Origin: a virus
IMG/VR virus record: IMGVR_UViG_3300023174_000096
Span: 41,517-105,516 of that record
Reading direction: 5' to 3' (one strand)
DNA length: 64,000 bases
In this document: positions 1 through 64,000 of the stretch, piece by piece
How the letters are laid out: the number at the start of each line of letters is the position of its first letter
How positions within the stretch are numbered: the first letter of the stretch is position 1
Made by a program: the position numbers and the translations under genes
The notes under the pieces: model-generated
Told to the model about the DNA's origin: nothing
The model's input: the letters and a program-made list of their open reading frames with translations, nothing else
The model's database searches: none

Positions 1-1883
1 GCTCCGACCAAGACCCGAGCCCACAGCCCCCGTCGTCGGGCTACATTGTCGAAGTGTCCTGCTACGCCAAGGGGTTCCAAACGGGCTGGATCGCCCCCGC
101 CACGGCGGGCACCGGGAGCACCGTCCCCGGCGCGGCTGACAACGCCCAAGCCTACACCACGGGGCAGTACCTCAAAGGCTCGACGGGCCAGAGCCTCACG
201 ATCTTCGGCGGCGAGGACACCATCGAGATCCTCCCCGAGGTGGCTTGGCCAGATGGCTACACCCCCGGGAGTGGCACCCTCCCGGCGGGTAACACCCCGC
301 TCTATTTCTACCTCGACCCCTCCGCGCCCGAGCCCATCATCAAAGCCTTCGGCAAGAGCGCGGATGGCAGGACGTACTACAACCAACGGGCGTTCTTCGT
401 CCCCGAGCGGTCTGTGTTCACGCAGATGGTGGCCGGGGCGAACTACTCGTTTGAGCTCAAGAAAGAGGAGCTCCCCAAGTTCTGCCCCATCGTCAACGGG
501 CGCATGGACACGGCGCTCGCCCAAGACCCGCAGACCGTGTACGTCCGGGTCACCCCTGTCACAGGGCGCATCACCGAGACCAACTACACCCAAGCCCGGT
601 GGACCCCGCGTGCCCGTCACGACGACAACGCCGTGCTGGTGAACATCGTCTGCACGTCGGGCAACGCTGAACCTCCCATCGGGAACCCGGACTTCGGCAT
701 CCCGAGCGAGGTGCTGGAGGTGGCGATCCCCACCGTGAATCAGAACCTCTACTCCAAGGCCGTCCAGACGGCCATCGCCGTGCTGGTGCTGTCGCGGAGC
801 GATCTCATGGCTCCCGACCCCATCACTGAGAACGCACCCCCAGACCCGGCGACCCAAGACCGCACCTACCGCCCGACAGGGCTGGAAAGCGCCGCCACCG
901 AGGTGTTCCGCTGGATGAACATCCAGAACCCATCGGACTATTTCTCGCGGCGCAACATCTCCCCCACGTCGTTCACCGACGACATCTACACCCGCATCGT
1001 GGAACAGGCCGACAGGTACATCCGCACGCAGGGGGCTCTCCCCCCGTCCGTGCTGAACGCGATGTCCACGACCCTCCACGACCTCGTGAATTGGAAGTGG
1101 TCCGACGCCCCCGACGCGCGAAACAACCAAGCTCTCCGGTACACGATTCTGGAGTCCCTCACGGTGCCCACGGAGTCCGGGCTCACGCCCGTGACCCCGC
1201 TGGCGATGAACCGCTACGACACCAAGCAGTACTACTCGGCCACGACCCCCGCCGACGTGTTGAACCAACTCAACGAGAAATGGAGTGAGTCAGGCTTCGG
1301 CATCCGATATCACAGGGCGTCCGTAGACGCTGCCCCGGTGGTCGGCCCGTCACTGGAGGCCAGCCCGCAGTACTGGTACGCGCGGCAACTGATCCCCGAG
1401 AGCATCTACCAGAAGGCGCGGATGGTGCTGGGCATCACGTCCAATCAGTCCGCGAGGCGCGTGGGCTCGTGGGTGGCCACCAAGCCCTTTACCGTGCGAG
1501 CGCCCACGGGACGGCTCCTCAGCATCCTCAACAAAGTGGAGGGGGCCAGTAACCTGATCCTGTCGGGCGCGCAGACCGGGGCGGATGCCGTCCTGCGATT
1601 CATCTCGTTCCTTGAGCAGCGGGTGCGGGAGATCCAAGAGACGATCAAGCGCCTCGATGCCCTGCTCGACCTGCCGTTTCAGGTGCCCGTGCCCGAGGCG
1701 AAAGCACTGTTGCTGATCACCAATGGGTCATCAGGCATCGTGACCGGGCTCCTCCAAGCCGAGGGCAAGCCCCAAGATGGACCCGGTGCCTACGCTGGCG
1801 GGATCGTGCTGGTGGCGGGCGGGAGCGTCCCAAGAGTTCTCATCGAGCTCCTCTCAGCGGGCATCCGTTCCGCAGGGGATTGA
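1..1883 (+). CDS. 5'-truncated large hypothetical protein, probable virion/baseplate-associated
   Basis: Frame is open from position 3 to TGA at 1881-1883 (>609 aa). GC3-rich codons, Thr/Pro/Gly-rich N-part, coiled-coil-like C-part (FLEQRVREIQETIKRLD). Confidence 0.6.
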   Translation, partial: SDQDPSPQPPSSGYIVEVSCYAKGFQTGWIAPATAGTGSTVPGAADNAQAYTTGQYLKGSTGQSLTIFGGEDTIEILPEVAWPDGYTPGSGTLPAGNTPLYFYLDPSAPEPIIKAFGKSADGRTYYNQRAFFVPERSVFTQMVAGANYSFELKKEELPKFCPIVNGRMDTALAQDPQTVYVRVTPVTGRITETNYTQARWTPRARHDDNAVLVNIVCTSGNAEPPIGNPDFGIPSEVLEVAIPTVNQNLYSKAVQTAIAVLVLSRSDLMAPDPITENAPPDPATQDRTYRPTGLESAATEVFRWMNIQNPSDYFSRRNISPTSFTDDIYTRIVEQADRYIRTQGALPPSVLNAMSTTLHDLVNWKWSDAPDARNNQALRYTILESLTVPTESGLTPVTPLAMNRYDTKQYYSATTPADVLNQLNEKWSESGFGIRYHRASVDAAPVVGPSLEASPQYWYARQLIPESIYQKARMVLGITSNQSARRVGSWVATKPFTVRAPTGRLLSILNKVEGASNLILSGAQTGADAVLRFISFLEQRVREIQETIKRLDALLDLPFQVPVPEAKALLLITNGSSGIVTGLLQAEGKPQDGPGAYAGGIVLVAGGSVPRVLIELLSAGIRSAGD

Positions 1884-2569
1884 TACTTGGCCGCGATGCG
1901 GTCGAAGAGCTCTGGCAGGGCAAAGAACCGCCTCTTCGTGCTTGGGTCAGACGGTGGGAGCAGCCCCTCCAGAGTGACCCACGCTCGCAGGGTGTTCTCG
2001 CGCACGCCGATTCTCTTCGCGGCTTCCTTGGTGGTCTCTTTTCCCACCCTCTCGTCCGCGATGTGCCTCTCCCAAGCCACGGCAGCTTCGCGGGCGTCGT
2101 CAATGTCCACATACCGGACCCCGTCCCGCTTCCCGGCGTAGCTGAACCGCCGCACCTGCACGCTGGCGAACTTCAAGATCCGCAGGGTCTTGTAGTAGTC
2201 GTAGCCCCACGACGGGTCGTCCGAGAGGGACTTCACTGACACCATCCCTTGAGGGGGTCCCGCGCGCAGCCCCAACGTGTGCGCCCGCTCGTAGATGGCA
2301 GGGCGAGTCCTGTTGGGGAGGGCTTGGCGCATCAACCGCATGGATTGGTCGTTCCACCCGTCGAGGAGGACTTGATCTTCTTCGGGCGTCCACAGGGCCG
2401 GATCAGTCCACCCGTTGAGGTTCAACTTCTTGTAGACCGCCGCCTTGGTCCGGTGTGGGAACCGCTTGAAGATGGCCTTCCAGTTGAAGCTGCGGTTCCG
2501 CACCCTCTTGGCCGTCAAGCGTTGGAGGTCAGCTAGGTCTTCGGGGGTCCAAGGTGTCGGTCGCGGCAT
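1790..2569 (-). CDS. Myb/SANT-like repeat and HTH DNA-binding protein
   Basis: Two repeats, WTPEDLADL..FPHRTKAAV and WTPEEDQVL..LPNRTRPAIYERAHTLGL, plus C-terminal HTH-like TTKEAAKRIGVRENTLRAWV. ATG at 2569 is preceded by a GCGTAAT motif. Confidence 0.6.
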   Translation of the reverse strand: MPRPTPWTPEDLADLQRLTAKRVRNRSFNWKAIFKRFPHRTKAAVYKKLNLNGWTDPALWTPEEDQVLLDGWNDQSMRLMRQALPNRTRPAIYERAHTLGLRAGPPQGMVSVKSLSDDPSWGYDYYKTLRILKFASVQVRRFSYAGKRDGVRYVDIDDAREAAVAWERHIADERVGKETTKEAAKRIGVRENTLRAWVTLEGLLPPSDPSTKRRFFALPELFDRIAAKYQSPAERMPAERSSMRTLGTLPPATSTIPPA

Positions 2570-2606
2570 GGTGCAGGAGATTACGCACGGAGAGCGTAAG
2601 TGAGGC

Positions 2607-2792
2607 ATGACCGACGCCAACGACGAGAACGTCATCCGAGCGATGACGGCCTATCTGGAAGATAGCCTGTCCCAAGAGAAGCTCCTGCGAGAGCTCCTCG
2701 CGAAAGCTGGTTACAACGACCCGGACGCCTCCGTGGAGGAGTGTGTGGCGAGGCTGGTGCAGGATCACCTCCGACTGAGGGTGCCGTGCTGA
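2607..2792 (+). CDS. small hypothetical protein
   Basis: 61-aa ORF with GAGG RBS; its stop overlaps the next start. Confidence 0.6.
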   Translation: MTDANDENVIRAMTAYLEDSLSQEKLLRELLAKAGYNDPDASVEECVARLVQDHLRLRVPC

Positions 2793-3154
2793 TCCTCGAC
2801 CACACCGACCTCGCCAAGCACCTTGACTGCGAGGCCACGGAGAGAGGCATCGTAGCCGTGCTGTACCAGAACACCGAGTGCGGGATCATCTTCGACCTCG
2901 TCCCCGGTGGTGTGAAGGTCACCGGGTACTGCGAGGGTGTGGATGAGGCGTGTGAGCCCCGCACCCTCCAGTACCCCTTCGACAGCGCCACGTTCGACAG
3001 CATCGTGGACGATGCTGACCGGGACGGGGTCGAGCTCTGGAACCAGACCCACGGATGCCCGGACTGCTACCCGGATCGAGACATCTACGACGACGGCCCC
3101 ATGTTGGTAGACCCCGAGTGCGCCACCTGTGGTGGCGAGGGGACGGTTCTGTAG
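2786..3154 (+). CDS. hypothetical protein with C-terminal CxxC...CxxC zinc-binding motif
   Basis: GTG at 2786 is coupled to the upstream stop. Acidic protein with CPDC...CATC. Confidence 0.6.
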   Translation: MLILDHTDLAKHLDCEATERGIVAVLYQNTECGIIFDLVPGGVKVTGYCEGVDEACEPRTLQYPFDSATFDSIVDDADRDGVELWNQTHGCPDCYPDRDIYDDGPMLVDPECATCGGEGTVL

Positions 3155-3161
3155 GTACAGT

Positions 3162-3244
3162 AGTGTCGGTGCGTCGAAGCGACGCGGCGAACGGCGAACC
3201 CCCCCTCGCCAAAGTTCGCCGTGTCACTTCGGCGCATCGGCGTT
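3162..3244 (+). ncRNA. long imperfect RNA hairpin (structured leader or ncRNA candidate)
   Basis: 3165-3192 pairs with 3214-3241 over 28 positions (4 G-U, 1 C-A mismatch). Inner 5-bp stem GGCGA/TCGCC with loop ACCCCCCC. Intergenic. Confidence 0.55.
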
Positions 3245-3266
3245 TCAACCCCACGAAGCGCGAGCC

Positions 3267-3647
3267 ATGACTGACGCACCTCAATGTCGCCTCTGCCGTG
3301 ATGGCACCTACGCCACGATGTCCCTCAAGATGTTCTCCGACGAGGACTGCGAGTGGACGCACTACTGTGACCCGTGCGGCGAGGCGATGGCCTCCGTGAT
3401 CCGCGACGGGCAGAAACGCGAGCCCGAGCGACAGGTCTTGGCCCCACCCCCCGAGGGGAAGGCACCGGAGGCGACCGTGAAGGCCCGGGCCAAGAAGAAG
3501 GCACCGGAGGCCGCTGCGAAAGCTCCTGCCAAGGCTGCACAACCTACGGCCAAGGCCCCAGAGGCACCCACACCGCCCGCCCGGAAAACGGCCCCCGCCA
3601 AGAACACGGGCGGCTACGACCTCCTCGCCCTGCTGGGGATGAAGTGA
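3267..3647 (+). CDS. zinc-finger protein with Ala/Lys/Pro-rich tail
   Basis: CRLC...CDPC at the N-terminus, followed by KAP-rich low-complexity repeats. Confidence 0.6.
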   Translation: MTDAPQCRLCRDGTYATMSLKMFSDEDCEWTHYCDPCGEAMASVIRDGQKREPERQVLAPPPEGKAPEATVKARAKKKAPEAAAKAPAKAAQPTAKAPEAPTPPARKTAPAKNTGGYDLLALLGMK

Positions 3648-3874
3648 TGGGGCGACCGAAAGGTGCCAGCCAACAGACCCTCCGGGCTATCCGCCTCCTG
3701 CGTCGGCTCGACCGGGGGGAGCGCATCTGCCTCTACCGCACGGCAGAGGAATTGGGCGTGTCGGACCGGACTCTGAGCCGAGACATCCGGGTGCTTCGTG
3801 AGGCCGGGGAGAAGGTCGTCCGTCGTGGGGACAAGTTCTGGATCGAAGCCAAGGCAAAGGACGTGACACCGTGA
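3647..3874 (+). CDS. small winged-HTH (HTH_11/DeoR-like) transcriptional regulator
   Basis: AEELGVSDRTLSRDIRVLREAG is a classical HTH motif. TGATG coupling with the upstream gene. Confidence 0.75.
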   Translation: MGRPKGASQQTLRAIRLLRRLDRGERICLYRTAEELGVSDRTLSRDIRVLREAGEKVVRRGDKFWIEAKAKDVTP

Positions 3875-4116
3875 GCACACTGATCGAAGAGGCCCAAGGC
3901 GTTCTCGACGCACACCTCACCCCCCACGGGGCTACGATCCGCGCCGAGGAGCGAGACACCGACTCCCTGTACGTCACGGTCGCCGTGGGCGGTAAGACCT
4001 TCGACGAAACGATCCTCGTGGCCGGGATGCCCGCCGAGGTGAAAGGTGAGTACGTCCACTGCCGCGCCCATGCGCTCGCGGCACGGGTGCTCGCCTATAT
4101 GCACCCGGTGGCATGA
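3871..4116 (+). CDS. hypothetical protein
   Basis: 81-aa ORF, GTGA overlap with the upstream stop. Confidence 0.6.
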   Translation: MSTLIEEAQGVLDAHLTPHGATIRAEERDTDSLYVTVAVGGKTFDETILVAGMPAEVKGEYVHCRAHALAARVLAYMHPVA

Positions 4117-4250
4117 ATGAAGGCTGGACGCGAGACGAACCGACCGAGGAACCCCCCGACGAGGTCAACTTCTGGAATCTCGTGCCCCTTGTCGTAGGCG
4201 CTTGGGCGGTAGGCTATTTTGGCGTGACGTGGTTTGTGCTGTGGAGGTGA
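4113..4250 (+). CDS. 45-aa single-pass membrane protein (not in ORF track)
   Basis: ATGA overlap. [45 protein letters not shown]: acidic N-terminus plus a hydrophobic helix. Confidence 0.6.
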
Positions 4251-4252
4251 CG

Positions 4253-5146
4253 ATGAGGGACATCCGCTACTGGGCCGAAAAGATCAACCCGCTTACGGAC
4301 TACGCCTTCACGCAGTTCTTGATGGGCAACCGCACGTTTGAGGAGTGCGCGCAGGAAGCCCTCGACAACGTGCTGAAGGCCGAAGATGCCAACGGGGCGA
4401 GCGCCCTTGAGGGGATCGAGTGGGCGCTTCACGAGCTTGAGGCGGACGAGGCTGCGCGCGATGAAGTGGTGGCGAAGCTGGAGGACGTGCGGGAGATGCT
4501 GAAAGAACGCTTTCGTCCCGTGGACGGCGATGCGAAGGTCGAGTTCCCCAAGGGCGCTCCCGGCATCCTCCCAGACCACGAGATCACCGCGCTCGCCCAA
4601 GCCGGGATGATCACCCCCTATGAGAGCTCGCAAGTCTCGAAGCGCGACGATCAACGGGTGATCTCCTACGGGGTGAGCTCTTACGGGTACGACGCGAGGG
4701 TATCCGACGACTTCAAGGTGTTCACGAACACCTACGGCACGGTGGTGGACCCCAAGAACTTCGACGACCGCAGCTTCGTGGACGTGAAGGCCCAACTAGG
4801 CCGAGACGGGTACACCATCACCATTCCCCCCCACAGCTTCGTTCTGGGCCGCACCGTCGAACGGTTCCGCATCCCCCGGGACGTGCTGGTGGTGTGCGTC
4901 GGGAAGTCCACCTATGCCCGCTGCGGGATCATCGTGAACGTGACCCCGCTGGAGCCCGAATGGGAAGGTCACGTCACGCTTGAGTTCAGCAACACCACCC
5001 CGCTGCCCGCGAAGCTGTACGCCAACGAGGGGGCGTGCCAGTTCATCTTCTTGCGGTCTGCATCCCCCTGCCAGACCTCCTACGCCGACCGCAAGGGCAA
5101 GTACCAAGGGCAGACCGGGGTGACACCCCCGAGGATGGTGAAGTGA
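4253..5146 (+). CDS. dcd: dCTP deaminase with ~100-aa N-terminal extension
   Basis: [53 protein letters not shown] before ATG 4253. Confidence 0.95.
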
Positions 5147-5859
5147 GCCTGTACACCGACTTCAGCGGCGTGCCGGATGGCACCTACGATGTCATCTATG
5201 CCGACCCGCCCTGGTACTACTACGGCGACGGCGACAAGTACGGTGCCGCCGGGAAGCACTACGGGCTGATGTCCGACGCTGACCTCGCAACGATGCCCGT
5301 GCGGGCGAAGTGTCGCGAACAGGCCGTGATGTTTATGTGGGCGACGTGCCCGAGGCTCGACGCCGCTTTGGACCTCATGGTCCGTTGGGGATTTCACTAC
5401 CGAGGCGTGGCCTTCGTGTGGGTGAAGACCTCCGTCACCGGGCGGGTGATCCACGGGCAGGGCGTCCGCCCCACGGTGGTGAAGCCCACGACGGAGCTGG
5501 TGCTGGTGGGCAGCACGCGACCGATCAAGCGCCCGTTACCGTTGGTAGACGAAAGCGTCGGGCAGGTGATCATGGCCCCCCGCGCGCGGCATTCCGAGAA
5601 GCCCTTGGAGGCACGCCGTCGTATCGAACAACTGTTTCAGCCCGACGTGCGCCGCCTAGAGATGTTCGCCCGAGGCGGTAATGTCGCCGGGTGGGATCGC
5701 TTCGGCAACGACCTACACGACGGGGGCGTCAGCCTCGAAGGACTACTGCGAATCCATGACGGCCAAGAAGAAAGTTACCTCTCGGAAGGCATCACCGAAG
5801 AAGCCTTCGATCAAGAAGACCTCTCAAAAACGGGTCGCGAAGCGGACACCCCCGAGTAA
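5143..5859 (+). CDS. MT-A70 family adenine methyltransferase
   Basis: [44 protein letters not shown]. Confidence 0.9.
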
Positions 5860-6112
5860 GTCGGCTAAACAACCCATGCCGCCCGACTTTGAGGCGAGTC
5901 TCGATGAAGATACCGTGGCCAGCCTTCGATCTGCAACCGGGCCAAGAGACTACGTCCTCCGCACGCGCGCTGGGAAGTTCTTGCACGAGGTATCCGACCT
6001 CGTGGTCGCCAATCAGTTGGCCCGGGCGCTGGGCGTGCGGGTCAAGGTGTTCAAGCGCACCAAGGACGGAGAAGTCCTCATGTCCTACAGCGGGCCGGGG
6101 AAGTGGGACTGA
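5756..6112 (+). CDS. hypothetical protein with Lys-rich N-terminus
   Basis: [21 protein letters not shown]... Overlaps the tail of the MT-A70 gene and is coupled to the next gene. Confidence 0.55.
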   Translation: MTAKKKVTSRKASPKKPSIKKTSQKRVAKRTPPSKSAKQPMPPDFEASLDEDTVASLRSATGPRDYVLRTRAGKFLHEVSDLVVANQLARALGVRVKVFKRTKDGEVLMSYSGPGKWD

Positions 6113-6474
6113 TGTCCGAGGGGCACACCTGTTCGTGGGCGACTCCCGACGGTTGCCGCGAAAGCTGGGTAGTTCCCCGCCTGTGGGAGGCATCGAAGGG
6201 CCTCCCCGTGACCGAGGTTCGCCTCGACACCCTTGAAGAAGTCACCCTCTCCTACGGGTGGCTACGTCACTGTCGGGATGACTCGCACCCGATGGTCATA
6301 ACCGAGATGGGGCGGGTGAACGACGCCGACCTCACCTACCCGATCATCCTGCACCCCGAAGGGTGGTTGATGGACGGATACCACCGTGTGGCGCGGGCGT
6401 TGCGGGAAGGGCGGGGCACTATCCCCGCCGTGCGATTCACCTACGGGACGTTGCCCCCGCCGTCGAACGGCTAG
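6112..6474 (+). CDS. ParB/Srx-like N-terminal domain protein
   Basis: YPIILHPEGWLMDGYHRVARA matches the ParB-like DGxHR motif. Confidence 0.7.
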   Translation: MSEGHTCSWATPDGCRESWVVPRLWEASKGLPVTEVRLDTLEEVTLSYGWLRHCRDDSHPMVITEMGRVNDADLTYPIILHPEGWLMDGYHRVARALREGRGTIPAVRFTYGTLPPPSNG

Positions 6475-6866
6475 ACGGGCTTGGGACCGTTACCGTCCCA
6501 CGGCAGGGCGAACTTCCCGTCGATCATCCGCTGGTTGACGCTGACCGTCTCCCCTTGGACGCAGATGTCCGCGAGCCAGCGCCCGTACTTGTCGGCCTTG
6601 TGGGAGGTCACCCGTAAGGGCTTCCCGACGAGCATCCCCTCCAGCGCCGCCTTCGCGGCGAGGCCCACAGCCCTCGACGGACCCGTCACTTCCGGGGTGT
6701 TGATCCCCTTCAGCCGGAAGGTGACTTCAGCAGTCTTGGTGAGCGCCATCGTGTCCTTGACGTGGAAGCCGAAGTCCACGTCAAGGGTGAAGGTCTTGGC
6801 GAGACGGAGCACCACCGTGTCGCCGTCGATCACCCGCACGCACGTCCCGTCGTAACTGTAGTCCAC
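6471..6866 (-). CDS. thermonuclease (SNase-like) family nuclease
   Basis: RVIDGDTV, RLKGINTPE, DKYGRWLA. Confidence 0.9.
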   Translation of the reverse strand: MDYSYDGTCVRVIDGDTVVLRLAKTFTLDVDFGFHVKDTMALTKTAEVTFRLKGINTPEVTGPSRAVGLAAKAALEGMLVGKPLRVTSHKADKYGRWLADICVQGETVSVNQRMIDGKFALPWDGNGPKPV

Positions 6867-6877
6867 TGTTCACCTGT

Positions 6878-8242
6878 TCAGTAGTCGATGTTCTCCCCCG
6901 TACCCGTACGGGAGCGAATCTGGATTCCGTTCGGCACGTTGCCCTTGTCGGTGGACATGGGGAACACGGCGTCGGGCGTGACGGACCACGGTGCGCCCGT
7001 CTGTTTGTCGTACGTCTCGCGGTACGGGCGGTAGGGGTACCGGGTCTGCGGCCACGGGAGGTTGGGCGACGCCAGCACGATTTCCACGGGTACGTCGTAC
7101 CGGATGTCGTTCGGGTCGATGTACGCGATGTTGAAGTGCTGCTGCATCACGTTGCCACGGTTCGTGGGACGGCGCACCGGGCCAACGCTGTACCGCTCGT
7201 TGTTCTGCTTGAGGACGAAGTCGCGCATCGAGATGATGGGCGAGAAGCTCGTCCACACCTCGTAGCTGTGCTCTTTTCTCCGTCCGTTGGGCGTCTGCGA
7301 GATACGCTTCTCGGCGTCGTCCGGGGCCATCAGGATGTCGTAGGGACCCTCAAAGCCGCCAACAAATCCCGTCCCGTAGCAGACCCGGCACCTGTTGCTG
7401 GGCTGCTTGTTGTAGGCGCGGGACTGCGGGTCGGTCTCGCTGCGGCAAGGGCAGGGCATCCCGCTGACCTTCTGGACGAAGAGCTTCACCCGCTCGCCGC
7501 CCTGTTCCAAGATCCAGCGGTTGCGGCGCATGGCCTCGCGCCAGATGTAGTCAAGCTGCTCGATCTGCATATCCGACGCGGGCATCGTCTGATCCAACGG
7601 CGTCTCGATGTACCCCGTGGTTGATCCTTCCGCGACCGCCACCGTGGTCACCCGGTAGAAGAGCTTGCGGTCGATCATCGTGTTCGGGTAGAGCACGTTC
7701 CGGGCGGTGTAGTAGCTGACCACCACGGCGCTGTTGGGGCCGGGGAGGGGTGATTCCACGTTGCGGTCATCGCGCGGGTCGATCTCCACCTGCGTCTGGA
7801 GAGTGATTTCTCCCGTCTGGCCAAACACGGTGCCGACCCAAGCGGGCACGCCGTCGATGGTGACCAGCACGTCCTCCGGGGAGTTCGCGGGCACCCCCTG
7901 TGCGCGAGGCTTCGCGATGGGGTAGCGGGTCTTGAGGGTCCAGCGCGCCGCGTTTGGCGCGTCCCCCTTGGACTGCCACCCGCCCTCCCAAGGGATCACC
8001 TCACTGGAGACCAGCGCCACGTCGGTGAAGTCCCGGTAGAACGTCGCGCTCACCGGGTAGCTGTTCAACCGCTTGAACGGCCCCCGGTCGCTCGCCTCGC
8101 TACGGTAGACGTTCACGCCCACCACGTTGTACTCGGTGTTCGCGCCGATCAGGGATGGGTCATCCCAACGGATGTCCAGCACGCCCTTGCCGAAGGGCGA
8201 CACGACCATCGTGTTCAGCGGCGGCTGCGGGTACAGGGACAT
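6878..8242 (-). CDS. virion structural protein, possible head-tail connector/neck protein
   Basis: Fn3-like N-terminus (IRWDDP..VVGVNVYRS) and CPC..CRVCYGTGFVGG zinc motif. Late-type motif upstream. Confidence 0.5.
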   Translation of the reverse strand: MSLYPQPPLNTMVVSPFGKGVLDIRWDDPSLIGANTEYNVVGVNVYRSEASDRGPFKRLNSYPVSATFYRDFTDVALVSSEVIPWEGGWQSKGDAPNAARWTLKTRYPIAKPRAQGVPANSPEDVLVTIDGVPAWVGTVFGQTGEITLQTQVEIDPRDDRNVESPLPGPNSAVVVSYYTARNVLYPNTMIDRKLFYRVTTVAVAEGSTTGYIETPLDQTMPASDMQIEQLDYIWREAMRRNRWILEQGGERVKLFVQKVSGMPCPCRSETDPQSRAYNKQPSNRCRVCYGTGFVGGFEGPYDILMAPDDAEKRISQTPNGRRKEHSYEVWTSFSPIISMRDFVLKQNNERYSVGPVRRPTNRGNVMQQHFNIAYIDPNDIRYDVPVEIVLASPNLPWPQTRYPYRPYRETYDKQTGAPWSVTPDAVFPMSTDKGNVPNGIQIRSRTGTGENIDY

Positions 8243-8276
8243 ACCCTAGCGGGGGGATAAGGCGGGAAACGGCGGG

Positions 8277-8996
8277 TCAGTGCCAGACGGAGAACTCGTA
8301 CTTGTAGTTGATCTTGTTGGCCTTGAGCCAGTCGTCGAAGTCGTCCCAAGAGATGCCCTTCAGCGCGTCCGGGCTGGCCGTGAGCATCTGGTAGAACTTC
8401 CGAGCCGCCGTGGCGGACGACGACTTGATGATGGTGTAGTGCGGGTCCGACTGCTCAAAATCGCTGTTGGGCGAGTAGGACTTGAACTCCAGCCACTCGG
8501 CCTTCACCGAGAAGTTCTTGCCGTACACCGTGATGGGCTCGACGTTCTCGGGCACCACCGAGAGGTAGTTCACGAGGTCGTCGTACCACTTCACGCCAGA
8601 GAGGTCTCGCATCGGGTCGTACCCCGGCGTGGCGTGGGCTCGCACGTCGGCAAGCACCTTCTCGCTGGTCATCGCGCCGAAGATCTTGTCCTTGATCGTG
8701 TCGAACGAGTCCATCGCGGAAATCTTGCCGTAGTGGCGGATGAGGTTGATGGGCATCCACGCATCGAACTTCGTGGAGAAGTAGGGGTTCCGCAACTCGG
8801 ACACGCGGAGCTTGCGCTTCCCCTTGGCCGGGAGCTCCTCCAGCTTGAACTCGTAGCGGTCCCACGTCAGACGCCACCCGTCACCGACGAGGACACCTTC
8901 CATGGCTCCCGCCGTCTTGAGGATGGGCAGGAGGTGAGGGCGAAGGGTGGGTTGTTGATGGGCCAGACGGATCAGCTTGGAACGGAGTGTTGACAT
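8277..8996 (-). CDS. hypothetical protein with conserved N-terminal leader (copy 1)
   Basis: Begins [30 protein letters not shown]; GAGGA RBS. Confidence 0.75.
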
Positions 8997-9039
8997 GGGC
9001 ATTCCTCTCACATCTCGCAGCTATAAAGAGACCAACGAC

Positions 9040-9288
9040 GTGTGGCATGTCTACGTCCTCACCAGCACCGTCCGGGCTGTCACCTACGTCGGCTGCACCA
9101 ACGACGTGGGGCGCAGGGTGCGCCAGCACAACGGAGAACTCTCTGGGGGCGCGCGGTTCACCCAACGATGGCGACCGTGGGTGCTTGGGGTGGTGTACGG
9201 GCCGTTCGACGGGCGGGGTGATGCCCAGCGGGCCGAGAGGCTGGTGAAGCGCCTACGAGGCCCCGCGCGCCTACGATGGCGGGCGTAA
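9040..9288 (+). CDS. GIY-YIG nuclease, Slx1-like
   Basis: [28 protein letters not shown]...RPW; A..AE helix. Confidence 0.85.
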
Positions 9289-9310
9289 CTACCCGTGGAA
9301 AGGAGCACCC

Positions 9311-9808
9311 ATGATGGGCGCTTTCAACGAGGTAGACGACATGTTCCGTGGAGTTCAGTACAACAAGTTCACGAGTGGGCAGATCCGCGAGGCGATGAAC
9401 CGCAAGGTCGAGGCGGTGCGAGCGAAGATCGAGGAGCGCCGGGGCCGCATCGACAAGATCACCCGCGAGAACGAGATCACCCCCGAGGCCCTGTCCGACC
9501 TCATCGTGCAGTACTCGCAGGACCAGCGCCGGGGCGGAGGGGCCAAGATGTCCTACTCGATCCCGAACAGCAACACTTCTTCTGGCAACCGGACCAAGGA
9601 GACGGTGGTGCCCGCTGGGGTGATCGCCAACCTCGTGACCGAGAAGGAGCTCGTCACCTCCGAGACGGCAGAGGTGAAGCGCCTCGACCTCATCCTCCGC
9701 AACCTCAAGGACGACCAGCCCTTCGTGGACGAGAAGACGGGGGAGCTCCGTTCGCGCGCCGTGATCCACACGCTGGACGACGCCGAGATCGAGTATCTCG
9801 GCTTCTAG
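9311..9808 (+). CDS. hypothetical protein
   Basis: 165-aa ORF with AGGAG RBS and GGGCGTAAC upstream. Confidence 0.7.
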   Translation: MMGAFNEVDDMFRGVQYNKFTSGQIREAMNRKVEAVRAKIEERRGRIDKITRENEITPEALSDLIVQYSQDQRRGGGAKMSYSIPNSNTSSGNRTKETVVPAGVIANLVTEKELVTSETAEVKRLDLILRNLKDDQPFVDEKTGELRSRAVIHTLDDAEIEYLGF

Positions 9809-9858
9809 CCTGTCAGTATCCTCGGCCTTCCAACGTCCAGAGGGGCGTAATGAAGACC

Positions 9859-11040
9859 ATGACCGCCGCCCTCCCCAATCCCGTGGTTCACTACGAGATG
9901 ATCCGCAAAGACCCGCGCAACCCGCTGCGGGTGTTCCCCGAAGACATCAAGTCGAAGATCCTGCACGACCCCTTCAACAAGCAGGGGGACAACCCCCTGC
10001 CCGCGCAGACGGTCAGCGCCTACAGCACCACCTACAACATGATGCGGTCTACCGTCGCTTACGAGCGCGGAGGGCAGCAAGTGGTGGTGCTGGGGCCACG
10101 GATGCAGGAGGCGTTCGCCAACACCTCGCTCTCCGAGGTGAGTGCGGAGCACATCCGTTTCCCCTTCCCCTGCTTCTACCTCGCCACCCCGCAGTCCAAG
10201 CTCAAGGCGTGGGGCGGAAGTGACACCCTGTGGCACCGGGTCGAAGGTGCCTACGTCATGGAAGACCCCGCCGAGCCGGGGGTGATGAGCGTCCTCATCT
10301 GGGGCGCGGCGAACGAGCGGTCGCAGTTTCCCACGGACGACGCGACGTTCTGGTTCTCCATGCGTCTGGGCCACGGCGGGACGGTGGACCTCGACGGCGA
10401 CCTTGAGAAGCGCCTCGACTTGGCCGAGCTTCGCGAAGGCACCCTGCGGAACATCGAACTGGAGTCCGCCGTCACCCGCATGGACCTCGACGCGCGGGTG
10501 AACGGGGTGCTGGACAACCGGGGCGCGAACATCAGTGACCGTCTCGCGAACATCCCTCAATCCGAGGAGCTCGCGCGGGAGGTCAAGGCCATAGTCAAGG
10601 CGTTCCTGCGGGTGGTGATCAACACCCTGCTGTACATCAACAGCGCGTCGTGTGAGACCAAGAGCGCCGACAACGATGGGAAGCGCCGCGAGCTAGAGAC
10701 TGCGCTGGGGCGCAAGAAGCACAAGAACGGCAAGGACGCCAAGAAGCTCGCCCGCGACCTCGACGCCCTCCCCAAGTACCGGGTGACGTGGATCGGCCCG
10801 ACCATCGAAACGAGCGCGGGCGGCGACACAGACCTCACGGGCACCCGCACCGTGAAGGGGCACATTCGCCGGGGCCACTGGCATACCTACCGGGTGGGGC
10901 CGCGAAAGACCGAGGCTGGCGAGAGGATCGACCCTGCGATGCGAAAGGCGTCGCTGAAGTGGGTCGCCCCGGTGTGGGTCGGCGGCGGGGTGCCCGAGGA
11001 CAAGCCCCGCGTCTACGGGGTGCGCGAGCCCGTCACTTGA
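9859..11040 (+). CDS. phage protein with C-terminal HxRRGHW motif
   Basis: GHIRRGHWHTYRVG..KWVAPVWVG. Start is at 9859 or 9850, next to GGGCGTAAT. Confidence 0.65.
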   Translation: MTAALPNPVVHYEMIRKDPRNPLRVFPEDIKSKILHDPFNKQGDNPLPAQTVSAYSTTYNMMRSTVAYERGGQQVVVLGPRMQEAFANTSLSEVSAEHIRFPFPCFYLATPQSKLKAWGGSDTLWHRVEGAYVMEDPAEPGVMSVLIWGAANERSQFPTDDATFWFSMRLGHGGTVDLDGDLEKRLDLAELREGTLRNIELESAVTRMDLDARVNGVLDNRGANISDRLANIPQSEELAREVKAIVKAFLRVVINTLLYINSASCETKSADNDGKRRELETALGRKKHKNGKDAKKLARDLDALPKYRVTWIGPTIETSAGGDTDLTGTRTVKGHIRRGHWHTYRVGPRKTEAGERIDPAMRKASLKWVAPVWVGGGVPEDKPRVYGVREPVT

Positions 11041-11689
11041 TCGCGACGTAGGGGTTCTCCATGAGGTAGTAGTTCATCGGCAACTGATAGAGGTTGCCGC
11101 CGAAGTCCAGAACAAAGTTCTGGCCCTTCACTTCCCGCACGGTCACCACGTCACCGGGGTTCAGCGTGAAACCGCTACGGTATGAGACGGGCTTCAGCAT
11201 CGTCAGCAGCATCCCGGGCTTCAGCGGCTTGGCGTGTTGGACGCCCGCTTCCAGCATGACGAAGTACCGGGGGAAGTAGCTGCGGATGCTCTTCTCCAGT
11301 TGGTCGTGGCTGTCCGAAAGCCCCAGAGCGCGAGCCCACTCCGGGCGTTCGTAGAGGGGGATGCTGATCGCCACGTCCTCCTCGTACCAGTAGTAGCCGT
11401 TGGAGAACTCGGCCATCTTGGTAGCCGCAGCCGTGAGCATCTTCTGGGCTACGCCCTTCGCCACGGCCAGACCACCGTGGCCAGCCGTCCCGTACAGGCG
11501 AACTCCACGAGCCGCTTCCTTCCCGTACTGGGCAGGCCCCCAAGGGGTCCAAGGGGCAGAGCGGTCACCGTCGGGCCAACTCAAGGGGCCAGCGGCGACC
11601 TTCCCGTTGTCCAGCAGCGGGAGGAGGTGTGGGCGAAGGGCGGGCGTCTCATGTGCGAGACGAATCAGCTTGGTGCGAAGGGTGGTCAC
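11033..11689 (-). CDS. leader-bearing protein (copy 2) with DUF7007-like domain
   Basis: MTTLRTKLIRLAHETPALRPHLLPLLDNGKVAAG, then TPWG..TAGHGG..WYEED (family recalled, not searched). Confidence 0.7.
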   Translation of the reverse strand: MTTLRTKLIRLAHETPALRPHLLPLLDNGKVAAGPLSWPDGDRSAPWTPWGPAQYGKEAARGVRLYGTAGHGGLAVAKGVAQKMLTAAATKMAEFSNGYYWYEEDVAISIPLYERPEWARALGLSDSHDQLEKSIRSYFPRYFVMLEAGVQHAKPLKPGMLLTMLKPVSYRSGFTLNPGDVVTVREVKGQNFVLDFGGNLYQLPMNYYLMENPYVAIK

Positions 11690-11732
11690 GGTGAGGTCTC
11701 CTGCTTCTTGCTTTTGATAGACCCGTTAGCGA

Positions 11733-14700
11733 TCACGGGTTGATCTCGATTCCAACGAGGCCCCGAAGGGTGTCCGTCGCCGCCGTTTCGCCGCCTCCCA
11801 CGAAGTTCAGTGCCTTGCCTACCCCGCCCGCATCGTTCTTGATGATGACCTTCACCAGCACCGGGCACTTGCCCTCGCCGTTGATGAACAGCGCGGCAGG
11901 CGAGAGATTCACCGTCACGTCCGTGTAGCGAATCTGGGACACGGTGTCCGTCGCCACGGTGGAGGTCACAAGGCACCCCGCGCCGTCGAGGGCGATGTCC
12001 TGCTTCGACGGACCCGTGCCGTCTGCCCGCCCCGCGTCCATCCACGTCGTCAGCCCCGGCACCTTCACCATCACGGCCATGCCCGTAGCACCCGGCGCGG
12101 TGAGCGCGGTGTACTGGAAGTCCGTGAGCTCCACGCCCCACAGGCGGAAGGTCACCGTGGATAGGCCCGCGTTGGCCGCGTCCGCGTCGAACGCGCGGAT
12201 GTATACCCGGTCGCCCGTGAGCCCCGAGTAGTCTGGCCCTACTGGGACATAGACCGAGGTGTAGTTCGTCTGCGGGTAGATGAGCACCCCCCGCGACGGG
12301 AACGGAGAAGTCAGACCTTCCGTGTAGTCAGGGTTGCGTGCGGGGAGCCCCGCCACCTGTAGGGCGTTTCCGAGATTTCCTGCCGCGTTGACCAACACCG
12401 ACTTGTGGAGGTTCTGGAAGAACCACCCGGGGTAGTTGGGGTCGCCGTTCACCGGGCGCACGGGCACAGCGATGGGTGCGGGTCCGAAGGGAAGCCCCGG
12501 CCCTTGGAGTTGGGTTGCGTCGGCGGGAAAAGTGAAGTTGAGCGGGGTCCAGTTCTCTGGGTAGCGGTAGACCTCGTCCAAGAACCGCTCCGATACGTCC
12601 TTGGGGGCATTGAGCGTGGCCCGAGTTACGTCGTCGGGATTGCCATACGGCACCAGCGCCGCCGTGTTGTCCTCCCGCATTGAGTGGAACAACACCGCAT
12701 CGCCCGTGGTATTGGCGAGGGTGAAGCCCCGTGCAGGGCCACCCGTTCCGCCCGCGTAGGGGAGGGGGTAGCCCGTGACGCCGTCCACGTTCAGCAGCCG
12801 ACGCACGAACAGCCGCGCCTTGGCGTCCGTGGTGAATGCCGGGGTGACCGCATCTCCCGAGAACCGGATGGAGTTCAGCACGTTCCCCGACGCCGTGAAG
12901 TTGTAGATCAGATGGTCTGTGGGCACAGGTGCGAAGGCGTCCGCCGAGGCAAGCGCCACGTCCGCGTAGCCAAACTCGATCCGCTGGCGACGGTACTCCC
13001 CGAGCCCGTTGAAGAACACCGTGAGCGCCGAAGAGATCCCTCCCACGGCAGGGTTCTCTGTGCCCTCGTAGCTGAACGAGGAGAGGGACAGGAAGGCCAA
13101 ATTCTGATTGAGCGCGTACTTCCGAGAGTCGCCCGAGAGCGTGCCTCCCGTGGGAATCACGTCGTGCGAGCGGTAGCTGTCCGCGAAGACGTTGATCACC
13201 TCAAGGTCGAGCACGTTGATCCCGAAGGCCGGGTCGTTCGCCGTCGTGCGGTCGATGGGGACGTAGTATTCGACCCCCGAGTAGAAGGTCGTGTCGCCGT
13301 TGGTGACGTAGGTCACGTCCAAGGTGACGCTGGTGGGGGTGACCGTGCCGCTGTTGTCCTCGACGATTTCCGCGCGGTTCACGGGGTTCGCCACCGACGC
13401 TTCCGGTGACGTGGAGGCCGTGATCAAGTTCTCAAGGATGTCGTAGGGGAAGGCAGAGCCCGTCCATTGCACGAGGTTCACCGAGTACAACTGGTCGCTC
13501 GTCGGCACCACGCCATCCCGCACATACGCCTCGAAGTACGCTTCCTTCTTGAAGTGAACGAGGGCGTAGCTGTCGTCGGTGCGAGTGATTGCCGCCCCCG
13601 TCGCCAGCACGAAGCGGTGACGGTAGCGGGCGATCTGGAAGGCCCAGAAGTCCGCCGTGAAGTCGTCGTAGTCCCCAGCGGGGTCGAGCGTGACCACGCT
13701 GGCCGGGGCGATGGGCGTCGTGAACCGCCCCTTCTCAGCCGTGGGCGTGTAGATCAAGCCCGTCGTTGCCGAGTAGTCCTTGAGGTAGGGGAGGCGGTAC
13801 GCGAAGAAGTTGCTCGCTGTGCCACCGCCAACATTGAACGAGAAACCCGGCAGCGGGACCACTGACCCAATCGCGTTCGCCGTCGCGCCGAAGATGGGCA
13901 GACCACCCGGTGCCGTCCCGGGAGAGAAACCCACCGCTGCGGGGTCCGTGAGCAGTCGCACCTGCCCCGCTGCGGGGTTGAAGAAGGGGTCTTCACCACC
14001 AATGCTGACCGTGGCCCCGAGGTGGATCTCGTCGAGGTTGTACTGCCCCGCCGCGCGACCCGGGAAGTTGTACGGGCTGATGATCGCGTCCACCCCGCCC
14101 GCGCCGTTGACCAGCGTGTACGCACCGGGCGGGGCGGTGTCCGACAGGGAGATCGAGTTGCCCACGGTCCCCGTCGCAACGGGAATGATCTTCACGGTGC
14201 CGCCACCTGTGGGGATGGCCACGAGGAGGGTCGGGAAGTACAGGTTGTTGAGGGCGACCGCGAGGCTCTCCGACGTGAAGACGTTCGATCCGAGAACTTG
14301 GAACTCGTAGGGGGTCGTCGGCGCGGCGACGGTCGCCGTGAAGGTCACGAGCCCGGGCGGTCCACCGGGAAGCCCCGTCAGATCGAGGGTGATGGTATAC
14401 GGCGGAGCGGGGTTGGTGTTGTTCGTGATCAACGCCGAAGCGCGGGTGCCCCCCGAGGCTTCGACGAAGACCCCACCGGGCTCGCCGTCGCACCCGTTGT
14501 CGAGCACCCCCTTGCCGAGCAGAAGCGCCGCCACACAGCGGGCCTGAATGTCCGCGACGGACGCAGCGGGTCCGAAGTCAGGTTCGGTACCCGTGGGCCA
14601 CTTCACCAGCGCGAGCACCCCACGGTCGGCGGGGGATACGATGCCCGACACCACCGCGTGAGGGTCCGCGATGGAGGTGAAAATCCGCCACGTCGGATAA

Positions 14701-15260
14701 CCAGTGCCCACCCCTCCCATCGACAGGGTGGCGAAGCCAGCGTGGACCTTGCCCTCACCGCCGCCCGAGTACAGACCGTTCACCACGTTGAACGTCGGGT
14801 CCGTCGCGGGCTCGACGCCCGTGCCCGTCACTCCCGAGCCAGAAGCCGTGATGGGTGCCCTGTAGTAGTAGGGATACACGGCGCGGGCGTCTGCTGCCAC
14901 GTTGCCCGTGAAAGGCAGGATGCCGTCCCAGAGCTTGAGGATGCCCCAATCGGGCACACCCGTGTTGGAGCTCCCAAGCCATGCCACGCCTTCACTGCCC
15001 ACACCGCCCATTGGAGGAGGAATGAGCGCCGCGAGGTCATCGAGGGACACCTGTACGTTCACCCCCGAGTACCGCTCGTACAGGTTGAGCGTCGAGATCG
15101 CCGTCGCGGGGTGTGCGCCCGTGGGGTTCTCGACGTGCGCGTCGAGAGAGCTCGACGGAGCGCCAACGTCACCGGGAGTGAGAGACGAGGGGCTGACCGA
15201 GCCGGGGGGCGCGAGCCCACCGCCCGTGAGAATTCCCAAGGGGTCGTCAATGCGCGGCAT
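11733..15260 (-). CDS. large virion structural (tail/baseplate) protein
   Basis: 1175 aa, Gly/Thr/Pro/Val-rich, directly downstream of the 1076-aa structural gene. Confidence 0.7.
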   Translation of the reverse strand: MPRIDDPLGILTGGGLAPPGSVSPSSLTPGDVGAPSSSLDAHVENPTGAHPATAISTLNLYERYSGVNVQVSLDDLAALIPPPMGGVGSEGVAWLGSSNTGVPDWGILKLWDGILPFTGNVAADARAVYPYYYRAPITASGSGVTGTGVEPATDPTFNVVNGLYSGGGEGKVHAGFATLSMGGVGTGYPTWRIFTSIADPHAVVSGIVSPADRGVLALVKWPTGTEPDFGPAASVADIQARCVAALLLGKGVLDNGCDGEPGGVFVEASGGTRASALITNNTNPAPPYTITLDLTGLPGGPPGLVTFTATVAAPTTPYEFQVLGSNVFTSESLAVALNNLYFPTLLVAIPTGGGTVKIIPVATGTVGNSISLSDTAPPGAYTLVNGAGGVDAIISPYNFPGRAAGQYNLDEIHLGATVSIGGEDPFFNPAAGQVRLLTDPAAVGFSPGTAPGGLPIFGATANAIGSVVPLPGFSFNVGGGTASNFFAYRLPYLKDYSATTGLIYTPTAEKGRFTTPIAPASVVTLDPAGDYDDFTADFWAFQIARYRHRFVLATGAAITRTDDSYALVHFKKEAYFEAYVRDGVVPTSDQLYSVNLVQWTGSAFPYDILENLITASTSPEASVANPVNRAEIVEDNSGTVTPTSVTLDVTYVTNGDTTFYSGVEYYVPIDRTTANDPAFGINVLDLEVINVFADSYRSHDVIPTGGTLSGDSRKYALNQNLAFLSLSSFSYEGTENPAVGGISSALTVFFNGLGEYRRQRIEFGYADVALASADAFAPVPTDHLIYNFTASGNVLNSIRFSGDAVTPAFTTDAKARLFVRRLLNVDGVTGYPLPYAGGTGGPARGFTLANTTGDAVLFHSMREDNTAALVPYGNPDDVTRATLNAPKDVSERFLDEVYRYPENWTPLNFTFPADATQLQGPGLPFGPAPIAVPVRPVNGDPNYPGWFFQNLHKSVLVNAAGNLGNALQVAGLPARNPDYTEGLTSPFPSRGVLIYPQTNYTSVYVPVGPDYSGLTGDRVYIRAFDADAANAGLSTVTFRLWGVELTDFQYTALTAPGATGMAVMVKVPGLTTWMDAGRADGTGPSKQDIALDGAGCLVTSTVATDTVSQIRYTDVTVNLSPAALFINGEGKCPVLVKVIIKNDAGGVGKALNFVGGGETAATDTLRGLVGIEINP

Positions 15261-15262
15261 GG

Positions 15263-18200
15263 TCAGTTCCCTGCGGAGAGGAGGAGGTTCTTGGTGCGAT
15301 AGACAGCCACCACCGAGGTCGGGACACCCATAGGGTCGGCCACGATGATCTTGTTGTCCGCGTCGAGGATCGCGAAACGCGAGAACACCACGAGGACGAG
15401 CTCGCTGGGGCGAAACAGCAAGCTGGGGACTGCGGGGTTGACCCGCGCCAGCATGGTGGTGAAGGTCTTGTGCCGCACGGCCCCGGAGAGCGGTTGGGTC
15501 ATCGCCGTGGGCTTGTACCCGAGGTGGTTGACGTAGTCGTAGAAGGCACGGAACTCCGCGTCGATGGCCGTCCCCCTGCCTGCCACGGCGTTCCCGAGGG
15601 TCATGAGGTTCGACCCGTCCATCGGGACCATCGAGTGCAGGGTGAGCGTGCCCGTCGCAGCGTTGAAGTCACTCACGGACACCGTGGCCGTCGCCGCGAA
15701 GTACCACTCCTGCGGGAACCCAATGCCCACGTTGGGGGTGGGGATGGGGTCGAGCGGCGCGGCGTAGGGGAAGGCGAGTTCTGCACTGCCCGCACTGGTC
15801 TGACCCGTCCAGATTTGGTTGGACACGGACAGGGGTTCCAGCACCAAGCCCTCCGGGAGGAGCGTCGTGGGCACCCCGCCCGCTTGGACGCCACACGTCT
15901 GGGGCGCGGTCGTCTGGTAGTACACGTCGAGGCGGTACCCCGTGCCCGCGTCGGGGATCGGGTCTTGCGGTGTGTAGACCACCACCACGGGGACTTGTTG
16001 ACCCGCTGCGGGGTTGATGGTGACCTTCCGCTCCGAGCTCCCGAGAGATGCGGCCAGCGTCGGGAGACCGCCCACCGTGAGGCCCGTGGTGGTCTGGATG
16101 CGCCGAGGCGGATACACTAGGGTTTGACTGCGGGTGACGACGGTGTCGGTCACCAACTGGGACTTCTGCTCCAGCAGCACCTCACGGAACGGCACCCGGA
16201 GCTTGGGCTGTGGCACCCACGTCGCGTCCATCTCCGTCGGCCTTTGTGCCGCGTCGTACTGCACAATCGCCCCGCCGTCATACGGGGCGTAACCCGTGCC
16301 CGTGTCGGGGGTGAGCGCAGCACGGGGCGTGCGAGTGAGCCCCGCGCCCGTGGGGTAGGTGATCTCAAGCTCGATGAACAGTCGCCTCCGCGAACCGTTG
16401 CCGCCGAGGACCGTGTCCACGAGCTTTGTCCCCGACCCTACCACGTTGATCACCTGTGGGTTGGCGTCGAGGGTCATGGTGACGATGTCCGTCCCGATCC
16501 CCACGATGTTCTTGAACTGGATCGTCTGGTCTACCGGGACGGTGCTGTGACCGTCGTCGTGGTAGCTCACCAGCACGTCGGTCACGCGCGTCCCCAAGGG
16601 CCACGTCCCGGCCACCGTGTTTACCGCCGGGGCGGCGGTCCAGTTCTGGAGGGACGAGGTACGGAGCGCGCCAAAGTCGAGAGTGACAGTGTCCCCCTCT
16701 GTCCAGCGGTTGACCGCTGCGTTCGTCACCGCGAAGCCCGGGGGGTACGGCCCCGCGTTGGGGAGAACTTCAAAGATCACGCGCTCGACCACGGGCTGCG
16801 AGCCAAACCGTCTCGCGATGTGGTCGAACGTGCGGATGCGGTCGCCAAACACGTTGGCCGAGGGGTCGGTTGAGCGGGCGATCTCGTCGCACACCATCGG
16901 GGTGGTGGACTGCCCGCCCGACCCGCTCCCAATGATCCCCATGTCCGAGGCGTCCACCTGCCAAGTGAGGTTGGTGGAGTCGAGGAGGGATTGGGTCTGG
17001 ACCTTGAGCTCCGAGGCGTAGTCGTACCCCGGCGGGGTGACGTGCCGACGAAGGTCGAGGATGTCCACCGCACTGATGAGGTCGTGGAACAGACCGTCCG
17101 GGCGATCTGACTTGGTCGCCACGATGGCCACGGGACCCGCGCTGTCGAGGTGCGTGTTGTTGAAACCAAGGTGCGTCTGGGAGATGCCCCCGTTGGCGTT
17201 CCCTGCGGGGTTGAATCCACCCGTGCCCGAAGCGTCGTTGCGGCGGAACGCGAAGCACACGGGGATCGCGTACACGAACCCGTCCGCCGTGCCCAGCGCC
17301 GTGGCCGACGCAGAACTGCCATCACCCGCGAGGTACAGACCCCCGTCCACGAACCCGTAGGCCGTCGCGTCCGAGTTGAGGTTGATGGTGGTGTTGTCAG
17401 CAGGGACGAAGGGGTAGCCCGCGACGGGAGCGCCTGTAGCGCCCTGTGCGAGGACGCTGATGTTGCTGAACCCATCGGGCTGCGTCTTGGGGTTCACCCC
17501 GAGCGGCACGTCACCGTAGACACGGATGCGGTACTGCACCTGCACCCGTTGGGTGCTCTCCACGTTCAACGCCGGGTCTACCAAGTTGTCCGGGAGGTCC
17601 ACGCCCGAGGGAGAGCTCACGTTGCCGTGTCGGTAGATCGTGTCCTGCGTGGGCTTGTTCGGGCGATTGGCACCCCCCGTGAGGTTCGGCCCCGAGAGGA
17701 CGATGGAGCCCGCCACTGCTTCCACCCTCGCGAGGGTGACACCGTTGCCCGCTGCGCCACCAGCACCCGCTGTCACTTGGACGATGCTGGAACTGTGGGC
17801 GTTCGCCACGGCGAAGTTCGGGTACAGCGCAGTGGCATTGATTGCCGCCGCGAGGTTGATCCCCGTCACGTCCGCGTTCGCGCCGATCTGGAACTGGTTC
17901 GGCCCCGGCACACCCACGACCGCTGTGAAGGTCACGGTGGGGCCAACAATCGCGCCCGTGTTGAGGGTGACGGTGTCCCCCGCAGAAATCGAGAACGGGG
18001 CGTTGGCGATCTGGACATACCCGTAGGCGCGGGGCGACGGTGCCACCTGTGCGCGCCACACCTCCAAGAACACGAAGTCCGTGCGCTTGATGTCCGGGGG
18101 CAGACCCGAGGAAGGGTCTGCCGGGGGGAGCGTGATGAGGTTCTGTCCCGCCGTCGTGGTGTTGGTGTACTCGACCACCACGGGCATCCCCGCCACGTTG

Positions 18201-18493
18201 GCCAACAACCGAGAGAGGGCGAAGGTGTCAGCAGGAAACGCAGGGCTGAATCCGTAGTCCCCAAGCGCCGAGGTGATCCCCTGCCTACGGATGAACCCCG
18301 AGGGGAGCACCGAGCCCGAGAGAAGCACCCGGTTGTACTCGCTGGCGTCCTGCGCGAGGTTGAGTTCCGCGTCGAGGATCGGACGCCCCGCTTGGTACAC
18401 CACCGTGTCCCACGAGTAGTCGGCGGGCGTGAGGTCGCGCGATACCGACGAAGGGACGGCGGGGAGATTGAGATATCGGTTGAATAGGGGCAT
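15263..18493 (-). CDS. large baseplate/tail-fibre-attachment protein
   Basis: N-terminal VVYQAGRPILDAELNLAQD and DFVFLEVW motifs, typical of large-phage baseplate proteins. Late motif upstream. Confidence 0.7.
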   Translation of the reverse strand: MPLFNRYLNLPAVPSSVSRDLTPADYSWDTVVYQAGRPILDAELNLAQDASEYNRVLLSGSVLPSGFIRRQGITSALGDYGFSPAFPADTFALSRLLANVAGMPVVVEYTNTTTAGQNLITLPPADPSSGLPPDIKRTDFVFLEVWRAQVAPSPRAYGYVQIANAPFSISAGDTVTLNTGAIVGPTVTFTAVVGVPGPNQFQIGANADVTGINLAAAINATALYPNFAVANAHSSSIVQVTAGAGGAAGNGVTLARVEAVAGSIVLSGPNLTGGANRPNKPTQDTIYRHGNVSSPSGVDLPDNLVDPALNVESTQRVQVQYRIRVYGDVPLGVNPKTQPDGFSNISVLAQGATGAPVAGYPFVPADNTTINLNSDATAYGFVDGGLYLAGDGSSASATALGTADGFVYAIPVCFAFRRNDASGTGGFNPAGNANGGISQTHLGFNNTHLDSAGPVAIVATKSDRPDGLFHDLISAVDILDLRRHVTPPGYDYASELKVQTQSLLDSTNLTWQVDASDMGIIGSGSGGQSTTPMVCDEIARSTDPSANVFGDRIRTFDHIARRFGSQPVVERVIFEVLPNAGPYPPGFAVTNAAVNRWTEGDTVTLDFGALRTSSLQNWTAAPAVNTVAGTWPLGTRVTDVLVSYHDDGHSTVPVDQTIQFKNIVGIGTDIVTMTLDANPQVINVVGSGTKLVDTVLGGNGSRRRLFIELEITYPTGAGLTRTPRAALTPDTGTGYAPYDGGAIVQYDAAQRPTEMDATWVPQPKLRVPFREVLLEQKSQLVTDTVVTRSQTLVYPPRRIQTTTGLTVGGLPTLAASLGSSERKVTINPAAGQQVPVVVVYTPQDPIPDAGTGYRLDVYYQTTAPQTCGVQAGGVPTTLLPEGLVLEPLSVSNQIWTGQTSAGSAELAFPYAAPLDPIPTPNVGIGFPQEWYFAATATVSVSDFNAATGTLTLHSMVPMDGSNLMTLGNAVAGRGTAIDAEFRAFYDYVNHLGYKPTAMTQPLSGAVRHKTFTTMLARVNPAVPSLLFRPSELVLVVFSRFAILDADNKIIVADPMGVPTSVVAVYRTKNLLLSAGN

Positions 18494-18547
18494 TTCTCGT
18501 CGCCTTCGCCTAGCGGTTGGGGATAGGCTTTCTAGCCGCCCACGACC

Positions 18548-19882
18548 CTACAGCGACTTCGCCGCGAGGTCTGCCAAGGGGCTGCGGACGCCCTCACCAA
18601 GGTAGACGGACCCTGCGAGGGGGCTGTCCCGAGTCATCTTCGCGGCGTGTACCAACCCGTTGCTGAAGGCATCCAGAAACGGGTCGTCGATCTGCGAGGG
18701 GTCGCCACACAGGACCACCTTGGTCCCGTTCGCAGCGCGAGACACCACGGTCTTCACCTCGTGGGGGGTGGCGTTCTGGATCTCGTCGAAGAGCAGGAAC
18801 GCCCGAGGGATCGACCGCCCACGGATCGAGTGCATGGGCTGGATCTCCACCTGTCCCGATTGGACCAGTTGCTCCCAGTTCTTCTCCTTGACGCCCCGGT
18901 GCTTGTTCTCCTTCGCGTCGGTGGTGAGCAACTGGTCGAGGTTGTCGAAGAAGCTCATCATCCACGGGTGGAGCTTGTCGCTCTCCGAGCCCGGGAGGTA
19001 CCCGAGGTCACGGCCCATCGGGACCACGGGCTTCGACAGGATGATCCGGTCGTAGACGCGATCTAGCTGCTGGAGGCCCGCTTGGAGGGCCATGAGGGTC
19101 TTGCCTGTCCCCGCTGCGCCGAGCAGCACCACCAAGTGGACCTTGGGGTCGAACAAGAGGTCGAGCGCCATGCGCTGCCCGTCGTTCCGGGCGTCGAACT
19201 TCAGTCCTTTCTGGCGAGACACTGGACGTAGTGCAGTGCCCGTCCAGCGGAACAGGCGGTGCGTGCCGTCCCCCTCCAAGAACTTGATGAACTCGTTGGG
19301 CTTCACCCCGGCGAGGTTCACATTTTCGATTACATCCGGCGGGTCGGCTCCGTAGAGAGGCTGAAGGGCATCCGGGTTGGGCAACGACCGCTCATAGACG
19401 CCAGAGGGCACCTCGTTGGGGTCCACCCGGTCTTTCCGGTAGTCCTCTGCCTTCACCCCCTTGGCAGCAGCGAGGATGCGGAGGTTCACGTCCTTGGTGA
19501 CCAGCACCACGGTTTTGTTCGTGAACCGCTCTTGGAGCTTCAGCGCACTCCCGAGGATGAGCAGGTCCATCTTGCGGGAGAGAGTTGTGTTTTGCAGACT
19601 CTCAAAGTGCTCGTCCTGCCCGACGACGTAGAACACGCTCCCGGTCTTGGGGTCAGCGATCCCATCGGGGCTGTTGACATCTCCCTGTGAGACGATCCGG
19701 GCGATGCGCCGCGAGGCCACCCGCGCAGAGCTCGCCACCTCTCGGCGCTGCGACACCTTGAGGTCGTCGAGCTCCATCACCACGAAGATGGGGATGGCCA
19801 CCGACGTGTCTCGGAAGGATCGCAGGGCTTCGGGGTCGTGGACGAGGACGGACGTGTCGAGGACGTACAGCTTGTTGTTCAC
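18548..19882 (-). CDS. phoH: PIN-domain PhoH-family ATPase (PhoH2/YlaK-like)
   Basis: YVLDTSVL, VTKDVNLRI, GAAGTGKT, LGYLPG, RGRS, DEIQN, GDPSQID. Confidence 0.92.
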   Translation of the reverse strand: MNNKLYVLDTSVLVHDPEALRSFRDTSVAIPIFVVMELDDLKVSQRREVASSARVASRRIARIVSQGDVNSPDGIADPKTGSVFYVVGQDEHFESLQNTTLSRKMDLLILGSALKLQERFTNKTVVLVTKDVNLRILAAAKGVKAEDYRKDRVDPNEVPSGVYERSLPNPDALQPLYGADPPDVIENVNLAGVKPNEFIKFLEGDGTHRLFRWTGTALRPVSRQKGLKFDARNDGQRMALDLLFDPKVHLVVLLGAAGTGKTLMALQAGLQQLDRVYDRIILSKPVVPMGRDLGYLPGSESDKLHPWMMSFFDNLDQLLTTDAKENKHRGVKEKNWEQLVQSGQVEIQPMHSIRGRSIPRAFLLFDEIQNATPHEVKTVVSRAANGTKVVLCGDPSQIDDPFLDAFSNGLVHAAKMTRDSPLAGSVYLGEGVRSPLADLAAKSL

Positions 19883-20985
19883 ACGCCCTCCAAGAGGGGT
19901 GCGAGGCTAGGTAGGCCGAAAATGTGGGGGTGGGTCTTCAAGTTCCTACCGGGGGTTTCCCATCGGTCGATCACCGACGAATAGCGGGAAGAGAGTGCTT
20001 CCCACAAAGGGTCACGCATAGACAAGACCGTGACGGGCTGGCCCGTCTCCCGCACGAAGGCGTCGATCTTGGCTTGGGTTGCGACCGTACCGTCCTCGTG
20101 CCTCCACCCCTTGAGCTCTACCCATCCGGCGGGAATCCCGTCCGGGTGATGGGCCAGTAGGTAGAAGTCGGGGGTGTAGTAGCTGCCGTCCGAGAGATGG
20201 AACAGCTTGGGCTCGTAGTTGTAAGGCACCGCAAGATGAAGGAGCACCCGGGCAAAATTCGCCTCGAACGTGGACCGACAGTAGTGCGGGATGCCCGCAC
20301 GGAATCCGCAGATGCCACGCCCACCACCTTGTGGTGCGAGGGTGCCGTTACGGATGCGGGACTCAAGGCTCTTGCGACGGGTCTCTGGGTCCCTCATCCC
20401 AATCATCGCACCGTCAGAGAATCGAAGGCGAAGGGCGTCAGATAGCTTTTCTGAATGGTCGGGTCTGGAACGAATTTCTGCAAGGATGACCCGTCCTCTG
20501 CGGCCAAGAGCCGCGCGATATTCTGGAGTGAGGTTATGGGACTTCCCCTTCCCACCCCTTGAGACGGCTTCTCGATGAGCTTCCGTTAGCGGCTTCCCGC
20601 GCCATGCCCCAGCGGCCTCGACCAGACGGGCGGACTGCATCTTCCGCTCGTCCTCACTGGACCACCTTGCCTTCGCCTTCTCGGCCATCTTCTGCTTGCA
20701 AGCGTCCGAGCGAGTGCGAGCTCCCGGGGCGTCCGTGAGGGCATCGGGATAGGCGGCGAGGTAGTCATCACGGGTCATCCCGTGAGCCGAGGCCAAGTGC
20801 GGTGTCAGCATTCGTCGAGACACCCCGCACAAGAGGCAGGAGACACGGTCGGTGGCTGGACTCCCCCGCTTCTGGAGGGACGGAGCCTTCCGGCACCCGT
20901 CGCACTTCACGTTGCGTGTCGCGGGTTTGTACCCCTCAACCTCGACACCACACGCCTTGCACCGGGGCATTTTGGCAGCATCCAT
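19879..20985 (-). CDS. free-standing putative homing endonuclease (zinc finger + NUMOD3-like repeats + PD-(D/E)xK nuclease)
   Basis: CLLC..HLASAHGMT..Y; RGKPLTEAHREAVS; RSTFEANFA..YEP..YTPDFYL..VELKGW. Codon usage is less GC-biased than the neighbours. Confidence 0.7.
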   Translation of the reverse strand: MDAAKMPRCKACGVEVEGYKPATRNVKCDGCRKAPSLQKRGSPATDRVSCLLCGVSRRMLTPHLASAHGMTRDDYLAAYPDALTDAPGARTRSDACKQKMAEKAKARWSSEDERKMQSARLVEAAGAWRGKPLTEAHREAVSRGGKGKSHNLTPEYRAALGRRGRVILAEIRSRPDHSEKLSDALRLRFSDGAMIGMRDPETRRKSLESRIRNGTLAPQGGGRGICGFRAGIPHYCRSTFEANFARVLLHLAVPYNYEPKLFHLSDGSYYTPDFYLLAHHPDGIPAGWVELKGWRHEDGTVATQAKIDAFVRETGQPVTVLSMRDPLWEALSSRYSSVIDRWETPGRNLKTHPHIFGLPSLAPLLEGV

Positions 20986-21029
20986 GATATGCTGGCATAT
21001 TACCCGATGGTGTGGGGCTTGTCACGAGA

Positions 21030-21689
21030 TCACGTCGTAAGACGCCAAGAGATCGTGAGAAGAGAGTTTGCGGGCTTTACCAGAACCCCCATGACTGTGT
21101 AGTTCGCCAAGATGTCCAGCGGGGCAGCGGGGGCCGGGTTGAGGTTGATCGTCGGATCGTAGGTCGGGAATACCGCCGGGACCGGGTTGGTCACCAATGG
21201 GTTCGTGGACCCAGCCCGGATGAGCCCCATCTCGTTGAGCGGACCCACGGCCTCGCTGGCCCCGAAGGTCGCCGTGAAGTCCACCACGTTCGTCGGGTAG
21301 CTCACCGCCGCGCCCGTAGAGCTACGGAACTGCACCGACGAGAACGGCTTACGGGCGAGCTCGCTGTTGAGCCGCCGTTGCCGGGGGTCGGGCGCGTCCG
21401 GGTTGAGCAACGGTCCCGTCGCCCCGGTGCCCACGGCGAGCATCGTCAACCCGCCTTGGTACAGGGCGGTGGGAGACGCGCCCGACGCGAGGAGAATCGC
21501 GACGAGGATGCCACCGTCGAGCGTGACGATGTTGGACTTCTCGCGGTGGTCCAGCACCTCGCCCGTGTCGGCGTCCGTGAGCTCGATGATGTACGTCCCG
21601 CGAAGGGAAATCACTCCGTCCGTGTGGCCGAAGCTGAAGCCCGACTTGAGGGCCTCCCGGGGCGTGTTGAACTTGTCCTCGTGACGCAT
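21030..21689 (-). CDS. baseplate/tail-collar-like structural protein
   Basis: NIVT..LAVGTG..LNSELARK..FTATFGASEAVGPLNEMGL resembles tail-collar fibre N-terminal domains. Late motif upstream. Confidence 0.65.
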   Translation of the reverse strand: MRHEDKFNTPREALKSGFSFGHTDGVISLRGTYIIELTDADTGEVLDHREKSNIVTLDGGILVAILLASGASPTALYQGGLTMLAVGTGATGPLLNPDAPDPRQRRLNSELARKPFSSVQFRSSTGAAVSYPTNVVDFTATFGASEAVGPLNEMGLIRAGSTNPLVTNPVPAVFPTYDPTINLNPAPAAPLDILANYTVMGVLVKPANSLLTISWRLTT

Positions 21690-21703
21690 ACCCACCTCTG
21701 GTT

Positions 21704-21715
21704 ATAGGCGGGAAA
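21704..21715 (-). promoter_or_regulatory. candidate late promoter motif TW-N6-CTAT (representative copy)
   Basis: TTTCCCGCCTAT here and at 41347-41358. Related copies at 8257, 11717, 18523, 22068, 32251, 39339, 41259, 43058 (minus) and 45058-45069 (plus). Confidence 0.6.
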
Positions 21716-21739
21716 CCCTACCGCGAGGGGCGGGGGATG

Positions 21740-22045
21740 TCAGACGGGAGGTTTGCCGCGAAAGGCACGGATGCTGGGGGCGTTGGTTTCCACGACCTCC
21801 TTCGACCCGTCTTCCCACTGGATGAGAGACTTGAAGGGCTTCGCGGAGGTCATCTTGAGGATCGTCCCGTAGACCGATCCGGTTCCCTTGGCGTCCGACT
21901 TGACCACAGAATACCCGACCTTCCAAGGTGAGGTGGCACCCTTCCCCGGAATAGCCGCTTCTTTGAGGAGGGGCAGGAGGTGCGGACGAAGTTCGGGCTG
22001 TTGGTGCGCCAGCCGGATGACCTTGGAACGGAGAGTGTTGCTCAT
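21740..22045 (-). CDS. leader-bearing small protein (copy 3) with SH3-like beta domain
   Basis: [31 protein letters not shown], then WKVGYSV..GTIL..IQWEDG. Confidence 0.7.
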   Translation of the reverse strand: MSNTLRSKVIRLAHQQPELRPHLLPLLKEAAIPGKGATSPWKVGYSVVKSDAKGTGSVYGTILKMTSAKPFKSLIQWEDGSKEVVETNAPSIRAFRGKPPV

Positions 22046-22090
22046 GATGCCTCAATGGCGTGATGGAATAGACTCTCAAACGTCTGGGAC

Positions 22091-25000
22091 TCAGCCCCAC
22101 ACCTGTTGCTGGCTCCCGTCCACCCAGACGGTGACCACTCCCGGTGCCGCGCCCGTTCGCAGGACGAAGAGGGTCTGGCGGAAGGTCGTGCCCTCGTCGG
22201 TGCCCCGCACCACGCCATCGGAGGGACCCACGGCGTAGAGCATCCGGGGCTCTGCGTTGGTGGTGGTGGGTGACCCTTGGCCCGAGAACGGGATCACCGT
22301 CCCGGTCCCCGTGATGAACGAGTACGTCCCGAGGGGGCCACCATCGAAGCCGTTGCCCGACGCGAGCAGGGCGTAGCGGTAGGTGCCGGGGCCGCGCCCA
22401 CGTCTGACCGCGCCCATGCCCGCGTAGTTGTCGTTGAGGTAGCTGCCCGCGAAGGCGAACTCGGTCGCGCCCCAAGAACCGTTCGGGCCGGGACCGCCCT
22501 CGCAGTACGAAGACAACCGCCCTCTCTGCCCGCCGTCCTCGATCTGAAAGAACTCCAGCCGCTCGTACAGGTACTCCGGGTCGTCATCGAAGCGCCGCAC
22601 GAGGTACTGGTCGCGGAAGGCGTAGTCGGGGTCGAGCGGGACGGCAGTCCCCACGGGCACTGGGAGAGCGGGCGTCGGCCCACCGTCGCCCGAGGCCGTC
22701 GAGGCGATATCCGTGGGGAGGGTCACCGTGGGCGGCGCGCTCCCAGCTTGGGACTGCTGGAACGTGGGCGTCCCCTCGTTCAAGATCGTCTGCGACTCAG
22801 GGAAGGGCTGAGATTGCAGGTAGGTATTGGTGACGGGCTTTGCCGGGGCAAAGACCACGTTCACCGGGTGGTTCCGGGTGGGCAAAGCCACCGAGAGCGT
22901 GAGCTCTTGGCTGTCCTTGTTGAACCGCCAGAGGTTGAACGGGAGGGTCGCCCCGTCCACTCGCACGGCAAACACCCTATCCGCGAAGATGTGACAGGGA
23001 CGGAGGGACACCCGCTGCGGCGTGACGCTGGCGACCACCACTTCTTGGGGCGTCGTGTCCTTGAGGTAGTCGCCGCTGTTGACCACGTTCCAGCGGTTCA
23101 GCACCATCCCCTGCGGCGCGCTGTAGTCCACGGACGTGTTGGTGAACACACGGTAGCGGACATCATCCCAGACGGAGAGCACCGAGCCCGAGGGGTTGAG
23201 CGGTCCGAAGAGGGCCGTCCCAAACTTCTCCGTGGGGGTCACCCTTGGGAGTCGCCCGTACTCGACGCGCACCCAACCCGCCGTGGGGTCCAACGACTGC
23301 GTGGCGAAGTCGTTCGCGTAACCGGGCGGGGCAGGGATGTCCGGGCGAATGAGGGTCGCGCCGAAGGTCGGGTCCATGAACAGCCGCACCCAGCACCGCA
23401 CCGACCAATCCATCGAGGTGATGGTGGAGGAGGGATCACTGTTCGGGACGTTCAGCCCGTCCGTGCGGGGGAGCGCCCAGTTGTTGATGTCCGCCTCGTC
23501 GCCGCCCAGAAAGAGGCCCATCGTGCGGAAGAGGTTGGGAATCCCTTCCTCCGTCCCGCCGTAGCACACGCTCCGAAGGGACGCGCTGAACGACCCACCC
23601 GCCGGGGCGTCATGGAGAACTTGCACCTGCCCCGCGCCAGCCCCGAAGGCCCCGATGGGCACCGTGGCTTGGAGGGTGCCCTCGATGAAGAGGTCCACCG
23701 TGGCCGCGCCCACGTTGTAGACGAGTCGGTAGGTCCGTGCTGCACCATCGTCCCACGGGATGGTTACAATCACCACCGCCCCTCCGTTGGGTGCAGGAGA
23801 GAGGACGATGCACCCCGCACGGAAGTCGAGGTACACGTCGTTGCCGCCGAAGGTGCCCGCGAAGGTGAGCCCGCATCGACCCGCGCCGTCCAAGGTGAAG
23901 TCCGTGAGGGCCACACGGAACTCCAAGAAGCGCCCGACGCACGGTGAGTAGTAGGGCACCAGCGTGCGGTAGAACGACCAAGCGTTGTTCCCGTCCCCCG
24001 TCAGGAGCATCTCCGGGCCGTTCGGGAAAGCACCCCCGGCGTTCCCTTCCCACCCTTGTTGGTGGTAGGGCACCGAGCCCACGAGGGACACCGTGTCGAG
24101 ACGGTGGATGCGCTTGCCGAGCGCGCCTTGGTTCTCGTACCGGAGGGTCGCCGCCCGAGCCTCACGGTGGGTGTCCCGCATCACCAACGTGCTCCCGCCC
24201 ACACCCGCCGTGTCTCGCGCGACGGTGAACCTCCCGTCGAGGGCCGAGACGCGCCGCCCGGTAAGGAAGGGGTCCGTGTAGCCGTAGCCGTAGTAGGTGC
24301 CGAGGCCCGCGTCGGCGGGCGTGCTGGTGATCGCCACCGAGGCACCCGAGGTGCGAGTGTCCCCGAAGGGCGTGGCGAGATACCAATCCCCGTGCTCCGG
24401 GTCCGTGGCCGTGCCCGTGAAGCCCGTGGGCACCATGCGCCCCGCGCTCACCGACGTGACCGTGATGCTGGCCCCGGGAGAGCCACTGGAGTTCGTGGTG
24501 ATGGTGACGAGCGCCCCGGCGCTGGTGGCCGACAGGTAGTTGGGCGCGAGCACACTGGCGTTGATCGCCGCTGCCAAGTTCTCTGCGGTCGCGGTCAGGG
24601 ACGACCCAATCGCGAAGTTGGTCCCCGCCGTGAGCGTCACCACAGGGCCGAGCACTGGTGCCGCCGAGGCATTGAGGGTGACCGTGTCCCCCGCGAGCGG
24701 GAGCGCCGTGAGCCGCACCGTGGCCGTGGCCCACTGCGAGTCCACCACCGTCCCCCGCGCGTAGGTGTACGCGCCGTCAGGGGTGCTGGCCACCCGCACG
24801 AAGTCCCACGTCGTGTCGTTGGTCGCCGCCCGGTCGATGGAGCCCCAGACCATGCGGCCAAAGCCCTCTGGGAGGATGTCGGGACCGAGGTAAGCGGGCG
24901 AGGCCAAGATCCCGGTGCCGACCGAGGTGGTCGAGCCCGAGGCACCGCCAAACACCACGGTGACCGTCTGGCTCCGGGTGTTCGCGTACATCCGCCATGT

Positions 25001-27763
25001 GGAAAGACCCTCGTCCCAAGGGGTGTCGAAGTACAGGGTCACGTCCCGGTTGCCGAAGAGTTCGGGATTCGCCGGGAACACGGGCGACACCACCAAGAAG
25101 GTCTGCCCGGTGCGGGACGACTGATAGAAGTCCTCGACCGTGTAGACCCCCGTCTGCGTCCCCGTGAGAACTTGGAACTTGTCGCCCACGGACAGGAGCG
25201 TCGGGAGGCTGGTCGTCGGGACGGTCACCACCCCCTGCGTCGCGCCAAACTCCGGTCGCTGGACCCGTCCCTCTGCGGACGGCCCCACCTTCCAAGAGCC
25301 CACGCTGGAGATATCCCCCGGTCGGAGGAGAATCCCGACGTGACGGAGCACCTCACCCGTCAGCGGGTTCGGCACCTCCAGTGCGCCCACGAAGAACAAC
25401 CGCTGGTTGTTGTGGAACCCGAAGCCAACCCCCGTGAACACCCCGTCTGGATTGGCCTTGTTGACTTGGATGCGCGCCGCGAGGGACACGTTCGTGCTGG
25501 TCGGCAGCGGGAAGTCTCTCTTCCAGTACGCCACCGTCGTCGGGCTGTTGTCCACGAGGGTGTAGTAGCCGTCGTCCGAGACGAACCCCTGCGGAGTGCC
25601 GACATCCACCCAAGGGAACGTCGGGAAGACCTCGCCCTCAAAGCGGAAGCTCTGGGGCGACACGTCGGCCACGGCATACGGGACAGACACCCTCCCCGGC
25701 GCTTGGTTGAGCAGCATCGTGGTCGGGGAGTTGAGGCTCGCCGTGTAGCCCTTCTCAAACCCGATGAACCGATGTGCAATCTGGAGCGAAGGCAGTCGTC
25801 GGGGATACCGCCCGAGAGCCACTCCCATCTGGAAGCGCGTCGAGGGGAGGCCCCCGTACAGGCCCGACGAGGGCTCCAGCACTGTGGTGGTCGCGTTGCG
25901 CCCCCGTCGCAGGGACCACTTGTTGAGGGTCAGCCCCTTGGTGTTGAGACCCTTCAGCCCCTCGACAGGGCTGGGGAACCAAGTGTAGGACACCGTCACC
26001 GTGTGCGCCCCGGGCGCAAAGCTCGTGATCGGCGCGGCGAGAGTGATGACCCCCGTGTAGGGGTTGAGGGCACTGACCGTGACGGGCACGCCGTCGTAGA
26101 GGACGGTGACATCCGACACCTCTGCGGGAGTGCCATCGCCCCAAGGCTTCACCAAGGGGCCGAGGGACGTGGACAGGGAGTCGAAGGTCAGCACCCCGTC
26201 CCCAAAGAACTGAATCGCCACGTCCTCGTTGGCCACCGGGATGGGCACCCGCACGCCGAGGTGGTCCACGTTGACCGTGTAGGAGATCCCCGTGCCGGGG
26301 GTCATGATGCGCGGCAGCACCCGAAGGTAGGACGGCGCGGGACGGACAGACGTGCTTGGGCCGAGGGGTAGAAGCCCACCCGTGAAGCCCACGGGGCCAC
26401 CGTTGAGGCCGAGGAGCGTCTCCAAGAGGTAGGTGCCAGCGTTCGGTCCCGTGGTGATCGTGAGGGTCTCGCCCTCGACGCACGGGGCAAAATTCTGGGT
26501 GGTGTCCGTGAACGCCCCTTGGCTCACCGTCACGAAGCCCGTGAGGCCCGTGGGAGACGTGGTGTACGCGCGCGGCACCGGGTCGTCGCCGTAGGGGAAG
26601 GGCACCACCGCTGTCACCCGGTAGCGGTTCTCGCGGGGAGTTCCGGGAGAGGGGGCGACGACGGGCACCACCAGTTCCGCGCCCAACCTCACCGAGCGGA
26701 ACGACAGGGTGGGGTCGTGGAACAGGTAGCGGTCGGCACCCACCACACCGTTGGTGCCCGTGAGGGCGCGGATGCCCGAGCAGTCGTGACGGAAGTCCTC
26801 GTAGTAGTACGAGGTCAGGTCCATCGCGGTTACTTGGTCGGTGATGAGCCCCCGAAGATTCTCGCGGAAGAGATTTCTGTACTCGTACAGGGTCGCAGCG
26901 GGGCTGAGAGCCTGTAGGACGAGAGCGACGTTGCGCTGGAGCACCACCGGGAGGTCGGGGAAGGTGGAGAGCAGGTCGTGCGTGTGCTGCGACTGTCCCG
27001 TGCCCGCCGCGTCGATCACCACGAAGTCCACGATGCTGTGGGCGTGGGCGGGACCGCTCCCCGAGGCGTACACGGGGTCCACGGTCTGACCCGCGCCGAG
27101 CGCGTTGACGGTGACGGTGTGGTAGTGCTCCGTGACCGAGAGAGCCGTGGTCGAGAGGGTGCGGTTGTACTTCTCGACGCTCACCTCAAAGGCGAACTGG
27201 TCGGCCATCGTCCAGAGGACACCGGGCTCGTCCAAGAACAGCACCTTCTGGAGAAGCGTGATGTTCGCGTCGGTGAGCGCCTCGACCCCCTGTACCAGCG
27301 TCACGCCCTTTGACCCCTGCAACAGCAGGGCGACCATGCGCTTGAGGAACTCCCGGTAGCTGATGTCGCCATTGATTTCCGGGAGGCCCGCGTTGGGGGC
27401 GTCGGGGAACACCAGCGTGGCGAGGAATTGGTACAGAACCTCCGTGCGGGTGAAGTCGTAGTCGCTGTCCTCGTAGGCGTCGGCCAAGAGAACTTGGATC
27501 TTGGCGAGCTCCTCCGCGACGGCTTGGAACTGCTGGACGTAGTAGGGACCCTTGGTCTGCGAGACGTAGTTGCTGGGCAGGGAGTTCAGGAACACCCGCA
27601 CGATCTGGTCGGCCAGCGCCCGCACGCGGTCGAGGTCGATCTGCCCGTGAAGGTTGAAGGGCGCGGGGTTCTGCGGTTCCGGTCCGTAGACGAACGGCGG
27701 GAAGAACCTGTACAGGCCGAAGATGTTGGGCTGCGCCGGGAGCTTCACGGTCACTGGTATCAC
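22091..27763 (-). CDS. very large baseplate wedge/tail protein (1890 aa)
   Basis: Coupled downstream of the baseplate J-like gene. N-terminal LPSNY..YREFL..L..GS is gpI/wedge-like; the remainder is beta-rich. Confidence 0.7.
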   Translation of the reverse strand: MIPVTVKLPAQPNIFGLYRFFPPFVYGPEPQNPAPFNLHGQIDLDRVRALADQIVRVFLNSLPSNYVSQTKGPYYVQQFQAVAEELAKIQVLLADAYEDSDYDFTRTEVLYQFLATLVFPDAPNAGLPEINGDISYREFLKRMVALLLQGSKGVTLVQGVEALTDANITLLQKVLFLDEPGVLWTMADQFAFEVSVEKYNRTLSTTALSVTEHYHTVTVNALGAGQTVDPVYASGSGPAHAHSIVDFVVIDAAGTGQSQHTHDLLSTFPDLPVVLQRNVALVLQALSPAATLYEYRNLFRENLRGLITDQVTAMDLTSYYYEDFRHDCSGIRALTGTNGVVGADRYLFHDPTLSFRSVRLGAELVVPVVAPSPGTPRENRYRVTAVVPFPYGDDPVPRAYTTSPTGLTGFVTVSQGAFTDTTQNFAPCVEGETLTITTGPNAGTYLLETLLGLNGGPVGFTGGLLPLGPSTSVRPAPSYLRVLPRIMTPGTGISYTVNVDHLGVRVPIPVANEDVAIQFFGDGVLTFDSLSTSLGPLVKPWGDGTPAEVSDVTVLYDGVPVTVSALNPYTGVITLAAPITSFAPGAHTVTVSYTWFPSPVEGLKGLNTKGLTLNKWSLRRGRNATTTVLEPSSGLYGGLPSTRFQMGVALGRYPRRLPSLQIAHRFIGFEKGYTASLNSPTTMLLNQAPGRVSVPYAVADVSPQSFRFEGEVFPTFPWVDVGTPQGFVSDDGYYTLVDNSPTTVAYWKRDFPLPTSTNVSLAARIQVNKANPDGVFTGVGFGFHNNQRLFFVGALEVPNPLTGEVLRHVGILLRPGDISSVGSWKVGPSAEGRVQRPEFGATQGVVTVPTTSLPTLLSVGDKFQVLTGTQTGVYTVEDFYQSSRTGQTFLVVSPVFPANPELFGNRDVTLYFDTPWDEGLSTWRMYANTRSQTVTVVFGGASGSTTSVGTGILASPAYLGPDILPEGFGRMVWGSIDRAATNDTTWDFVRVASTPDGAYTYARGTVVDSQWATATVRLTALPLAGDTVTLNASAAPVLGPVVTLTAGTNFAIGSSLTATAENLAAAINASVLAPNYLSATSAGALVTITTNSSGSPGASITVTSVSAGRMVPTGFTGTATDPEHGDWYLATPFGDTRTSGASVAITSTPADAGLGTYYGYGYTDPFLTGRRVSALDGRFTVARDTAGVGGSTLVMRDTHREARAATLRYENQGALGKRIHRLDTVSLVGSVPYHQQGWEGNAGGAFPNGPEMLLTGDGNNAWSFYRTLVPYYSPCVGRFLEFRVALTDFTLDGAGRCGLTFAGTFGGNDVYLDFRAGCIVLSPAPNGGAVVIVTIPWDDGAARTYRLVYNVGAATVDLFIEGTLQATVPIGAFGAGAGQVQVLHDAPAGGSFSASLRSVCYGGTEEGIPNLFRTMGLFLGGDEADINNWALPRTDGLNVPNSDPSSTITSMDWSVRCWVRLFMDPTFGATLIRPDIPAPPGYANDFATQSLDPTAGWVRVEYGRLPRVTPTEKFGTALFGPLNPSGSVLSVWDDVRYRVFTNTSVDYSAPQGMVLNRWNVVNSGDYLKDTTPQEVVVASVTPQRVSLRPCHIFADRVFAVRVDGATLPFNLWRFNKDSQELTLSVALPTRNHPVNVVFAPAKPVTNTYLQSQPFPESQTILNEGTPTFQQSQAGSAPPTVTLPTDIASTASGDGGPTPALPVPVGTAVPLDPDYAFRDQYLVRRFDDDPEYLYERLEFFQIEDGGQRGRLSSYCEGGPGPNGSWGATEFAFAGSYLNDNYAGMGAVRRGRGPGTYRYALLASGNGFDGGPLGTYSFITGTGTVIPFSGQGSPTTTNAEPRMLYAVGPSDGVVRGTDEGTTFRQTLFVLRTGAAPGVVTVWVDGSQQQVWG

Positions 27764-30700
27764 CTATCGTTGTCGTAAGTGAACGTCACATCACCGAGGA
27801 CGAGATACTCCATCGAGTTGGGGTCGATGTCTTTGTCCCCCAAATCCGTCGCGGTGATGTAGGTACACCAGTAGGTGTGGTTCGACGGCGCGTCCCCCAC
27901 GGGGAGGGACACCAGCACTCGATTCCTTACGGAGCCAGTGCCCGTCCCGTAACCGGGAATCACCTGCCCGTCCGCCCCGATGATGTAGGCTTGGTTGGGC
28001 CGCATCCCGAGGTTCTGGGGCGCGGTCACTTGCAGTGTGAGCTCCGCGTCGTCTTGGAAGACCCCACGGAACTCATTGGGAGGCCCGCCACCCGTGAGCG
28101 TCGGCGCGTCGAGTTCTTGGAGAATCAGCCACACGGCGTACTGACCGTTGGACCATGCGTTCACTCGGAACGAGTCCCCGAAGGTCGCCGTGGACAGGTC
28201 ATTGCGGACGATCTGGTAGCCCGCCTGACGGACCATCTTGGTGAGCGGGACGACGACGTAAGAGACGCCCGCCGTCCCGTCGATCTCCGCGATCACGTCA
28301 CTCCGTCTCATCGGGTCGCCCAGCTTGAGCGTCCCGATGAGGTACTGGAGGTTGTTGCGGATCGCGATGTCCACGTTGGTGCGGTCGAAGCCCCGCTTGA
28401 GGATCACCGTGGCGGTGATGTCCACGGGGATCTGGACGGCTTGCTTCGCGAGCACATCCGACGTGGCGTGGGCCATGTCATCGAGATCCTGCTGGAGCAC
28501 CGAGGTCACGAGGTTGGTCTGGTACGCCACCACAAAGTTCTCGTAGTAGCTGTACGAGATGGTCACCGTGTCACCATCCGCGATGGCGCTCCCCTCCGTG
28601 CGTCGGATGCCCGCTGCGACGGTGCTGGACCCCTCGATGATGGTGTAGTCGGGCGATCCGCTGGGGTCGTAGGGGCCTTTGTAGGTGACCGTCCCTGATT
28701 GGTTCTTGACCACGATGGAAAGGGTCTCCGCGCCGAGGTTGTACAAGAACTCGGTGTAGAAACCCGTGACGACGTGGGGCTCGTCCACCACGGGGATGAG
28801 GTTGCCCGAGGGGGACACCACCGTGGGGTCAGCGGACTGATTGATCTGGAGGTAATCCCCCGCTCTGGTCGAGTACCCGAGGCCCAAGGGGCTGTTCGGG
28901 CGCACGAGCGTGTAGAGGGAGATGTCCACCGGGCCGATCACCTCGCCCGTCACGTTCAGAATCCCCGACACGGGCTGGCGCGTGAAGACGTGGCGATTCC
29001 CGAGACGGAACCGGAAGTCCCCCAGCACGATGTCGGTGAGGGTGACCGGAGGCTGCGGGATGGTGATGTCAAGCTGGATGGTGTTGAAGTTGAGGTAGGT
29101 GACATTCGTGAGGTCGAACGTCTCTCCCGTGGTTACATTCTTCAGCCCGAGTCCGTAGGTGGGGTAGTCGAGCATCTGGGCGAGCGGGTTGTCGGGCGTG
29201 ACCTCTTCGCTCACCACCCGGAAGACGTAGTTGAGCGGGCTCCCGATCACCACGAACTGCACGTCGTTGCGGCGCTCGTAGGTGAAGGCAAAAATGTCGT
29301 TGACGGTCACGGTGCGGACACCCCGCGCCCACACGTCCACCTTGCCTCCCAAGTGACGCTTGAGGGTGGTGTCGTAGTCCCGCTGCATCAGCGGGTCGCC
29401 CGCCCGGACCACGACGTTCTGAATCGTCCCCGGCACCCCTGCCGCGACTTGGGCCATACCCTGCGTCGTCCCGGTGTCCACGGACGCGAGGGCCGTGCGT
29501 GCCCTCGCCGCCAACTGGGCGTTGGTTTCCTCGTTGGCTCCCCCGAAGGTGGCAGCGTCGTTGGTGACGGCCATCCCGTACACGTTGGAGCCCGTCAGTT
29601 GGCGCGGTCCGACGTTGGTCACCGTCCCCACGGTCAACGCCCTCACGGGCACCGTGACCGAGTACTCCCGCGTCGAGGGGTTGTAGTAGCTGGCGAGCAG
29701 GGCCACGTCCATGACCGCCGAGCGAGACGTGCGGAACTGCACACCCCCGCCGAGGATCACGGTCCCAAGCGGGATGGTGATCGTGCGCGTCGGGGGAGAC
29801 AACGTGAAGAACCGCACTTCTCCCACGGCGGGAGTGCCCGCGCGTCGGATGACCCCGAAGTTCGCCGCGATCTTGTCGAAGCTCCCGTCGATGACGCTCT
29901 GCACGTCGTCCACGTTGGAGTAGAAGAAGGCCGCTGCGAGGGCCGTCTTGTACGCCGACGAGGCGGGAGGGTTGGATACCCCCGAGCCCGTGGGGTCGTC
30001 CACCAAGAGCAGGGTGTCGAACGAGCTCGCGCGGTACACATAGTCGAGCAGCAACCGAAGGCGCTCTGCCTCCGTGGTGAACGGGTCCAAGAAGATGTCC
30101 CGCACCACCGAGCCGGGTTGGACCGCGATATCCGGGTTCTGTCGGTAGATGGTCGCGATGGCGCTCTCAAGCATCTGCTGGCGCGTGACCGCCGTGAGCC
30201 CGTTGATCTGCTGGCGCACCTGCGCTGGAGCGCCCGCCACCTCCGAGGAGAAGTAGGACTCGTACTCGACCTTGATGACCGGGTCGTAGTAGATCGCCGT
30301 CGCGACGTAGTAGAGGAGATCCGTCGAGGGGGTGCTCGCGAACACGCCGCTGAACACCGTGGCGGGGTTGGACAGGGCGTTCGCGGTGCGGACGTGCGTG
30401 AAGCTGAAGTAGTTGATCGTCGTGACCGACGACACGGACACGTTGGTGCGGATGGTGGTGATGTCACTGGGGAGCTCCACCCGCGAGTCCACGTCCGTGG
30501 ACAGCACCACCTCGCTGCTGTTCTCTTGGTCGATCTTGGCGCGGTAGTAGAGGGGCGTCGCCGTCTGCGCCACTGCGTCCGCCGTGAGGGCGTACAACTC
30601 TGTCGAGTTCTGCACGGGGGTGCCCGTGGTCACCCGGTTCACGTTGATGATCCGGTAGCCGTCCGCGCCGCCCCCCTGCGTCGTGGCCGCGTAGAAGTTG

Positions 30701-31131
30701 TACCCGACGATGCGGCTATCAGTGAGCCCCTCGACCGTCACCTTCACCGAGCCGTCGAGGCGCTCGATGGTCACGCCCGTGGGAGGGAGGAACACGTCGG
30801 CCTCCTCCGGGGGGAGGAGACGGACCACCACCGTCGCCGGGACGCTGCGCCCGCCCGCGAGGTTGACCGCCCGGACTTGGATCGTGTTGTCGCCCGAGAA
30901 GAGTTCCAGCCCGGTGGGGTACGCGCTGGGGTTCGGGACGGTGAACCCCGTGCCCACGAAGGCCACGAGCGTCGGGTCAGCCGTGAAGGGTTGCCCGAAG
31001 AGAGACACCTCCACGTCCACGGTGTCGTCGGGGAGGGTGCCCGTGAAGAACCGGGTGGTCTGCGTGGTCGAGAACGTGGAGGTCTCCCGCAACACGTTGT
31101 CGGGACCAAGGAACTGCACAGAGGTCGCCAT
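27760..31131 (-). CDS. baseplate J-like wedge protein
   Basis: PGSVVRDIF, DKIAANFGVIRR, IPLGT, GGANEETN, GGKVDVW, SDVIAEIDGTAGVSYV. Confidence 0.85.
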   Translation of the reverse strand: MATSVQFLGPDNVLRETSTFSTTQTTRFFTGTLPDDTVDVEVSLFGQPFTADPTLVAFVGTGFTVPNPSAYPTGLELFSGDNTIQVRAVNLAGGRSVPATVVVRLLPPEEADVFLPPTGVTIERLDGSVKVTVEGLTDSRIVGYNFYAATTQGGGADGYRIINVNRVTTGTPVQNSTELYALTADAVAQTATPLYYRAKIDQENSSEVVLSTDVDSRVELPSDITTIRTNVSVSSVTTINYFSFTHVRTANALSNPATVFSGVFASTPSTDLLYYVATAIYYDPVIKVEYESYFSSEVAGAPAQVRQQINGLTAVTRQQMLESAIATIYRQNPDIAVQPGSVVRDIFLDPFTTEAERLRLLLDYVYRASSFDTLLLVDDPTGSGVSNPPASSAYKTALAAAFFYSNVDDVQSVIDGSFDKIAANFGVIRRAGTPAVGEVRFFTLSPPTRTITIPLGTVILGGGVQFRTSRSAVMDVALLASYYNPSTREYSVTVPVRALTVGTVTNVGPRQLTGSNVYGMAVTNDAATFGGANEETNAQLAARARTALASVDTGTTQGMAQVAAGVPGTIQNVVVRAGDPLMQRDYDTTLKRHLGGKVDVWARGVRTVTVNDIFAFTYERRNDVQFVVIGSPLNYVFRVVSEEVTPDNPLAQMLDYPTYGLGLKNVTTGETFDLTNVTYLNFNTIQLDITIPQPPVTLTDIVLGDFRFRLGNRHVFTRQPVSGILNVTGEVIGPVDISLYTLVRPNSPLGLGYSTRAGDYLQINQSADPTVVSPSGNLIPVVDEPHVVTGFYTEFLYNLGAETLSIVVKNQSGTVTYKGPYDPSGSPDYTIIEGSSTVAAGIRRTEGSAIADGDTVTISYSYYENFVVAYQTNLVTSVLQQDLDDMAHATSDVLAKQAVQIPVDITATVILKRGFDRTNVDIAIRNNLQYLIGTLKLGDPMRRSDVIAEIDGTAGVSYVVVPLTKMVRQAGYQIVRNDLSTATFGDSFRVNAWSNGQYAVWLILQELDAPTLTGGGPPNEFRGVFQDDAELTLQVTAPQNLGMRPNQAYIIGADGQVIPGYGTGTGSVRNRVLVSLPVGDAPSNHTYWCTYITATDLGDKDIDPNSMEYLVLGDVTFTYDNDR

Positions 31132-32231
31132 CAGTAGTTCCCCAAGGACAGGCGGTTGGTTCCCGGCAGCGCGAACGTACCGGGGGCCGAGTACACGATG
31201 GAAATGGTCACGGGTTCAGACGAGTAGTTCCGCACGTCTACCTCGATGAGGAAGGTCGTGGGGTCGTTGGGGGACGGGGCCACGGCGATGTTGTCCACGG
31301 AGAAGAGCCTCTCCTTGGCCGTGACCCGCTGGTACTTGGACTGCGCGTTCTGGAGGTTCTGGAGGTTCGTGAGGGCTTGGCTCACCGACTGACGGATGCC
31401 AATCGCCGTGCCCCCCAGCACCTTGCTCCCGATACGCGAGACGAGGTCAGACCCATACCAAGTGTGGTAGATGTTCGACCCGAGCTCCGTCAGGATCATC
31501 TTGAGGCACATCTGGTAGAGCAGGTTCTCGTCCTGCACCACCAGCGCCTCGCCCTGTGGGTCGAAGCGGTAGTCGTTCTCGACCTCCGTCGCCCTGCAAC
31601 GGAGGCACAGGTACGGGGCCACAGGATACGTCACCGTGAAGAACGCTTCCTGCTTGACGACGGAGTCGAACCCGATGTAGTAACCGAGAGAATCCACGGC
31701 GTCTTCGGGGTTGACCGCCGTGCGAGAGTAGAGCCTCCACGGGGGGATCACCGTTTTGCCACGGTCGCCGCTCTGCTGGTCGAAGCCCAAAGGCTCCAGC
31801 GCCGAGCCCGTGAGTTGAATCCTCGACGTGGGGCCGGGAGTCGCTGTGTCCGTCAGGGTGATGTACCCGTTGGGGGAGGACACCACCACGAGCCCCCTCA
31901 CTGCTGCGGTGAGGGTGGCAGACACCTGCGCCGCCGACAGGTAGCCCGACGAGAAGTTCACCGTCGCCGCGCCCGCCCCCGTGGTGAGCACCAGCGTGCG
32001 GGTAGCCGTCGTGATCTTGTAGGGCTCGCGGCGGTAGGACCGCATCGTCGCCGGGGTCACCAGCCCCGTGAAGGGGGAGACAATGGCGTCGTCGTTGACG
32101 CGGACTTGCACCAGCGTCGGTCCAGAGATGGGCTTGGCCGTGTACAGCGTGCGTCGGTCGGTGCCGAGAGAGACCCTCTCCTCACCGATGACGTGGCTAC
32201 AAGTGAAGGCAAGCTGTACGTCGCGCGACAT
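31131..32231 (-). CDS. baseplate wedge protein, gp25/GpW-like C-terminal domain
   Basis: LYQMCLKMILTELGSNIYHTWYGS, located upstream of baseplate J. Confidence 0.75.
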   Translation of the reverse strand: MSRDVQLAFTCSHVIGEERVSLGTDRRTLYTAKPISGPTLVQVRVNDDAIVSPFTGLVTPATMRSYRREPYKITTATRTLVLTTGAGAATVNFSSGYLSAAQVSATLTAAVRGLVVVSSPNGYITLTDTATPGPTSRIQLTGSALEPLGFDQQSGDRGKTVIPPWRLYSRTAVNPEDAVDSLGYYIGFDSVVKQEAFFTVTYPVAPYLCLRCRATEVENDYRFDPQGEALVVQDENLLYQMCLKMILTELGSNIYHTWYGSDLVSRIGSKVLGGTAIGIRQSVSQALTNLQNLQNAQSKYQRVTAKERLFSVDNIAVAPSPNDPTTFLIEVDVRNYSSEPVTISIVYSAPGTFALPGTNRLSLGNY

Positions 32232-32267
32232 GGTTCACCGTGTGGTCGCGATAGCGGGGAAACCGCT

Positions 32268-33164
32268 TCAACCAATGGCCGTCCACGCCTCCTCGCCGTT
32301 GGGGGCGTCGTCGAGGAGCATGGGCTGCGCCGGGTTCGGACCCGTCTGGCGCGGGCGACTGAAGTCCCGCGACCCGTCGTTCAAGGTGTCCGGGTAGAAC
32401 GCCGTGTCGATCTGGTCCACGATGGCCGAGACGTTGTGCGTGATCGCGTACTCGCCGTTGTCCGTCCACTGCAACCCCGGCACAGCCCCTCCCACGGCTT
32501 GGGGGAGGAGCTCGTCGCGCTCGATGGTGAGTTGCTCGCGGAGGTCGCAGAGCTTGATGATCCGGGCCTCCAAGTCGTTCCGCAGCGTTCGGATTTCTTG
32601 GGTGACCCACCCGCGCATGGCGTGGACCGTCCGGGTCATGTCCGCCGACTGCTGGGTGTAGCTCACGGCGTTGCCAAATCTCCGTGGGGGGTACCGCCAC
32701 AGGGGGAGCCACCCGCCGATGTAGATGCCGCCCGTCATGGGGTCCGTGCTCCCGGCGCTCGCGATGCCACCGTAAGGCTGCGTCTCTTGGACGTTGCTGG
32801 CCGGGGTCGCCTGTGGGTTGTCGAGGTCCGTCTGCGACTGCTCCGTCGCGTCCTCGACCACCTGCACCGCGTTGGGCGTCAGGAACATGGAGATGTCGAA
32901 GGGGTTACCCCCCATCGCGATGTACGCGCGGAGGAGCTTCTCGATGCTGGTGTTGGGGGTGACATCCAGCCCGATGCGGCGCTCCGTCATCGCGTTGGGA
33001 TTGCTGGCGTTTCGCTCGTAGAGGATGCGGATTTCTCCAATGCGGGCGAGCTCCGCGTTGATCGTCGTGACCCGCGCCATCACGTCCTGACGCTGGTTGA
33101 GGATGAAGCGTCGGAACTCACGATAGGCCCCGGCTCGGAAAAATCCTGTCCATCCGAAACTCAT
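32268..33164 (-). CDS. probable virion structural protein
   Basis: 298 aa with GGAGG RBS, at the head of the baseplate block; coiled-coil segments. Confidence 0.55.
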   Translation of the reverse strand: MSFGWTGFFRAGAYREFRRFILNQRQDVMARVTTINAELARIGEIRILYERNASNPNAMTERRIGLDVTPNTSIEKLLRAYIAMGGNPFDISMFLTPNAVQVVEDATEQSQTDLDNPQATPASNVQETQPYGGIASAGSTDPMTGGIYIGGWLPLWRYPPRRFGNAVSYTQQSADMTRTVHAMRGWVTQEIRTLRNDLEARIIKLCDLREQLTIERDELLPQAVGGAVPGLQWTDNGEYAITHNVSAIVDQIDTAFYPDTLNDGSRDFSRPRQTGPNPAQPMLLDDAPNGEEAWTAIG

Positions 33165-33295
33165 GGCCTAACCTCCGAAGTTGTTGATGTTTTCTCACGA
33201 CGAAGACGATGAGCCTCGATTGCAGACGGGCGCATCTTCTCCTTGGTTTCAGGAGTGTTCGTTCGACGGGGACGTGCCTGTGCTGCTTTTCGCAT
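33161..33295 (-). CDS. 44-aa basic ORF with NUMOD3-like motif (possible endonuclease remnant; not in ORF track)
   Basis: MRKAAQARPRRTNTPETKEKMRPSAIEAHRLRREK... ATGA overlap with the next gene; late motif upstream. Confidence 0.4.
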   Translation of the reverse strand: MRKAAQARPRRTNTPETKEKMRPSAIEAHRLRREKTSTTSEVRP

Positions 33296-33302
33296 TCGTT
33301 CC

Positions 33303-33596
33303 CTACTCTAGCGGGGGGATAGACGAACTGAAGGCTCGCTCCCGGTCGAGCATCTGCACGATGGCCCGAGCTCGCGCCCGCCGGAAGTTCACCACCTCAC
33401 CGAAGAGGTAGAGGGCGAAGGCCGCTCCCAAGGTGTACACCCCGTAGACGGCCTTGTCGGGCTCGTGAGCGACGGGGGCAACGAGCGCCACGGTTGCTCC
33501 GATCATGGCCAAGAAAAAGGCAGGGACGCCCAAGTAGCTGCGTCCGAGGTTGGCACGGGTGCGGAGGTTTAGCTCCTCTTTGTCCGTCAGGTCCAT
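33303..33596 (-). CDS. two-TM membrane protein
   Basis: Two hydrophobic helices (VPAFFLAMIGATVALVA; VYGVYTLGAAFALYLF). Confidence 0.6.
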   Translation of the reverse strand: MDLTDKEELNLRTRANLGRSYLGVPAFFLAMIGATVALVAPVAHEPDKAVYGVYTLGAAFALYLFGEVVNFRRARARAIVQMLDRERAFSSSIPPLE

Positions 33597-33659
33597 CTCA
33601 TCACCCTACGCGAGCGTAATCGGTTACAGGAGCACCCTTGGCTCCGTTGAGGTTTTACG

Positions 33660-34103
33660 ATGGCCACCATCATCCCGACAGAGGGGGAGCTCCTTGAGGT
33701 CCCCGCCCCCGGCAACTCCACGGAGGCCCAGACCGTTCTGGGCGCGCTTGGGGTCGTTGCACACGGAGCCCCGGATGGCTCATCGTGGTGGGTTCTCGAC
33801 CCCCCTCTCGTGGGCGACACGGCCCCCAACCACCGGGCCACCCGGTTCTACGCCAACCGTGTGGGGGGTACAGCGCCACGGACACTGTACGGCAAGGTGC
33901 TGTACATGAGCGCCGACGAGACCAAGGCCCTCAACGGCGCGAAGCCCGCTGAGGAGATGGTGCCGATCCGTGGGCGCACCTACGAGGTGCGGGGCCTCCT
34001 CAAGGCGATTGGTGCCCGGTGGTTCGCCGCCGAGAAGGTCTGGAAGATCGCCAAGGCCAACCTCGCGGAGGCCGAAGAGATCGTGAGGCGCGGGTGCGGG
34101 TGA
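33660..34103 (+). CDS. hypothetical protein
   Basis: 147 aa; C-terminal TYEVRGLLKAIGARW..KVW is a motif common in phage proteins. Confidence 0.6.
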   Translation: MATIIPTEGELLEVPAPGNSTEAQTVLGALGVVAHGAPDGSSWWVLDPPLVGDTAPNHRATRFYANRVGGTAPRTLYGKVLYMSADETKALNGAKPAEEMVPIRGRTYEVRGLLKAIGARWFAAEKVWKIAKANLAEAEEIVRRGCG

Positions 34104-34242
34104 AGAGGAAGCCCAAGGGGCCTCCCCGGTGTGCCCTCAAGGGCTGCGTGGGGTGGGGCGGCACTTGCGTGTGCCCACGCATCTCGTGGGCTCCCACAGA
34201 GAAATCCACGGGGGTCGGCGTCAGGGCTTGGCTGGGCTTCCG

Positions 34243-34401
34243 TCAGTCGCGTCGGAAGTAGTCGTAGAGCACCCTGCCCATGTCCCGGTCACAGAGGTAG
34301 CAACGGATGCCCTTGGGAGTGATCCGCAGCCACTTGTGCTCGCAGGGGTCTTCGACGAGGGATTCCCAGCGATCCTCTTGGTCAGGCTCCTCGTCCTGCA
34401 T
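34243..34401 (-). CDS. 52-aa zinc-ribbon-like protein (not in ORF track)
   Basis: MQDEEPDQEDRWESLVEDPCEHKW..RCYLCDRD; CTAT motif 14 nt upstream. Confidence 0.5.
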   Translation of the reverse strand: MQDEEPDQEDRWESLVEDPCEHKWLRITPKGIRCYLCDRDMGRVLYDYFRRD

Positions 34402-34468
34402 ACCCTACGGGGACGATAGACGCTCTGTAACCGTCTTCACGAGGGGGTAGCATCGCAGAGGAGAACCG

Positions 34469-35020
34469 ATGACTTTGACCGTGATTTGCGGACCCATGTT
34501 CGCAGAGAAGTCCACCACCCTCTACCGCTACGTCTCACGCGCCCTGCGCTCCAAAAAGCGCGTGGATGTGGTCGTGCCCACGGTGGACACCCGCAGCAAG
34601 GGACAAGTCGTCACCCACTCCGGGCTCACCCTTGAATCGCTGGGAGTGACGCCGAGAACGGTGGCCACGTCGTCGGACCTGTACCGGGCGATGCCCACGC
34701 CCGCGCCCGACCTGATGGTGATCGAAGAAGCCCAGTTCTTCGACATCGACCTCCCGCTGTGGGTCGGGAAGCTCGTCGAGCGGGGTGTTCACGTCGTCGC
34801 GGCGGGGCTCGACCTCACCAGCGAGGGCGGACCCTTCGGCCCGATGGGGCACCTGATGTGCCTCGCGGACCGGGTCGAGAAGCTCACGGCGATCTGCGCG
34901 TGCGGTGCGGAGGCGACCCGGACGATGTGCAGGGTGCGGAAGGACGGCGCGGTGCTGGTGGGCGGTGGCGGTGAGTACGTCCCGGCGTGCCTACCGTGCT
35001 GGATGAAGCGCCCGCGCTAG
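34469..35020 (+). CDS. tdk: thymidine kinase
   Basis: GPMFAEKST, EEAQFF, AGLD, KLTAICACG, VGGGGEYVPACLPC. Confidence 0.9.
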   Translation: MTLTVICGPMFAEKSTTLYRYVSRALRSKKRVDVVVPTVDTRSKGQVVTHSGLTLESLGVTPRTVATSSDLYRAMPTPAPDLMVIEEAQFFDIDLPLWVGKLVERGVHVVAAGLDLTSEGGPFGPMGHLMCLADRVEKLTAICACGAEATRTMCRVRKDGAVLVGGGGEYVPACLPCWMKRPR

Positions 35021-35023
35021 TCG

Positions 35024-35398
35024 TTAGCGGGCGAGTTTCGTCAGAGCCTCAAAGGCTTCTTGCATCGGACGGCTCTGCGAGCGACGGCAGTCCATCAGGC
35101 TGTGTTGGACCTTGTCAAGGATCTTGACCAAGAAGTCATGACCCTGCCCGGGGTTCTGTTCGGCCCCGTCGAGGACGTGGGCGAACGCAAGGCGCGCGTT
35201 TTCTTCAGCCATCCGCAGGTAGGCGATGGCGTCGTTCATGGCTTCCTTCGCCGCCCCGTAATCCGACTTGCTCGAATCGACCGACTCGAAGACCATCGGT
35301 CCCGCCGTCTTGGTGAGGAGGGGCATGAGGTGCGAACGGAGCTCCGGGTTGGTGTGAGCCAGCCGGATGATCTTGGAACGGAGTGCTTGATCGCTCAT
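35024..35398 (-). CDS. leader-bearing helical protein (copy 4)
   Basis: MSDQALRSKIIRLAHTNPELRSHLMPLLTKTAG. Confidence 0.7.
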   Translation of the reverse strand: MSDQALRSKIIRLAHTNPELRSHLMPLLTKTAGPMVFESVDSSKSDYGAAKEAMNDAIAYLRMAEENARLAFAHVLDGAEQNPGQGHDFLVKILDKVQHSLMDCRRSQSRPMQEAFEALTKLAR

Positions 35399-35439
35399 TG
35401 GGATGGAACCTTTTCTTACGGGGTGTGGTGAACAGTCGG

Positions 35440-38400
35440 TCAAACGAGGCCCGACCAGCCCTTGAGGGAGGCGAGGATCTTCTTGGCGGCGGACGCCCCC
35501 TCCGTGACCTTCACGGGCTTGGTGGGGGACTCTTCGTTCGTGCGGTCGATCACCGTGAGGTAGACACTGGTGTCACCGAGGGTGCATTGGGACAGCAAGA
35601 ACTGCTGGTACTCGGGAGCCCCCTGCGCGTTGTCCTTGGGCTGGGGGTAGACGGTGAGGTACACGCTGAAGGCCATCCCGTCCACGGTGCGGTCGCCCAC
35701 CTTGCAGGGGACGAAGTGCGGGTGGACGGTGATCGACAGGGAGTTGGGGAAGCGCATCCCCGCCCGCACCTCGTCCACCGCCGCGCTGGAGATCAGTCGG
35801 AGATCCTTGGGCATGATCTTCTGCGAGAGGGCCGAGAGAACCTCCCGCGCCTGTGCCCGGAACGCCTCAAACCGCTCGTAGAGCATCTGGGCATCCCGAA
35901 GCGCCGCGCTGATGGTGGCGTCACTTGGGTGCTCGGTGAGGTAGGTGCGGCAGTGGGCGATCACCCGCTCGGCGTGTCGCATCCCATGCTCAGACTTGGC
36001 GAACACCTCCGTCTGCGAGTGCAGGGTGAGCGCCGCGATGCGCCCCACCACGGGCATGGGCACCGTCTCCGCGTAGGTGTCCAGCACCGCTTGGATGTCC
36101 GACGCCAGTGCCTCCAGCGTCTCCAGTTCGCCCGTGATCGTGGCCACGGGGTCGATGGCATCGAGGTGCTGGGACACGACACGGCGAACAGATGCACTTC
36201 TCACGGGTACCTCACAGACAGTCGGAGGGGGGTCTTGGCGACCCTTCCAGAACACGGTGACGATCTCGATGCGCCCTGCGTCGGTGGCGAACACCACTTT
36301 CAGCCGGGTCTTGGGGTCCACCCACTCAATCTTCTCTTGGGAGAGCAGGGCTTCGTACTGGTCGGGGTTCACCTTCTGGAGCCCCTGCGCGTAGACGATG
36401 AACGAGTTCAGCGCAGCCTCCACGTCCTTGACCGTCACGGATCGGTAGTCCATGCGGAACTGGGCGTGGGGGAGGATGGTGAAGCTCTTGAAGCCCGACC
36501 CGCTCTCAGTGGTCAGCGGGTAGACCTTCCGGGCGTCCGGGTTGGACAGATCACCCGTCTCGGCGTCGTCGGTGAGCTTCTCCCGCAGAGCGGGGTTGCG
36601 GATCGCGCGGTTGATCCGGTCCACCACCTTGCACGGGCCACCGTTGAGCCCCAGCGGTGGTGACAGGTCGGCGGTCTTCTTGGCCTTCTCGTCGGCGGCT
36701 TCCATCTGACCCTTCACCTTCTCGGCCCACGCTCGTCCGGGGTCACCACCCCAGATCAGCCACGACACGTTGCCCTTGTCGTTCCACGGCTCACCCTTGT
36801 TCTCCGGGGCGACGCCCTTGTTCTTCTCGTGGCGCGAGAAGAACGCGGTCATCTGCTTGATGGTGTCGGGCGAGATGTTGTCCCGGTTCTTGAGGTTCAC
36901 CGCCCGCTGCACGCCGCTCCCGATGCCCTGCTCGGCAGCTTCCGCCGGGGTGAGCCCGCCCTTGTTCGACGGGCTGGCTTTCTCACGGTACTCCAAGCCC
37001 TTTTCCGCTGCGTCGGCCACCGACTGCGGGGGCTTGAAGTCGATGTGCTCGTACTTCTTGGGCACGTCGGCGGTTCGGGTGCGGCGGTGGTTCATGGTCA
37101 CGTCTTGATGATGAAGTTCACGGCGAGCCACGGCTGCATATTGGCGTGCGCGCTGCCACCGCCCGTCGAACCCGTGGTGAACGTGTGCGTGTAGACGAGC
37201 GAACCGTTGGGCGACACGGACGGGGGATGCGCGGAGCCTCTCTCGCACGCGGTCGTTGAGTTTCACGTCTTGGTCGGCCAAGTTCGGGTCCGACAGGAGG
37301 AACTCGCGAGCAATGGGGACAAGGCTCGCGCGAGCCCTGCCCGTCAACGAGAACTCTTGAATGAGCGCCATGTTGTCCACTGCGGGTTTCCGCAGGGCTT
37401 CAAGGTACTTCCTTGCCTCGTCACTGGACCATCCGCTGGTGTTCTGCTTGAACTGCTCGCGCTCGTTCGGCGTCAAAAAGTCCAGCACCCTCCCCGCGAT
37501 CCCGATGTCGGCAAGCTCCAACAAGAGCTCGACCGTATGGTTGCCGTTCGCCAGTTGCTTGGTGAGGTATGCCGCGAACGGGGGGTTCTCTTGCACCATC
37601 TCGACGATCACGTCGAGTAGGCCAAGGGAACGCATCACTTTGAGGCCCATCGTCGCCTTGGGTGACTTGAGGATGTCCCCGACGAGGATGTTCCCGACAG
37701 CTTCCCACGGCATATTCTTGAGCTTCGCGGCGTTGCGCCTCACAGAGGCCATAGCATCGGGCGAGATGGTCAAGTCATACCGCAGCAAGAACTTCAAGAC
37801 CCGGAGCATCCGAGTCGGGTCGTCGCTGAAGGTCTTGTCGGGGTCCACGGGCGTCGAGATGAGCTTCTGCTCAAGGTGCTGACGACCCAGCCCCGTGAGG
37901 TCAATCACTTCGGCCTTGTCAGGGCCGTTGGCGAGGTCATGCATCCGCCACAGCAGGGTGTTGAACGTGAACTCTCGGCGGAACACATCCTCTTCAATGG
38001 TCGCGGGGGACACGTCCGTGGGCTTGTATCCCTTGCCTTTGCCCCCCGCACCCTCGTAGGACTCCTTGCGGGCGTTGGCGATCTCGATCACCTCGCCCTT
38101 CAGGTTGATCCCGTCGAGCAGCCACTCCCCCTTCACGGTGAGGATCACCACCCCGTACTGGTTGGTCGCGAGGTTCGTCGGGACAGGGATGGCGTCCACC
38201 ACCTTTCGGGCGAACCACTCTGAATCCCGGCCCGCCGACACGGAGTCCACCACCACGTCGATGTCCTTGATGGGCACACCGAGGATGAAGTTCCGCACGG
38301 CACCGCCGACGACGTAGACGTGTCGGGCGACGCCAGCGTCACGGGCCACCTCAGACAGAAAACTCATCAACGCGATGGACTTGGCGTGTGCCGAGGATGC

Positions 38401-39309
38401 CATCAGGTACCGGGAAGCGAGCTTCACCGGGTCCACGGACTTCCTGACCTGTCCGGTCTTGGGTGACAGTTCCACGAGCTCTTTGCCTCCGTTGCGGTAG
38501 CTAAACGCCCTCACCGTGATCTTGGGCGAGTAGTCCTTGGGCAGACGGTCCTCCAGCCCCTCGTAGTCCATCTTGCCGGGGATGACGTAGAAATCCAACT
38601 CCCGGTCGGTGAGGTTCATCACCATCTGGGAGGTGGTCGCCATCGAGTCCGTGTCTCGCACCGGGTCGTTGTGGGTGCGCGGCCCTTCGGAGCGGTTCCG
38701 CATGAGGTCCGGGCCAAGGTCCGTGGGCGTCTTGCTCTGACGGAGGATCTGGGTGGACTTCTCCTTGCGGGCGGCGGACGAGAGATACCCCTCGCCGTCC
38801 GTGTAGCCCGTCCCGCCCGTGTCGCGCCCGTGGTTGGTGCGGACATGGATCTCACTGCCCTCCAAGGGCTTGGTGACGCAGTCCCCGTTGATGAGCTCGA
38901 CCGAGAACGCCCGGTTCGGGTCACTCACGAACGAGTGCCCTTCCAGCCCCCCAAGGTGGGAGCACAGGGAGTCAATGGCGTCCTGCACGGTGCGGCACGA
39001 GAGGGCCTTGAGGATGCGGGCACCGTCGAGCGCCTTGCCCTTCTTGCCCTTCTTGTCCTCGACAGCCGTGGCGGTGCCTTCGGCCTCATCGAGGCCCACG
39101 GCGAGCGCCGCGTTGGCGATCCCGATCCCGTGCTCGTTCAACCCCTCGCACCACCCCGTGACGTTGTCGCGCATATACGCGACCTCGACGCCGTCGAGGA
39201 GCTCGCGGACGAGGGTGACTCGTGGGGTGTACTTGCGGTCACGGTTCTTGAGGAGAGCCCTCTTCCCGTCCCACACACCAGCAGCAATGACGCAAGCGAG
39301 TCTGTCCAT
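35440..39309 (-). CDS. multi-domain polyprotein: Ntn hydrolase + class II CCA/poly(A) nucleotidyltransferase + phage head-associated domain + DUF4258/BECR-like RNase + unknown domain
   Basis: C6 VIAA..KNRDR..GLNEHG..RTNHG; VGGAVRN..KDIDVV..RREFTFN..DDPTRMLR; PP..AEKGLE..FFSRH..WLIWGGD; HAQFRMDYR..IVTVFW. Confidence 0.75.
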   Translation of the reverse strand: MDRLACVIAAGVWDGKRALLKNRDRKYTPRVTLVRELLDGVEVAYMRDNVTGWCEGLNEHGIGIANAALAVGLDEAEGTATAVEDKKGKKGKALDGARILKALSCRTVQDAIDSLCSHLGGLEGHSFVSDPNRAFSVELINGDCVTKPLEGSEIHVRTNHGRDTGGTGYTDGEGYLSSAARKEKSTQILRQSKTPTDLGPDLMRNRSEGPRTHNDPVRDTDSMATTSQMVMNLTDRELDFYVIPGKMDYEGLEDRLPKDYSPKITVRAFSYRNGGKELVELSPKTGQVRKSVDPVKLASRYLMASSAHAKSIALMSFLSEVARDAGVARHVYVVGGAVRNFILGVPIKDIDVVVDSVSAGRDSEWFARKVVDAIPVPTNLATNQYGVVILTVKGEWLLDGINLKGEVIEIANARKESYEGAGGKGKGYKPTDVSPATIEEDVFRREFTFNTLLWRMHDLANGPDKAEVIDLTGLGRQHLEQKLISTPVDPDKTFSDDPTRMLRVLKFLLRYDLTISPDAMASVRRNAAKLKNMPWEAVGNILVGDILKSPKATMGLKVMRSLGLLDVIVEMVQENPPFAAYLTKQLANGNHTVELLLELADIGIAGRVLDFLTPNEREQFKQNTSGWSSDEARKYLEALRKPAVDNMALIQEFSLTGRARASLVPIAREFLLSDPNLADQDVKLNDRVRERLRASPVRVAQRFARLHAHVHHGFDGRWQRARQYAAVARRELHHQDVTMNHRRTRTADVPKKYEHIDFKPPQSVADAAEKGLEYREKASPSNKGGLTPAEAAEQGIGSGVQRAVNLKNRDNISPDTIKQMTAFFSRHEKNKGVAPENKGEPWNDKGNVSWLIWGGDPGRAWAEKVKGQMEAADEKAKKTADLSPPLGLNGGPCKVVDRINRAIRNPALREKLTDDAETGDLSNPDARKVYPLTTESGSGFKSFTILPHAQFRMDYRSVTVKDVEAALNSFIVYAQGLQKVNPDQYEALLSQEKIEWVDPKTRLKVVFATDAGRIEIVTVFWKGRQDPPPTVCEVPVRSASVRRVVSQHLDAIDPVATITGELETLEALASDIQAVLDTYAETVPMPVVGRIAALTLHSQTEVFAKSEHGMRHAERVIAHCRTYLTEHPSDATISAALRDAQMLYERFEAFRAQAREVLSALSQKIMPKDLRLISSAAVDEVRAGMRFPNSLSITVHPHFVPCKVGDRTVDGMAFSVYLTVYPQPKDNAQGAPEYQQFLLSQCTLGDTSVYLTVIDRTNEESPTKPVKVTEGASAAKKILASLKGWSGLV

Positions 39310-39364
39310 AGGGGGGTTGGTCCTACGGGCGCAGGGTGATAGAACGGTTAAGGGCGGGGGGTCG

Positions 39365-39844
39365 TTAGAAGAGCTCGACGAGGCCCGAAGCCTGAATCCA
39401 AGCCACGTTCACGGGCGCACCGAAGTGATTCGCGACGATGGTCATCTCAATCATGGCGCGGGGCATGAGGGCGTTCATCGCCGTGCGGTGCGGAAGGCTG
39501 TCCTGCATCAGACGGTCGAGCTCGTTTCTAGCTTCGTCGGTGCTGGCCTCTTGTCGAAGGGTGGCCATCGCCGCAAACACTTCGCCCTCGTCGAAGGTGC
39601 CTTCCGCGAGGGACTGTTCTTCAACGGAGGTGACATCCGGCTCACGGAAATTGATCGTCCACAGGGGTGCCCAGCGGGCGACGAACTCGCGCAGGGCTTC
39701 GGGCGTCTCGCACGCCTTCAACCCGGCGGTGTAGTCGGTCATCACCGAATCGCCGTTGACGGCGAACGGATACGGGGGGAGTTTGCGGATCGCAGCCCTG
39801 ATGGGTTCAAGGGCGGGGTCGTCGGCGGGGTGCGGTCGTTCCAT
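39365..39844 (-). CDS. hypothetical protein
   Basis: ATG at 39844, 7 nt after GGGCGTAAC. Confidence 0.6.
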   Translation of the reverse strand: MERPHPADDPALEPIRAAIRKLPPYPFAVNGDSVMTDYTAGLKACETPEALREFVARWAPLWTINFREPDVTSVEEQSLAEGTFDEGEVFAAMATLRQEASTDEARNELDRLMQDSLPHRTAMNALMPRAMIEMTIVANHFGAPVNVAWIQASGLVELF

Positions 39845-39879
39845 GCGGGGAGTTACGCCCGCATGGAACGGGCGGGGGA

Positions 39880-40113
39880 TCAGCCTTCGTAGCCAGCGGG
39901 CTTGGCCTTCGCGGCGGCGAGGCTCGCGTCGCGCGCGGCTTGATCCTTCGTGACGGTCTTGCCCTTGACCGCCGGGGTCTCCTGTCCCCACTCCGACACG
40001 AACACCAGAACGGTGCCCACGGGCTGGGTCTTGGGGTCCACGGGGGTCTTGGCGGCGTCGCCCATCACATAGACGAACGGGGTGGCCTTCTCACGGGGGG
40101 TGCGGGTAGTCAT
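39880..40113 (-). CDS. small hypothetical protein
   Basis: AGGAG RBS; MTTRTPREKATPFVYVMG. Confidence 0.55.
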   Translation of the reverse strand: MTTRTPREKATPFVYVMGDAAKTPVDPKTQPVGTVLVFVSEWGQETPAVKGKTVTKDQAARDASLAAAKAKPAGYEG

Positions 40114-40132
40114 GGTCGGGGGTCTCCTTGGA

Positions 40133-41233
40133 TCAGGGGGTGTGCCCGCCCGCGACACACGCGGCGGCGAGGCGGTCGAGGGCTTCGTGGACGCTCATCT
40201 GGGTGCTGCCGCCCCAATCCGACGAGTTGTCCGGGTAGTAGGTGGTGAAGCTCTGGTACTGGTCCCACTCCCCCACATCTTGGTTCTCACGGACGTAGGT
40301 GCCGGGGGCCGGGAACGTGGCGAGGTAGCCGGGGCCGAAGAACGTGTCGTTGCCGATCCAGCAGGGCGACCCGTCCGTCTGCACGACGGCGCTGCCAAAC
40401 ACGAGGAAGGCGTACCAGCGGATCGACGTGCCGTTCTTCAGACGCAGGTACAGGGTGGCGTTCGCGTAAACCGCGAAGCTACCAAACTCGTAGTTGCCGA
40501 AGCGGAAGTCACAGTTGTCGAGCGTGAAGGTCGTGTCCGTGCCCTCGTAGGTGCGGCACTGGAACACCGACGTGTCGAGGGTCACGTCCTGCTCGTCGCT
40601 AATCGGGTCACCGGGCGCGGCGTTCCCGTCCCAGCCCAGATTGCGAATCGTGAGGGTCGAAGTCTCGGCGGACACCGAGTCGATCTCGAACGCGCCCGCG
40701 TTGTCGATGATGACGAGCACGCCCGCGACGAAGCCGTTGACGAAGTTGTCCACGGTCACGGTGGCGGTATCGCCCACGTTGGGCATCGTGAAGGCGGACG
40801 TTGTGTACGTCGCCGTCCCGCTTCCTTGCCCGCGGAAGAAAATGTTCTTGAGGCCCGCGCACCCGTAGATGTGGCACGGCCACTCGTAGCCGCCGTCCGC
40901 TTCAAGGTACTGAAGGTACTGGTAGGGGCGGAAGCTGTAGTCGTAGTCGTCCCAGCCGTAGGACACGCCCACGATGGTGGTGTTGTTGAGGTGCCACTCA
41001 CCCGGTGGGAGGTAGATGTCTTCCTGCTCCGGGTTGAAGATGTAGATGCTGGTCTCGGGTGCGGAGCTTGATTGCACCGCCGCCACGGCCTCGCCCCACG
41101 TCGCCACCGCCCCGGTGGGGAGGGGATCGCTGAAGGGAGCCCACACGATGGTGGGGACAGAGCGGTTCGGGGCCGCGCCGACTTGGTTGAGCGCCGTCTG
41201 TTCGGTCGCTCCGACTGCTGCGAAGATGGGCAT
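40133..41233 (-). CDS. acidic beta-rich protein, probable virion/tail accessory
   Basis: 366 aa, beta-strand-rich, very few Lys. Late motif plus AGGAG RBS upstream. Confidence 0.55.
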   Translation of the reverse strand: MPIFAAVGATEQTALNQVGAAPNRSVPTIVWAPFSDPLPTGAVATWGEAVAAVQSSSAPETSIYIFNPEQEDIYLPPGEWHLNNTTIVGVSYGWDDYDYSFRPYQYLQYLEADGGYEWPCHIYGCAGLKNIFFRGQGSGTATYTTSAFTMPNVGDTATVTVDNFVNGFVAGVLVIIDNAGAFEIDSVSAETSTLTIRNLGWDGNAAPGDPISDEQDVTLDTSVFQCRTYEGTDTTFTLDNCDFRFGNYEFGSFAVYANATLYLRLKNGTSIRWYAFLVFGSAVVQTDGSPCWIGNDTFFGPGYLATFPAPGTYVRENQDVGEWDQYQSFTTYYPDNSSDWGGSTQMSVHEALDRLAAACVAGGHTP

Positions 41234-41362
41234 GAAGTTCTCCTACGGTTGTTGAGGGATAGGCGACCTAACGCCCGGTCGAAAGCTCACGCTTGGCCGG
41301 GGCACAACCCCGGACAGGGCCGACCTACCTAGCTAGAGACGCCGCGATAGGCGGGAAACCTC

Positions 41363-43042
41363 CTACTCCTCGTCCTTGAACGTGGGGGTGAACACGGGCT
41401 TCTTGCCCTTCGGTGCCTTCTCCTGCACCCTCATCTTCTCTCGGGCCTTCTCGGCGCGCTCGCCCTTAGCCATGTCGTGGGCCTTGGGTCGGGCCATGCA
41501 CTTGAAGGGGGTCTTCCCGCCCCGGGTGAGGTCTTTCCAGTTCGGGTCGTCCGTGAGGTCGCCGCACGGCCCGATGATGTCACCGGGCTCGTAGGTCTTC
41601 TTGGTCCCGTCCTCGCGGGTGATCGTGCGCTTCACGGGCGAGATCGCCACCCAATCTCCCCACTGGGCCTCACCGGGTGATTTGCCCTTGCCCTGACCGT
41701 GGCCGCTGAACCACTCGTCTAGGCCCCCGTGACCTACGTCTTTTTTGGCCTTTCCCTTGGCGGACAGGTAGCGGGACGCAACACGGGCGGCGCTTGCGAA
41801 GCGCCCACGGTCCTTCTTGGCGAGGAACGCCTTGAACCGCTCGATCTGATCGCGGGTCATGTCCCGGCCCAGAACGAAGTGCGCGAACACCTCCGCGAAA
41901 TCCTCCTCCGTGGCGGTCCCCCCGTACTCCGACACGGCGGCGACTTCTTTGTAGAAGCTGTCGAACCGAGCGCGGTCGCCCGCGTCCATGAACTTGAAGT
42001 AGTAGCGGTGCCCTAGCTCATGGATGAGGAGCTCGACCAAGAAGGGCTTGGGCAACAAGAACACCACGACGTGGTCGGGGCCGATGACGTAGTGCGCCCC
42101 CACTCCGAAGTGCTTGCCCAGCGGGTTCTCACCACCGCACTTCGGGCACCCGACGAAGATCGGGCCATACCAGAGGTCGCCAAAGCCCTTCTGGTCGAGC
42201 AGCGCCTTGGCCTTCTGGAAGTAGGGGATGTAGTCAGACAGACCCCGGGGGTCACCGGGGTCGGGGCGGGTGATGAGGTTACGGTCGGGCTCGCCGTCGT
42301 ACACCAGCTTGACCTTCCCGATGTCGAACTCCAGCAGGATCTCGTCGGGATCGTAGGACGAGCCCCCCGAGTATTTGCTGAGAAATGTGGTGATCGCCCG
42401 CAGGAGTTTGCCCGAAAGGATGTCCTCGACCTTGGCGAGTGCCTCCCGGGCGTAGTCCTCGTACCCCTTCAGCGCAGCGGCGAACGGGTCGTCAGGGTTC
42501 ACCCGCTGGTAGAAGCCCAGTATATTCTGCCCGTCCATCGTGTAGGTGTGCGTGCCGGGGGTCATTGCATCCCGGACGTGCTGGAACTTCCCGAGGTCTT
42601 CGTCGAGAAGGTACCTCGCTTCCTTGAGCTCATCACGGACTTTGAGTCGAATCGCCTCAAAGACGCTGGACGGGTCCATTCCACGGGGCAGCAAGCCCTT
42701 CGTGTAGGCCATGTGCTCCCACAGGCGCTCTAGCTCCCGGTCCCGCAGGGACTTGAAGTGCGCGATGAGGTCGTCGAGTGAGGCGTACCGTGGCTTGGGC
42801 GCAAAGGTCTTCTTGACCCACGCACGGATACCCTTGACCCATGCCGGGTCGATCTTGGTCTCCTCCCCGGCGGACTTCTTCGCCCGCCAACCGCCGCCCT
42901 CGTCCTTGTAGAGCTTGAGGGCGTGCCCGACCGCGTAGGCACTGGGCCACTTGGTGTAGCGTTCCTTCGCCTTCGCCTTGCACTTCTCCCAGAGCTCGGG
43001 ATTCGTGGGATCGTTGTCGTCGGCGGCAGTGAAGCGGTCCAT
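41363..43042 (-). CDS. polyprotein-like: PSAYA domain + zincin (HExxH) metallopeptidase + GLDEWF domain
   Basis: WPSAYAVGHALKLYKDEGGGW; LIHELGHRYY..VSEYG..EDFAEVF; GGLDEWF..WVAI..PCG..PFKC. Confidence 0.7.
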   Translation of the reverse strand: MDRFTAADDNDPTNPELWEKCKAKAKERYTKWPSAYAVGHALKLYKDEGGGWRAKKSAGEETKIDPAWVKGIRAWVKKTFAPKPRYASLDDLIAHFKSLRDRELERLWEHMAYTKGLLPRGMDPSSVFEAIRLKVRDELKEARYLLDEDLGKFQHVRDAMTPGTHTYTMDGQNILGFYQRVNPDDPFAAALKGYEDYAREALAKVEDILSGKLLRAITTFLSKYSGGSSYDPDEILLEFDIGKVKLVYDGEPDRNLITRPDPGDPRGLSDYIPYFQKAKALLDQKGFGDLWYGPIFVGCPKCGGENPLGKHFGVGAHYVIGPDHVVVFLLPKPFLVELLIHELGHRYYFKFMDAGDRARFDSFYKEVAAVSEYGGTATEEDFAEVFAHFVLGRDMTRDQIERFKAFLAKKDRGRFASAARVASRYLSAKGKAKKDVGHGGLDEWFSGHGQGKGKSPGEAQWGDWVAISPVKRTITREDGTKKTYEPGDIIGPCGDLTDDPNWKDLTRGGKTPFKCMARPKAHDMAKGERAEKAREKMRVQEKAPKGKKPVFTPTFKDEE

Positions 43043-43069
43043 CACCGCGCGCGGGCGATAGAACGGTTA

Positions 43070-43630
43070 CTACGAGCCGACCTTGGCGTCCCGCTCGGCG
43101 CGGAGGTTCTCCTCGCCCTTGGCGACGAGCTCGATGAGCTTCTTCTGGGCGGCGTCGAGGGACATATTCCCCGTGAGGGTGAGGTCCCCCGTGTCGCGGT
43201 CGAAGCGCCGGGAGGTGAGCCCCACCACCCCCGGCATGAGCATCTTGACCAGCTTGGGGTCCATCGCACGGATGCCGATGTGCCAGACCATCTGGATCAC
43301 CGTCCCGCTGCCCACGGACAACGGTTGACCGCCGTACTCGCAGGGCTGCTTCTCCCGGTACAGAGAGATACCTGACCCCGTGAGAAGTTCCAGATCGAAG
43401 TGGTGGACCGGGATGGGGATCTCCGGGCGGTCGAACTTGAGGGTGAGCGGGATGATGACTTGGAGATCACCCACCGTGACCGTGGGGTTCGGGACCACCC
43501 CCCAGCCGTGGACCTTCACGATCAGGTCGCCCGACTCCACCAATCGAGAGACGAGCTCCTGCTCGGTCTCTGACATGGGGACATACAGGCTGTGGGGGTT
43601 CTTGCCACCGAAAGTGTTTTGGTCACTCAT
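43070..43630 (-). CDS. hypothetical protein
   Basis: 186-aa ORF coupled to the cold-shock gene. Confidence 0.65.
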   Translation of the reverse strand: MSDQNTFGGKNPHSLYVPMSETEQELVSRLVESGDLIVKVHGWGVVPNPTVTVGDLQVIIPLTLKFDRPEIPIPVHHFDLELLTGSGISLYREKQPCEYGGQPLSVGSGTVIQMVWHIGIRAMDPKLVKMLMPGVVGLTSRRFDRDTGDLTLTGNMSLDAAQKKLIELVAKGEENLRAERDAKVGS

Positions 43631-44031
43631 TGGAACACCGTGACGTAACAGGCGCGAGGTTTCTTCCCAGCCACGGTGGTGTCCGTGGCGTAGAAGTGTA
43701 CCGCTGAACCCACGGCGGGAATCCCTCCCCCGATCACCTCGGACTTGTGGAGGTAGTAGCCCCCACGGTCGGTGGTGATGAACCCGTAGCCTCGCACGGG
43801 GTCGTAGGACGCCACCGCTCCCTCAAGGTGCAGGGGGGCGTTGCAACGCATGACGACGCTGGCGCGAGTGCCCTCGCCCAGTTCGTACTCGACTTCTTCG
43901 CCCGTGAGAGGGGGGACAGTGGTCGGGCCGGAAAACACCGACAGGTGAAAGAACACCTCCACGTCGCCCGCCTCGGAGAGGATGAACCCGTACCGCTTCT
44001 CGGGGAGATAACGCCGCACGGTGCCCTTCAC
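43627..44031 (-). CDS. tandem cold-shock-domain protein
   Basis: GTV..KRYGFI..VFFHLS and GAVASY..RGYGFI..YYLHKS (two RNP1/RNP2 sets). Confidence 0.85.
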   Translation of the reverse strand: MKGTVRRYLPEKRYGFILSEAGDVEVFFHLSVFSGPTTVPPLTGEEVEYELGEGTRASVVMRCNAPLHLEGAVASYDPVRGYGFITTDRGGYYLHKSEVIGGGIPAVGSAVHFYATDTTVAGKKPRACYVTVFQ

Positions 44032-44402
44032 AGCTTGCCTCCCAACGCGACCCTCAGAAGTTCCCCTGCCGCCACCGTTGCGAGAGCGAGCACCCGCCGC
44101 AGTAGGTCCCTCGCGCGGTCTAGACGGTCCGCCTCGGCGTTCTGGAGAATCGCCAAGAAGTCGCTCGCGTCCCGCAGGGGCAACGTGCGACCTACCGCCT
44201 CAACCAACTGTGCCGTGTCCATGTGCCCGGTGTGTCCGGTGCGGGTTGAATCGACGAGAGTCTGAAGAATCCTCACCCCCTCCACCCCTCGGTCGCGCAA
44301 GGCGCGCATGGAGATTTCCACGAGGGAACGCTCCCACCCGCTGGGAAACTGGTCACGAAGGGACAGCAACGGAACGAGGGCACGATCACTCGGGTCGGTC
44401 AT
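44028..44402 (-). CDS. hypothetical protein
   Basis: 124-aa ORF with GTGA coupling. Confidence 0.55.
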   Translation of the reverse strand: MTDPSDRALVPLLSLRDQFPSGWERSLVEISMRALRDRGVEGVRILQTLVDSTRTGHTGHMDTAQLVEAVGRTLPLRDASDFLAILQNAEADRLDRARDLLRRVLALATVAAGELLRVALGGKL

Positions 44403-44742
44403 CGGGTAGCTCGCAGCTTCTCGGGGGAAGCACAGGGGTTGAGGGCGGGCGGGTTTCCAGCAATCGCCCGTTGTACAGCATCATGTCTCGATGCCACGCC
44501 CACCGCACGGCGTACACGGTCCACCAATCCGCGTAGCCTTGGCATAGGAGGTCCGTCGCCCACGGGCTGTTGGACCGCCAAACTCCGTTCGCGCAGGTGC
44601 AGCGATGTACAACAATGTCCCGCGTAGCGGGTGCCCCCTCCCGCACCATGCGGTCAGCGAAGGTCACCTCGGTGAGATAGGTGTCCCGGTCGCGGAGCAC
44701 CACGCCGCACCCCGTGAGACACAGAGCGAGCAACAGCCTCAC
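44386..44742 (-). CDS. putative lipoprotein
   Basis: MRLLLALCLTGC lipobox; further Cys residues and a Pro-rich tail. Confidence 0.55.
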   Translation of the reverse strand: MRLLLALCLTGCGVVLRDRDTYLTEVTFADRMVREGAPATRDIVVHRCTCANGVWRSNSPWATDLLCQGYADWWTVYAVRWAWHRDMMLYNGRLLETRPPSTPVLPPRSCELPDDRPE

Positions 44743-45053
44743 TTACGGTTTCTCCGGTTCGGGTCGTGGATGCCGGGGCGGTTCTGAGAAGCCATGAACA
44801 CGTCCTCTTGGCGCTGGTCGTTGAACGGGAACGGCTGGAGGGTGATGGGGTTCCTCGCCACGATCCCGTTGAGACGGGTCTGCTCGGCAGGGGTCATCGT
44901 CGGCACCACCGCCAAGAAGTCGTGCTTGGCGATGGGGATGTTGATCAGAAGGTCGATGATGACGTAATCGGGCAGCACCGCAGGGTTGTCGGGATCTCCC
45001 GGTATCCCTGCGAGATTGTTCCGACCTTGGTTGTCAAACCACCAGTTGGCCAT
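44739..45053 (-). CDS. hypothetical protein
   Basis: 104-aa ORF, MANWWFDNQG. Confidence 0.6.
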   Translation of the reverse strand: MANWWFDNQGRNNLAGIPGDPDNPAVLPDYVIIDLLINIPIAKHDFLAVVPTMTPAEQTRLNGIVARNPITLQPFPFNDQRQEDVFMASQNRPGIHDPNRRNRK

Positions 45054-45083
45054 GCCCTACAGTACCTATTGGCCTTCTAGGGT

Positions 45084-45314
45084 ATGAACGACGACGAAGA
45101 TCCCGTGGACATGGGGAATCTTGAGCTCTACGAAGGCGACGTGTCGGTGGTTCTACGCGCCGATGGCGAGGTCGAGTTCTTGGTGGCGTGCGACGATGAG
45201 GAGAGCGAAGAGTACGTCATCTCCATTCGGAAGGTGCGCTATCTCAAGTTCGTGCTGGAGAGTGCTGAGTGCCAACGGTTGTTTGAACGCGCACTCATCG
45301 ACGAGGTCAACTGA
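45084..45314 (+). CDS. small acidic protein
   Basis: 76 aa; TA-N6-CTAT motif 14 nt upstream of the ATG. Confidence 0.55.
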   Translation: MNDDEDPVDMGNLELYEGDVSVVLRADGEVEFLVACDDEESEEYVISIRKVRYLKFVLESAECQRLFERALIDEVN

Positions 45315-45621
45315 TCTCGGTGTAGACCTTCGACGCCTTCGCCAGCCACGCCTTGAGCGCGCCTTCATCCGCTCGCGTCGCAGCCCTCCACCCCGACAAG
45401 TACAGGTCAAAGCTCTCTGTCATTACGTCGGGTGACGCAGAGGCCGGGAGGATCGTCACGAGGCGACCGTTGGGCATCCGCGCCGTGCGCCCCGCATTCT
45501 GCTCGTACACGCTCGCCAGCACCTTGAGGGCGAGGGGGTACTCGGTCTCGGGCACGAGGAGCACCGCACGGGCGTCTCGGGCTCGGGCTTGGGTCAACGG
45601 GGTCAGTACGAAATGGCTCAT
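45307..45621 (-). CDS. hypothetical protein
   Basis: 104-aa ORF in the polymerase operon. Confidence 0.55.
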   Translation of the reverse strand: MSHFVLTPLTQARARDARAVLLVPETEYPLALKVLASVYEQNAGRTARMPNGRLVTILPASASPDVMTESFDLYLSGWRAATRADEGALKAWLAKASKVYTEIS

Positions 45622-45622
45622 G

Positions 45623-46258
45623 TCACCCTCCCATCTTGATCTTGGCCCCTCGGGGCACGACGTTCACCTTGGGCTTCGGAGCCCATGTATCCTCGGACAC
45701 AGGGGCACTCACCTTGGGTGAACCCCCACCGATCATCACCCCCTCCTCGGGGAAGTCCGTGTTGATGCCCAGCGCCACGGGCAGGGGCTTGGGGACGGAA
45801 GGGCGTGGAGGCAGGGGCGGGACATCCTCCACGGGGGGCTCCTCCACGGACACTTCTTCTTGGATGGCGATGACCGTGGGGAGTCGCCTACCGCGCGCCT
45901 CGGCCAGCTTCGACACGGCGTCTTCCACCACCTGTGACTTCGCCGTCTCCGGGTCGGGCTCCGCGAGATGGACCCCCGGCCCAACCCACGGGTCGGCACG
46001 GCGCGCGATGGACAGTGCCGCAGCGATCTCCACGAAGTGCATCGCGCGGACATGGTCGAACCGGGGGTCGTCGGGTTGAGCTTGTAGGGGGTGGGTGAGA
46101 AGCCGACCCACCTGCGTGCGGACCCGCTCCTCAAACGAGGAGCTCGACCACCCGGCGTTGACGCAGTTCTGATTCCGGCACCGCTTGCAGAAGGTCTCCT
46201 TGAACTCTCGCGGCGGGATGCGCTGGTCGTTGCACTCGTTCAGCAAGTCAGGTTTCAT
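45623..46258 (-). CDS. hypothetical protein with Cys cluster and Pro-rich tail
   Basis: ECND..FCKRCRNQNC. Confidence 0.6.
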   Translation of the reverse strand: MKPDLLNECNDQRIPPREFKETFCKRCRNQNCVNAGWSSSSFEERVRTQVGRLLTHPLQAQPDDPRFDHVRAMHFVEIAAALSIARRADPWVGPGVHLAEPDPETAKSQVVEDAVSKLAEARGRRLPTVIAIQEEVSVEEPPVEDVPPLPPRPSVPKPLPVALGINTDFPEEGVMIGGGSPKVSAPVSEDTWAPKPKVNVVPRGAKIKMGG

Positions 46259-46574
46259 GAGCAACCCCCAGCCTCACGGACGTTTGGTACTGCGCCCGCA
46301 GACGCTTCACCTCGGCCTTGAGGGCCTCGACCTTCTGCGCGGCGCTCTCACCACCGCTCTCGGTGAGGTTCTCCTTCGCCGCCAGCATGGCATGGTGGAG
46401 CTCCACCAGCATCGTGGCCACCTCCCACGGGAGCGTGGGGAGTTGGCCCGCACGGGTGAGCTCGTCCATCACGAAGCACACCCGTAGCGTGTCGTCGGCC
46501 ACCGCCGCGCACACTTCGACCAAGTTCTCAATCCGTCGCTCGATCTCGTCGAACCGGGCTTCCACGTCGCTCAC
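46248..46574 (-). CDS. coiled-coil hypothetical protein
   Basis: 108 aa, coupled to the polymerase stop. Confidence 0.55.
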   Translation of the reverse strand: MSDVEARFDEIERRIENLVEVCAAVADDTLRVCFVMDELTRAGQLPTLPWEVATMLVELHHAMLAAKENLTESGGESAAQKVEALKAEVKRLRAQYQTSVRLGVAHET

Positions 46575-49234
46575 AGGGTTCCTCCTACCATCGGCAGCTT
46601 CCCGCCCCAGACCGTTGAGACCACCGCCGTGAGGTCCTCGTCGTTCGGCCCCAGCACCTTGACACGCGCCGTGGGCGCGCTCGCCCCCGCCGCAATCTTC
46701 TGCGCCAGTGCCTCGACCTCACCTAACGAAAAACTCTTTACCTTGTGCATGACCGTGGGGGTTTCCACTGCCTTTTCGGTGGGTTGGGCCTTGGGCTTGT
46801 CCACCTTCGGGCCGATGCCCTTGAAGCACCCGTCGAGCTCGGGCGGGCACTCGCCCTTCTTGCGGATCTTCTTGAGGTCCCACGGCACGGTCCAATCAGG
46901 CCCCATCTCCACGTCGGACGTGAGGGGGACGGCCCAGCCCAACCGCTGGAGGAGGGGGTTCCGGCACATGATGCCGACGAACAGGTCGATGGCCTCCTCC
47001 AGAATGTCCTTGTCGATCTCAAACACCAGTTCGTCGTGCATGGTGATGAGCATATGCACTTTCTCCAGCCAGCCGCGCTGCTTGCAGTCCTTGTAGATGA
47101 GCCCCATCGCGATCTTGGTGATGTCGGCGGACGTACCCTGCACCGGGCCGTTCACGGCGTTACGCTCGGCCTTGGCGCGGAACCCCCCAAGCTCGTGGTC
47201 GATGTCGGGAAGGGGGTACCGCCGCCCGAAAGCCGTGGTCACGAACTTGTGCTTCTTGGCGTACAGGGCTTGGGTCTTCCACCAGCCCGACAAGGTGCCG
47301 TAGGTCTTGTCAAACTGCTCCTTGATCCGCCAGCCCTCGTTCTTGTCGCAGCCCACAGCGGTCACCACGGCGTTCCCGCCGCCGCCGTAGCACAGGGCGA
47401 AGTTACACGCCTTGGCGAAACCACGGAGTTGCTTCCACTCGGGCCGCTTCGGGGCATCCTCGCCGTAGACGGCGAGGGCCGTGAGGGTGTGGAGGTCACC
47501 GATCTTGTCGCTCCCGCAGTCCGGGCAGTAGGGGGGCGGGGCCACGGGGATGGGGTCTTCCGCCGTCCCCATCGGGAACATCCGGTCGCAACCGGAGCAG
47601 TGAAAGAACTCCCGCAGCCACTTGCCCTCGCCCGACAGGTTGGTCACGATGCGGAGCTCGACGCCGCTGAAGTCGATGGCGGTGAGCACCTTGCCCGGTC
47701 GGGCGATGATGCACTCCCGCACGCGCGCGAGACACGCGGGACGGTTCGGGTCGTAGGTGGCGGGCGTCCCGTGGAACGGGAATCGGGTGCCGCCGTCCAC
47801 CTTGGGGTCCTTGCTCGATGGGGCGTTGAAGCGTCCCGTCTCGATGCTGTGCGCGTTGAAGTAGGCTCTCAGCGTGCCGTCCGTGTGGGCGTCCTCGATG
47901 ATGGGCAGAAGGTACGTCGAGAGGGCCTTGCTCACCTCGCGGAACCGCTTGATCTTGCCCGCGAAGGGGAATTTGTCGCCCACCTTCTCCAGCACCTCCT
48001 CCAGCGTGTCCTTGCTCGTGTCAACCTGCCCCGACTTCTCGGTGGCCGTGAGACCCGGCACCTTGCACTCGCGGAGGAGCTTGCCGAGTTGCTGGGCGGA
48101 CAGAACGTCGTACACCACCGGGAACTCCACGTCCTCGGACACCCCCTTGGTGGTGATCGAAGCCACCCGCTTGGTGACCGTGGCGATCTTGCCCTTCTCC
48201 TTCATGGGGTCGAGCTTCGCCTTGGTGGCAGCAGTCCGCGCCGTGTCGATCCGGTCGGTGTAGCTCGGGGTCACCACCTCGGGGTCGAAACGCAGAGACT
48301 CCAGCCCCTCCACGGAGCCCCGGAGCACCCGGTAATACCCCGGGCGGATGTCCCGGCCCACGAGGGAGGATGAGCTCTCGTACACCTCCTCCAGTGCCGC
48401 GATCCACTCACGCTGACCGATGCGGATGAGCTCCTTGGCCTTGTTCTGGTCGGTGAGGATGCGGGCGCGCTCCATCCAGCGGGTGCTCGCCACGCACAAC
48501 TTCTCAATGGCGTACACCACGTTCTGACCCACCACGCCCATGCTGGGCTCCAGAACCTCGGGGGCGAGCTTCTGGTACAGGTTCCAAGTGCAGATGGCGT
48601 CCGACGCGCCGTACCACGTCACGGGCTCCCAAGACGGGTCGAGATCGGAGAAATCAAGCCCTCCCTTGCGCTTGTCCTCGGGGAAAAGCTCATCGAGCTC
48701 GATCATCTCCATGCCGAGTTCGGTCTTGGAGAGGTGCTTCAGACCCTTGGTTTTCGACCGGGTGTCCCGCAGGTACGCGAGGATGAGGGTGTCGTCCCAC
48801 TTCTTGGGCTCGTCCCACTCACCGATGGGCTCGCCGCCGCAGTTCTGGAGGAACTCTTGGTCGAACTTGCCGTTGTGGAACACGGCGATGGAGGGGCTCG
48901 CCACCAACCGCAGCATCTCCCGCTTCCACAACGACCACGACACGTTGTGCTCGATGCCCGTGCGGTGACGCAGCGGGATGTAGTACCCGCGTTTGCCGTC
49001 CGGGGACAGGCAGCACCCGACGATCTTCGACACCGTCTCCCCGTCGTAGACGCAGGAGTTCAGCCCGGTGGTCTCAAGGTCGAGGGCGTACCGACCGCTG
49101 GCGATGCAATCGTCGATGATGCCGGGGAGGGTGTCGTTGGTGGCACGGGCGAGGGTGTAGTCACCCCCCTGCATCCACGACTTGGGCGCGACCTTGAGGG
49201 CGGTAGACTCTTGGAGGAAGTCGAACAGGTCCAT
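46571..49234 (-). CDS. polA: family A DNA polymerase with 3'-5' exonuclease (no 5' nuclease domain)
   Basis: DLETTGL, FHNGKFD, YGASDA; ETGRF; motif A DFSGVELRI; motif B RGFAKACNFALCYG; motif C MHDEL. Confidence 0.95.
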   Translation of the reverse strand: MDLFDFLQESTALKVAPKSWMQGGDYTLARATNDTLPGIIDDCIASGRYALDLETTGLNSCVYDGETVSKIVGCCLSPDGKRGYYIPLRHRTGIEHNVSWSLWKREMLRLVASPSIAVFHNGKFDQEFLQNCGGEPIGEWDEPKKWDDTLILAYLRDTRSKTKGLKHLSKTELGMEMIELDELFPEDKRKGGLDFSDLDPSWEPVTWYGASDAICTWNLYQKLAPEVLEPSMGVVGQNVVYAIEKLCVASTRWMERARILTDQNKAKELIRIGQREWIAALEEVYESSSSLVGRDIRPGYYRVLRGSVEGLESLRFDPEVVTPSYTDRIDTARTAATKAKLDPMKEKGKIATVTKRVASITTKGVSEDVEFPVVYDVLSAQQLGKLLRECKVPGLTATEKSGQVDTSKDTLEEVLEKVGDKFPFAGKIKRFREVSKALSTYLLPIIEDAHTDGTLRAYFNAHSIETGRFNAPSSKDPKVDGGTRFPFHGTPATYDPNRPACLARVRECIIARPGKVLTAIDFSGVELRIVTNLSGEGKWLREFFHCSGCDRMFPMGTAEDPIPVAPPPYCPDCGSDKIGDLHTLTALAVYGEDAPKRPEWKQLRGFAKACNFALCYGGGGNAVVTAVGCDKNEGWRIKEQFDKTYGTLSGWWKTQALYAKKHKFVTTAFGRRYPLPDIDHELGGFRAKAERNAVNGPVQGTSADITKIAMGLIYKDCKQRGWLEKVHMLITMHDELVFEIDKDILEEAIDLFVGIMCRNPLLQRLGWAVPLTSDVEMGPDWTVPWDLKKIRKKGECPPELDGCFKGIGPKVDKPKAQPTEKAVETPTVMHKVKSFSLGEVEALAQKIAAGASAPTARVKVLGPNDEDLTAVVSTVWGGKLPMVGGTL

Positions 49235-49243
49235 CACGGGACG

Positions 49244-51700
49244 TTACGCCCGCAAGAATCCATAGCCGTACACCCCCGGACGAAGGCGATCTGACAGAGC
49301 CTTGAAAGCTACCTGAAGTGCGGCCCAGCCCGCCGGGTCGTAGTCGCGAAACAGCGTTTTCAACTGATACACACCAGCGTCGTGACACCCCAAGTGAAGC
49401 TCGGGCCGTGACGTAGCGAAGCTCTCCCGGTGCGGGAGGGTGCTCACCAGCAAGGTGTCGAGCAGGGCAAGACACTCGCGGGCTTCGGGTGACAGGTCGA
49501 GGCCCGCGATGATTGTGGCGAGGTAGCTGTCCTCCGTCTCGCCCCTCACGTCGCTGTACAAACCTTGGGTGTCGGGGCGGTCGTAGAGAGCGCGGGACTC
49601 CTCACGGGTGCGCCAGAACCAGTGGTTTTTGATGCGATGCGCCTTGCCCTTGTACTGCACGTCCCTCATGGCGGTGCAGTTGTTCTTCCCGTGGAGTAGG
49701 GCATAGACGATGGTGTCATCGTTCCACTGACGGTAGGCGTCCACGGTGTCCGTGGGCGCAAGGTACTCGTCCGTGTGGATAGACCACGCATCAGTCACGA
49801 GTTTTCTCGCCGCGTAGAGGGCCGTGCAGCGGCGGAAGGATTCGCCGGGCATGACTGAGATCCCATGGGCCATGCTTGAGCACGACGACGTAAAGAACAC
49901 ATCGGTATCAGATTTTTGCAGGTTGTTACCCACAGTCGTCAAATAGCCCAACGCACCGTGGACCATCGTGCCACGGCAACCCGGACCTTCCTTCACCTTG
50001 AGACCACTCGAAAACTGCGGGGCATCAACCGCCTTGAGTCCCTTGATGGGCTCCCGCACCCAGTCACTCGCCGCCAGACCGTCGCTGTTGTAGATGGCCT
50101 TGACTCCCGTGGCACTCACGTTGAAATCCGCCACGTCCTTCAACGCGATGGGGAGGGTGACGGTGCTGTCCGTTTTGCCTTCCGACCACACGGTAAACGA
50201 GATGCCCCACGCCCCAGACACGTCCGCGAAGTGCGAGGCTTGGAAGAGCATCCCCGACCGATAGGCATACCGCCCGTACCAGAAATCACGGAACCCCTTG
50301 TAGCTCGCGCTGCACATGAACGTGACGCCACTGAACAGGGCCACGGTCGAACGGGCGAACCCGTAGCCCTCGGCCAGCTTGGCACAGCGGTACATGAACT
50401 GGGCATAGAGTTGCTGCGAGCTTGCCCCGATCTTGGCCTTCTTCATCTGCGTGTTGACCGCAGTGATGGCAATCCCCGCCTTGTGGTCCCCATCTTCGGT
50501 CCCGGCGTTGTTCGCCGTCCCATACGGCGGGTTGATGAAGAAAACCAGCCGCTTGCCAGCCTTCGCGGCACTACGCAGCATGGCGTCCACGGCGTCGGGG
50601 ATCACGTTCTTTTCCGCGAAGAACGGCGAGGAATCGTCATTCAAGAAATCGTAGGTGAAGAGGGTGCAGCCGGGGTTGTATCCCTGACTGCGAATCACCT
50701 CCACGTCGGCCTTCTCAACGGTCGAGAGAATCAGGTCACGGAAGGTGTAGTCGCGGGTGAGGTTCCCCGTACCGGCGGCGCAGTCCCACACCACACACTC
50801 GTCCCGCCAGTTGGGGCCAAGTTCAGCCTCAACCATGCGGTGGGCCTCGTCTACCCACAAGGTTGGGGTAAAGAACGCCCCAGAGCGCCTACGGGCGTCA
50901 TCCTCCATGAGGCGGTCCTTGGCCGCGTAGAACGCCTCGACCTCGCTAGGCTTGTATCCACGGACGAAGTGCCCCGTGAAGCTCTCCCACTGGTGCCCGT
51001 TGACGGGGATCTTGCGACCCTCGACGACCAACAGGTTCTTGTTGGTGGGGTGTTGGTACACGTCGTCGGGCTTGAACAAGCACCGAAGAAATACGTCCAC
51101 CTGTTCCACGGGGGTCAGCCCCGAGGTCTTGAGGAAGATGCGATCTTGCCACTGTGCAAACATGGCTGCGATGTTGGACAGGGTGGCCCGCACGCGGTGA
51201 ACCTCACCCTTGGCGAGCATCTCAATCTTGGCGATCACGTCCTTGAAGTCACAGTCCGCCACGTCGAACACGAACGGCGACACGTCCAGCCCGGTAATCA
51301 AGGCTTGCGTGAGGTCGGGCGAACCTGCCGATGGGGGCACCTTCCAGTCAATAGGGAGGGCGAGGAACCGTTGCACCGCAGCGGTGTCCAAGGCGAAGCA
51401 CTCGTTCTTGTCTCCGACGAAAAGGACGTTGGGAAGGGGCTGACCCGACGCCTCAAACTTCTTGATGTACAAGACCATCTGGCCCAACACCCCGCACTGG
51501 TCCGTGCGGGCCTTGAGGTTGCGGTCGTACTTGAACTCCAGCAGCGCCCGCACGGTGCCCCACTGAGCATAGCCGTCCGTGCCGTAGGGGGACGTGATGC
51601 CCACCGAGGGAACGCTCTGCGTGAGCTCCCCCCGGTAGGCGTTCTCTACGTCCTTCTCATTGCGGGCGGCTTCGAGGAGTGCCTTGGTTTGCGTTCTCAT
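49244..51700 (-). CDS. Type IIG-like restriction-modification fusion (PD-(D/E)xK nuclease + N6-adenine MTase + TRD)
   Basis: TDG..LLEFK..GQMVLY; GAFFTP; VWDCAAGTGNL; NPPY. ATG 51700 follows GGGCGTAAC. Confidence 0.75.
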   Translation of the reverse strand: MRTQTKALLEAARNEKDVENAYRGELTQSVPSVGITSPYGTDGYAQWGTVRALLEFKYDRNLKARTDQCGVLGQMVLYIKKFEASGQPLPNVLFVGDKNECFALDTAAVQRFLALPIDWKVPPSAGSPDLTQALITGLDVSPFVFDVADCDFKDVIAKIEMLAKGEVHRVRATLSNIAAMFAQWQDRIFLKTSGLTPVEQVDVFLRCLFKPDDVYQHPTNKNLLVVEGRKIPVNGHQWESFTGHFVRGYKPSEVEAFYAAKDRLMEDDARRRSGAFFTPTLWVDEAHRMVEAELGPNWRDECVVWDCAAGTGNLTRDYTFRDLILSTVEKADVEVIRSQGYNPGCTLFTYDFLNDDSSPFFAEKNVIPDAVDAMLRSAAKAGKRLVFFINPPYGTANNAGTEDGDHKAGIAITAVNTQMKKAKIGASSQQLYAQFMYRCAKLAEGYGFARSTVALFSGVTFMCSASYKGFRDFWYGRYAYRSGMLFQASHFADVSGAWGISFTVWSEGKTDSTVTLPIALKDVADFNVSATGVKAIYNSDGLAASDWVREPIKGLKAVDAPQFSSGLKVKEGPGCRGTMVHGALGYLTTVGNNLQKSDTDVFFTSSCSSMAHGISVMPGESFRRCTALYAARKLVTDAWSIHTDEYLAPTDTVDAYRQWNDDTIVYALLHGKNNCTAMRDVQYKGKAHRIKNHWFWRTREESRALYDRPDTQGLYSDVRGETEDSYLATIIAGLDLSPEARECLALLDTLLVSTLPHRESFATSRPELHLGCHDAGVYQLKTLFRDYDPAGWAALQVAFKALSDRLRPGVYGYGFLRA

Positions 51701-51707
51701 GGTGACT

Positions 51708-51716
51708 GTTACGCCC
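51708..51716 (-). promoter_or_regulatory. candidate early/middle promoter motif GGGCGTAAC (representative copy)
   Basis: Also at 39852, 49243, 53330, 54354, 61966 (minus) and 9281, 9843 (plus), mostly 7-10 nt before start codons. Confidence 0.6.
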
Positions 51717-51813
51717 GGGGGCCTACCCGCACTCTTCTGCGGTGACCGATCAATCGGTCGGGGGGTCTTCGCCGTCTGGTTCGCTATTCCGGCGCACCCG
51801 TCGGTTCCCCCTG

Positions 51814-52284
51814 TCACTTCGTGTCGAAGGCGTACAACCCGTGCCCGCCGTCCGTGAGACACTGGGCAAGGGACTCACGCCCTTCGATGGTGGAGAACCG
51901 GGGGGCGAACTTCGACGCCTTCACGGTGGCGAGCTTCACCCACCACTCCGCGCCCGTGTCCCGGCAACGAAACCCCAAACGCAGGGTGCGGGGGTCGTCC
52001 ACGGCCTCGATCACCGTGTCGGGGGCCGCGTAGACGACGTGATCGGTGATGTCCGTGAACATCCCCTCTACGTCGGTCCACGCCTCGGGTGCCCCGGCAC
52101 GGGACTCCTTGACGTGACTCACCCACGGGCCGTTGATGCCGCCCCACACCTCGAACGTGCGAAAGGTGTCGCCCTTGCGGCAGGTGATACGGGCGGGGTC
52201 CCCTTCGCGCCCTTCGCCCGCCTCGACCTTCGTGACCGTGAACCCCACCAGCAGCGGGGCCAGAACTTCATGGAACGCCTTCAT
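51814..52284 (-). CDS. hypothetical protein
   Basis: ORF with GAGG RBS. Confidence 0.55.
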   Translation of the reverse strand: MKAFHEVLAPLLVGFTVTKVEAGEGREGDPARITCRKGDTFRTFEVWGGINGPWVSHVKESRAGAPEAWTDVEGMFTDITDHVVYAAPDTVIEAVDDPRTLRLGFRCRDTGAEWWVKLATVKASKFAPRFSTIEGRESLAQCLTDGGHGLYAFDTK

Positions 52285-52305
52285 AAACAACCTCTTGATC
52301 CGGGG

Positions 52306-52821
52306 TCATACCTTCTCCGTGCCGCCGTTGAGCGGGTGCGCCGTCACCTCACAGGTGTACTTCCCGCCCCGGTCTACCGTCTCGGCCTCGGCGGCGTCCT
52401 TCGCCTCGTCCAGCGTGTCGTACACCCCGACGACGTAGCTATGCTGCTCCCGGTCGCCCCATCGCAGGGCTTCCACGACGTAGAGGATTTTCGATTCCCT
52501 AGACTCAAGCTCCGCGAGCTTGGCCCCCAAATTGGGAATCTGTTGAATGACGGGTTCTGCGGGAATGTCGATGAGTTGCACATCAAGCCGCTTCACCGGG
52601 TATTTCGCCGCACGTTCCTCGATGGGTGACGGGGGCGGGGTGACTACCGCACCCGTCTCCACGGTGCCCATCTTCGGGCACCACTCGGGCGTTCGCCCGG
52701 TGGGCGGGACCAAGTTGTCCCCCGGTGCGTCGGAGTGTTCGCAGCGCATCTCGTCCGACAACGGTCGCTCCCAGAGGTAGTAGCACCCGCCGCACAGGAC
52801 GATGTTCAGCCGGGTCGTCAT
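52306..52821 (-). CDS. hypothetical protein
   Basis: CGGC..CEH..PEWCP N-part; HSYVVGVY C-part. Confidence 0.55.
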   Translation of the reverse strand: MTTRLNIVLCGGCYYLWERPLSDEMRCEHSDAPGDNLVPPTGRTPEWCPKMGTVETGAVVTPPPSPIEERAAKYPVKRLDVQLIDIPAEPVIQQIPNLGAKLAELESRESKILYVVEALRWGDREQHSYVVGVYDTLDEAKDAAEAETVDRGGKYTCEVTAHPLNGGTEKV

Positions 52822-53321
52822 CGCTTCTTCCCCAACAGTATCCTCTCGTCCTCGGCCTCGCAGATCGAAGCTGCGCCGACGTTCACGGCCACGGCGTCGA
52901 GGGCCGCATGAACCTTCGCGTCCTCGTCGGCTTGGACTTGGGTGAGCTCCCCGATGTAGACGGGCACGGCACCCTCGGGCAACGGCTCGACTTGGATCAT
53001 CGACCGCCCAAGGTAGCCCGTCACCGAGTCACGGTAGTCACACTGGGTACACCGCACGCTTCCCGCCCACGGGGACATCAGCATCAGACCCGTCGTGCGC
53101 TCCATCCCCGCCTTGCACCGGGGGCAGGAGAACTCGGGGCCGCACGGGCTCCACGAGATGGCGAACAGGTTGGCGACCTGTAGCGGGATGGACTTCTGCG
53201 CCGCTTCCCACAGTTCTTTCGCCTCACGGATGACCCGCTCACGCTCCTCATCGGGCATGGTATGGCGGGCCTCGTTGTCCAGCAGGGCTTGGACGAGCTT
53301 GTCGGTGTAGGGGGTCTTCAC
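52818..53321 (-). CDS. zinc-ribbon hypothetical protein
   Basis: CPRC..CTQC. GTG is 8 nt after GGGCGTAAC. Confidence 0.6.
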   Translation of the reverse strand: MKTPYTDKLVQALLDNEARHTMPDEERERVIREAKELWEAAQKSIPLQVANLFAISWSPCGPEFSCPRCKAGMERTTGLMLMSPWAGSVRCTQCDYRDSVTGYLGRSMIQVEPLPEGAVPVYIGELTQVQADEDAKVHAALDAVAVNVGAASICEAEDERILLGKKR

Positions 53322-53359
53322 GGGGAGACGTTACGCCCGAAGAGGCGGTAGCGTCGGGC

Positions 53360-53665
53360 ATGGAAGCACTGACCTTGGTTCGCAACCGGGTGCCCCGCTA
53401 CGGGGACACCTACGTCTTGGACCTACCCACCAAGGGAGCTCTCGCGGAGGTGCCCGGTCGCGTCGGCGCGGCACCGCAGGTGTTCATCGGGTGCTGGAGC
53501 AACGAAACGTACCCGCCGGAACAGAACGGGGAGCAGAAGCGCGCCCTCGTTGAGATCCTCACGGGCCTTCGCGGCGCGCAGACCGACGCTTACCGGGTGG
53601 TGTTGATCGACAGGAACATGAAAGACTCGGTGGACCGAGAGGTCGCCGGGTGGTGGCCCTACTAG
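53360..53665 (+). CDS. hypothetical protein
   Basis: 101-aa ORF divergent from its neighbour. Confidence 0.55.
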   Translation: MEALTLVRNRVPRYGDTYVLDLPTKGALAEVPGRVGAAPQVFIGCWSNETYPPEQNGEQKRALVEILTGLRGAQTDAYRVVLIDRNMKDSVDREVAGWWPY

Positions 53666-53690
53666 GGCCTCCCCCTCAACCCACCTGAGA

Positions 53691-54128
53691 TCACGTTTTG
53701 GCGTCGGGCTCCTCGACCACGACCACCACGCCGTCCCGCCAGTAGCGCACGACAAGGTTGACGAGGGTCGCCTCCTCGCCCGTGAACGTGGTGGGCTCCC
53801 AGCAGTCGGGGAGCTTCGGTCCCGGCACGCAGTTCGGGGTGGCGTTGAGGCACGAGCGTCGCTGGGCGCAGGGTGTCTCCACCACGGGGAGTCTCTTGAC
53901 CAGCGCCTTGGGTGGTGGTCCTAGCACCTTCATCAACGGGGTGGCGTGGCCGCGCAGGGCTTGGTCGAGCACCAGCTTCGGGATCACCGAGAACAGCGGC
54001 TCCCAATCCGTCCCGACGAGGAAGTGCAAAGCGCCCCACGGGCCACCCGTCTCCGTGGGGATCACCCGTGCGATGGTGGGCTCGCCCCACCGGGGGTCGG
54101 GGAGCTTGACGGTGACGATGCCCTTCAT
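53691..54128 (-). CDS. hypothetical protein with 4-Cys cluster
   Basis: PCAQRRSC..NCVPG..PDCW; ATGA coupling. Confidence 0.6.
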   Translation of the reverse strand: MKGIVTVKLPDPRWGEPTIARVIPTETGGPWGALHFLVGTDWEPLFSVIPKLVLDQALRGHATPLMKVLGPPPKALVKRLPVVETPCAQRRSCLNATPNCVPGPKLPDCWEPTTFTGEEATLVNLVVRYWRDGVVVVVEEPDAKT

Positions 54129-54343
54129 CTGTTTTGGTATCTGGCGCGGAGCTCGTTGATGGGCTCGCTCAGAGGGTGCCCCGCTGCTTGAAGGCACTCC
54201 AAGATGCGCCCGTCCTCGTACGGGTCGTCGGACATCCCCAACACGGATTCGATCTTGTCTGCCTCGGACATCTCGCCCCAGCATTGAGCACAGGGATCGT
54301 AGAAGCCGTCTTCCCGGGTGTGATTGAACGAAGGCATAGGCAC
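54125..54343 (-). CDS. small hypothetical protein
   Basis: 72 aa, H..CAQC; GGGCGTAAT upstream. Confidence 0.5.
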   Translation of the reverse strand: MPMPSFNHTREDGFYDPCAQCWGEMSEADKIESVLGMSDDPYEDGRILECLQAAGHPLSEPINELRARYQNR

Positions 54344-54354
54344 CTCGGCGTAGA

Positions 54355-54906
54355 TTACGCCCGGGGCCGCAGCAGGGCCGTCAGCAAAGATCGCATCGGA
54401 CCCGTGTCACCTTGGTCCTCCAGCACCCGCGCCCGGTCGAACGCCTCCCACAGCTTCAGCACCCGTGGAAGGGGCTCCGTGCGCTCGATGGTGAGGGCTC
54501 GTAGCACCCTCTCGGTGCGGACCCGTACCGGGTCTGCGTGCGGGGCGTCGAGCACCGCCGCTACGGGATCGGCAGCGGTGGTGTCGTCATCGCCCTCTTC
54601 CCAAGGGAGGGTGGGTAGTCCGTACCGTTGCTCCAGCGCGTCGAGGGCCGCGTGGAAGGCCATGCCCTCCTTTTCTCGCACCGTGGCAACGGCGTCCCGT
54701 GACCGGGCGCACGCCCAGCAGTACCACTGGTTGGTGCTCGGGTAGACGCGGGCAGATGGTTTGCCATCCGTCCCGTCACCGTGGAGGTCGCACTGGAACT
54801 GCTGCTCCCGGTCAACGTCCTGCACCCGGTAGCCGTAGTCCTCCAGCACACGGGTGATGGGGATGTCCGTGCGGATGCGCGCGGCGCGGCGCTCAGACCT
54901 TGTCAT
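54355..54906 (-). CDS. stand-alone CHC2 zinc-finger (DnaG primase zinc-binding domain) protein
   Basis: IPITRVL..QCDLHGD..KPSARVY..WYCWAC..EGMAFHAAL; no TOPRIM domain follows. Confidence 0.8.
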   Translation of the reverse strand: MTRSERRAARIRTDIPITRVLEDYGYRVQDVDREQQFQCDLHGDGTDGKPSARVYPSTNQWYCWACARSRDAVATVREKEGMAFHAALDALEQRYGLPTLPWEEGDDDTTAADPVAAVLDAPHADPVRVRTERVLRALTIERTEPLPRVLKLWEAFDRARVLEDQGDTGPMRSLLTALLRPRA

Positions 54907-56108
54907 GGGTCGAACAGGTCCAAAACAGACGTTTCTTGACCGTGGTTCGTGGGGGCAAGGCCCGACATACCCACATACTCATGCGAGTAGCACCAGCGGT
55001 TAGCGTGCTTCAACTTGTAGCCATCCTCTTTTCCCCGTTGTTTGCCGGGGGTGACTGTGTCAATGGGGCCAAAACCCAACGACCCTGTTTCCTCCGTGAC
55101 GGACTCGTTTGCAGACCCGTCGTTGTAGTCCTCCCGGGATCGCTTGTTCTTCGTGGTCCCCTTCCACAGAGGGGACCGCTCCCGGTACTCACCCATGCGA
55201 GGGTGTGAGGTTTTCGAGAAGTACCTGTTACCCTCACGGACGAACATCTCACCAATGGCGTCGGATAGCCTTACGCCAAGACCCAAACCTTGGTAGTCAG
55301 GGAGAATCACGGTGCGGTGCCCACGCCATGAGTTCCGCAAATTCTTGTTGGGGAAAGCCAAAGCCGATGCGAAGCCCACGAGGACACCACCCCACGTCGC
55401 TACCCAACACCGCGCACTTCGATTGATGTTCCCGTCGAGATAGTGATGGTGGCGGAAGGTTGCCCATGCTTCGGGGCTACAAGGCAAGACCTCCAAGAAG
55501 ATCTCAGGTCGTCTTTCCAACCTCCCGGTCGCCATGCGACCTGATTGAGTGTCAAACACCCAATCCGGGTTGAGCCACTCGATGATGTCGTAGTGGCACG
55601 ACGCGAATACCATCCCCTTCACGCCATGAGCGTCCGCGTACCTGCGGATGGAATAGGAGCACGACTTGGCGACGTTCCGGTCCACGACGGAGGTGAACTC
55701 GTCAATGACAGCCCTGTCACCAAGGCGGCGGGCCATGTCCGCCCGGAACTTCTCTCCTGTCGATAAAACGTGGTGAGGCCGCGTCCATGACGGGATGCTG
55801 TTGAGCCCCACGGCGGACAACCTGTCGCGGGCATCCCCAGAGCTAGCAAAGTGAGAGCAAATGGCCTTGTTCGGTTCCCACGTCGGGGTGGTTTCCACAC
55901 CAAACCGCCTCAACAACGTAGACTTCCCGCTGCCCGACGGCCCCACGATGAGTCCGATCTTGAACCCTTCCTTGGGCGTGGGCATATCAGGAACCGTGAA
56001 CGTGGAACCCCCGTCAAAGGAATAGTCAAAAGCGTTGGCTAGCTCCATAGTGATGGGGTCCATCTCCACAGAGCATTTGAGGATGTCAGGTTCCTTGAAC
56101 ACGACCAA
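54903..56108 (-). CDS. ABC-ATPase / GNAT (Mom-like) acetyltransferase fusion
   Basis: GPSGSGKST, LSTGEKFR, IDEFTSVVDR, SCH; then FRHHHYL and RTVILPDYQGLGLG (acetyl-CoA motif). Confidence 0.8.
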   Translation of the reverse strand: MVVFKEPDILKCSVEMDPITMELANAFDYSFDGGSTFTVPDMPTPKEGFKIGLIVGPSGSGKSTLLRRFGVETTPTWEPNKAICSHFASSGDARDRLSAVGLNSIPSWTRPHHVLSTGEKFRADMARRLGDRAVIDEFTSVVDRNVAKSCSYSIRRYADAHGVKGMVFASCHYDIIEWLNPDWVFDTQSGRMATGRLERRPEIFLEVLPCSPEAWATFRHHHYLDGNINRSARCWVATWGGVLVGFASALAFPNKNLRNSWRGHRTVILPDYQGLGLGVRLSDAIGEMFVREGNRYFSKTSHPRMGEYRERSPLWKGTTKNKRSREDYNDGSANESVTEETGSLGFGPIDTVTPGKQRGKEDGYKLKHANRWCYSHEYVGMSGLAPTNHGQETSVLDLFDP

Positions 56109-56111
56109 CTC

Positions 56112-56588
56112 TCATTCTTCCCACTGTTTGAGTGCGGCCAGAATGACGTTGAGGTTCTTGACCTCGACCTCTGTGAGGATCGTCTTGGTAAACTTCTTGC
56201 GAAGGCGCAAGCATCGGTCGCTGCAAATCTTGGAGCAGTACGGGCTGTTCCGGCGGGACACCTTTCGGCACTTCGGGCCGGGACACAGGTGTGCCTTGGA
56301 CTTCTCGGTGACCGGGATGTCCTTGGGGCGCTTCCCCGCCTTGGGGGCCGGGGGCTCCTCGGGAGCCGGGGGCGGCGGGGCCTTCACCTCCACACGCGGT
56401 GGTGGGGGGACGATCCGCACCACGGGCTTCTCCTCCTCGGGGAACATCGGCGGGCGATACGCGGCGTCGGGGCGAGCGAACCCACACGCGGGGCACTTGG
56501 CGATGATCTCCGGGTAGACCTTGGACGTGGGGATGTGCCGCTCGCACTTCCACATGAAGTAGTTGACCCAAGACGATGAGGTTCTCAC
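56112..56588 (-). CDS. zinc-finger protein with Pro-rich linker
   Basis: CERH..CPAC; CPGPKC..YCSKICSDRC. Confidence 0.6.
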   Translation of the reverse strand: MRTSSSWVNYFMWKCERHIPTSKVYPEIIAKCPACGFARPDAAYRPPMFPEEEKPVVRIVPPPPRVEVKAPPPPAPEEPPAPKAGKRPKDIPVTEKSKAHLCPGPKCRKVSRRNSPYCSKICSDRCLRLRKKFTKTILTEVEVKNLNVILAALKQWEE

Positions 56589-58120
56589 AGCATTCCTTCG
56601 ATCTCTTTGATGGTGTCAGCCATCTTGGCGTCGTCCTTCTTGCCCTGCACCATAGGCACCTCCTGAGAGGTGAGGATACGCCGACAACCCCATTCGACCC
56701 GCGCGAAGTGGTTCTGGAAGGGGGCTTGGTCACGAGACTTGAGGCACTGGAACAGCACCTTGTTCTGTGACCGTAGCTCGTTGTCAACGTAGCTGGCGGT
56801 CACGATGTCGGAGCTACGCTCGGCCTCGTTCGAGTAGGACAGGTGCGTGAGATTGTAGGGGCCGTTGGTGTACGTCCCGTTGGACTTCTCCGCAGCCTTC
56901 TCCGCAGCCTTGAAGCCCTCGCGGCTGATCTGGAAGAGGTTCACCACCGCCATGCCCGCGCCGCGATTGAAGTTCATCGCGAGGCGCTTGAGATCCCGCA
57001 ACACCTCGTTCAGTCGCTCGGTGGTGCTCGGCACCCACTGCCTTGGGGAGAGCAGCCCCGCGTGGTCCACGAACAGCAGGTGAAAGGGCGTCTTGCTGTA
57101 GACGAGCTCGGCCTTGGAACGGAGGTCGGCCACGTTGAAGTCGCTCTTGTCCGGGTCGCTCACCTCGATGTGGATCTTGCCATACTGCCCAGAATTGAAA
57201 TCCGGGATGACGTAGTCCATCAGGAACGCCTTCTCGTTCTCTGCGAGCTTCCCGTCGCGGATCTTGCCGTAGTCGAGCCCCGTGTTTGGGCCGGGGGACT
57301 TCTGGATGCCCAGACGGATGCGGTCGTCCCGGAACTTCCCGTGGAGGCTGTGCATCGCGTAGAGGATGCGGCGGCACTGGTTGTACGGCATCTCCAGAGA
57401 GAAGATCATGCCGTCGTACTTGTAGTAGACGGCTTGGTTGTAGAGCCAGTTGAGGGCGAGCGTGGACTTCAGACCGCCCGTGAACGCGGCGTGCGTCCAG
57501 AGCTCGTACCTCTTGGCCCCTCCCAGAGCCTCATCCATCTGCTGGATGCCCGTGAACTGCCCGATGCCCGCCAGCGGGTCGCTCTCGACCTTCTCGTACT
57601 CGCGCTTGAAGTCCTCACCGTCGCCCGTGATCTCCCCCGACAACCGCGCGCCCGTCGTGGGCATCACGATGTCGTGGGACTTGTTGACGAGGTAGTGGAC
57701 GGCGTCCACGGGGCCACGAAGATGCCGTGACTTCTTGCCCTCCTTGATCTCGACCCCGGTCTGGAGAATCTGCGCGGCTTCGCGGAGGATGTCCCCCACC
57801 ATGCGGGACCGACGCTCCTCGGCGCGCTCCTCCAGACGCTTGATGAAGTCGCCCTTGAAGATGGGCTTCAGCGGGGCGAGCACCTCCAGACGGTCGCTGA
57901 CCTCTGGGTTCTTCAGCGTCTCAAAGTGCGAACGGACCGTGCGAACGTCAGGGACGTGGTTGTGCGTCCGCGAGAAGTCGCGCACGAACTCCCACAGCAC
58001 CGTGTCCTCGGGCACGTCGAAACCCAGCCCGCTGTCCGACAGCGCGAGGTAGTTGCGAAAAGCGAGCTCGGGGTCATCAGAGGGTAGCGCGACGAAGCAC
58101 GAACGGAGAAGAAACTTCAC
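56585..58120 (-). CDS. DnaB-like replicative helicase
   Basis: TGIQQMDEALGG, AFTGGLKST, FSLEM, FVDHAGL, QISREG, AERSSDIV, LKSRD. Confidence 0.85.
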   Translation of the reverse strand: MKFLLRSCFVALPSDDPELAFRNYLALSDSGLGFDVPEDTVLWEFVRDFSRTHNHVPDVRTVRSHFETLKNPEVSDRLEVLAPLKPIFKGDFIKRLEERAEERRSRMVGDILREAAQILQTGVEIKEGKKSRHLRGPVDAVHYLVNKSHDIVMPTTGARLSGEITGDGEDFKREYEKVESDPLAGIGQFTGIQQMDEALGGAKRYELWTHAAFTGGLKSTLALNWLYNQAVYYKYDGMIFSLEMPYNQCRRILYAMHSLHGKFRDDRIRLGIQKSPGPNTGLDYGKIRDGKLAENEKAFLMDYVIPDFNSGQYGKIHIEVSDPDKSDFNVADLRSKAELVYSKTPFHLLFVDHAGLLSPRQWVPSTTERLNEVLRDLKRLAMNFNRGAGMAVVNLFQISREGFKAAEKAAEKSNGTYTNGPYNLTHLSYSNEAERSSDIVTASYVDNELRSQNKVLFQCLKSRDQAPFQNHFARVEWGCRRILTSQEVPMVQGKKDDAKMADTIKEIEGML

Positions 58121-58926
58121 TTGCCAAACCCCTTCCCGGTACGCTTCTTGGGCTCAGGCGCGGCGCGCTCGATGCGGGTGGTGTTCCCAACGGACGCCCC
58201 CGGTGACGAGTACCCCGCCGACAGGGTCAGTGCCGCCGTGGTCACCTTGGGCGAGACGGGTGCCGACCCTACCATCTCGATGGCGAGCCCCTGCTGGAGC
58301 TCCCCCAGCACCACCCGCTCCCACTGTTGAATGTGATGCAGCCCGTCCTCGCTGAACGCGAGGTGTGAGGGGTCGAAGCGCCGGGTGGGCTGGTCCACCA
58401 CCCATGTGGGCTTGGCGACGTGCGCCCGATGGTAGAGGGCTTCCAAGAGGACCTCTGGCGTGGCGCTGTTGCGGGCGCTCTTCACCCCCAGACGGATCAC
58501 CAGAAGTTCGGGCGGGTCCACGAGGTCTACCAAGGTGGCCTTCTCGGTGGACACACTGGCCGCGTCGGGGTCGAGGATCTCCTTTCCGACCAACCCGATG
58601 GGCGACAACCACGCGGTCATCAGGTCACTGTCCGTGACCACCTTGAACCCCCAGTAAGGGCCAGCACGGAGGGCGACGTGACGGAGGTGGGCGCGGAGGG
58701 ATTCGTCGGGAGCCGTGATGTACAGGTCGTTGCCCGTGTGCTCCGCGAGCGGTGAGTTCTCTACCTTGGGCGCGGACGACAGGCCCGCCCAGCCCCGGTT
58801 GACGTTTCGCAGGATGTCCCGCGCGATCTGACACGGGCACGGCTTGGTGAGAGGGATACCCCGCGCGTCGGCCCCTGCGTCGAGGTACCCCCTCCCGTAG
58901 CACTTGTCGCACAGCTTGTCGGTCAC
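58117..58926 (-). CDS. DnaC/DnaI-like helicase-loader homologue, degenerate
   Basis: N-terminal CDKCYGRGY..CPC; ELLVIRLG..EALYHR..KPTWV. Located directly upstream of the helicase; no intact Walker A. Confidence 0.5.
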   Translation of the reverse strand: MTDKLCDKCYGRGYLDAGADARGIPLTKPCPCQIARDILRNVNRGWAGLSSAPKVENSPLAEHTGNDLYITAPDESLRAHLRHVALRAGPYWGFKVVTDSDLMTAWLSPIGLVGKEILDPDAASVSTEKATLVDLVDPPELLVIRLGVKSARNSATPEVLLEALYHRAHVAKPTWVVDQPTRRFDPSHLAFSEDGLHHIQQWERVVLGELQQGLAIEMVGSAPVSPKVTTAALTLSAGYSSPGASVGNTTRIERAAPEPKKRTGKGFGK

Positions 58927-61900
58927 TTGTGCCTCGCGCGGGCGTCCGAGATGAGCTCGGAGAACAGGTCGGAGAGGTCGTTCGTCGCGTCTACCATTAC
59001 GCTCGCGTCGTCTTCGCCCTTGATGCGCTTGCCCAGAACGCTCTCCACCAGCCCCATCTTCTTGGTGAGCACCTTCACCACCCGGTCGTCGATGGTCCCC
59101 TCGGTCACAAGGTGAATCGCGTAGCACCTATCGTGAGTGCTACCGATGCGGATCATCCGCCCAAGAATCTGGAGGTAGTCCCCGGCGCTCCACGGGGTGT
59201 CGTAGAAGATGAGTGCCTTGGCGGCTTGGAGGTTGATCGCTTCCGCAGCGGCGGTCGTGATGCAGCACACCGCCGCATCGCTCTTCGGGTCTTGGAAGGC
59301 GTCCTGCGAGGTCTTTCGCTCCCGCTCGTCCTCCGCGCCCGTGATCCGCACCGCCCTCACGCCCCGCTTCTTGAGGGCCGGGACCATGATGTCCACCATC
59401 TTGCGGAACCGAGAGAAGACGATCACCTTCTCGCCGTCGAGCTCGCCGCCGTCCGACACGAGGTCGAGCAGGGCGTCGAGCTTCTCGGAGTCACCGTCCA
59501 CACCGATGAGCTCCGGGTGGTTCACGATCTGCTGGCAGTAGGCGACGGCGGTGAGCTTGGTGACTTCTTTCTCCTCGGTCTGCCCGGTCTTCTCGCCCAC
59601 CAGCAGAAGGCCCTCCAGTGCCTCTTGGTACTTGGCTTCTTGCAGCTTGGTCATGCCGACCTTGACGTGACGGGTGACGAGGGGAGGAAGCTCGCTCGCA
59701 ACCTCAAACTTGGGCCGACCCAAGAAGTACGGGTCGATGCGCTTGCGGAACGCCTCGATGTCCCGCTGTCGGTACCCCACGATCACGGGCACCTGTCTCC
59801 GCGTGCCCGGGAGCACCTGCATCCGGGTGATGCAGTACTCGTTGAGGAAGTGGTTCTTGGAGCCGAAGAGCCCCGGCACCAGCACGTTGTACACGCCCCA
59901 CCCCTCGATGAGGTTGTTCTTGATGAGCGTGGCGGTCAACGCCCACGTTCGCTCTGCCTTGCTCGACAGGTACTTGCAGACCTGATGGACCTGCGTCTCG
60001 CTGTTCTTGTACGCCGCCGCCTCGTCGGTGATGATGATGTACCCCTCGCGGTCTTGCAGTTCCGCGAAGTCCTGCACCGCCGTGCGGTAGCCCATGACGA
60101 GCACCGTTGGCCCCGTCGCCGCCCAGAACGCTTCCCGCACCTTGCGGCGCTGAACGGGCGTACCGCGACTAACAAAGGGGGTGACCCCCTTGGTGAACTT
60201 GCGAAACTCGCCCGCCCACTGCTCCACCGACGACTTGCTGGTGAGGATCAGCACCTTCTGGTCGGGCGTGCGCTCCCACAGGTAGCACAGGGCCGAAATC
60301 GACTGGAGCGTGTTGTGACTGATGATTCCGTTCGACACGAAAGAGTGGTCGGGATCATCCACCTCGATGTCCACCACCTCGTCCTCGCCATCGGTCACGG
60401 TCACCACCGGGTCGTAGAAGAACCTCGCAGTGAGGATCGAGTCGAGCTCCCGGTAAGCGTCGGTGTCGGCTACCCCTACTTGCCGAGCCACGTCGAGGAG
60501 GGTCCGTAGGAAAGCATAGGTGGGGTCACGCCCCGCCGTTTCGATGTTGTTGAGAGCCTTCTCAAACGGCACTCCAAACTGCTTCAGCCCGCTGCCCTTG
60601 CGGTTGCCGTTTGCGCCCGTGCGAGCCGTGGCGCGAACGATGGCCGTGCGGAGCTCCCGCACGAGCTTCCGGGCGTGGGGCACCACGTCGAGGTTGGAGT
60701 TCGACTTCTTGGCGCACAGTTCCGCCAGAGCATCAGCCTTGCGGGGGGTGATGAACCCCACGGTGTCACGGAACTTCCGGGCATCATCACCACAGAGGGC
60801 CAAGCGCCAGTAGGTGTGGTCGCGTCCCTTGACCTTCTTGGATGACCGGGAACAGACGATCCCGAGACGGAGGAGAAGAATCTGCACCTCGCGAAGCAAG
60901 CGTTCCGACGCACTGGATACCTCCAGCACCCCGCCCGACACGGACCCTTCACCGTCGAAGAAGGCCCGGAGGAAAGCCACCACGGAATTGCTGGTGCCTT
61001 GGAAGATCGGCCACGGAATACGCTTGGACGCCGACAGTTCATAACTGACGCCCAGCCCCGTGAGATACTCGCGAAGGTACACGCTGGACACGATGATGGA
61101 CGTGTCCCGGTCTTGGTTCGCTTCATTGCCCGTCCACCCGAGCACCTTCGCGCACAGATCGCGGACGTGGTCGTGGACTTCGGAGTTCTGGTCTCGGTGC
61201 TGTGTGATGGCGAACCCCCAACGGCTCGCGGTCCAACCCTCCGCGACGACGTAGCCCAAGAGGGCTGCGAGGTCGGGCGTGAGCACACCCGGTACGCTGA
61301 ACTTGCGGGTGTTTCCCGCAAACGTGGCGGGGTCGGGCACCGGGATCGCGGGCTCTGCCATCGGAAATGCGGCACCTTGTCGGTCGATGCACAGGTGCAT
61401 CCCCAGAGAGATGTCCCCCACGGGCACGAAGCCCTCGCCCGTTTCCCGGCGGGCGTACAGAGGATGCACCACGGACCCCGTGACCTCGTACCCCCGACGG
61501 GTCACGACACGACGAGAGGGCTTCCGGCCCGACGTGTAGAAGCTCTTGACGGGAGCCCACTTCCACCCGGTCCATACGGACGTGGGTTGGGGGAGGGGGT
61601 GGAACGTGTCGGGCGGGAGGTCTCCCTTGGGTCCAAGATCACCGATCTCGATGAGCCCCCGGTCGGTGAGAACTAGAGTATCCCGCGTCACGCACTTGCC
61701 CAAGCCCGTGTCGTCACCGAGCAGGAACCGCTTCATGGCGAGGAGGTGCATGACCCCCTGCACTTGGTAGTAGCGGAGCTTCAGCGGGCGGGGCGTGCCG
61801 TCCAGCGCCGTGAAGCTGTCCCTCATGTACGGGGACGGACGAGCCTCAAGGTCCGTGCGCTCACGGATCTTCTTGAGCTTCTCGTAGGCGGGGTTGGGGG

Positions 61901-61955
61901 GGAGAGAGTCGGCGGGCGTCTCGTCAGAGGGGAGGATGTCGTCGTCGCTGGACAT
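58923..61955 (-). CDS. SNF2-family helicase containing an intein
   Basis: LRYYQ, LLGDDTGLGK|T, DEAA, LTATLIKN, KVIVFSRF, EAINLQAA, QILGRMIRIG. Confidence 0.92.
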   Translation of the reverse strand: MSSDDDILPSDETPADSLPPNPAYEKLKKIRERTDLEARPSPYMRDSFTALDGTPRPLKLRYYQVQGVMHLLAMKRFLLGDDTGLGKCVTRDTLVLTDRGLIEIGDLGPKGDLPPDTFHPLPQPTSVWTGWKWAPVKSFYTSGRKPSRRVVTRRGYEVTGSVVHPLYARRETGEGFVPVGDISLGMHLCIDRQGAAFPMAEPAIPVPDPATFAGNTRKFSVPGVLTPDLAALLGYVVAEGWTASRWGFAITQHRDQNSEVHDHVRDLCAKVLGWTGNEANQDRDTSIIVSSVYLREYLTGLGVSYELSASKRIPWPIFQGTSNSVVAFLRAFFDGEGSVSGGVLEVSSASERLLREVQILLLRLGIVCSRSSKKVKGRDHTYWRLALCGDDARKFRDTVGFITPRKADALAELCAKKSNSNLDVVPHARKLVRELRTAIVRATARTGANGNRKGSGLKQFGVPFEKALNNIETAGRDPTYAFLRTLLDVARQVGVADTDAYRELDSILTARFFYDPVVTVTDGEDEVVDIEVDDPDHSFVSNGIISHNTLQSISALCYLWERTPDQKVLILTSKSSVEQWAGEFRKFTKGVTPFVSRGTPVQRRKVREAFWAATGPTVLVMGYRTAVQDFAELQDREGYIIITDEAAAYKNSETQVHQVCKYLSSKAERTWALTATLIKNNLIEGWGVYNVLVPGLFGSKNHFLNEYCITRMQVLPGTRRQVPVIVGYRQRDIEAFRKRIDPYFLGRPKFEVASELPPLVTRHVKVGMTKLQEAKYQEALEGLLLVGEKTGQTEEKEVTKLTAVAYCQQIVNHPELIGVDGDSEKLDALLDLVSDGGELDGEKVIVFSRFRKMVDIMVPALKKRGVRAVRITGAEDERERKTSQDAFQDPKSDAAVCCITTAAAEAINLQAAKALIFYDTPWSAGDYLQILGRMIRIGSTHDRCYAIHLVTEGTIDDRVVKVLTKKMGLVESVLGKRIKGEDDASVMVDATNDLSDLFSELISDARARHK
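60312..61694 (-). mobile_element. intein (461 aa) with LAGLIDADG homing endonuclease
   Basis: Starts CVTRDTLV and ends SNGIISHN before Thr. LLGYVVAEG and FLRAFFDGEG blocks. Confidence 0.93.
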
Positions 61956-61983
61956 GGCCTCCGACGTTACGCCCGCCCACCCC

Positions 61984-64000
61984 TCACGGGTTGTACGGCG
62001 CGGGGGGGATCGCCGGATTGGGCACCGAGCGGGTGCGCCCACGGTCCATCGGGAGGCCGGGGAGACGGTAGCGGTCCACCGCCGAGTAGCCCTCACCGTA
62101 GCCCGTGGGGGAGTTGAGACCCGTGAGGACCACACCGTCGAGCGTGGTGCGGGTCTTCCCGTAGACGGCTTGAGTGAAGACGACCATCTGGATCTCGTCG
62201 CCCTCCGAGCGCGTCGTGAGGGAGGCAACCTCGTGGTAGTTCCTCACCAGCACCGCCTTGCACGCCAGCACCGCCCCCTTGAGGACGGGCTGCGACGCCG
62301 CGCCGAAGGAGTCCGCGACCCACGTCACGGGACCGCCCGGTGCGACACCTGAAAGGACGAAACCCGCGCCGCCGCCACGGAAAATGCGGAACACCTTTGA
62401 CCCGGCAGGGGTTGCGCCCGTGTACGGGATGTACTGGAGAACCGCGCCGTCCGTCATGGACAACAGTGACCCCGGCTCGCCCAAGAAGCGGTTGTACTCC
62501 GCGCCGCCCGTGGTGAGAGGGAGGGTCTCGTACACCGCCCGAAGGCTCCCTTGGTACGACCGCAGGGACGTGGCTCCGTCGCCCAAGAGGTTCTCCGCGA
62601 GGAAGTCACTGTCGGAGACGAGGATGCCCAGCGGGAGGCGTTCGGTCATTCCCGTCAGGGAGATCACCGAGTTGCCGTTGCCCGCGTTCGCCGGGATGTT
62701 CCTCCCGCCCACGAAGGGCACCGACGTGCAAGGGGGCGAGTTCCCGCTCTGGACGAAGGCCGCGTCGGAGATGTTCCCCGTGAACGACGTGGTGAACTGG
62801 AGGGAGATGGCCGCGAGGATGTTGCCGGGGGACCGCAGGGTGATGTGGACCACCGCCCCGTTGGCCGACGCCGAGAAGTAGGGAGAAAGGTTCGTGTTGC
62901 CGTTGATCAGGGAGGCGAGGTCACTCGCGTAAGCGGTGTTGTCCACAAACACACCCACGGGGGTGAGGGTCACGGAGAGGGGCATCCCTTCCGCGTACAG
63001 GGTCACGGTCAGGCTGTTCGTGGTGGCGATGTTGTAATCGAGAACTTGGAAGGTCGCCGCCCCGTAGGTACGCACGTCGGCGTAGGGGTCGGTCGCCAAG
63101 TCCGTGTTCTGGCCAGCCGTGAAGGCTCGCGGGAGCACCCGCCACGGAAGCTGAAGAGGGCCGTTGGGGATGCGCGAGTCGCCGTTGGTGTTGAGTGAGT
63201 TCGGGTCGATGTACCCACAGTCGAGGACCGTGTCGTTGTACATCTGCCCGCCGATCTTGCCCGTCCCCAGCGTGGTGTAGAAATCCATCGTGGCGAGGAC
63301 TTCCACGGCACGGGGGTTCGGGGTCTGGACTACCGACTGATTGATCGGCTCCCCGACGTAGTAGGCGCTTCCCTGCGGGATCTGCCCGTACCGAGAGCCG
63401 TAGTCCGCCGACTGCAACACACCCGTCGAAGAGGTCTGGAGGGGGTTGCCTTGATAGACGGTGCGGCTGTACACCTCGTAGGGGACCGAGCCCGAGGGAG
63501 CCGCGAACGGGAGGATCATCTCCACGCCGCCAGCGAGCTCTTGGTTCGTGGCATTGGTCACCGTCGCGCCGTTGCCCGCGTGGAACCGGGCGAGCACCCA
63601 GTTGTTCTTGTTGATGAAGCCCTCGCCGTAGCCGAAGACCACACACTCGACGACGTAATCAAAGTCGTTGAAGGTCTGCCCCGAGAGGTAGCCGGGGATG
63701 CGGGTGATGTCGAAGGCCGTGTCAGGGACGATGTAGGTGTGCGAGTCGCTCTGGTTCGTGAAGGTGTTGGCACCCCCCTGACGGATGAAGAGCGTCTGCT
63801 TGGTGGCATCCTCGCGGAGGAGGTTGACCGGGGGGTTGTTGATGGGCGTGATCCGGTCGCTGTTCTGGAACGCGCCGACGTTGCCGTTGCCCACCATCGT
63901 GGCGACGAAGTTCGACTGCTCGTACACCCCGTACAGGCGGGCGATCCCAAGGTAGGGGGGGAGCTCGATGCCCTTCAACCCCACGCCGAGGTCCGAGCTC
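61984..64000 (-). CDS. 5'-truncated large virion structural protein
   Basis: Frame runs off the window end (>666 aa). Gly/Thr/Asn-rich; shares an inserted module with other virion proteins. Confidence 0.65.
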   Translation of the reverse strand, partial: SSDLGVGLKGIELPPYLGIARLYGVYEQSNFVATMVGNGNVGAFQNSDRITPINNPPVNLLREDATKQTLFIRQGGANTFTNQSDSHTYIVPDTAFDITRIPGYLSGQTFNDFDYVVECVVFGYGEGFINKNNWVLARFHAGNGATVTNATNQELAGGVEMILPFAAPSGSVPYEVYSRTVYQGNPLQTSSTGVLQSADYGSRYGQIPQGSAYYVGEPINQSVVQTPNPRAVEVLATMDFYTTLGTGKIGGQMYNDTVLDCGYIDPNSLNTNGDSRIPNGPLQLPWRVLPRAFTAGQNTDLATDPYADVRTYGAATFQVLDYNIATTNSLTVTLYAEGMPLSVTLTPVGVFVDNTAYASDLASLINGNTNLSPYFSASANGAVVHITLRSPGNILAAISLQFTTSFTGNISDAAFVQSGNSPPCTSVPFVGGRNIPANAGNGNSVISLTGMTERLPLGILVSDSDFLAENLLGDGATSLRSYQGSLRAVYETLPLTTGGAEYNRFLGEPGSLLSMTDGAVLQYIPYTGATPAGSKVFRIFRGGGAGFVLSGVAPGGPVTWVADSFGAASQPVLKGAVLACKAVLVRNYHEVASLTTRSEGDEIQMVVFTQAVYGKTRTTLDGVVLTGLNSPTGYGEGYSAVDRYRLPGLPMDRGRTRSVPNPAIPPAPYNP

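Follow-up and report, generated by a model that had tools for sequence, protein, structure and literature searches.

Why should four dispersed and otherwise unrelated genes of one virus open with the same peptide? The question arises from a window of 64,000 nucleotides (positions 41,517 to 105,516 of IMG/VR record IMGVR_UViG_3300023174_000096), in which the minus-strand genes starting at window positions 8996, 11689, 22045 and 35398 have a peptide of about 30 residues in common, referred to here as the LR tag. A sequence-only reading had described near-identical N-terminal peptides followed by complete divergence, and translation bears this out for all four genes: across the first 26 residues of the leaders 16 columns are invariant, with one further such column in the poorly aligned remainder. 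The source is a 24%-complete fragment of a phage of roughly 450 kb, the kin of which have a phage G-type capsid protein.

Tagged genes and their cargo

When a profile HMM of the four leaders is run against the 2,076 six-frame ORFs of the 105.5 kb genome, the leaders themselves score between E 2e-22 and 6e-20 and the best unrelated ORF reaches E 0.09; the similarity is therefore far beyond chance. The same search brings up a fifth copy (E 5e-13) outside the window (genome positions 19478-20044, minus strand), which forms the C-terminus of a 189-aa protein, a 2H phosphoesterase. The LR tag is therefore not strictly a leader, being N-terminal in four of the five copies of this genome. In pairwise comparisons of the copies, 4-13 of the 16-21 codons for identical residues are different codons, and such frequent synonymous differences mean that selection acts on the peptide rather than on a DNA repeat. 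The LR tag is under protein-level selection.

Table 1. Tagged genes, promoter-like heptamers and RVAxR[FY]-type tags (positions in the window)
Feature	Position	Strand	Description
Gene 1	8277..8996	-	239 aa; LR tag in residues 1-30 (8907-8996), from translation; HMM E 2e-22
Gene 2	11033..11689	-	218 aa, GTG start; LR tag in residues 1-32 (11594-11689), from translation
Gene 3	21740..22045	-	101 aa; LR tag in residues 1-31 (21953-22045), from translation; HMM E 3.5e-22
Gene 4	35024..35398	-	124 aa; LR tag in residues 1-33 (35300-35398), from translation; HMM E 5.9e-20
Promoter-like heptamer GTCTATC	11716..11722	-	33 nt upstream of gene 2 start
Promoter-like heptamer GTCTATT	22067..22073	-	28 nt upstream of gene 3 start
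RVAQRF	37201..37218	-	Second internal domain border of 1289-aa protein
KLASRY (RVAxR[FY] type)	38407..38424	-	Internal domain border of 1289-aa protein
RVASRY	41768..41785	-	Before C-terminal domain of 560-aa protein

The proteins attached to the tag have little in common. Gene 1 encodes an alpha/beta domain that is predicted by AF2 with pLDDT above 90 over much of its length (whole-model mean 88.1), whereas the LR tag region beside it reaches only 63-77, as is expected of an appended tag; the domain has no PDB match at E 0.001 or better (Foldseek), and the best VIA-align wide Z is only 4.1. Gene 2 carries a DUF7007 domain (residues 47-144; Pfam PF22653, E 1.2e-15), for which a literature search found no paper. 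The small domain of gene 3 belongs to no known family and has tagged homologues of 45-46% identity at three viral loci, while the helical domain of gene 4, also of no known family, has a tagged homologue of 80% identity on a 266 kb viral contig.

The five tagged genes are found among tail, baseplate, replication and RNA-repair genes, outside any head module, with neighbours that include a 2H phosphoesterase, a CCA-adding-type nucleotidyltransferase, PhoH and DNA polymerase; gene 4 lies 41 nt downstream of a 1289-aa multi-domain gene. The sequence-only reading had given each tagged gene its own copy, or a one-mismatch variant, of an upstream motif. This is partly confirmed: genes 2 and 3 have the motif, genes 1 and 4 loose variants only. 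The fixed motif ACGT-N6-GTCTAT is not enriched upstream of genes; the shorter [GT]TCTAT[CT] is strand-biased, occurring 10 times on the minus strand and never on the plus strand, and six of the 10 copies, those of genes 2 and 3 among them, precede a gene start by 18-44 nt. The motif is common to neighbouring large genes, some of which adjoin baseplate genes.

Structure and end point of the tag

The LR tag consists of about 26 residues, with a consensus that opens with [ST] and with R or K conserved at positions 1, 6 and 15 and frequent at 3 and 23 (numbering from 0 at the first L). As read from the sequence it is amphipathic, with a charged residue every 3-4 positions, and at least 12 positions are strictly conserved across phages of very different GC content. 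AF2 predicts a helix-kink-helix, joined at a conserved Pro, with pLDDT up to 97 within an otherwise unstructured multi-tag protein (pTM 0.31, the chain being unfolded outside the tag helices).

A Sec or Tat signal can be set aside, as had been proposed, since inspection finds neither a hydrophobic core stretch nor an RR motif, and since C-terminal and internal copies of the LR tag exist. The end of the tag is less clear-cut. An ending in K-x-A plus a small residue had been claimed, and this is true of all four leaders (the small residue being G or A), but in the wider family it is only a tendency, with K at 50%, A at 39% and A or G at 45% of 332 distinct copies. C-terminal copies end directly after LLPLL, and in the gene 1 family K-T-A-G also follows a different tag. 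What follows the LR tag is thus weakly conserved, and it does not appear to hold a conserved cleavage site. Given the C-terminal and internal copies, removal of the tag cannot be a general requirement.

Searches against described families gave no precedent. The tag has no above-threshold family in Pfam, NCBIfam or PHROGs, its sole family matches being sub-threshold ones to DUF6193 (Pfam, E 1.5e-4 to 0.01); its profile matches no PDB sequence up to E 10, nothing was found in the ESM Atlas, and a literature search with exact-string variants of the motif found no paper.

Spread of the tag and its exchange with a second tag

Among 1.84 billion representative proteins, the LR tag is matched by 3,334 clusters at E 0.001 or better and by 405 at E 1e-10 or better, and its profile matches 10-15 times in each of five phage fragments of 94-266 kb. 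Phages that encode the peptide range from 45% to 70% in GC content. In 596 Gb of cellular genomes, a degenerate DNA pattern of the tag occurs at six places, five of which are true copies; these lie on five contigs from four environmental MAGs, and four of the contigs share other ORFs with phage contigs. Essentially, the LR tag occurs in a single group of uncultured huge phages only.

In viral loci, 125 ORFs hold 135 copies, and of the 128 copies for which position could be parsed, 106 are N-terminal, 5 C-terminal and 17 internal. The description as an N-terminal leader is therefore right for most copies (about 83%) and fails for the C-terminal fifth copy above, for the roughly 17% elsewhere that are C-terminal or internal, and for multi-copy proteins. 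The latter hold 2-5 LR tags, several of them separated by charged linkers (with many K, E and D residues in the copies examined). Only 8 of the 125 tagged viral ORFs have more than one tag; among the 150 best-scoring proteins 105 have two, 28 three and 4 four, although this list favours multi-copy proteins, since tag scores add up, and the viral-locus set is less biased.

The proposal of a modular tag on interchangeable cargo is strongly supported. Thousands of unrelated proteins are tagged, and both the position and the presence of the tag vary for one and the same cargo, which can have it at the N-terminus, at the C-terminus or internally, can have a different short tag instead, or none. For example, 8 of 50 DUF7007 homologues have the LR tag (6 N-terminal, 1 C-terminal and 1 internal), as do 7 of 26 homologues of gene 1. 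A flexible linker joins the tag to numerous unrelated domains, including 2H phosphoesterase, RelA/SpoT, GNAT, pentapeptide repeats, WGR and TFIIS_M (Pfam), with a weak match to a ParB-like domain. Effector-like cargo of this kind would suit any common destination equally.

Most gene 1 homologues without the LR tag have a short RVAxR[FY]-type helix in the same place (10 match the strict pattern). This second type matches 4 times in the proteins of the present genome, against 0.4 expected from shuffles. Here the helix marks domain borders in multi-domain proteins, in addition to replacing the LR tag in the gene 1 family. Specifically, the KLASRY border of the 1289-aa protein falls where alignments with homologues from separate genes end, and at about the RVAQRF border the homologue on L053 is split into two genes. 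A stand-alone homologue of the C-terminal domain of the 560-aa protein (L024:3843-4283) begins MGNSSIRVAYRYL, so the RVAxR[FY] tag is N-terminal there.

Where the tag may lead

The most probable function of the LR tag is docking: it would bring its proteins to a single partner common to all of them, which may be the inside of the capsid. It would be a self-contained docking module of about 26 residues, modelled as two short helices joined at a proline, through which all tagged proteins would bind one common receptor. This receptor would most likely belong to the assembling head, whether as its scaffold or core or as the capsid protein of phage G type, bound on its inner face. Accessory enzymes with the tag would in that case end up inside the procapsid and travel with the DNA into the next host, and multi-tag proteins, on charged and putatively disordered linkers, may act as multivalent bridges or as scaffold-like parts of a network. 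That cargo docks to a common receptor, most likely a head component, and is packaged and delivered with the DNA is a tentative reading, to which we give somewhat less than an even chance; on circumstantial evidence, capsid targeting is the best single destination, and a plausible one.

The circumstantial evidence for the head comprises the effector-like cargo, the promoter-like motif that two of the four genes have in common with large genes nearby, the replacement of the LR tag by the RVAxR[FY] helix, and observations in kin. On this fragment there is no recognisable capsid gene, portal or terminase, the HK97 capsid and HK97 protease families of Pfam have no match, and head proteins of the kin give no significant match (phmmer). 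The T4 protease (PF03420) and capsid (PF07068) families have no match on the fragment or in four kin, control genomes being equally without match. A complete 485 kb relative (LR745208.1), whose capsid protein matches phage G gp27 (PDB 6wkk, E 1e-59), has 11 strong copies of the LR tag. One tagged gene of 134 aa lies within its head module, between a scaffold-like gene and the decoration and capsid genes, and two of the 11 copies are within about 7 kb of the capsid gene, a marginal excess by rough estimate. The motif DEPYMK is common to three multi-tag proteins (P0005, P0014 and P0015) and a large head-module protein, which is encoded just upstream of the protease (homologous to one annotated in Tunturi_5) at 8 head-module loci and which also has the RVAxR[FY] helix; this link covers 3 of the 150 top proteins. 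Two resemblances of the LR tag seen by eye, to the CIRIAxAM stretch of the scaffold-like protein and to the C-terminal helix TLIRLASLL of the protease, had hhalign probabilities of 0.3% and 0.2% and were dropped.

Known loading systems offer several parallels. In T4, a capsid targeting sequence of 10 residues is sufficient to bring internal proteins that are unrelated, and GFP as well, into the head (PMC9026906). Like it, the LR tag is short, modular, mostly N-terminal and common to unrelated accessory proteins, which in T4 are fast-evolving and otherwise unrelated. Unlike it, the LR tag has about 26 residues with a predicted helix-kink-helix structure, occurs C-terminally, internally and in several copies, and has no cleavage consensus. 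The T4 cargo (IPI-III, Alt) includes anti-defence and host take-over functions.

The scaffold of P22 binds coat protein through a helix-turn-helix (10.1101/2022.12.13.520362). This unit, which attaches to the interior of an HK97-fold shell, resembles the LR tag as predicted in being small, basic and made of two helices, and in belonging to a protein that is flexible and charged. The AF2 model and the conserved residues give the LR tag this same character, but P22 has one C-terminal copy on one dedicated scaffold protein, whereas the LR tag is found on dozens of unrelated proteins per genome, and it has no sequence relatedness to the solved P22-type scaffold domain (PDB sequences, up to E 10). 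Fusions to the coat-binding unit of the P22 scaffold have been used to load cargo into P22 particles.

Proteins fused to MuF or portal domains and polyvalent proteins likewise join an 'address' to interchangeable conflict domains, and their packaging and injection have been proposed mainly on the basis of genomic context (Iyer et al. 2017, PMC5512222); 2H phosphoesterase, RelA/SpoT and ParB-like domains occur both there and among LR-tagged proteins. The address of the MuF/portal effectors is a whole structural domain and that of the present proteins a peptide of 26 residues, and no MuF or portal domain turned up when tagged proteins were scanned with Pfam. Encapsulin shells share the HK97 fold, and the cargo-loading peptides of encapsulins and the encapsulation peptides of microcompartments are short terminal peptides on a linker that bind the shell interior. 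The LR tag is similarly short, on a linker and at either end of the cargo, but those systems are cellular and use other motifs, and the presumed shell of the LR tag would be a phage capsid.

The strongest alternative is that the LR tag docks onto a non-capsid hub in the infected cell, such as a replication/transcription factory, a phage-built compartment, the ribosome, RNA polymerase or a membrane, and thus concentrates accessory enzymes where they act. All evidence for a portable docking module fits this equally, the tagged genes here adjoin RNA-repair and replication genes, and RelA/SpoT and TFIIS_M cargo elsewhere is tied to translation and transcription. Moreover, the nearest cultured kin by capsid protein similarity, Tunturiibacter phage Tunturi_5 and Bacillus phage G, gave no match to two tag profiles (12 matches in the positive control), and the LR tag is not known from any cultured phage; the tag is therefore unnecessary for building this type of head. 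Against a hub, no candidate was found, the few contextual links point to head-module proteins, and a hub belonging to the host would need conservation among the hosts of phages of 45-70% GC, as is possible for universal proteins only. We regard it as rather unlikely, if still a serious contender.

It is quite improbable that the LR tag binds itself, with multi-tag proteins forming a network or condensate that single-tag proteins join as clients. Multi-tag proteins with their K-, E- and D-rich linkers do prevail among the 150 best-scoring, and the confident tag helices in an otherwise unfolded chain agree with such a network; however, that list is biased as noted and multi-tag ORFs are few in the viral set, and it would remain to be explained why a condensate should be specific to phages. 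A complex prediction with four copies of the tag gave no answer (score 0.01), which speaks neither for nor against self-binding. Self-binding is compatible with either destination, capsid or intracellular hub.

Still more improbable is a regulatory handle, in which case the tag would serve as a degron or as an adaptor site for a chaperone or protease and would govern the timing of stability or folding in accessory proteins. A short, mostly terminal tag on many unrelated, non-essential proteins would suit this role, but a degron is hard to square with tags that lie inside proteins or recur as many as five times in one chain, and the strict conservation across differing GC suggests a structured surface that has evolved together with a partner. 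That the similarity is one of DNA (a repeat, such as a recombination site or RNA element) is refuted by codon choice, since copies differ in up to 13 of 18 codons for identical residues; like chance resemblance, this reading deserves practically no weight given the same peptide in phages from 45% to 70% GC and HMM E-values near 1e-20 against 0.09.

Capsid targeting could also be part of a wider scheme, in which phage G-related huge phages run a 'postcode': LR and interchangeable RVAxR[FY] tags, both short and helical, would send dozens of accessory enzymes and multi-domain polyproteins per genome to the procapsid interior, where multi-tag disordered proteins would form a multivalent matrix. 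This broader proposal is doubtful as it stands. If true, very large capsids would have a natural loading code for their cargo that is defined by sequence, and a genome sequence alone would reveal the injected arsenal.

More generally, if the LR tag is an address label, sequence alone would be enough to list the accessory proteins that are co-delivered (or co-localised) in a large group of uncultured huge phages, and more than 3,000 orphan protein clusters would become one defined functional class; tagged proteins are mostly of no known function and plausibly include anti-defence and host take-over factors. A short, structured and position-independent loading peptide could also serve for packing cargo into phage-derived particles. 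The stocking of very large capsids with proteins has, to our knowledge, so far been studied only in T4 and phiKZ-like phages, and the LR tag, as an address label, would provide a handle on how it is done.

Tagged genes in the 105.5 kb contig

The sequence-only reading had described four minus-strand genes with the same beginning (genes 1 to 4, with starts at 8996, 11689, 22045 and 35398 and products of 239, 218, 101 and 124 aa), and all four translations are exactly as described. Specifically, their alignment extends over the first 26-30 residues and contains 16 invariant positions; beyond it the proteins have nothing convincing in common. A proposed search of the 2,076 six-frame ORFs of the genome with an HMM of the four leaders returned genes 1 to 4 (E 2e-22 to 6e-20) and also a fifth copy (E 5e-13), the best unrelated ORF scoring E 0.09. 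The peptide is thus an N-terminal leader in genes 1 to 4, as had been claimed, but not strictly a leader, because the fifth copy lies at the extreme C-terminus of its protein; we call it the LR tag (about 26 residues), and the rest of a tagged protein its cargo. Between copies, 4-13 of the 16-21 codons for the same residue differ, and therefore conservation acts on the peptide and not on the DNA. The body of the fifth protein is a 2H phosphoesterase (2H-SAK, PF22547; E 8e-17) which, together with PhoH and the CCA-adding-type domain of a 1289-aa protein encoded upstream of gene 4, suggests an RNA-repair or cyclic-nucleotide theme.

Each tagged gene had also been credited with its own copy or one-mismatch variant of an upstream motif; genes 2 and 3 have a copy, and genes 1 and 4 only loose variants. 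This heptamer, [GT]TCTAT[CT], occurs ten times on the minus strand of the window and never on the plus strand, and six of the ten precede a gene start by 18-44 nt; given this strand bias and placement, it is a candidate promoter element.

Motifs and the additional tagged protein located in the contig (G000, the whole record)
Feature	Position	Strand	Source
Heptamer [GT]TCTAT[CT]	window 11722, 15304, 22073, 34421, 39344, 43063 and four more	minus	motif count
RVAxR[FY]-type motif, domain border of 1289-aa protein	window 38407-38424	minus	motif count
RVAxR[FY]-type motif, domain border of 1289-aa protein	window 37201-37218	minus	motif count
RVAxR[FY]-type motif, 560-aa protein	window 41768-41785	minus	motif count
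Fifth tagged protein, 189 aa	G000:C1:19478-20044 (outside the window; locus L001:4479-5045)	minus	four-leader HMM

The source phage and the spread of the tag

The source of the window is a phage, assembled as a single 105.5 kb contig with completeness rated at 24%. It encodes baseplate wedge proteins, PhoH, a DNA polymerase, a DnaB-type helicase, a CCA-adding-type nucleotidyltransferase and methyltransferases, and most of its large ORFs were assigned to no family; a 3538-aa ORF outside the window (G000:C1:29781-40397; L096:4781-15397) combines high third-position GC with zero PHROG matches. The close kin are 57-266 kb contigs from IMG/VR, and more distant kin is the uncultured phage LR745208.1 (485 kb, probably a complete genome; 64% DNA polymerase identity). 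The capsid protein of the latter matches phage G gp27 (PDB 6wkk; E 1e-59), and among cultured phages this protein is closest to those of Tunturiibacter phage Tunturi_5 (48% identity) and Bacillus phage G (37%). In LR745208.1 the DNA polymerase homologue falls into three pieces over 5.2 kb (284702-289945; 888-aa query), pointing to insertions, for instance inteins or introns. At viral contig loci L107, L108 and L110 (8751-12863), the head-protease homologue has 1371 aa versus about 480 aa elsewhere, three long insertions, possibly inteins, splitting the homologous parts into four blocks.

The LR tag is a widespread, virus-restricted and portable module. Against 1.84 billion representative proteins, a profile of the five copies matched 3,334 clusters at an E cut-off of 0.001 and 405 at one of 1e-10. 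As had been anticipated for related phages, many more copies were found, with 11 strong ones in LR745208.1 and 10-15 matches in each of five fragments (94-266 kb); the 41 recovered IMG/VR contigs range in GC from 45% to 70%. A degenerate pattern run against 596 Gb of cellular genomes, each species being represented by one genome, matched six places; five of them are true copies, all on MAG contigs, and four of these have other ORFs in common with the phage contigs. The consensus of 332 distinct copies is S or T followed by 24 further residues, in which the positions L, R, I, R, L, A, P, L, R, L, L, P and L each hold a single residue in 82% or more of the copies, the collection pattern itself fixing A, both P and the second R. 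The tag matched nothing in family libraries (Pfam, PHROGs, NCBIfam) or PDB sequences, nor did an exact-string literature search find the motif.

In 125 viral ORFs the position of 128 of the 135 copies was parsable: 106 stand at the N-terminus, 5 at the C-terminus and 17 inside the protein. More than one tag is present in 8 of the 125 ORFs, and two to five per protein are common among the best-scoring database proteins, with K/E/D-rich linkers in the multi-tag proteins read. AF2 predicts two helices that meet at the proline (pLDDT up to 97) in a four-tag protein that is otherwise unfolded. The tag of gene 1 reaches 63-77, and much of the adjoining domain exceeds 90, the pattern that a flexible appendage should give.

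Often three or four tagged genes follow one another without interruption (L044:5393-8613, L057:4847-10265, L080:3859-9719), resembling the variable loci for internal proteins in T4-like phages. In some tagged proteins the LR tag continues directly into a second conserved stretch, E-F/W .. H-P-x-A-D-x-K-x-H (database proteins P0012, P0016, P0018, P0022 and eight more; L057:6552-10268, L080:3871-6465), and DGHHRW (ParB-like) domains occur in these two ORFs and in 4 of the top 150 proteins.

Exchangeable cargo and a second tag

Among 50 proteins homologous to the DUF7007 cargo of gene 2, the tag is present in eight (six N-terminally, one C-terminally, P0175, and one internally, P0185), and the other 42 lack it or have other short N-terminal peptides instead. 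The gene-1 cargo has the LR tag in 7 of 26 homologues, and most of the others bear a short RVAxR[FY]-type helix at the same place (10 by the strict pattern). In this family the K-T-A-G junction also follows the alternative helix, so K-x-A-G, which had been read as a processing site, is not specific to the LR tag; across the collected LR-tag copies it is only a tendency.

RVAxR[FY] is enriched about 7-10 fold over shuffles, with 4 matches in this genome's proteins against 0.4 expected and 35 across 2,264 viral-locus ORFs against 4.7. Three of the four lie inside the multi-domain 1289-aa and 560-aa proteins, near the ends of alignments to separately encoded homologues. The last domain of the 560-aa protein also has a stand-alone homologue (L024:3843-4283), which starts with this tag. 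Several kin (L109, L111, L113) have the motif, too, in a giant protein whose gene lies directly upstream of that for the head protease.

The destination of tagged proteins

Circumstantial evidence on destination favours the head. In LR745208.1, a 134-aa tagged gene lies within the head module (in the order protease homologue, charged scaffold-like protein, tagged gene, decoration protein, capsid protein), and a second lies about 6 kb away. A DEPYMK-type motif is common to three multi-tag proteins and the C-terminus of a large protein upstream of the protease (eight head-module loci). Also counted for the head are the interchange of the LR tag with RVAxR[FY], itself present in that upstream protein, and the promoter-like heptamer that two of the four genes have in common with neighbouring large genes. 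Recognised cargo comprises 2H phosphoesterase, RelA/SpoT, GNAT, pentapeptide repeats, WGR, DUF5710 and a weak ParB-like match; domains of the 2H, RelA/SpoT and ParB-like kinds also occur as fusions with MuF or portal domains or as parts of polyvalent proteins, and packaging and injection are presumed for all these proteins (PMC5512222). As a precedent, the P22 scaffold is described as binding coat protein via a small helix-turn-helix (10.1101/2022.12.13.520362).

Against the head, the five tagged genes are scattered among tail, replication and RNA-repair genes, and the DEPYMK link is limited to three proteins. Two profiles, which matched a positive control, found no tag in phage G or Tunturi_5, which have the same capsid protein type, and the tag profile had no similarity to scaffold-like and protease proteins. 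On the 105.5 kb fragment no capsid or head-protease gene was recognisable with T4/HK97 Pfam families (the T4-type ones missed control genomes too) or phmmer with head proteins of kin, nor was a gene for a portal protein or terminase recognised.

Weighing this evidence, we infer that the LR tag is probably a portable module that docks its cargo to one common partner, and tentatively place that partner in the capsid interior. Effector-like cargo would suit any shared destination equally, and another intracellular hub is a somewhat less likely partner; self-association of the tag into a network is improbable, and a role as a stability or chaperone handle more so.

That a short address peptide can serve interchangeable cargo is already known from T4, whose capsid targeting sequence directs unrelated internal proteins, as well as foreign ones, into the head (PMC9026906); this is a further precedent for the head. 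Compared with that sequence, the LR tag is longer, predicted to be structured, free in position and sometimes multi-copy, and it comes from another, uncultured lineage of phages, in which it would probably dock varied cargo to one common partner.

Follow-up and report, generated by a model that had tools for sequence, protein, structure and literature searches.

Putative tags and cut sites as linkers in a shuffled multi-module protein from a huge freshwater phage

The locus and its modules

The window analysed here, a stretch of 64,000 nucleotides, comes from an uncultured freshwater huge phage, and its contig makes up about 24% of the roughly 440-kb genome. On the minus strand, as are all the features given below, positions 35440..39309 hold a reading frame of 1289 aa including the stop codon, here called P0001. 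The original prediction had proposed this ORF, which is borne out by its translation and by a GC3 of 0.86, the same as in adjacent genes. P0001 carries five modules with distinct folds (D1 to D5) in one phage polypeptide. A megablast search of the locus against INPHARED phages gave zero matches, and in tblastn the phage records cover at most 27% of the P0001 protein.

The chain begins with a propeptide of 5 residues, MDRLA (39295..39309), followed by D1 (aa 6-290; 38440..39294), an Ntn hydrolase of the C45/AAT type. In Foldseek the D1 model matches isopenicillin-N acyltransferase (2x1c, E 2e-6; 2x1d, E 5e-6; prob 1.0), with 3gvz also among the matches. The Pfam family AAT (PF03417) scores below threshold in P0001 itself (E 0.0026, 17.9 bits against a gathering score of 23.2) and is matched in 4 relatives, with a best E of 4.6e-6. 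The conserved Cys6, which in every case has a short peptide or a linker in front of it, is the presumed N-terminal nucleophile of D1 once the propeptide is removed. Ntn hydrolases require a free N-terminal Cys; because self-processing is usual among them, cutting before Cys6 may not depend on an external protease.

D2 (aa 305-693; 37231..38397) is a nucleotidyltransferase of the class II CCA-adding or poly(A)-polymerase type, as seen from Pfam PolyA_pol (PF01743; 9e-15, 55.5 bits, the cut-off being 23), from phrog_2244 (1e-31) and from the Foldseek match of its model to CCA-adding enzymes (E 4e-13, prob 1.0). The catalytic motif A, GGAVRN plus DID at aa 335-351, is nearly invariant in our alignment A2. 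With the class II enzymes (PF01743; PDB 1miv, 6q52) D2 shares its fold and, in the head domain, the motifs GG-x-VR and DxD; unlike them, it sits within a multi-module phage protein. Its motif variants RRE and DDxxR do not fix the specificity as CCA, A or poly(A), and every NCBIfam equivalog score is far under its cut-off.

D3 (aa 748-876; 36682..37068) is an all-helical 'WGGD' hub domain, which matches phrog_2859 (1e-12) and is carried by 626 longer proteins; in the ESM Atlas it finds unnamed viral clusters only. D4 (aa 881-1034; 36208..36669) is weakly DUF4258-like (PF14076; E 0.11, 13.2 bits against a gathering score of 25), and the same family appears in four relatives with a best E of 3.8e-4, all under the cut-off; a small RNase is a possible identity. 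D5 (aa 1051-1289; 35443..36159), an alpha/beta domain of unknown type that includes a long helical bundle, gave no match in domain searches. A model of D3-D4-D5 found nothing in the PDB by Foldseek at E <= 0.001, as did phmmer with D3-D5 against the PDB; a wide VIA-align search, which the size of the 551-residue model in effect confined to D5, returned generic helical-bundle matches to part of D5 only. Of the five identities first suggested, the fold of D1 and the nature of D2 hold, D3 is probably associated with the head (from relatives, see below), D5 is an unmatched domain, and an RNase-like D4 stays weak and below the Pfam cut-off.

The locus adjoins baseplate genes and a thymidine kinase gene, here as well as in the related loci L004 and L005, with no head genes alongside; the head module is absent from the contig of P0001. 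The downstream gene, of 124 aa (35024..35398), has a leader of ~30 aa ending in KTA/G, where the slash marks the putative cut. Two genes away from P0001 lies a 560-aa polyprotein (41363..43045), in which a DUF5872-like module, a zincin (HELGH) and a C-terminal module are joined by KKSA/G and RVASRYLSA/K. The L005 version of this gene is without the zincin module, and its join falls exactly at these two linkers.

A deletion at the D2-D3 joint

One of the joints has an origin of its own. In the close relative L005 there are two genes at the D2-D3 joint with a tail-collar-like gene between them, and the window differs from L005 by an exact 648-bp deletion that corresponds to L005 9230-9877. The ancestral D1-D2 protein, in L005 and in P0010, stops 4 codons past the RVAQRFAR tag. 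In P0001 this C-terminal tag, SPV-RVAQRFAR-L (37192..37230), ends at the deletion junction 37192/37191. Downstream of the junction, at MNHRRTRTA (37069..37095), the D3-D4-D5 gene ancestrally began with a short propeptide that ends in RTA/D, as in the L005 gene and in P0137, which is a 551-aa stand-alone D3-D4-D5 form. The comparison with L005 shows that the 648-bp deletion removed the tail-collar-like gene and fused the ancestral D1-D2 gene to the ancestral D3-D4-D5 gene. By the same comparison, aa 706-738 (of which aa 707-738 correspond to 37096..37191) are an off-frame read of the 3' remnant of the deleted gene and no evolved linker. The idea of one designed five-domain chain is thus wrong in this genome, two genes having been joined by the deletion, and an independent start at MNHRRTRTA, considered earlier as a finding that would speak against the polyprotein, turns out to be the ancestral state. 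The D2-D3 joint being accidental, the full-length P0001 need not be functional.

Natural variation accounts for the deletion. It is hardly credible that the five-domain ORF is an assembly artefact joining two genes, an objection also foreseen in the original prediction: close relatives do have two genes at the site, and the usually called forms are of the P0010 type (705-710 aa) and the P0137 type (551 aa), but the junction at 37192 is bridged by contigs of three independent studies (X5 record 5, X6 record 15 and X9 record 22), each of which matches the window with no or almost no differences.

Linker motifs and module shuffling

The other joints carry recurrent motifs, which lie at the positions first assigned to them. 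Linker 1 (aa 291-304; 38398..38439) contains VKLASRYLMA, reads RVASR[YF]xxA in relatives and is a module breakpoint. Linker 3 is KKTA (36670..36681), with a putative cut before D881. Linker 4 (aa 1035-1050; 36160..36207) consists of RSA/S followed by a VRRVVSQHL helix, and RVA-type variants are present at this boundary in relatives. In the AF2 models the junction motifs fall in low-confidence inter-domain segments with pLDDT <50 (aa 289-304, 707-738, 739-745 in the MNHRRTRTA propeptide region, 878-883 and 1035-1051), which answers favourably the check by structure prediction proposed at the outset. GRIA/A, which had also been proposed as a boundary, is not one, since it is a conserved loop within D5 where relatives never break.

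Mapping of the modules took in about 200 relatives, and RVAxR[YF] was counted in 89 non-redundant relatives, with the expectation obtained by shuffling. The motif was seen 51 times where 1.3 would be expected, 49 times outside modules; it is present also at extreme C-termini. For [KR]x[AS] the background is 2.1% per position, whereas it stands immediately N-terminal of D1 in 19 of 20 contexts and of D4 in 11 of 15, all 15 of the latter having A or S at P1. Exactly before D3 it occurs in 42 of 112 contexts, with many others shifted by 1-2 residues. The linker motifs therefore exceed chance and are conserved across the family. Where D3, D1 or D4 comes first in a protein, either an N-terminal peptide of 4-16 residues that ends in [KR]xA precedes it or the start of the protein coincides exactly with the predicted P1'. 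A [KR]x[AS] no more than 10 residues upstream, or an Ala 8-9 residues further down, accompanies about half of the RVAxR[YF] motifs; a strict site-tag-site grammar, seen at only this half, was rejected as a rule.

The longer tags show the same ending. Four genes have leaders that end in K-x-A, in agreement with the likeness first noticed between such leaders and the [KR]-x-A ends of the linkers, and K-x-A lies between tag and cargo in every N- or C-terminally tagged protein examined. The leader profile matches 3,033 representative protein clusters, and the system is therefore widespread. Run against the polyprotein set, the leader HMM recovered two true long leaders (P0030 and P0182) and did not align the RVAxR[YF] sites, and homology of the short motif and the long leader is for this reason not supported. 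A complex prediction that paired residues 1-40 of the leader (A4) with the major head protein (A3) had a score of 0.00, which is no verdict and counts neither way.

Across relatives D1-D5 behave as independent evolutionary units in varying orders, with more than 100 architectures of permuted or alternative modules. Partners in the shuffled chains, RNA-repair enzymes as well as unrelated ones, include 2H ligase, HAD_SAK_1, PAP2, TopoIB, SOD, PSD, InPase and peptidases. Gain, loss and swapping of modules fall exactly at the linkers, which is what was found on checking whether homologues shuffle domains at the motifs. P0002, for instance, is 98-99% identical to P0001 but is without D2, excised exactly at the linkers, and this form co-occurs in run X5.

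A probable link to the head module

Although the head module is not on the contig, relatives point to it. D3 polyproteins lie just upstream of head-morphogenesis genes in five related loci (L006, L008, L009, L011 and L012). The gene order in L009 is portal (phrog_16240, 8e-31), D3 polyprotein, head maturation protease (phrog_18299, 1e-14; L009 14992-16467) and major head protein. In L015, D3 is fused to a Mu-like protease and adjoins Portal_Mu, and the D3 matches in BFVD fall within prohead-protease and portal proteins. A tie of D3 to head modules is supported by these gene orders and fusions.

In G001, the closest relative, a scaffold-like protein has 14 [KR]xA[ASGD] sites against 3.9 expected (z 5.2), which is the top of 232 genes. 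The C-terminal part of the head protease homologue ends in an R-x-A/S site, followed by a helix of the RVA/IRLA type; phmmer with this homologue against the PDB found nothing. In the major head protein of G001, a K-T-A near the N-terminus is not kept in relatives, and K-L-A/A alone is conserved. Cleavage of the linkers by the head protease is plausible, considering that D3 polyproteins lie between portal and protease genes in relatives and that [KR]xA enrichment in G001 peaks in the scaffold-like protein.

Proposed mechanism

On balance we think it somewhat probable that P0001 is a polyvalent cargo protein of portable modules, D1 among them as an Ntn-type amidohydrolase, which is packaged and then cut after [KR]-x-A by the head-maturation protease. 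D3 and the short basic helical tags would bring the chain into the procapsid, where the protease would cut at exposed linkers into separate modules and free the catalytic Cys of D1. Leaving together with the DNA, the enzymes would then be active at an early stage in the next host, their probable substrates being damaged tRNA or RNA ends. As processing would regenerate identical mature pieces, fusion, fission and swapping at the linkers would cost little, which would explain the rampant shuffling.

A broader proposal is put forward tentatively, as one that may well prove wrong: a large clade of huge phages, uncultured and mostly from freshwater, may use a programmable capsid-cargo grammar, in which a tag (the ~30-aa leader or RVAxR[YF]) and a [KR]-x-A head-protease site load and release arbitrary enzymes. 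Module swapping would then be near-neutral, and P0001 would be an accidental fusion rescued by processing. If tags and cut sites work as we infer, they would give a rule, readable from sequence, for the proteins that huge phages pack and inject, and hundreds of 'hypothetical' genes would become a predicted injected arsenal. The payload would be a kit for tRNA and RNA-end repair, probably against host defences that damage tRNA. Such a rule would also account for the free shuffling of P0001-type genes, and would offer a portable tag to load foreign proteins into phage heads.

Alternative explanations

The processing may instead be done by peptidases within the polyvalent proteins themselves (the neighbouring zincin, a C39-like one, or Ntn self-cleavage), before packaging or after injection. 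Processing of this kind has been proposed by Iyer et al. for polyvalent proteins bearing an MPTase (PMC5512222). The zincin module two genes off is flanked by the same linkers, zincin and C39 modules occur inside polyproteins of relatives, G001 also encodes a C39-like protein, and the D1 Cys comes immediately after a [KR]xA site. However, L005 keeps the tags and sites although its neighbouring gene is without the zincin module, and many tagged single-domain proteins and polyproteins are without any peptidase. The enrichment of sites in the scaffold-like protein and the site in the C-terminal part of the head protease favour the head protease over carried peptidases, and we consider the latter an unlikely source of the cuts.

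It is likewise improbable that there is no cleavage and the chain works whole, with the motifs as flexible conserved joints, docking helices or short recombination homology. Polyvalent proteins of the N4 vRNAP type are packaged without being cut (PMC5512222), RVAxR[YF] occurs at extreme C-termini where no piece would be released, and the exact exchange of modules at linkers seen between genomes 80-99% identical fits this reading. It is opposed by the short peptides ending in [KR]xA before a leading D1, D3 or D4 and the starts exactly at P1', by the need of an Ntn hydrolase for a free N-terminal Cys, and by the constant K-x-A between tag and cargo.

More doubtful still is the explanation that these are ordinary cytoplasmic enzymes of RNA repair or metabolism that are never packaged, D3 serving for example in RNA binding or oligomerisation and the motifs for example as turnover signals. 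Unpackaged RNA-repair enzymes are common in jumbo phages (PMC7824862), the locus does not lie in a head operon in this genome, and D3 has no match of known fold or function; but fusions of D3 with prohead proteases and portal proteins exist, and its polyproteins stand between portal and protease genes in the five loci named above.

Relation to known systems

P0001 stands near the polyvalent proteins of phages and conjugative elements described by Iyer, Burroughs, Anand, de Souza and Aravind in 2017 (PMC5512222), with which it shares many unrelated catalytic domains per polypeptide, extreme mosaicism and, judging from its relatives, a probable linkage to virion genes. For those proteins it was proposed that they are delivered along with the DNA and that proteolysis may release their domains, as is suggested here for P0001. 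The hub of the P0001 family is D3, whereas in the proteins of Iyer et al. it is MuF, of which there is none here; the position of D3 in relatives, between portal and protease, is equivalent to that of MuF. There are two further differences: the payload is centred on tRNA and RNA-end repair, CCA-adding enzymes being unmentioned in PMC5512222, and a conserved linker grammar ([KR]-x-A, RVAxR[YF] and the ~30-aa leader), not described there, separates the modules. Our literature searches for such a grammar of tags and cut sites found no specific description. We rate the P0001 system as a variant of polyvalent and capsid-cargo proteins.

A second likeness is to the capsid-targeting sequence and gp21 protease of T4 and to the propeptide processing by gp245/gp175 in SPN3US and phiKZ (PMC10052503, PMC5694885). 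Common to both are short terminal peptides on proteins of the head interior that are otherwise unrelated, each with a protease motif of three residues (putative here) after it. In those phages one motif is the cut site in both scaffold and protease, and the cargo is ejected into the host, while here, as judged from sequence alone, the motif is common to the scaffold-like protein and the protease. The motif itself differs, being basic-x-Ala here and [LI]-x-Glu or A-x-E there, and the tags of the P0001 family, unlike theirs, are N-terminal, C-terminal and inter-domain, often several per chain.

The coat-binding helix-turn-helix of P22 scaffolding and the cargo-loading peptides of encapsulins are short portable peptides that load cargo into an HK97-fold shell. 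The tags described here, short, portable, basic and helical, resemble them as putative capsid loaders, and differ from both in being flanked by putative cut sites.

Domain organization of the polyprotein

The minus strand of the window at 35440-39309 is occupied by one ORF of 1289 aa, P0001, with a GC3 of 0.86 that is similar to the values of adjacent genes. The whole window comes from a single virus record of 105,516 bp, which CheckV rates as 24% complete and which thus suggests a genome of about 440 kb; the sequence is present in freshwater and lake metagenome runs from 12 studies. Around P0001 there are Baseplate_J with a sheath-initiator-like protein (window 27760-32231), a thymidine kinase (34469-35020) and, upstream, a protein of 560 aa (41363-43045) that begins with a DUF5872-like part and contains a zincin motif. 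A giant ORF of about 3,540-3,560 aa, located just before the window (29781-40397 of the record), is also kept in the record of the closest relative, G001 (239279-249961).

Five modules, D1 to D5, are distinguished in P0001. D1 (aa 6-290) shows the Ntn/C45 fold as in isopenicillin-N acyltransferase (Foldseek, E 2e-6), its match to Pfam AAT being sub-threshold. D2 (aa 305-693) belongs to the class II nucleotidyltransferases (PolyA_pol, 9e-15; phrog_2244, 1e-31), and its fold matches CCA-adding enzymes (Foldseek, E 4e-13). The sole match of D3 (aa 748-876) is phrog_2859; D4 (aa 881-1034) is, judged from its sequence, at best a distant DUF4258 relative; and D5 (aa 1051-1289) gave no informative match in Foldseek and phmmer searches against the PDB or in VIA-align. 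Many relatives have D1-D2 (window 38440-39294 and 37231-38397) as a two-domain protein on its own, and we may speculate that this combination of an Ntn amidohydrolase and a CCA-adding-type enzyme acts on tRNA 3' ends that are blocked or acylated.

Module shuffling at the linker motifs

The original prediction regarded P0001 as punctuated by RVAxR[YF] and [KR]-x-A motifs in its linkers, and the named motifs were found where it had placed them. In AF2 models, pLDDT falls to <50 at aa 289-304, 698-719, 739-745, 878-883 and 1035-1051, in segments that lie between confident domains. One of the proposed boundaries, GRIA|A, has to be withdrawn, as it sits in a conserved loop within D5 and no relative breaks there.

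Shuffling of modules at these motifs, named in that prediction as a point to check, is borne out by the relatives. For 193 of them obtained by database search, homology in local alignment breaks at the same five places, and the order of modules varies widely. The partners combined with P0001-type modules include 2H phosphoesterases, HAD_SAK_1, PAP2, topoisomerase IB, SOD, PS decarboxylase, pyrophosphatase, peptidases and inteins. P0002, a relative with 98-99% identity to P0001, lacks exactly aa 301-742. In the phage collection, coverage of P0001 by any single record does not go beyond roughly a quarter.

Among 89 non-redundant relatives, RVAxR[YF] was observed 51 times against 1.3 expected, and 49 of the 51 occurrences are outside modules, close to boundaries or at the very ends of the chain. 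Against a background of 2.1%, [KR]x[AS] stands immediately N-terminal to the D1 Cys in 19 of 20 distinct contexts, immediately N-terminal to D4 in 11 of 15 (with A or S at P1 in all 15), and exactly N-terminal to D3 in 42 of 112, many more being offset by 1-2 residues. Proteins in which D3, D1 or D4 comes first carry an N-terminal peptide of 4-16 residues with the motif at its end, or else have the predicted P1' as their very first residue. A strict site-tag-site grammar was rejected as a rule, since about half of the RVA motifs depart from it.

The 560-aa neighbour shows the same linker-bounded module behaviour as P0001: its zincin module is found both in the window and in the related locus L004 but is missing from another, L005 (3749-4354), where the join falls exactly at KKTA|S and RVASRYLSA|K.

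A longer leader of about 30 aa is common to four otherwise unrelated window genes (8277-8996, 11033-11689, 21740-22045 and 35024-35398, all on the minus strand) and to one C-terminally tagged gene; the leader-bearing loci include 19475-20044 of the record. Across nine proteins from three genomes, the leader has 14 invariant positions and the similarity stops at K-x-A. Its profile matched 3,033 representative clusters at E <= 0.001 in a library of 1.84 billion proteins, in N-terminal, internal and C-terminal positions and often with two to five copies per protein. No homology between the leader and the short RVA motif was demonstrated when the leader profile was compared with the polyprotein set.

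Origin of the D2-D3 joint

P0001 had been proposed to be a single five-domain chain, and the ORF is indeed real, but its D2-D3 joint is an accident, a fusion by a 648-bp deletion, and MNHRRTRTA is the ancestral start of a separate gene. The comparison used two syntenic relatives, L004 and L005, the latter from a 265,895-bp record rated 59% complete. In L005 the region consists of two genes: D1-D2, of 705 aa, with a stop four codons past the RVAQRFAR tag, and D3-D4-D5, starting at MNHRRTRTA. Between them, in a different frame, lies a 255-aa tail-collar-like gene (L005 9204-9971). The window follows L005 as far as base 9229 and picks it up again at 9878, so that precisely 648 bp are deleted, with the junction at window 37192. 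What is left of the collar gene in the window is 37096-37192, the lost part including its ribosome-binding site and start, and its TGA stop is two bases ahead of the ancestral ATG at window 37095. Residues 707-738 of P0001 thus come from the remaining 3' part of the collar gene, translated in a frame other than its own. The commoner database forms are stand-alone, of the P0010 type (710 aa) and the P0137 type (551 aa).

That the fusion arose in assembly is contradicted by contigs from three independent studies (runs X5, X6 and X9), which bridge the junction, hence it is real DNA. X5 additionally holds the D2-less form, and X6 has loose ends at 37150 and 37199, of the kind that other variants would give. 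An apparent read-through fusion is also seen in the relative P0030 (residues 745-781), in which a D2-D3-D4 chain runs into an 'MSD...' leader resembling the start of the next gene.

Association with the head module and putative processing

D3 is present in at least 626 longer proteins. In two related loci (L015 and L016) it lies within a 661-aa protein that has a Mu-like protease domain, directly downstream of a Portal_Mu gene, and D3-sized matches in BFVD (25-47% identity, rmsd 3.4-5) fall within proteins named prohead protease, XkdF, portal and Mu gp29. In L006, L008, L009, L011 and L012, a conserved head module has D3 polyproteins just upstream. The portal (7.7e-31) comes first in L009 and is followed by the D3 polyprotein, by two small proteins, by the head maturation protease (phrog_18299, 1.4e-14), by a protein of 237 aa and by the major head protein (phrog_2522, 1.8e-48; 86% identity to that of G001). 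Adjoining the major head protein of G001 is a scaffold-like acidic protein with 14 [KR]xA[ASGD] sites against 3.9 expected, the highest z-score among 232 genes, and some of these sites are kept in relatives. Near its C-terminus, the head-maturation-protease homologue has an R-x-A|S site followed by an RVA/IRLA-type helix.

Taken together, the comparisons are consistent with P0001 being a polyvalent protein of the capsid-cargo kind, with modules that would be released at [KR]-x-A sites, for which the head maturation protease is the simplest candidate. Such processing would rescue the accidental fusion: the mature D3-D4-D5 would be unchanged, and D1-D2 would differ by a short additional tail. 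Alternatively, zincin or C39 peptidases may process the chain, the Ntn domain D1 may process itself, or the chain may undergo no processing. The concept of a cleaved cargo chain is like that of polyvalent proteins (Iyer et al. 2017, PMC5512222) and like T4- and SPN3US-type propeptide processing; in the literature searched, no paper described the motif grammar or the D3 hub.

Some further features of these loci were observed. A LAGLIDADG-type intein splits the protease homologue in G001 (98071-100827; L031 2072-4828) and in L011 (13995-16790), with none in L006 and L009. Directly upstream of the head module of G001 is an RNA-repair-type gene cluster (92345-97526), which includes a HAD-like protein and another of 1156 aa with a BLAST match to the D3 polyproteins of relatives, and most of its gene products bear RVA-like C-terminal tags. 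Elsewhere in G001, a protein of 794 aa that begins with a C39-like peptidase domain (32280-34664; L018 12280-14664) is followed by a 468-aa protein with a terminal RVA-type tag.

Follow-up and report, generated by a model that had tools for sequence, protein, structure and literature searches.

The question raised by this locus is how a predicted Ntn hydrolase, whose nucleophilic cysteine is encoded as the sixth residue of a polyprotein, obtains the free N-terminus on which its activity would depend. The window, a stretch of 64,000 nucleotides from a viral record of 105 kb, comes from a huge freshwater phage. The polyprotein ORF on its minus strand (Table 1) has the translation MDRLACVIAAGVWDGKRALLKNRDR...WCEGLNEHG...HVRTNHG. 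The N-terminus MDRLA↓C (arrows mark predicted scissile bonds throughout), as read in the initial annotation, is confirmed by the ORF translation, and no further in-frame start was found upstream of the ATG in the ORF reading of the window. As in polyvalent proteins, a number of catalytic modules of unrelated kinds are joined in this single phage ORF; its match to DUF4258 is weak. The relatives exchange modules at linkers. Among the fusion partners of the phage Ntn relatives are nucleotidyltransferase, ChaC/GGACT, PAP2, topoisomerase IB and other modules, the ChaC/GGACT fusion being recurrent, and ART-PolyVal and InPase modules are also present among relatives.

Table 1. Features of the polyprotein locus, with positions in the window, and N-termini of head-module proteins of the E-type genome G002.
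Feature	Sequence or extent	Position	Strand	Remark
Whole polyprotein ORF	1289 aa	35440..39309	minus	Longest minus-strand ORF
Domain order	Ntn hydrolase, CCA-adding/poly(A)-polymerase-type nucleotidyltransferase, phrog_2859 domain, DUF4258-like region, C-terminal domain	35440..39309	minus	
Range of the initial annotation	Residues 1-293	38430..39309		
Start codon	ATG	39307..39309		
Pro-segment	M-D-R-L-A; P3 = Arg3, P1 = Ala5	39295..39309	minus	Predicted scissile bond Ala5↓Cys6; sequence and 119 unique relatives
Ala5 codon		39295..39297		
Predicted Ntn-hydrolase domain (C45/AAT-like)	Residues 6 to ~290	38440..39294	minus	AF2, Foldseek, VIA-align, weak PF03417/NF040521
Cys6, predicted N-terminal nucleophile		39292..39294	minus	Alignment invariance and structural superposition
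Motif K21-N22-R23-D24-R25		39235..39249	minus	K21, R23, D24, R25 invariant; candidate Arg/Asp nucleophile helpers
Motif R157-T158-N159-H160-G161		38827..38841	minus	T158 to G161 invariant; N159 candidate oxyanion-hole Asn (inferred role)
Linker helix right after the Ntn domain	V-K-L-A-S-R-Y-L; K-L-A↓S at residue 298	38404..38427	minus	
Site just before the nucleotidyltransferase domain	A-R-D-A↓G, residue 325	38332..38346	minus	
Next gene downstream, small protein	Shared leader MSDQALRSKIIRLAHTNPELRSHLMPLLTKTA↓G, ending K-T-A↓G	35024..35398	minus	
G002 protease, N-terminus	MQPKLLIE↓			
G002 two IP-like proteins, N-terminus	MK[KT]QNSYLIME↓G			
G002 384-aa protein, N-terminus	MASSKLLKE↓A			
G002 major head protein, N-terminus	MANFDLSKLME↓G			

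The Ntn fold claimed in the initial annotation is borne out by structure prediction and comparison. The AF2 model of the domain (pLDDT 87, pTM 0.88) gave 68 Foldseek matches at E ≤ 1e-3, and those listed are all Ntn-fold hydrolases or homologues. The best matches are AAT, BSH and PVA, with the precursor and the mature form of AAT (2x1c and 2x1d) on top. VIA-align superposed the model on 3gvz with a Z of 20.2 and on AAT with a Z of 18.5, over 203-225 residues; across AAT, BSH, PVA, acid ceramidase, NAAA and the C69 dipeptidase, Z was 15-20. Residue 6 of the model superposes on C103 of AAT, C2 of BSH, C1 of PVA and C143 of acid ceramidase, which establishes its nucleophile position as earlier assigned, and is further aligned with residue 249 of PLBD and residue 9 of the C69 dipeptidase. 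The first core β-strand begins at residue 7. Sequence searches against solved structures with the single domain and with a family profile found nothing useful, and it is by structure comparison alone that residues 6-290 are predicted to form a C45/AAT-like Ntn hydrolase fold. PF03417 matched the domain alone at E 1e-4 (22.4 bits against a cut-off of 23.2) and NF040521 at E 4e-10 (39.4 against 85), both below threshold; 30 of the 54 relatives match PF03417 at E ≤ 0.01. The phage domain is a divergent sister family of PF03417/NF040521, not a member at the curators' thresholds, and its members occur in phages only. C6, K21, R23, D24, R25, T158, N159, H160 and G161 are invariant in the family alignment. 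R23, D24 and N159 are candidate helpers, at a spacing comparable to that in Ntn hydrolases, where Arg/Asp helpers follow the Cys by about 16-19 residues and an Asn serves the oxyanion hole; the K21-R25 motif may have the role of Arg17/18 and Asp20/21 in BSH/PVA.

AAT (C45; PDB 2X1C precursor, 2X1D mature) shares with the phage domain the four-layer αββα Ntn fold and a Cys nucleophile that comes first in the active chain. It cuts itself at Gly102↓Cys103, and both chains are retained. The phage domain differs from AAT in sequence (~14% identity), in its pro-segment of five residues with a fixed P3/P1 motif and in its restriction to phages. Cys2, Cys1 and Cys9 of BSH, PVA (both C59) and the C69 dipeptidases align with Cys6 at Z 16-17.6, and the MC-type phage relatives resemble BSH, in which Met removal alone exposes the Cys. 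Unlike these enzymes, the phage proteins are fused to modules; they have no sequence-level match to any solved chain and presumably act on different substrates. The substrate of the phage hydrolase is probably a small-molecule or peptide amide. Given the position of Cys6 and what is known of the superfamily, removal of MDRLA would be needed for the predicted hydrolase activity, as the initial annotation had suggested.

The residues in front of the Cys were surveyed in 243 non-identical homologous phage domains. The motif [KR]-x-[ASG]↓C (A-type) is present in 119 of them, [LIVM]-x-E↓C (E-type) in 91, and 32 start with MC (M↓C, no propeptide); a single sequence with R-L-V↓C is the lone exception. 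P3 and P1 are strictly conserved in these pro-sites and P2 is free. The chance expectation is 3.0% for the A-type motif and 1.4% for the E-type motif. For the window protein taken alone, R-x-A before the Cys would likewise have a chance of ~3%; the significance of R-L-A comes from its conservation across the family, since [KR]-x-[ASG] stands right before the invariant Cys in 119 of the 120 sequences of the same clade. The [KR]-x-A pro-site described for this one protein is hence a property of the clade. The start of the neighbouring polyprotein, (V)MDRFTA↓A, which had been cited as a similar case, misses the strict motif because its Arg is at P4, not P3. The motif is kept where the Ntn domain is internal to a polyprotein (19 unique cases in each class). 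The pro-segment comprises 0 to ~25 residues in stand-alone relatives and a whole upstream domain in polyproteins. A reading of [ASG]↓C as a lipoprotein lipobox was rejected: the pro-segments (1-25 residues, basic or amphipathic, P3 K/R) have no hydrophobic signal segment, and P1 of the E class is Glu.

The same active-site residues are invariant across the pro-site classes, and it is the pro-site that changes. Only two positions of the domain separate the A and E classes (G52/D52 and L100/R100), and the MC class shares both class-separating positions, yet has no propeptide. In the ML tree of 63 sequences all sampled A-type sequences lie on one side of a branch with 88% support. The FastTree of 212 sequences needs six changes of motif class. 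Many independent class switches are not supported, as the ML tree instead places the A/E split on essentially one deep branch. The association of motif class with protease type described below is therefore one evolutionary contrast, not many.

Peptidase_S77 is encoded in all six near-complete E- or MC-type genomes tested, and eight further E-type loci have it at a distance of ~10 kb from that of the Ntn hydrolase. The complete E-type genome G002 has its Ntn gene between the S77 protease gene and the major-head-protein genes; the Ntn product starts with MAKLLNE↓C, and the neighbouring head proteins carry the same motif (Table 1). In T4-like phages the same Ntn domain is a stand-alone protein of ~265 aa, encoded together with the phage's own S77 protease and without polyproteins. 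The only cultured phages with a relative are the Chryseobacterium phages MA9V-1 and MA9V-2. The Ntn gene MA9V2_239 of MA9V-2, which has a T4-type protease, starts MTSADNNAFINE↓C. None of the papers returned by the literature search reports an Ntn or C45 hydrolase among phage head proteins. The T4 protease gp21 recognises the pattern [LI]-x-E, and processing is set by P3 and P1 (PMC9026906; PMC5694885). An Asp at P1 prevents processing in T4. This pro-site is found in 91 E-type relatives; the window protein has R-L-A. The T4 proteins IPI-III and Alt likewise have a short N-terminal pro-segment in which P3 and P1 decide cleavage (PMC9026906). This capsid-targeting sequence is removed by gp21, and the cargo enzyme is released for injection. 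The E-type relatives bear the exact motif in S77 genomes, once inside the head gene cluster. The window protein differs from the T4 proteins in having Arg/Ala instead of Leu/Glu and in belonging to a phage clade without S77. The cut in the window protein would in addition create the free amine of a nucleophile, whereas cleavage in T4 is not known to give rise to a catalytic residue.

In A-type phages the protease gene content is different. Peptidase_S77 is absent from all four large A-type genomes G010 to G013, two of which are 100% complete, and from 0.93 Mb of A-type loci; none was found in the window phage G000 (24% complete). These genomes, set beside the E- and MC-type genomes, establish the association of motif class with protease type. 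Models of S77, S78, S78_2, S49, S21, ClpP and phrog_94 had no match in G000, G010 (59% complete) and G011 (79% complete), nor in G006 to G009, and Peptidase_S21 had no match in any A-type genome. The metagenome loci were read as 10-kb flanks, including those on contigs of 164-437 kb. T4-type and HK97-type capsid models had no match in the head-module search of the window's clade. A ClpP-like 'head maturation protease' is encoded in G012 and G013; in G013 its gene and that of the portal are 4 kb apart. This protease is no more than a candidate, because the E-type genomes G001 and G003 also encode members of its family.

The A-type motif recurs outside the Ntn domain. A leader ending K-x-A↓G/A is common to four window genes, including the small gene next downstream, and has 13 matches in A-type loci and none across 1.1 Mb of E/M loci. 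Of the 309 proteins encoded in the complete A-type genome G012, 31 begin with leaders of the M.K.[AS]↓..IRSLEMRIA↓RLEKEA↓G type. The pattern has only three matches beyond residue 60 in G012, and only 1 of 316 proteins carries it in the E-type genome G002. The K-x-A↓G/A leaders of A-type phages sit on many unrelated proteins, and many A-type Ntn proteins have a leader-type helix with [KR]-x-A right before the Cys. G012 encodes an Ntn-ChaC protein that begins MDKNA↓C. The linker helix listed in Table 1 is also present in relatives P0004 to P0008 and P0011, at the end of the Ntn domain or after it. Across the whole polyprotein no excess of [KR]-x-A was found (14 sites against 16.8 expected), and no excess of the N-terminal motif was found in the 105-kb record (9 against 9.2), where start calls are unreliable at 65% GC.

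We propose that a head-maturation protease cleaves the precursor in trans and unmasks Cys6, and we assign this reading a probability of about 60%. The Ntn hydrolase would be made as an inactive precursor, the N-terminal 290 residues of the polyprotein, and the cut at Ala5↓Cys6 would free the α-amino group of the nucleophile. The agent would be the phage head-maturation protease acting within the procapsid; we infer its identity, the encapsidation and the cleavage in trans. In the huge-phage clade the recognition sequence of this protease would be [KR]-x-A/S/G, a basic residue at P3 and a small one at P1. It would also remove the K-x-A↓G/A leaders from further cargo proteins and sever the polyprotein at linker sites. 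Hydrolase, CCA-adding enzyme and remaining modules would then exist as separate active proteins, ready for ejection into the host with the DNA. Three routes of activation had been considered in the initial annotation, namely the maturation protease acting in trans, autoprocessing, and processing of the other sites by the domain itself. The trans route is favoured because of the parallel with the T4-like phages. Among the points against it, the searches above found no head protease in the window's clade, and a pro-segment of five residues is too short to hold a targeting signal. The bond to be cut lies at the start of a core β-strand and may be hard to reach in the folded domain, and the MC-type relatives show that the enzyme can do without a propeptide and without a head protease.

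In this superfamily Ntn hydrolases normally process themselves. Like AAT, PVA and acid ceramidase, the precursor might cut off its pro-segment unaided, through an N-to-S acyl shift at Cys6. The solved enzymes nearest to the domain generally mature by autoproteolysis, 2x1c and 2x1d being the best Foldseek matches; the nearest NCBIfam model is named 'C45 family autoproteolytic acyltransferase/hydrolase', and every catalytic candidate for self-cleavage is present. The motifs would then reflect a lineage-specific geometry of self-cleavage or another role of the pro-segment, and, since a single deep branch divides the classes, the motifs could have been inherited with the clade. However, autoprocessing gives no reason for a fixed P3 with a free P2, and the known autoprocessing sites in the superfamily usually have Gly or a variable residue at P1. 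It leaves unexplained that the E-class motif is that of the T4 protease and is also found on neighbouring head proteins, and that the A-class motif is the end of an unrelated shared leader. Moreover, P1 can be Ala or Glu and P3 a basic or an aliphatic residue, yet the domain itself has just two class-specific changes, both of which the propeptide-less MC proteins share. Autoprocessing is for these reasons a possible, though rather unlikely, course of activation.

Two further readings name a different agent. The searches of the 105-kb record revealed no other protease, and the Ntn domain, a Cys hydrolase placed first in the polyprotein with the motif at its own N-terminus, could be the protease for the [KR]-x-A leader and linker sites after first cutting itself. 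We consider this very improbable, as the same domain is stand-alone in T4-like phages that have S77 and no polyproteins. The pro-site there is [LIV]-x-E or absent and the active site is constant, so that the specificity would have to flip with an almost unchanged domain. The enzymes with the nearest folds are, moreover, not endopeptidases but amidases and acyltransferases, whose substrates are small molecules or dipeptides. Another protease, the zincin of ORF 41363-43045 or a host enzyme, could instead act in trans in the cytoplasm or after ejection and not in the procapsid. This ORF, two genes from the polyprotein, contains a zincin-like (HELGH) domain, and in the relative P0019 a zincin C-terminus is fused right in front of the Ntn domain. 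Among the processing domains that have been proposed for polyvalent proteins of phages, zincin peptidases are also the most frequent (PMC5512222). The homologues in G010, G012 and G013, however, match only residues 1-58 and 416-559 of the ORF, and G011 has no homologue, whereas G010 to G013 all keep [KR]-x-A↓C. The zincin was rejected as the general protease, its insertion being unique to this phage, and lipoprotein signal peptidase is excluded by the arguments given above against a lipobox. Cleavage by such an enzyme therefore appears improbable.

The head-maturation reading has parallels beyond T4. Herpesvirus assemblin maturation sites, (V/L)-x-A↓S, share with the phage site Ala at P1 and a fixed P3, which is aliphatic there and basic here. 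The giant phages phiKZ and SPN3US process dozens of head and ejection proteins, with several copies of a three-residue motif per propeptide (PMC10052503; PMC5694885). Their S/A-x-E processing by the gp175/gp245 protease resembles the multi-site leaders of G012 but differs in residue preference, P1 being Glu and P3 small there and P1 small and P3 basic here; no homologue of the gp175/gp245 protease was detected. For the polyvalent proteins of phages and conjugative elements, the survey by Iyer, Burroughs, Anand, de Souza and Aravind (2017; PMC5512222) names four superfamilies of peptidases, zincin MPTase, assemblin-like, DD and LonC, and makes no mention of an Ntn or C45 domain. Like the window protein, polyvalent proteins are large proteins of unrelated enzymatic modules with predicted DNA co-delivery and cutting by a protease; unlike in that model, the cutting here is assigned to the head protease and not to an embedded peptidase.

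In a wider sense, the family may represent phage-only Ntn zymogens whose catalytic N-terminus is made by the capsid-maturation protease and whose pro-site reports the specificity of that protease, with the huge-phage clade (GC 38-65%) using an undescribed [KR]-x-[A/S/G] specificity. The presence of such leaders on ~10% of the proteins that one complete genome encodes would then indicate a very large encapsidated cargo, including cut-apart polyproteins. We hold the odds for and against this wider reading to be even. With Chryseobacterium phage MA9V-2 there is a cultured carrier in which the idea can be put to the test.

If the proposal is true, this would be the first Ntn hydrolase to owe its activation to a viral maturation protease acting in trans and not to itself. 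It would also fix the exact scissile bond for the proposed [KR]-x-A rule in uncultivated huge phages, because an Ntn enzyme is of use only when it is cut exactly in front of the Cys. The ends of leaders and the junctions within polyproteins could then become predictable genome-wide. The Ntn family and the fused CCA-adding enzyme, ChaC/GGACT, PAP2, topoisomerase IB and nucleotidyltransferases would be probable injected cargo of the earliest infection.

The initial annotation had proposed an Ntn-hydrolase fold for the N-terminal domain of the polyprotein, with the nucleophile directly after R-L-A, and structural modelling bears this out. The AlphaFold2 model of the Ntn domain (pLDDT 87, pTM 0.88), for which an alignment of 54 homologues served as input, retrieved precursor and mature isopenicillin-N acyltransferase as the top Foldseek matches in the PDB, followed by CV2077, bile-salt hydrolases (BSH), penicillin V acylases (PVA), TANGO2, and PLBD. 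The VIA-align Z scores are 20.2 for 3gvz, 18.6 for NAAA, 18.5 for acid ceramidase and AAT, and 16–17.6 for BSH, PVA, and C69 dipeptidase. The alignments with mature chains start at model residue 6, paired with residue 103 of AAT, 2 of BSH, 1 of PVA, 143 of acid ceramidase, and 249 of PLBD. This start, which coincides with the nucleophile in AAT, BSH, PVA, and acid ceramidase, makes Cys6 the predicted N-terminal nucleophile position. Invariant among the 54 homologues are C6, K21, R23, D24, R25, T158, N159, H160, and G161. The curated sequence models were not reached, PF03417 narrowly and NF040521 clearly, and sequence searches against solved structures detected no chain. The Ntn domain represents a divergent sister of C45 that is confined to phages.

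Features and N-termini considered here (window positions unless residues or a locus are named; ↓, predicted cut)
Feature	Location	Strand	Details
Polyprotein ORF	35440–39309	minus	1289 residues, N-terminus MDRLACVIAAG
AAT/C45 match, weak	polyprotein residues 18–196		
PolyA_pol head domain	polyprotein residues 331–484		CCA-adding type
tRNA-nucleotidyltransferase PHROG match	polyprotein residues 330–686		
phrog_2859	polyprotein residues 745–878		
DUF4258 match, weak	polyprotein residues 947–1021		
Thymidine kinase gene	34469–35020	plus	PF00265, E 6e-33
Neighbouring ORF	41363–43045	minus	HELGH zincin
ClpP-fold protein, G013	L255:8902–9555		4 kb from portal gene
ClpP-fold protein, G012	L254:9120–9851		among DNA polymerase, helicase, DnaB genes
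G002 S77 protease			MQPKLLIE↓
G002 127-aa and 177-aa proteins			MK[KT]QNSYLIME↓G
G002 Ntn			MAKLLNE↓C
G002 384-aa protein			MASSKLLKE↓A
G002 major head protein			MANFDLSKLME↓G

The IMG/VR record of the phage (105.5 kb, 65% GC, estimated completeness 24%) carries the polyprotein gene between a baseplate block (27.7–32.2 kb) and a replication block (46–62 kb), directly followed by a small gene bearing a leader shared within the window. Between this leader-bearing gene and the baseplate block, a thymidine kinase gene is encoded on the other strand. The [KR]-x-A motif shows no excess over chance in the polyprotein (14 sites vs 16.8 expected), and the sites at residues 5, 298, 325, 700, 704, 747, and 1039 coincide with module borders. 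The linker helices are the exact points where relatives end or recombine: P0005 and P0006 terminate after ..RVAQRF.., and in P0004 and P0007 the third module is attached directly to the Ntn domain. An E-type polyprotein (L222) has the identical order of Ntn and PolyA_pol; it carries V-D-E↓C at the pro-site, and its linker holds V-A-E↓S.

Of the hundreds of relatives found in database searches, 243 distinct domains remained after duplicate removal, and the residues before the Cys were read in all of them. The site is [KR]-x-[ASG]↓C (A-type) in 119 domains (P3 K60/R54 and P1 A106/S6/G2 in the 114 scored) and [LIVM]-x-E↓C (E-type) in 91 (P3 I33/L31/V3 and P1 invariably E in the 67 scored), with composition-based expectations of 3.0% and 1.4%, respectively; P2 is unconstrained in both. 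A further 32 start with M↓C (MC-type) and lack a propeptide, and one has R-L-V↓C. Minimal pro-segments are M-x-[KR]-x-A and M-(x)-[LI]-x-E, and longer A-type pro-segments carry an extra amphipathic helix of the ..SRVASxYL.. type ahead of the site. Where the Ntn domain is internal and preceded by a kinase, PAP2, zincin, or other module (19 unique cases per class), the motif is kept directly before the Cys.

The T4 prohead protease gp21 finds its targets, capsid-targeting sequences as well as other head proteins, through [LI]-x-E, with P3 and P1 as determinants (PMC9026906; PMC5694885), and giant phages use S/A-x-E instead (PMC5694885; PMC10052503). Peptidase_S77, the family of gp21, is present in all six E- or MC-type genomes that were searched: CheckV rates five as 94–100% complete, and the sixth is the complete record of Chryseobacterium phage MA9V-2. 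In eight more E-type loci, a local profile detects it some 10 kb downstream of the Ntn polyprotein; L184, L204, L212, L215, L217, L225, L229, and L236 form a marine E-type group with conserved synteny and Ntn polyproteins of about 1000–1500 aa. It was found neither in four large A-type genomes, two rated 100% complete, nor in 0.93 Mb of A-type loci. In G002, a complete E-type genome of 266 kb, the S77 protease gene is followed in order by genes for proteins of 228, 127, and 177 aa, for Ntn, for proteins of 158 and 384 aa, and for the major head protein. Genome-wide, [LIV]-x-E ends at residues 4–12 in 67 proteins vs 39.7 expected (p = 2e-5). Two small paralogues between its S77 and Ntn genes (L080:2049–2968; G002:250488–251407) both start MK[KT]QNSYLIME↓GSANPKNL, and in this they resemble those internal proteins of T4 that carry a capsid-targeting sequence. 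The S77 match of MA9V-2 (L082, OR513085.1:167084–167422) is embedded in an open frame of 1213 aa, which suggests a possible fusion of the protease with another head protein.

In the window, the shared leader occurs on four genes and ends K-T-A↓G, K-E-A↓A, K-V-A↓A, and K-T-A↓G. The leader pattern has 13 matches, every one in loci with an A-type Ntn, and none in 1.1 Mb of E/MC loci. In the complete A-type genome G012 (312 kb, GC 38%), a leader like MNKVS↓AQQIRSLEMRIA↓RLEKEA↓G opens 31 of 309 predicted proteins, including a tandem run of five paralogues (e.g. G012:151847–157091; loci L262–L277). This leader contains two or three [KR]-x-[AS] sites; past residue 60 its core pattern is seen only three times, and just one of 316 G002 proteins has it. 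The G012 Ntn protein is a fusion with ChaC/GGACT starting MDKNA↓C. At the N-termini of G012 proteins, [KR]-x-A shows a modest enrichment (32 vs 20.3 expected, p = 0.011), and when the motifs are cross-compared with G002 the odds ratio is 2.1 (p = 0.03).

From these sequence comparisons we consider it probable (about 0.6) that a head protease would cut Ala5↓Cys6 in trans and so activate the Ntn domain. Autoprocessing, in which the Ntn precursor cuts itself before Cys6, is the norm in the superfamily, and three observations speak against cleavage in trans. Essentially a single deep branch divides the A from the E class, with A-type on one side of a branch in the ML tree (88%) and six class changes required by FastTree on 212 rows; the scissile bond is the beginning of a core strand; and the records examined did not reveal the protease of close relatives of the window. 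However, only two positions of the Ntn domain, G52/D52 and L100/R100, separate the classes, and the MC proteins show the E-class state at both. Thus, the domain shows no pocket change that would explain a switch from basic/Ala to aliphatic/Glu, which favours an outside reader of the pro-site. We consider self-cleavage rather unlikely.

That the Ntn domain itself or some other protease does the cutting is in either case very improbable; the fold neighbours of the domain are amidases acting on small molecules and dipeptides. A ClpP-fold protein of G012 and G013, whose best matches are PHROG 'head maturation protease' families (phrog_94, E 1e-40), is only a candidate for the A-type head-maturation protease, because two E-type genomes have comparable genes. 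The neighbouring ORF is a DUF5872-like protein interrupted by an insert of about 350 aa holding the zincin, with K-S-A↓G and R-F-A↓S / R-V-A↓S sites at the insertion borders. Homology to proteins of G010, G012, and G013 is confined to the flanks (residues 1–58 and 416–559), which in G010 form one uninterrupted 224-aa ORF, and G011 has no homologue. This marks the zincin as a local insertion, which rules it out as the processing enzyme of the clade. Nor is the start of this ORF, listed as similar in the initial annotation, a clean second example, since (V)MDRFTA↓A has its Arg at P4. In P0019 (690 aa), the C-terminal zincin segment ..RDQIERFKAFLAKKDR.. is fused directly ahead of an Ntn domain (..TRLARTKNA↓C), and this fusion shows apparent module shuffling at linker motifs.

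Across the family, the partner modules are nucleotidyltransferases, ChaC/GGACT, PAP2, LigT, RNA ligase, Ham1, ART-PolyVal, InPase, topoisomerase IB, and P-loop kinase. This repertoire resembles that of polyvalent proteins, but the Ntn domain is absent from the modules listed in the survey of Iyer et al. 2017 (PMC5512222). A 2130-aa protein on a 288-kb contig (L171:9959–16348) combines, in this order, an Ntn hydrolase (pro-site G-R-T-A↓C), a eukaryotic-type topoisomerase IB, and an InPase pyrophosphatase. Two-module proteins of Ntn hydrolase and ChaC/GGACT recur in complete phages of 312–376 kb (L234:10001–11419, L208, L238). ChaC frees Cys-Gly from glutathione, and one may speculate that in these proteins an Ntn dipeptidase could complete the breakdown begun by ChaC.
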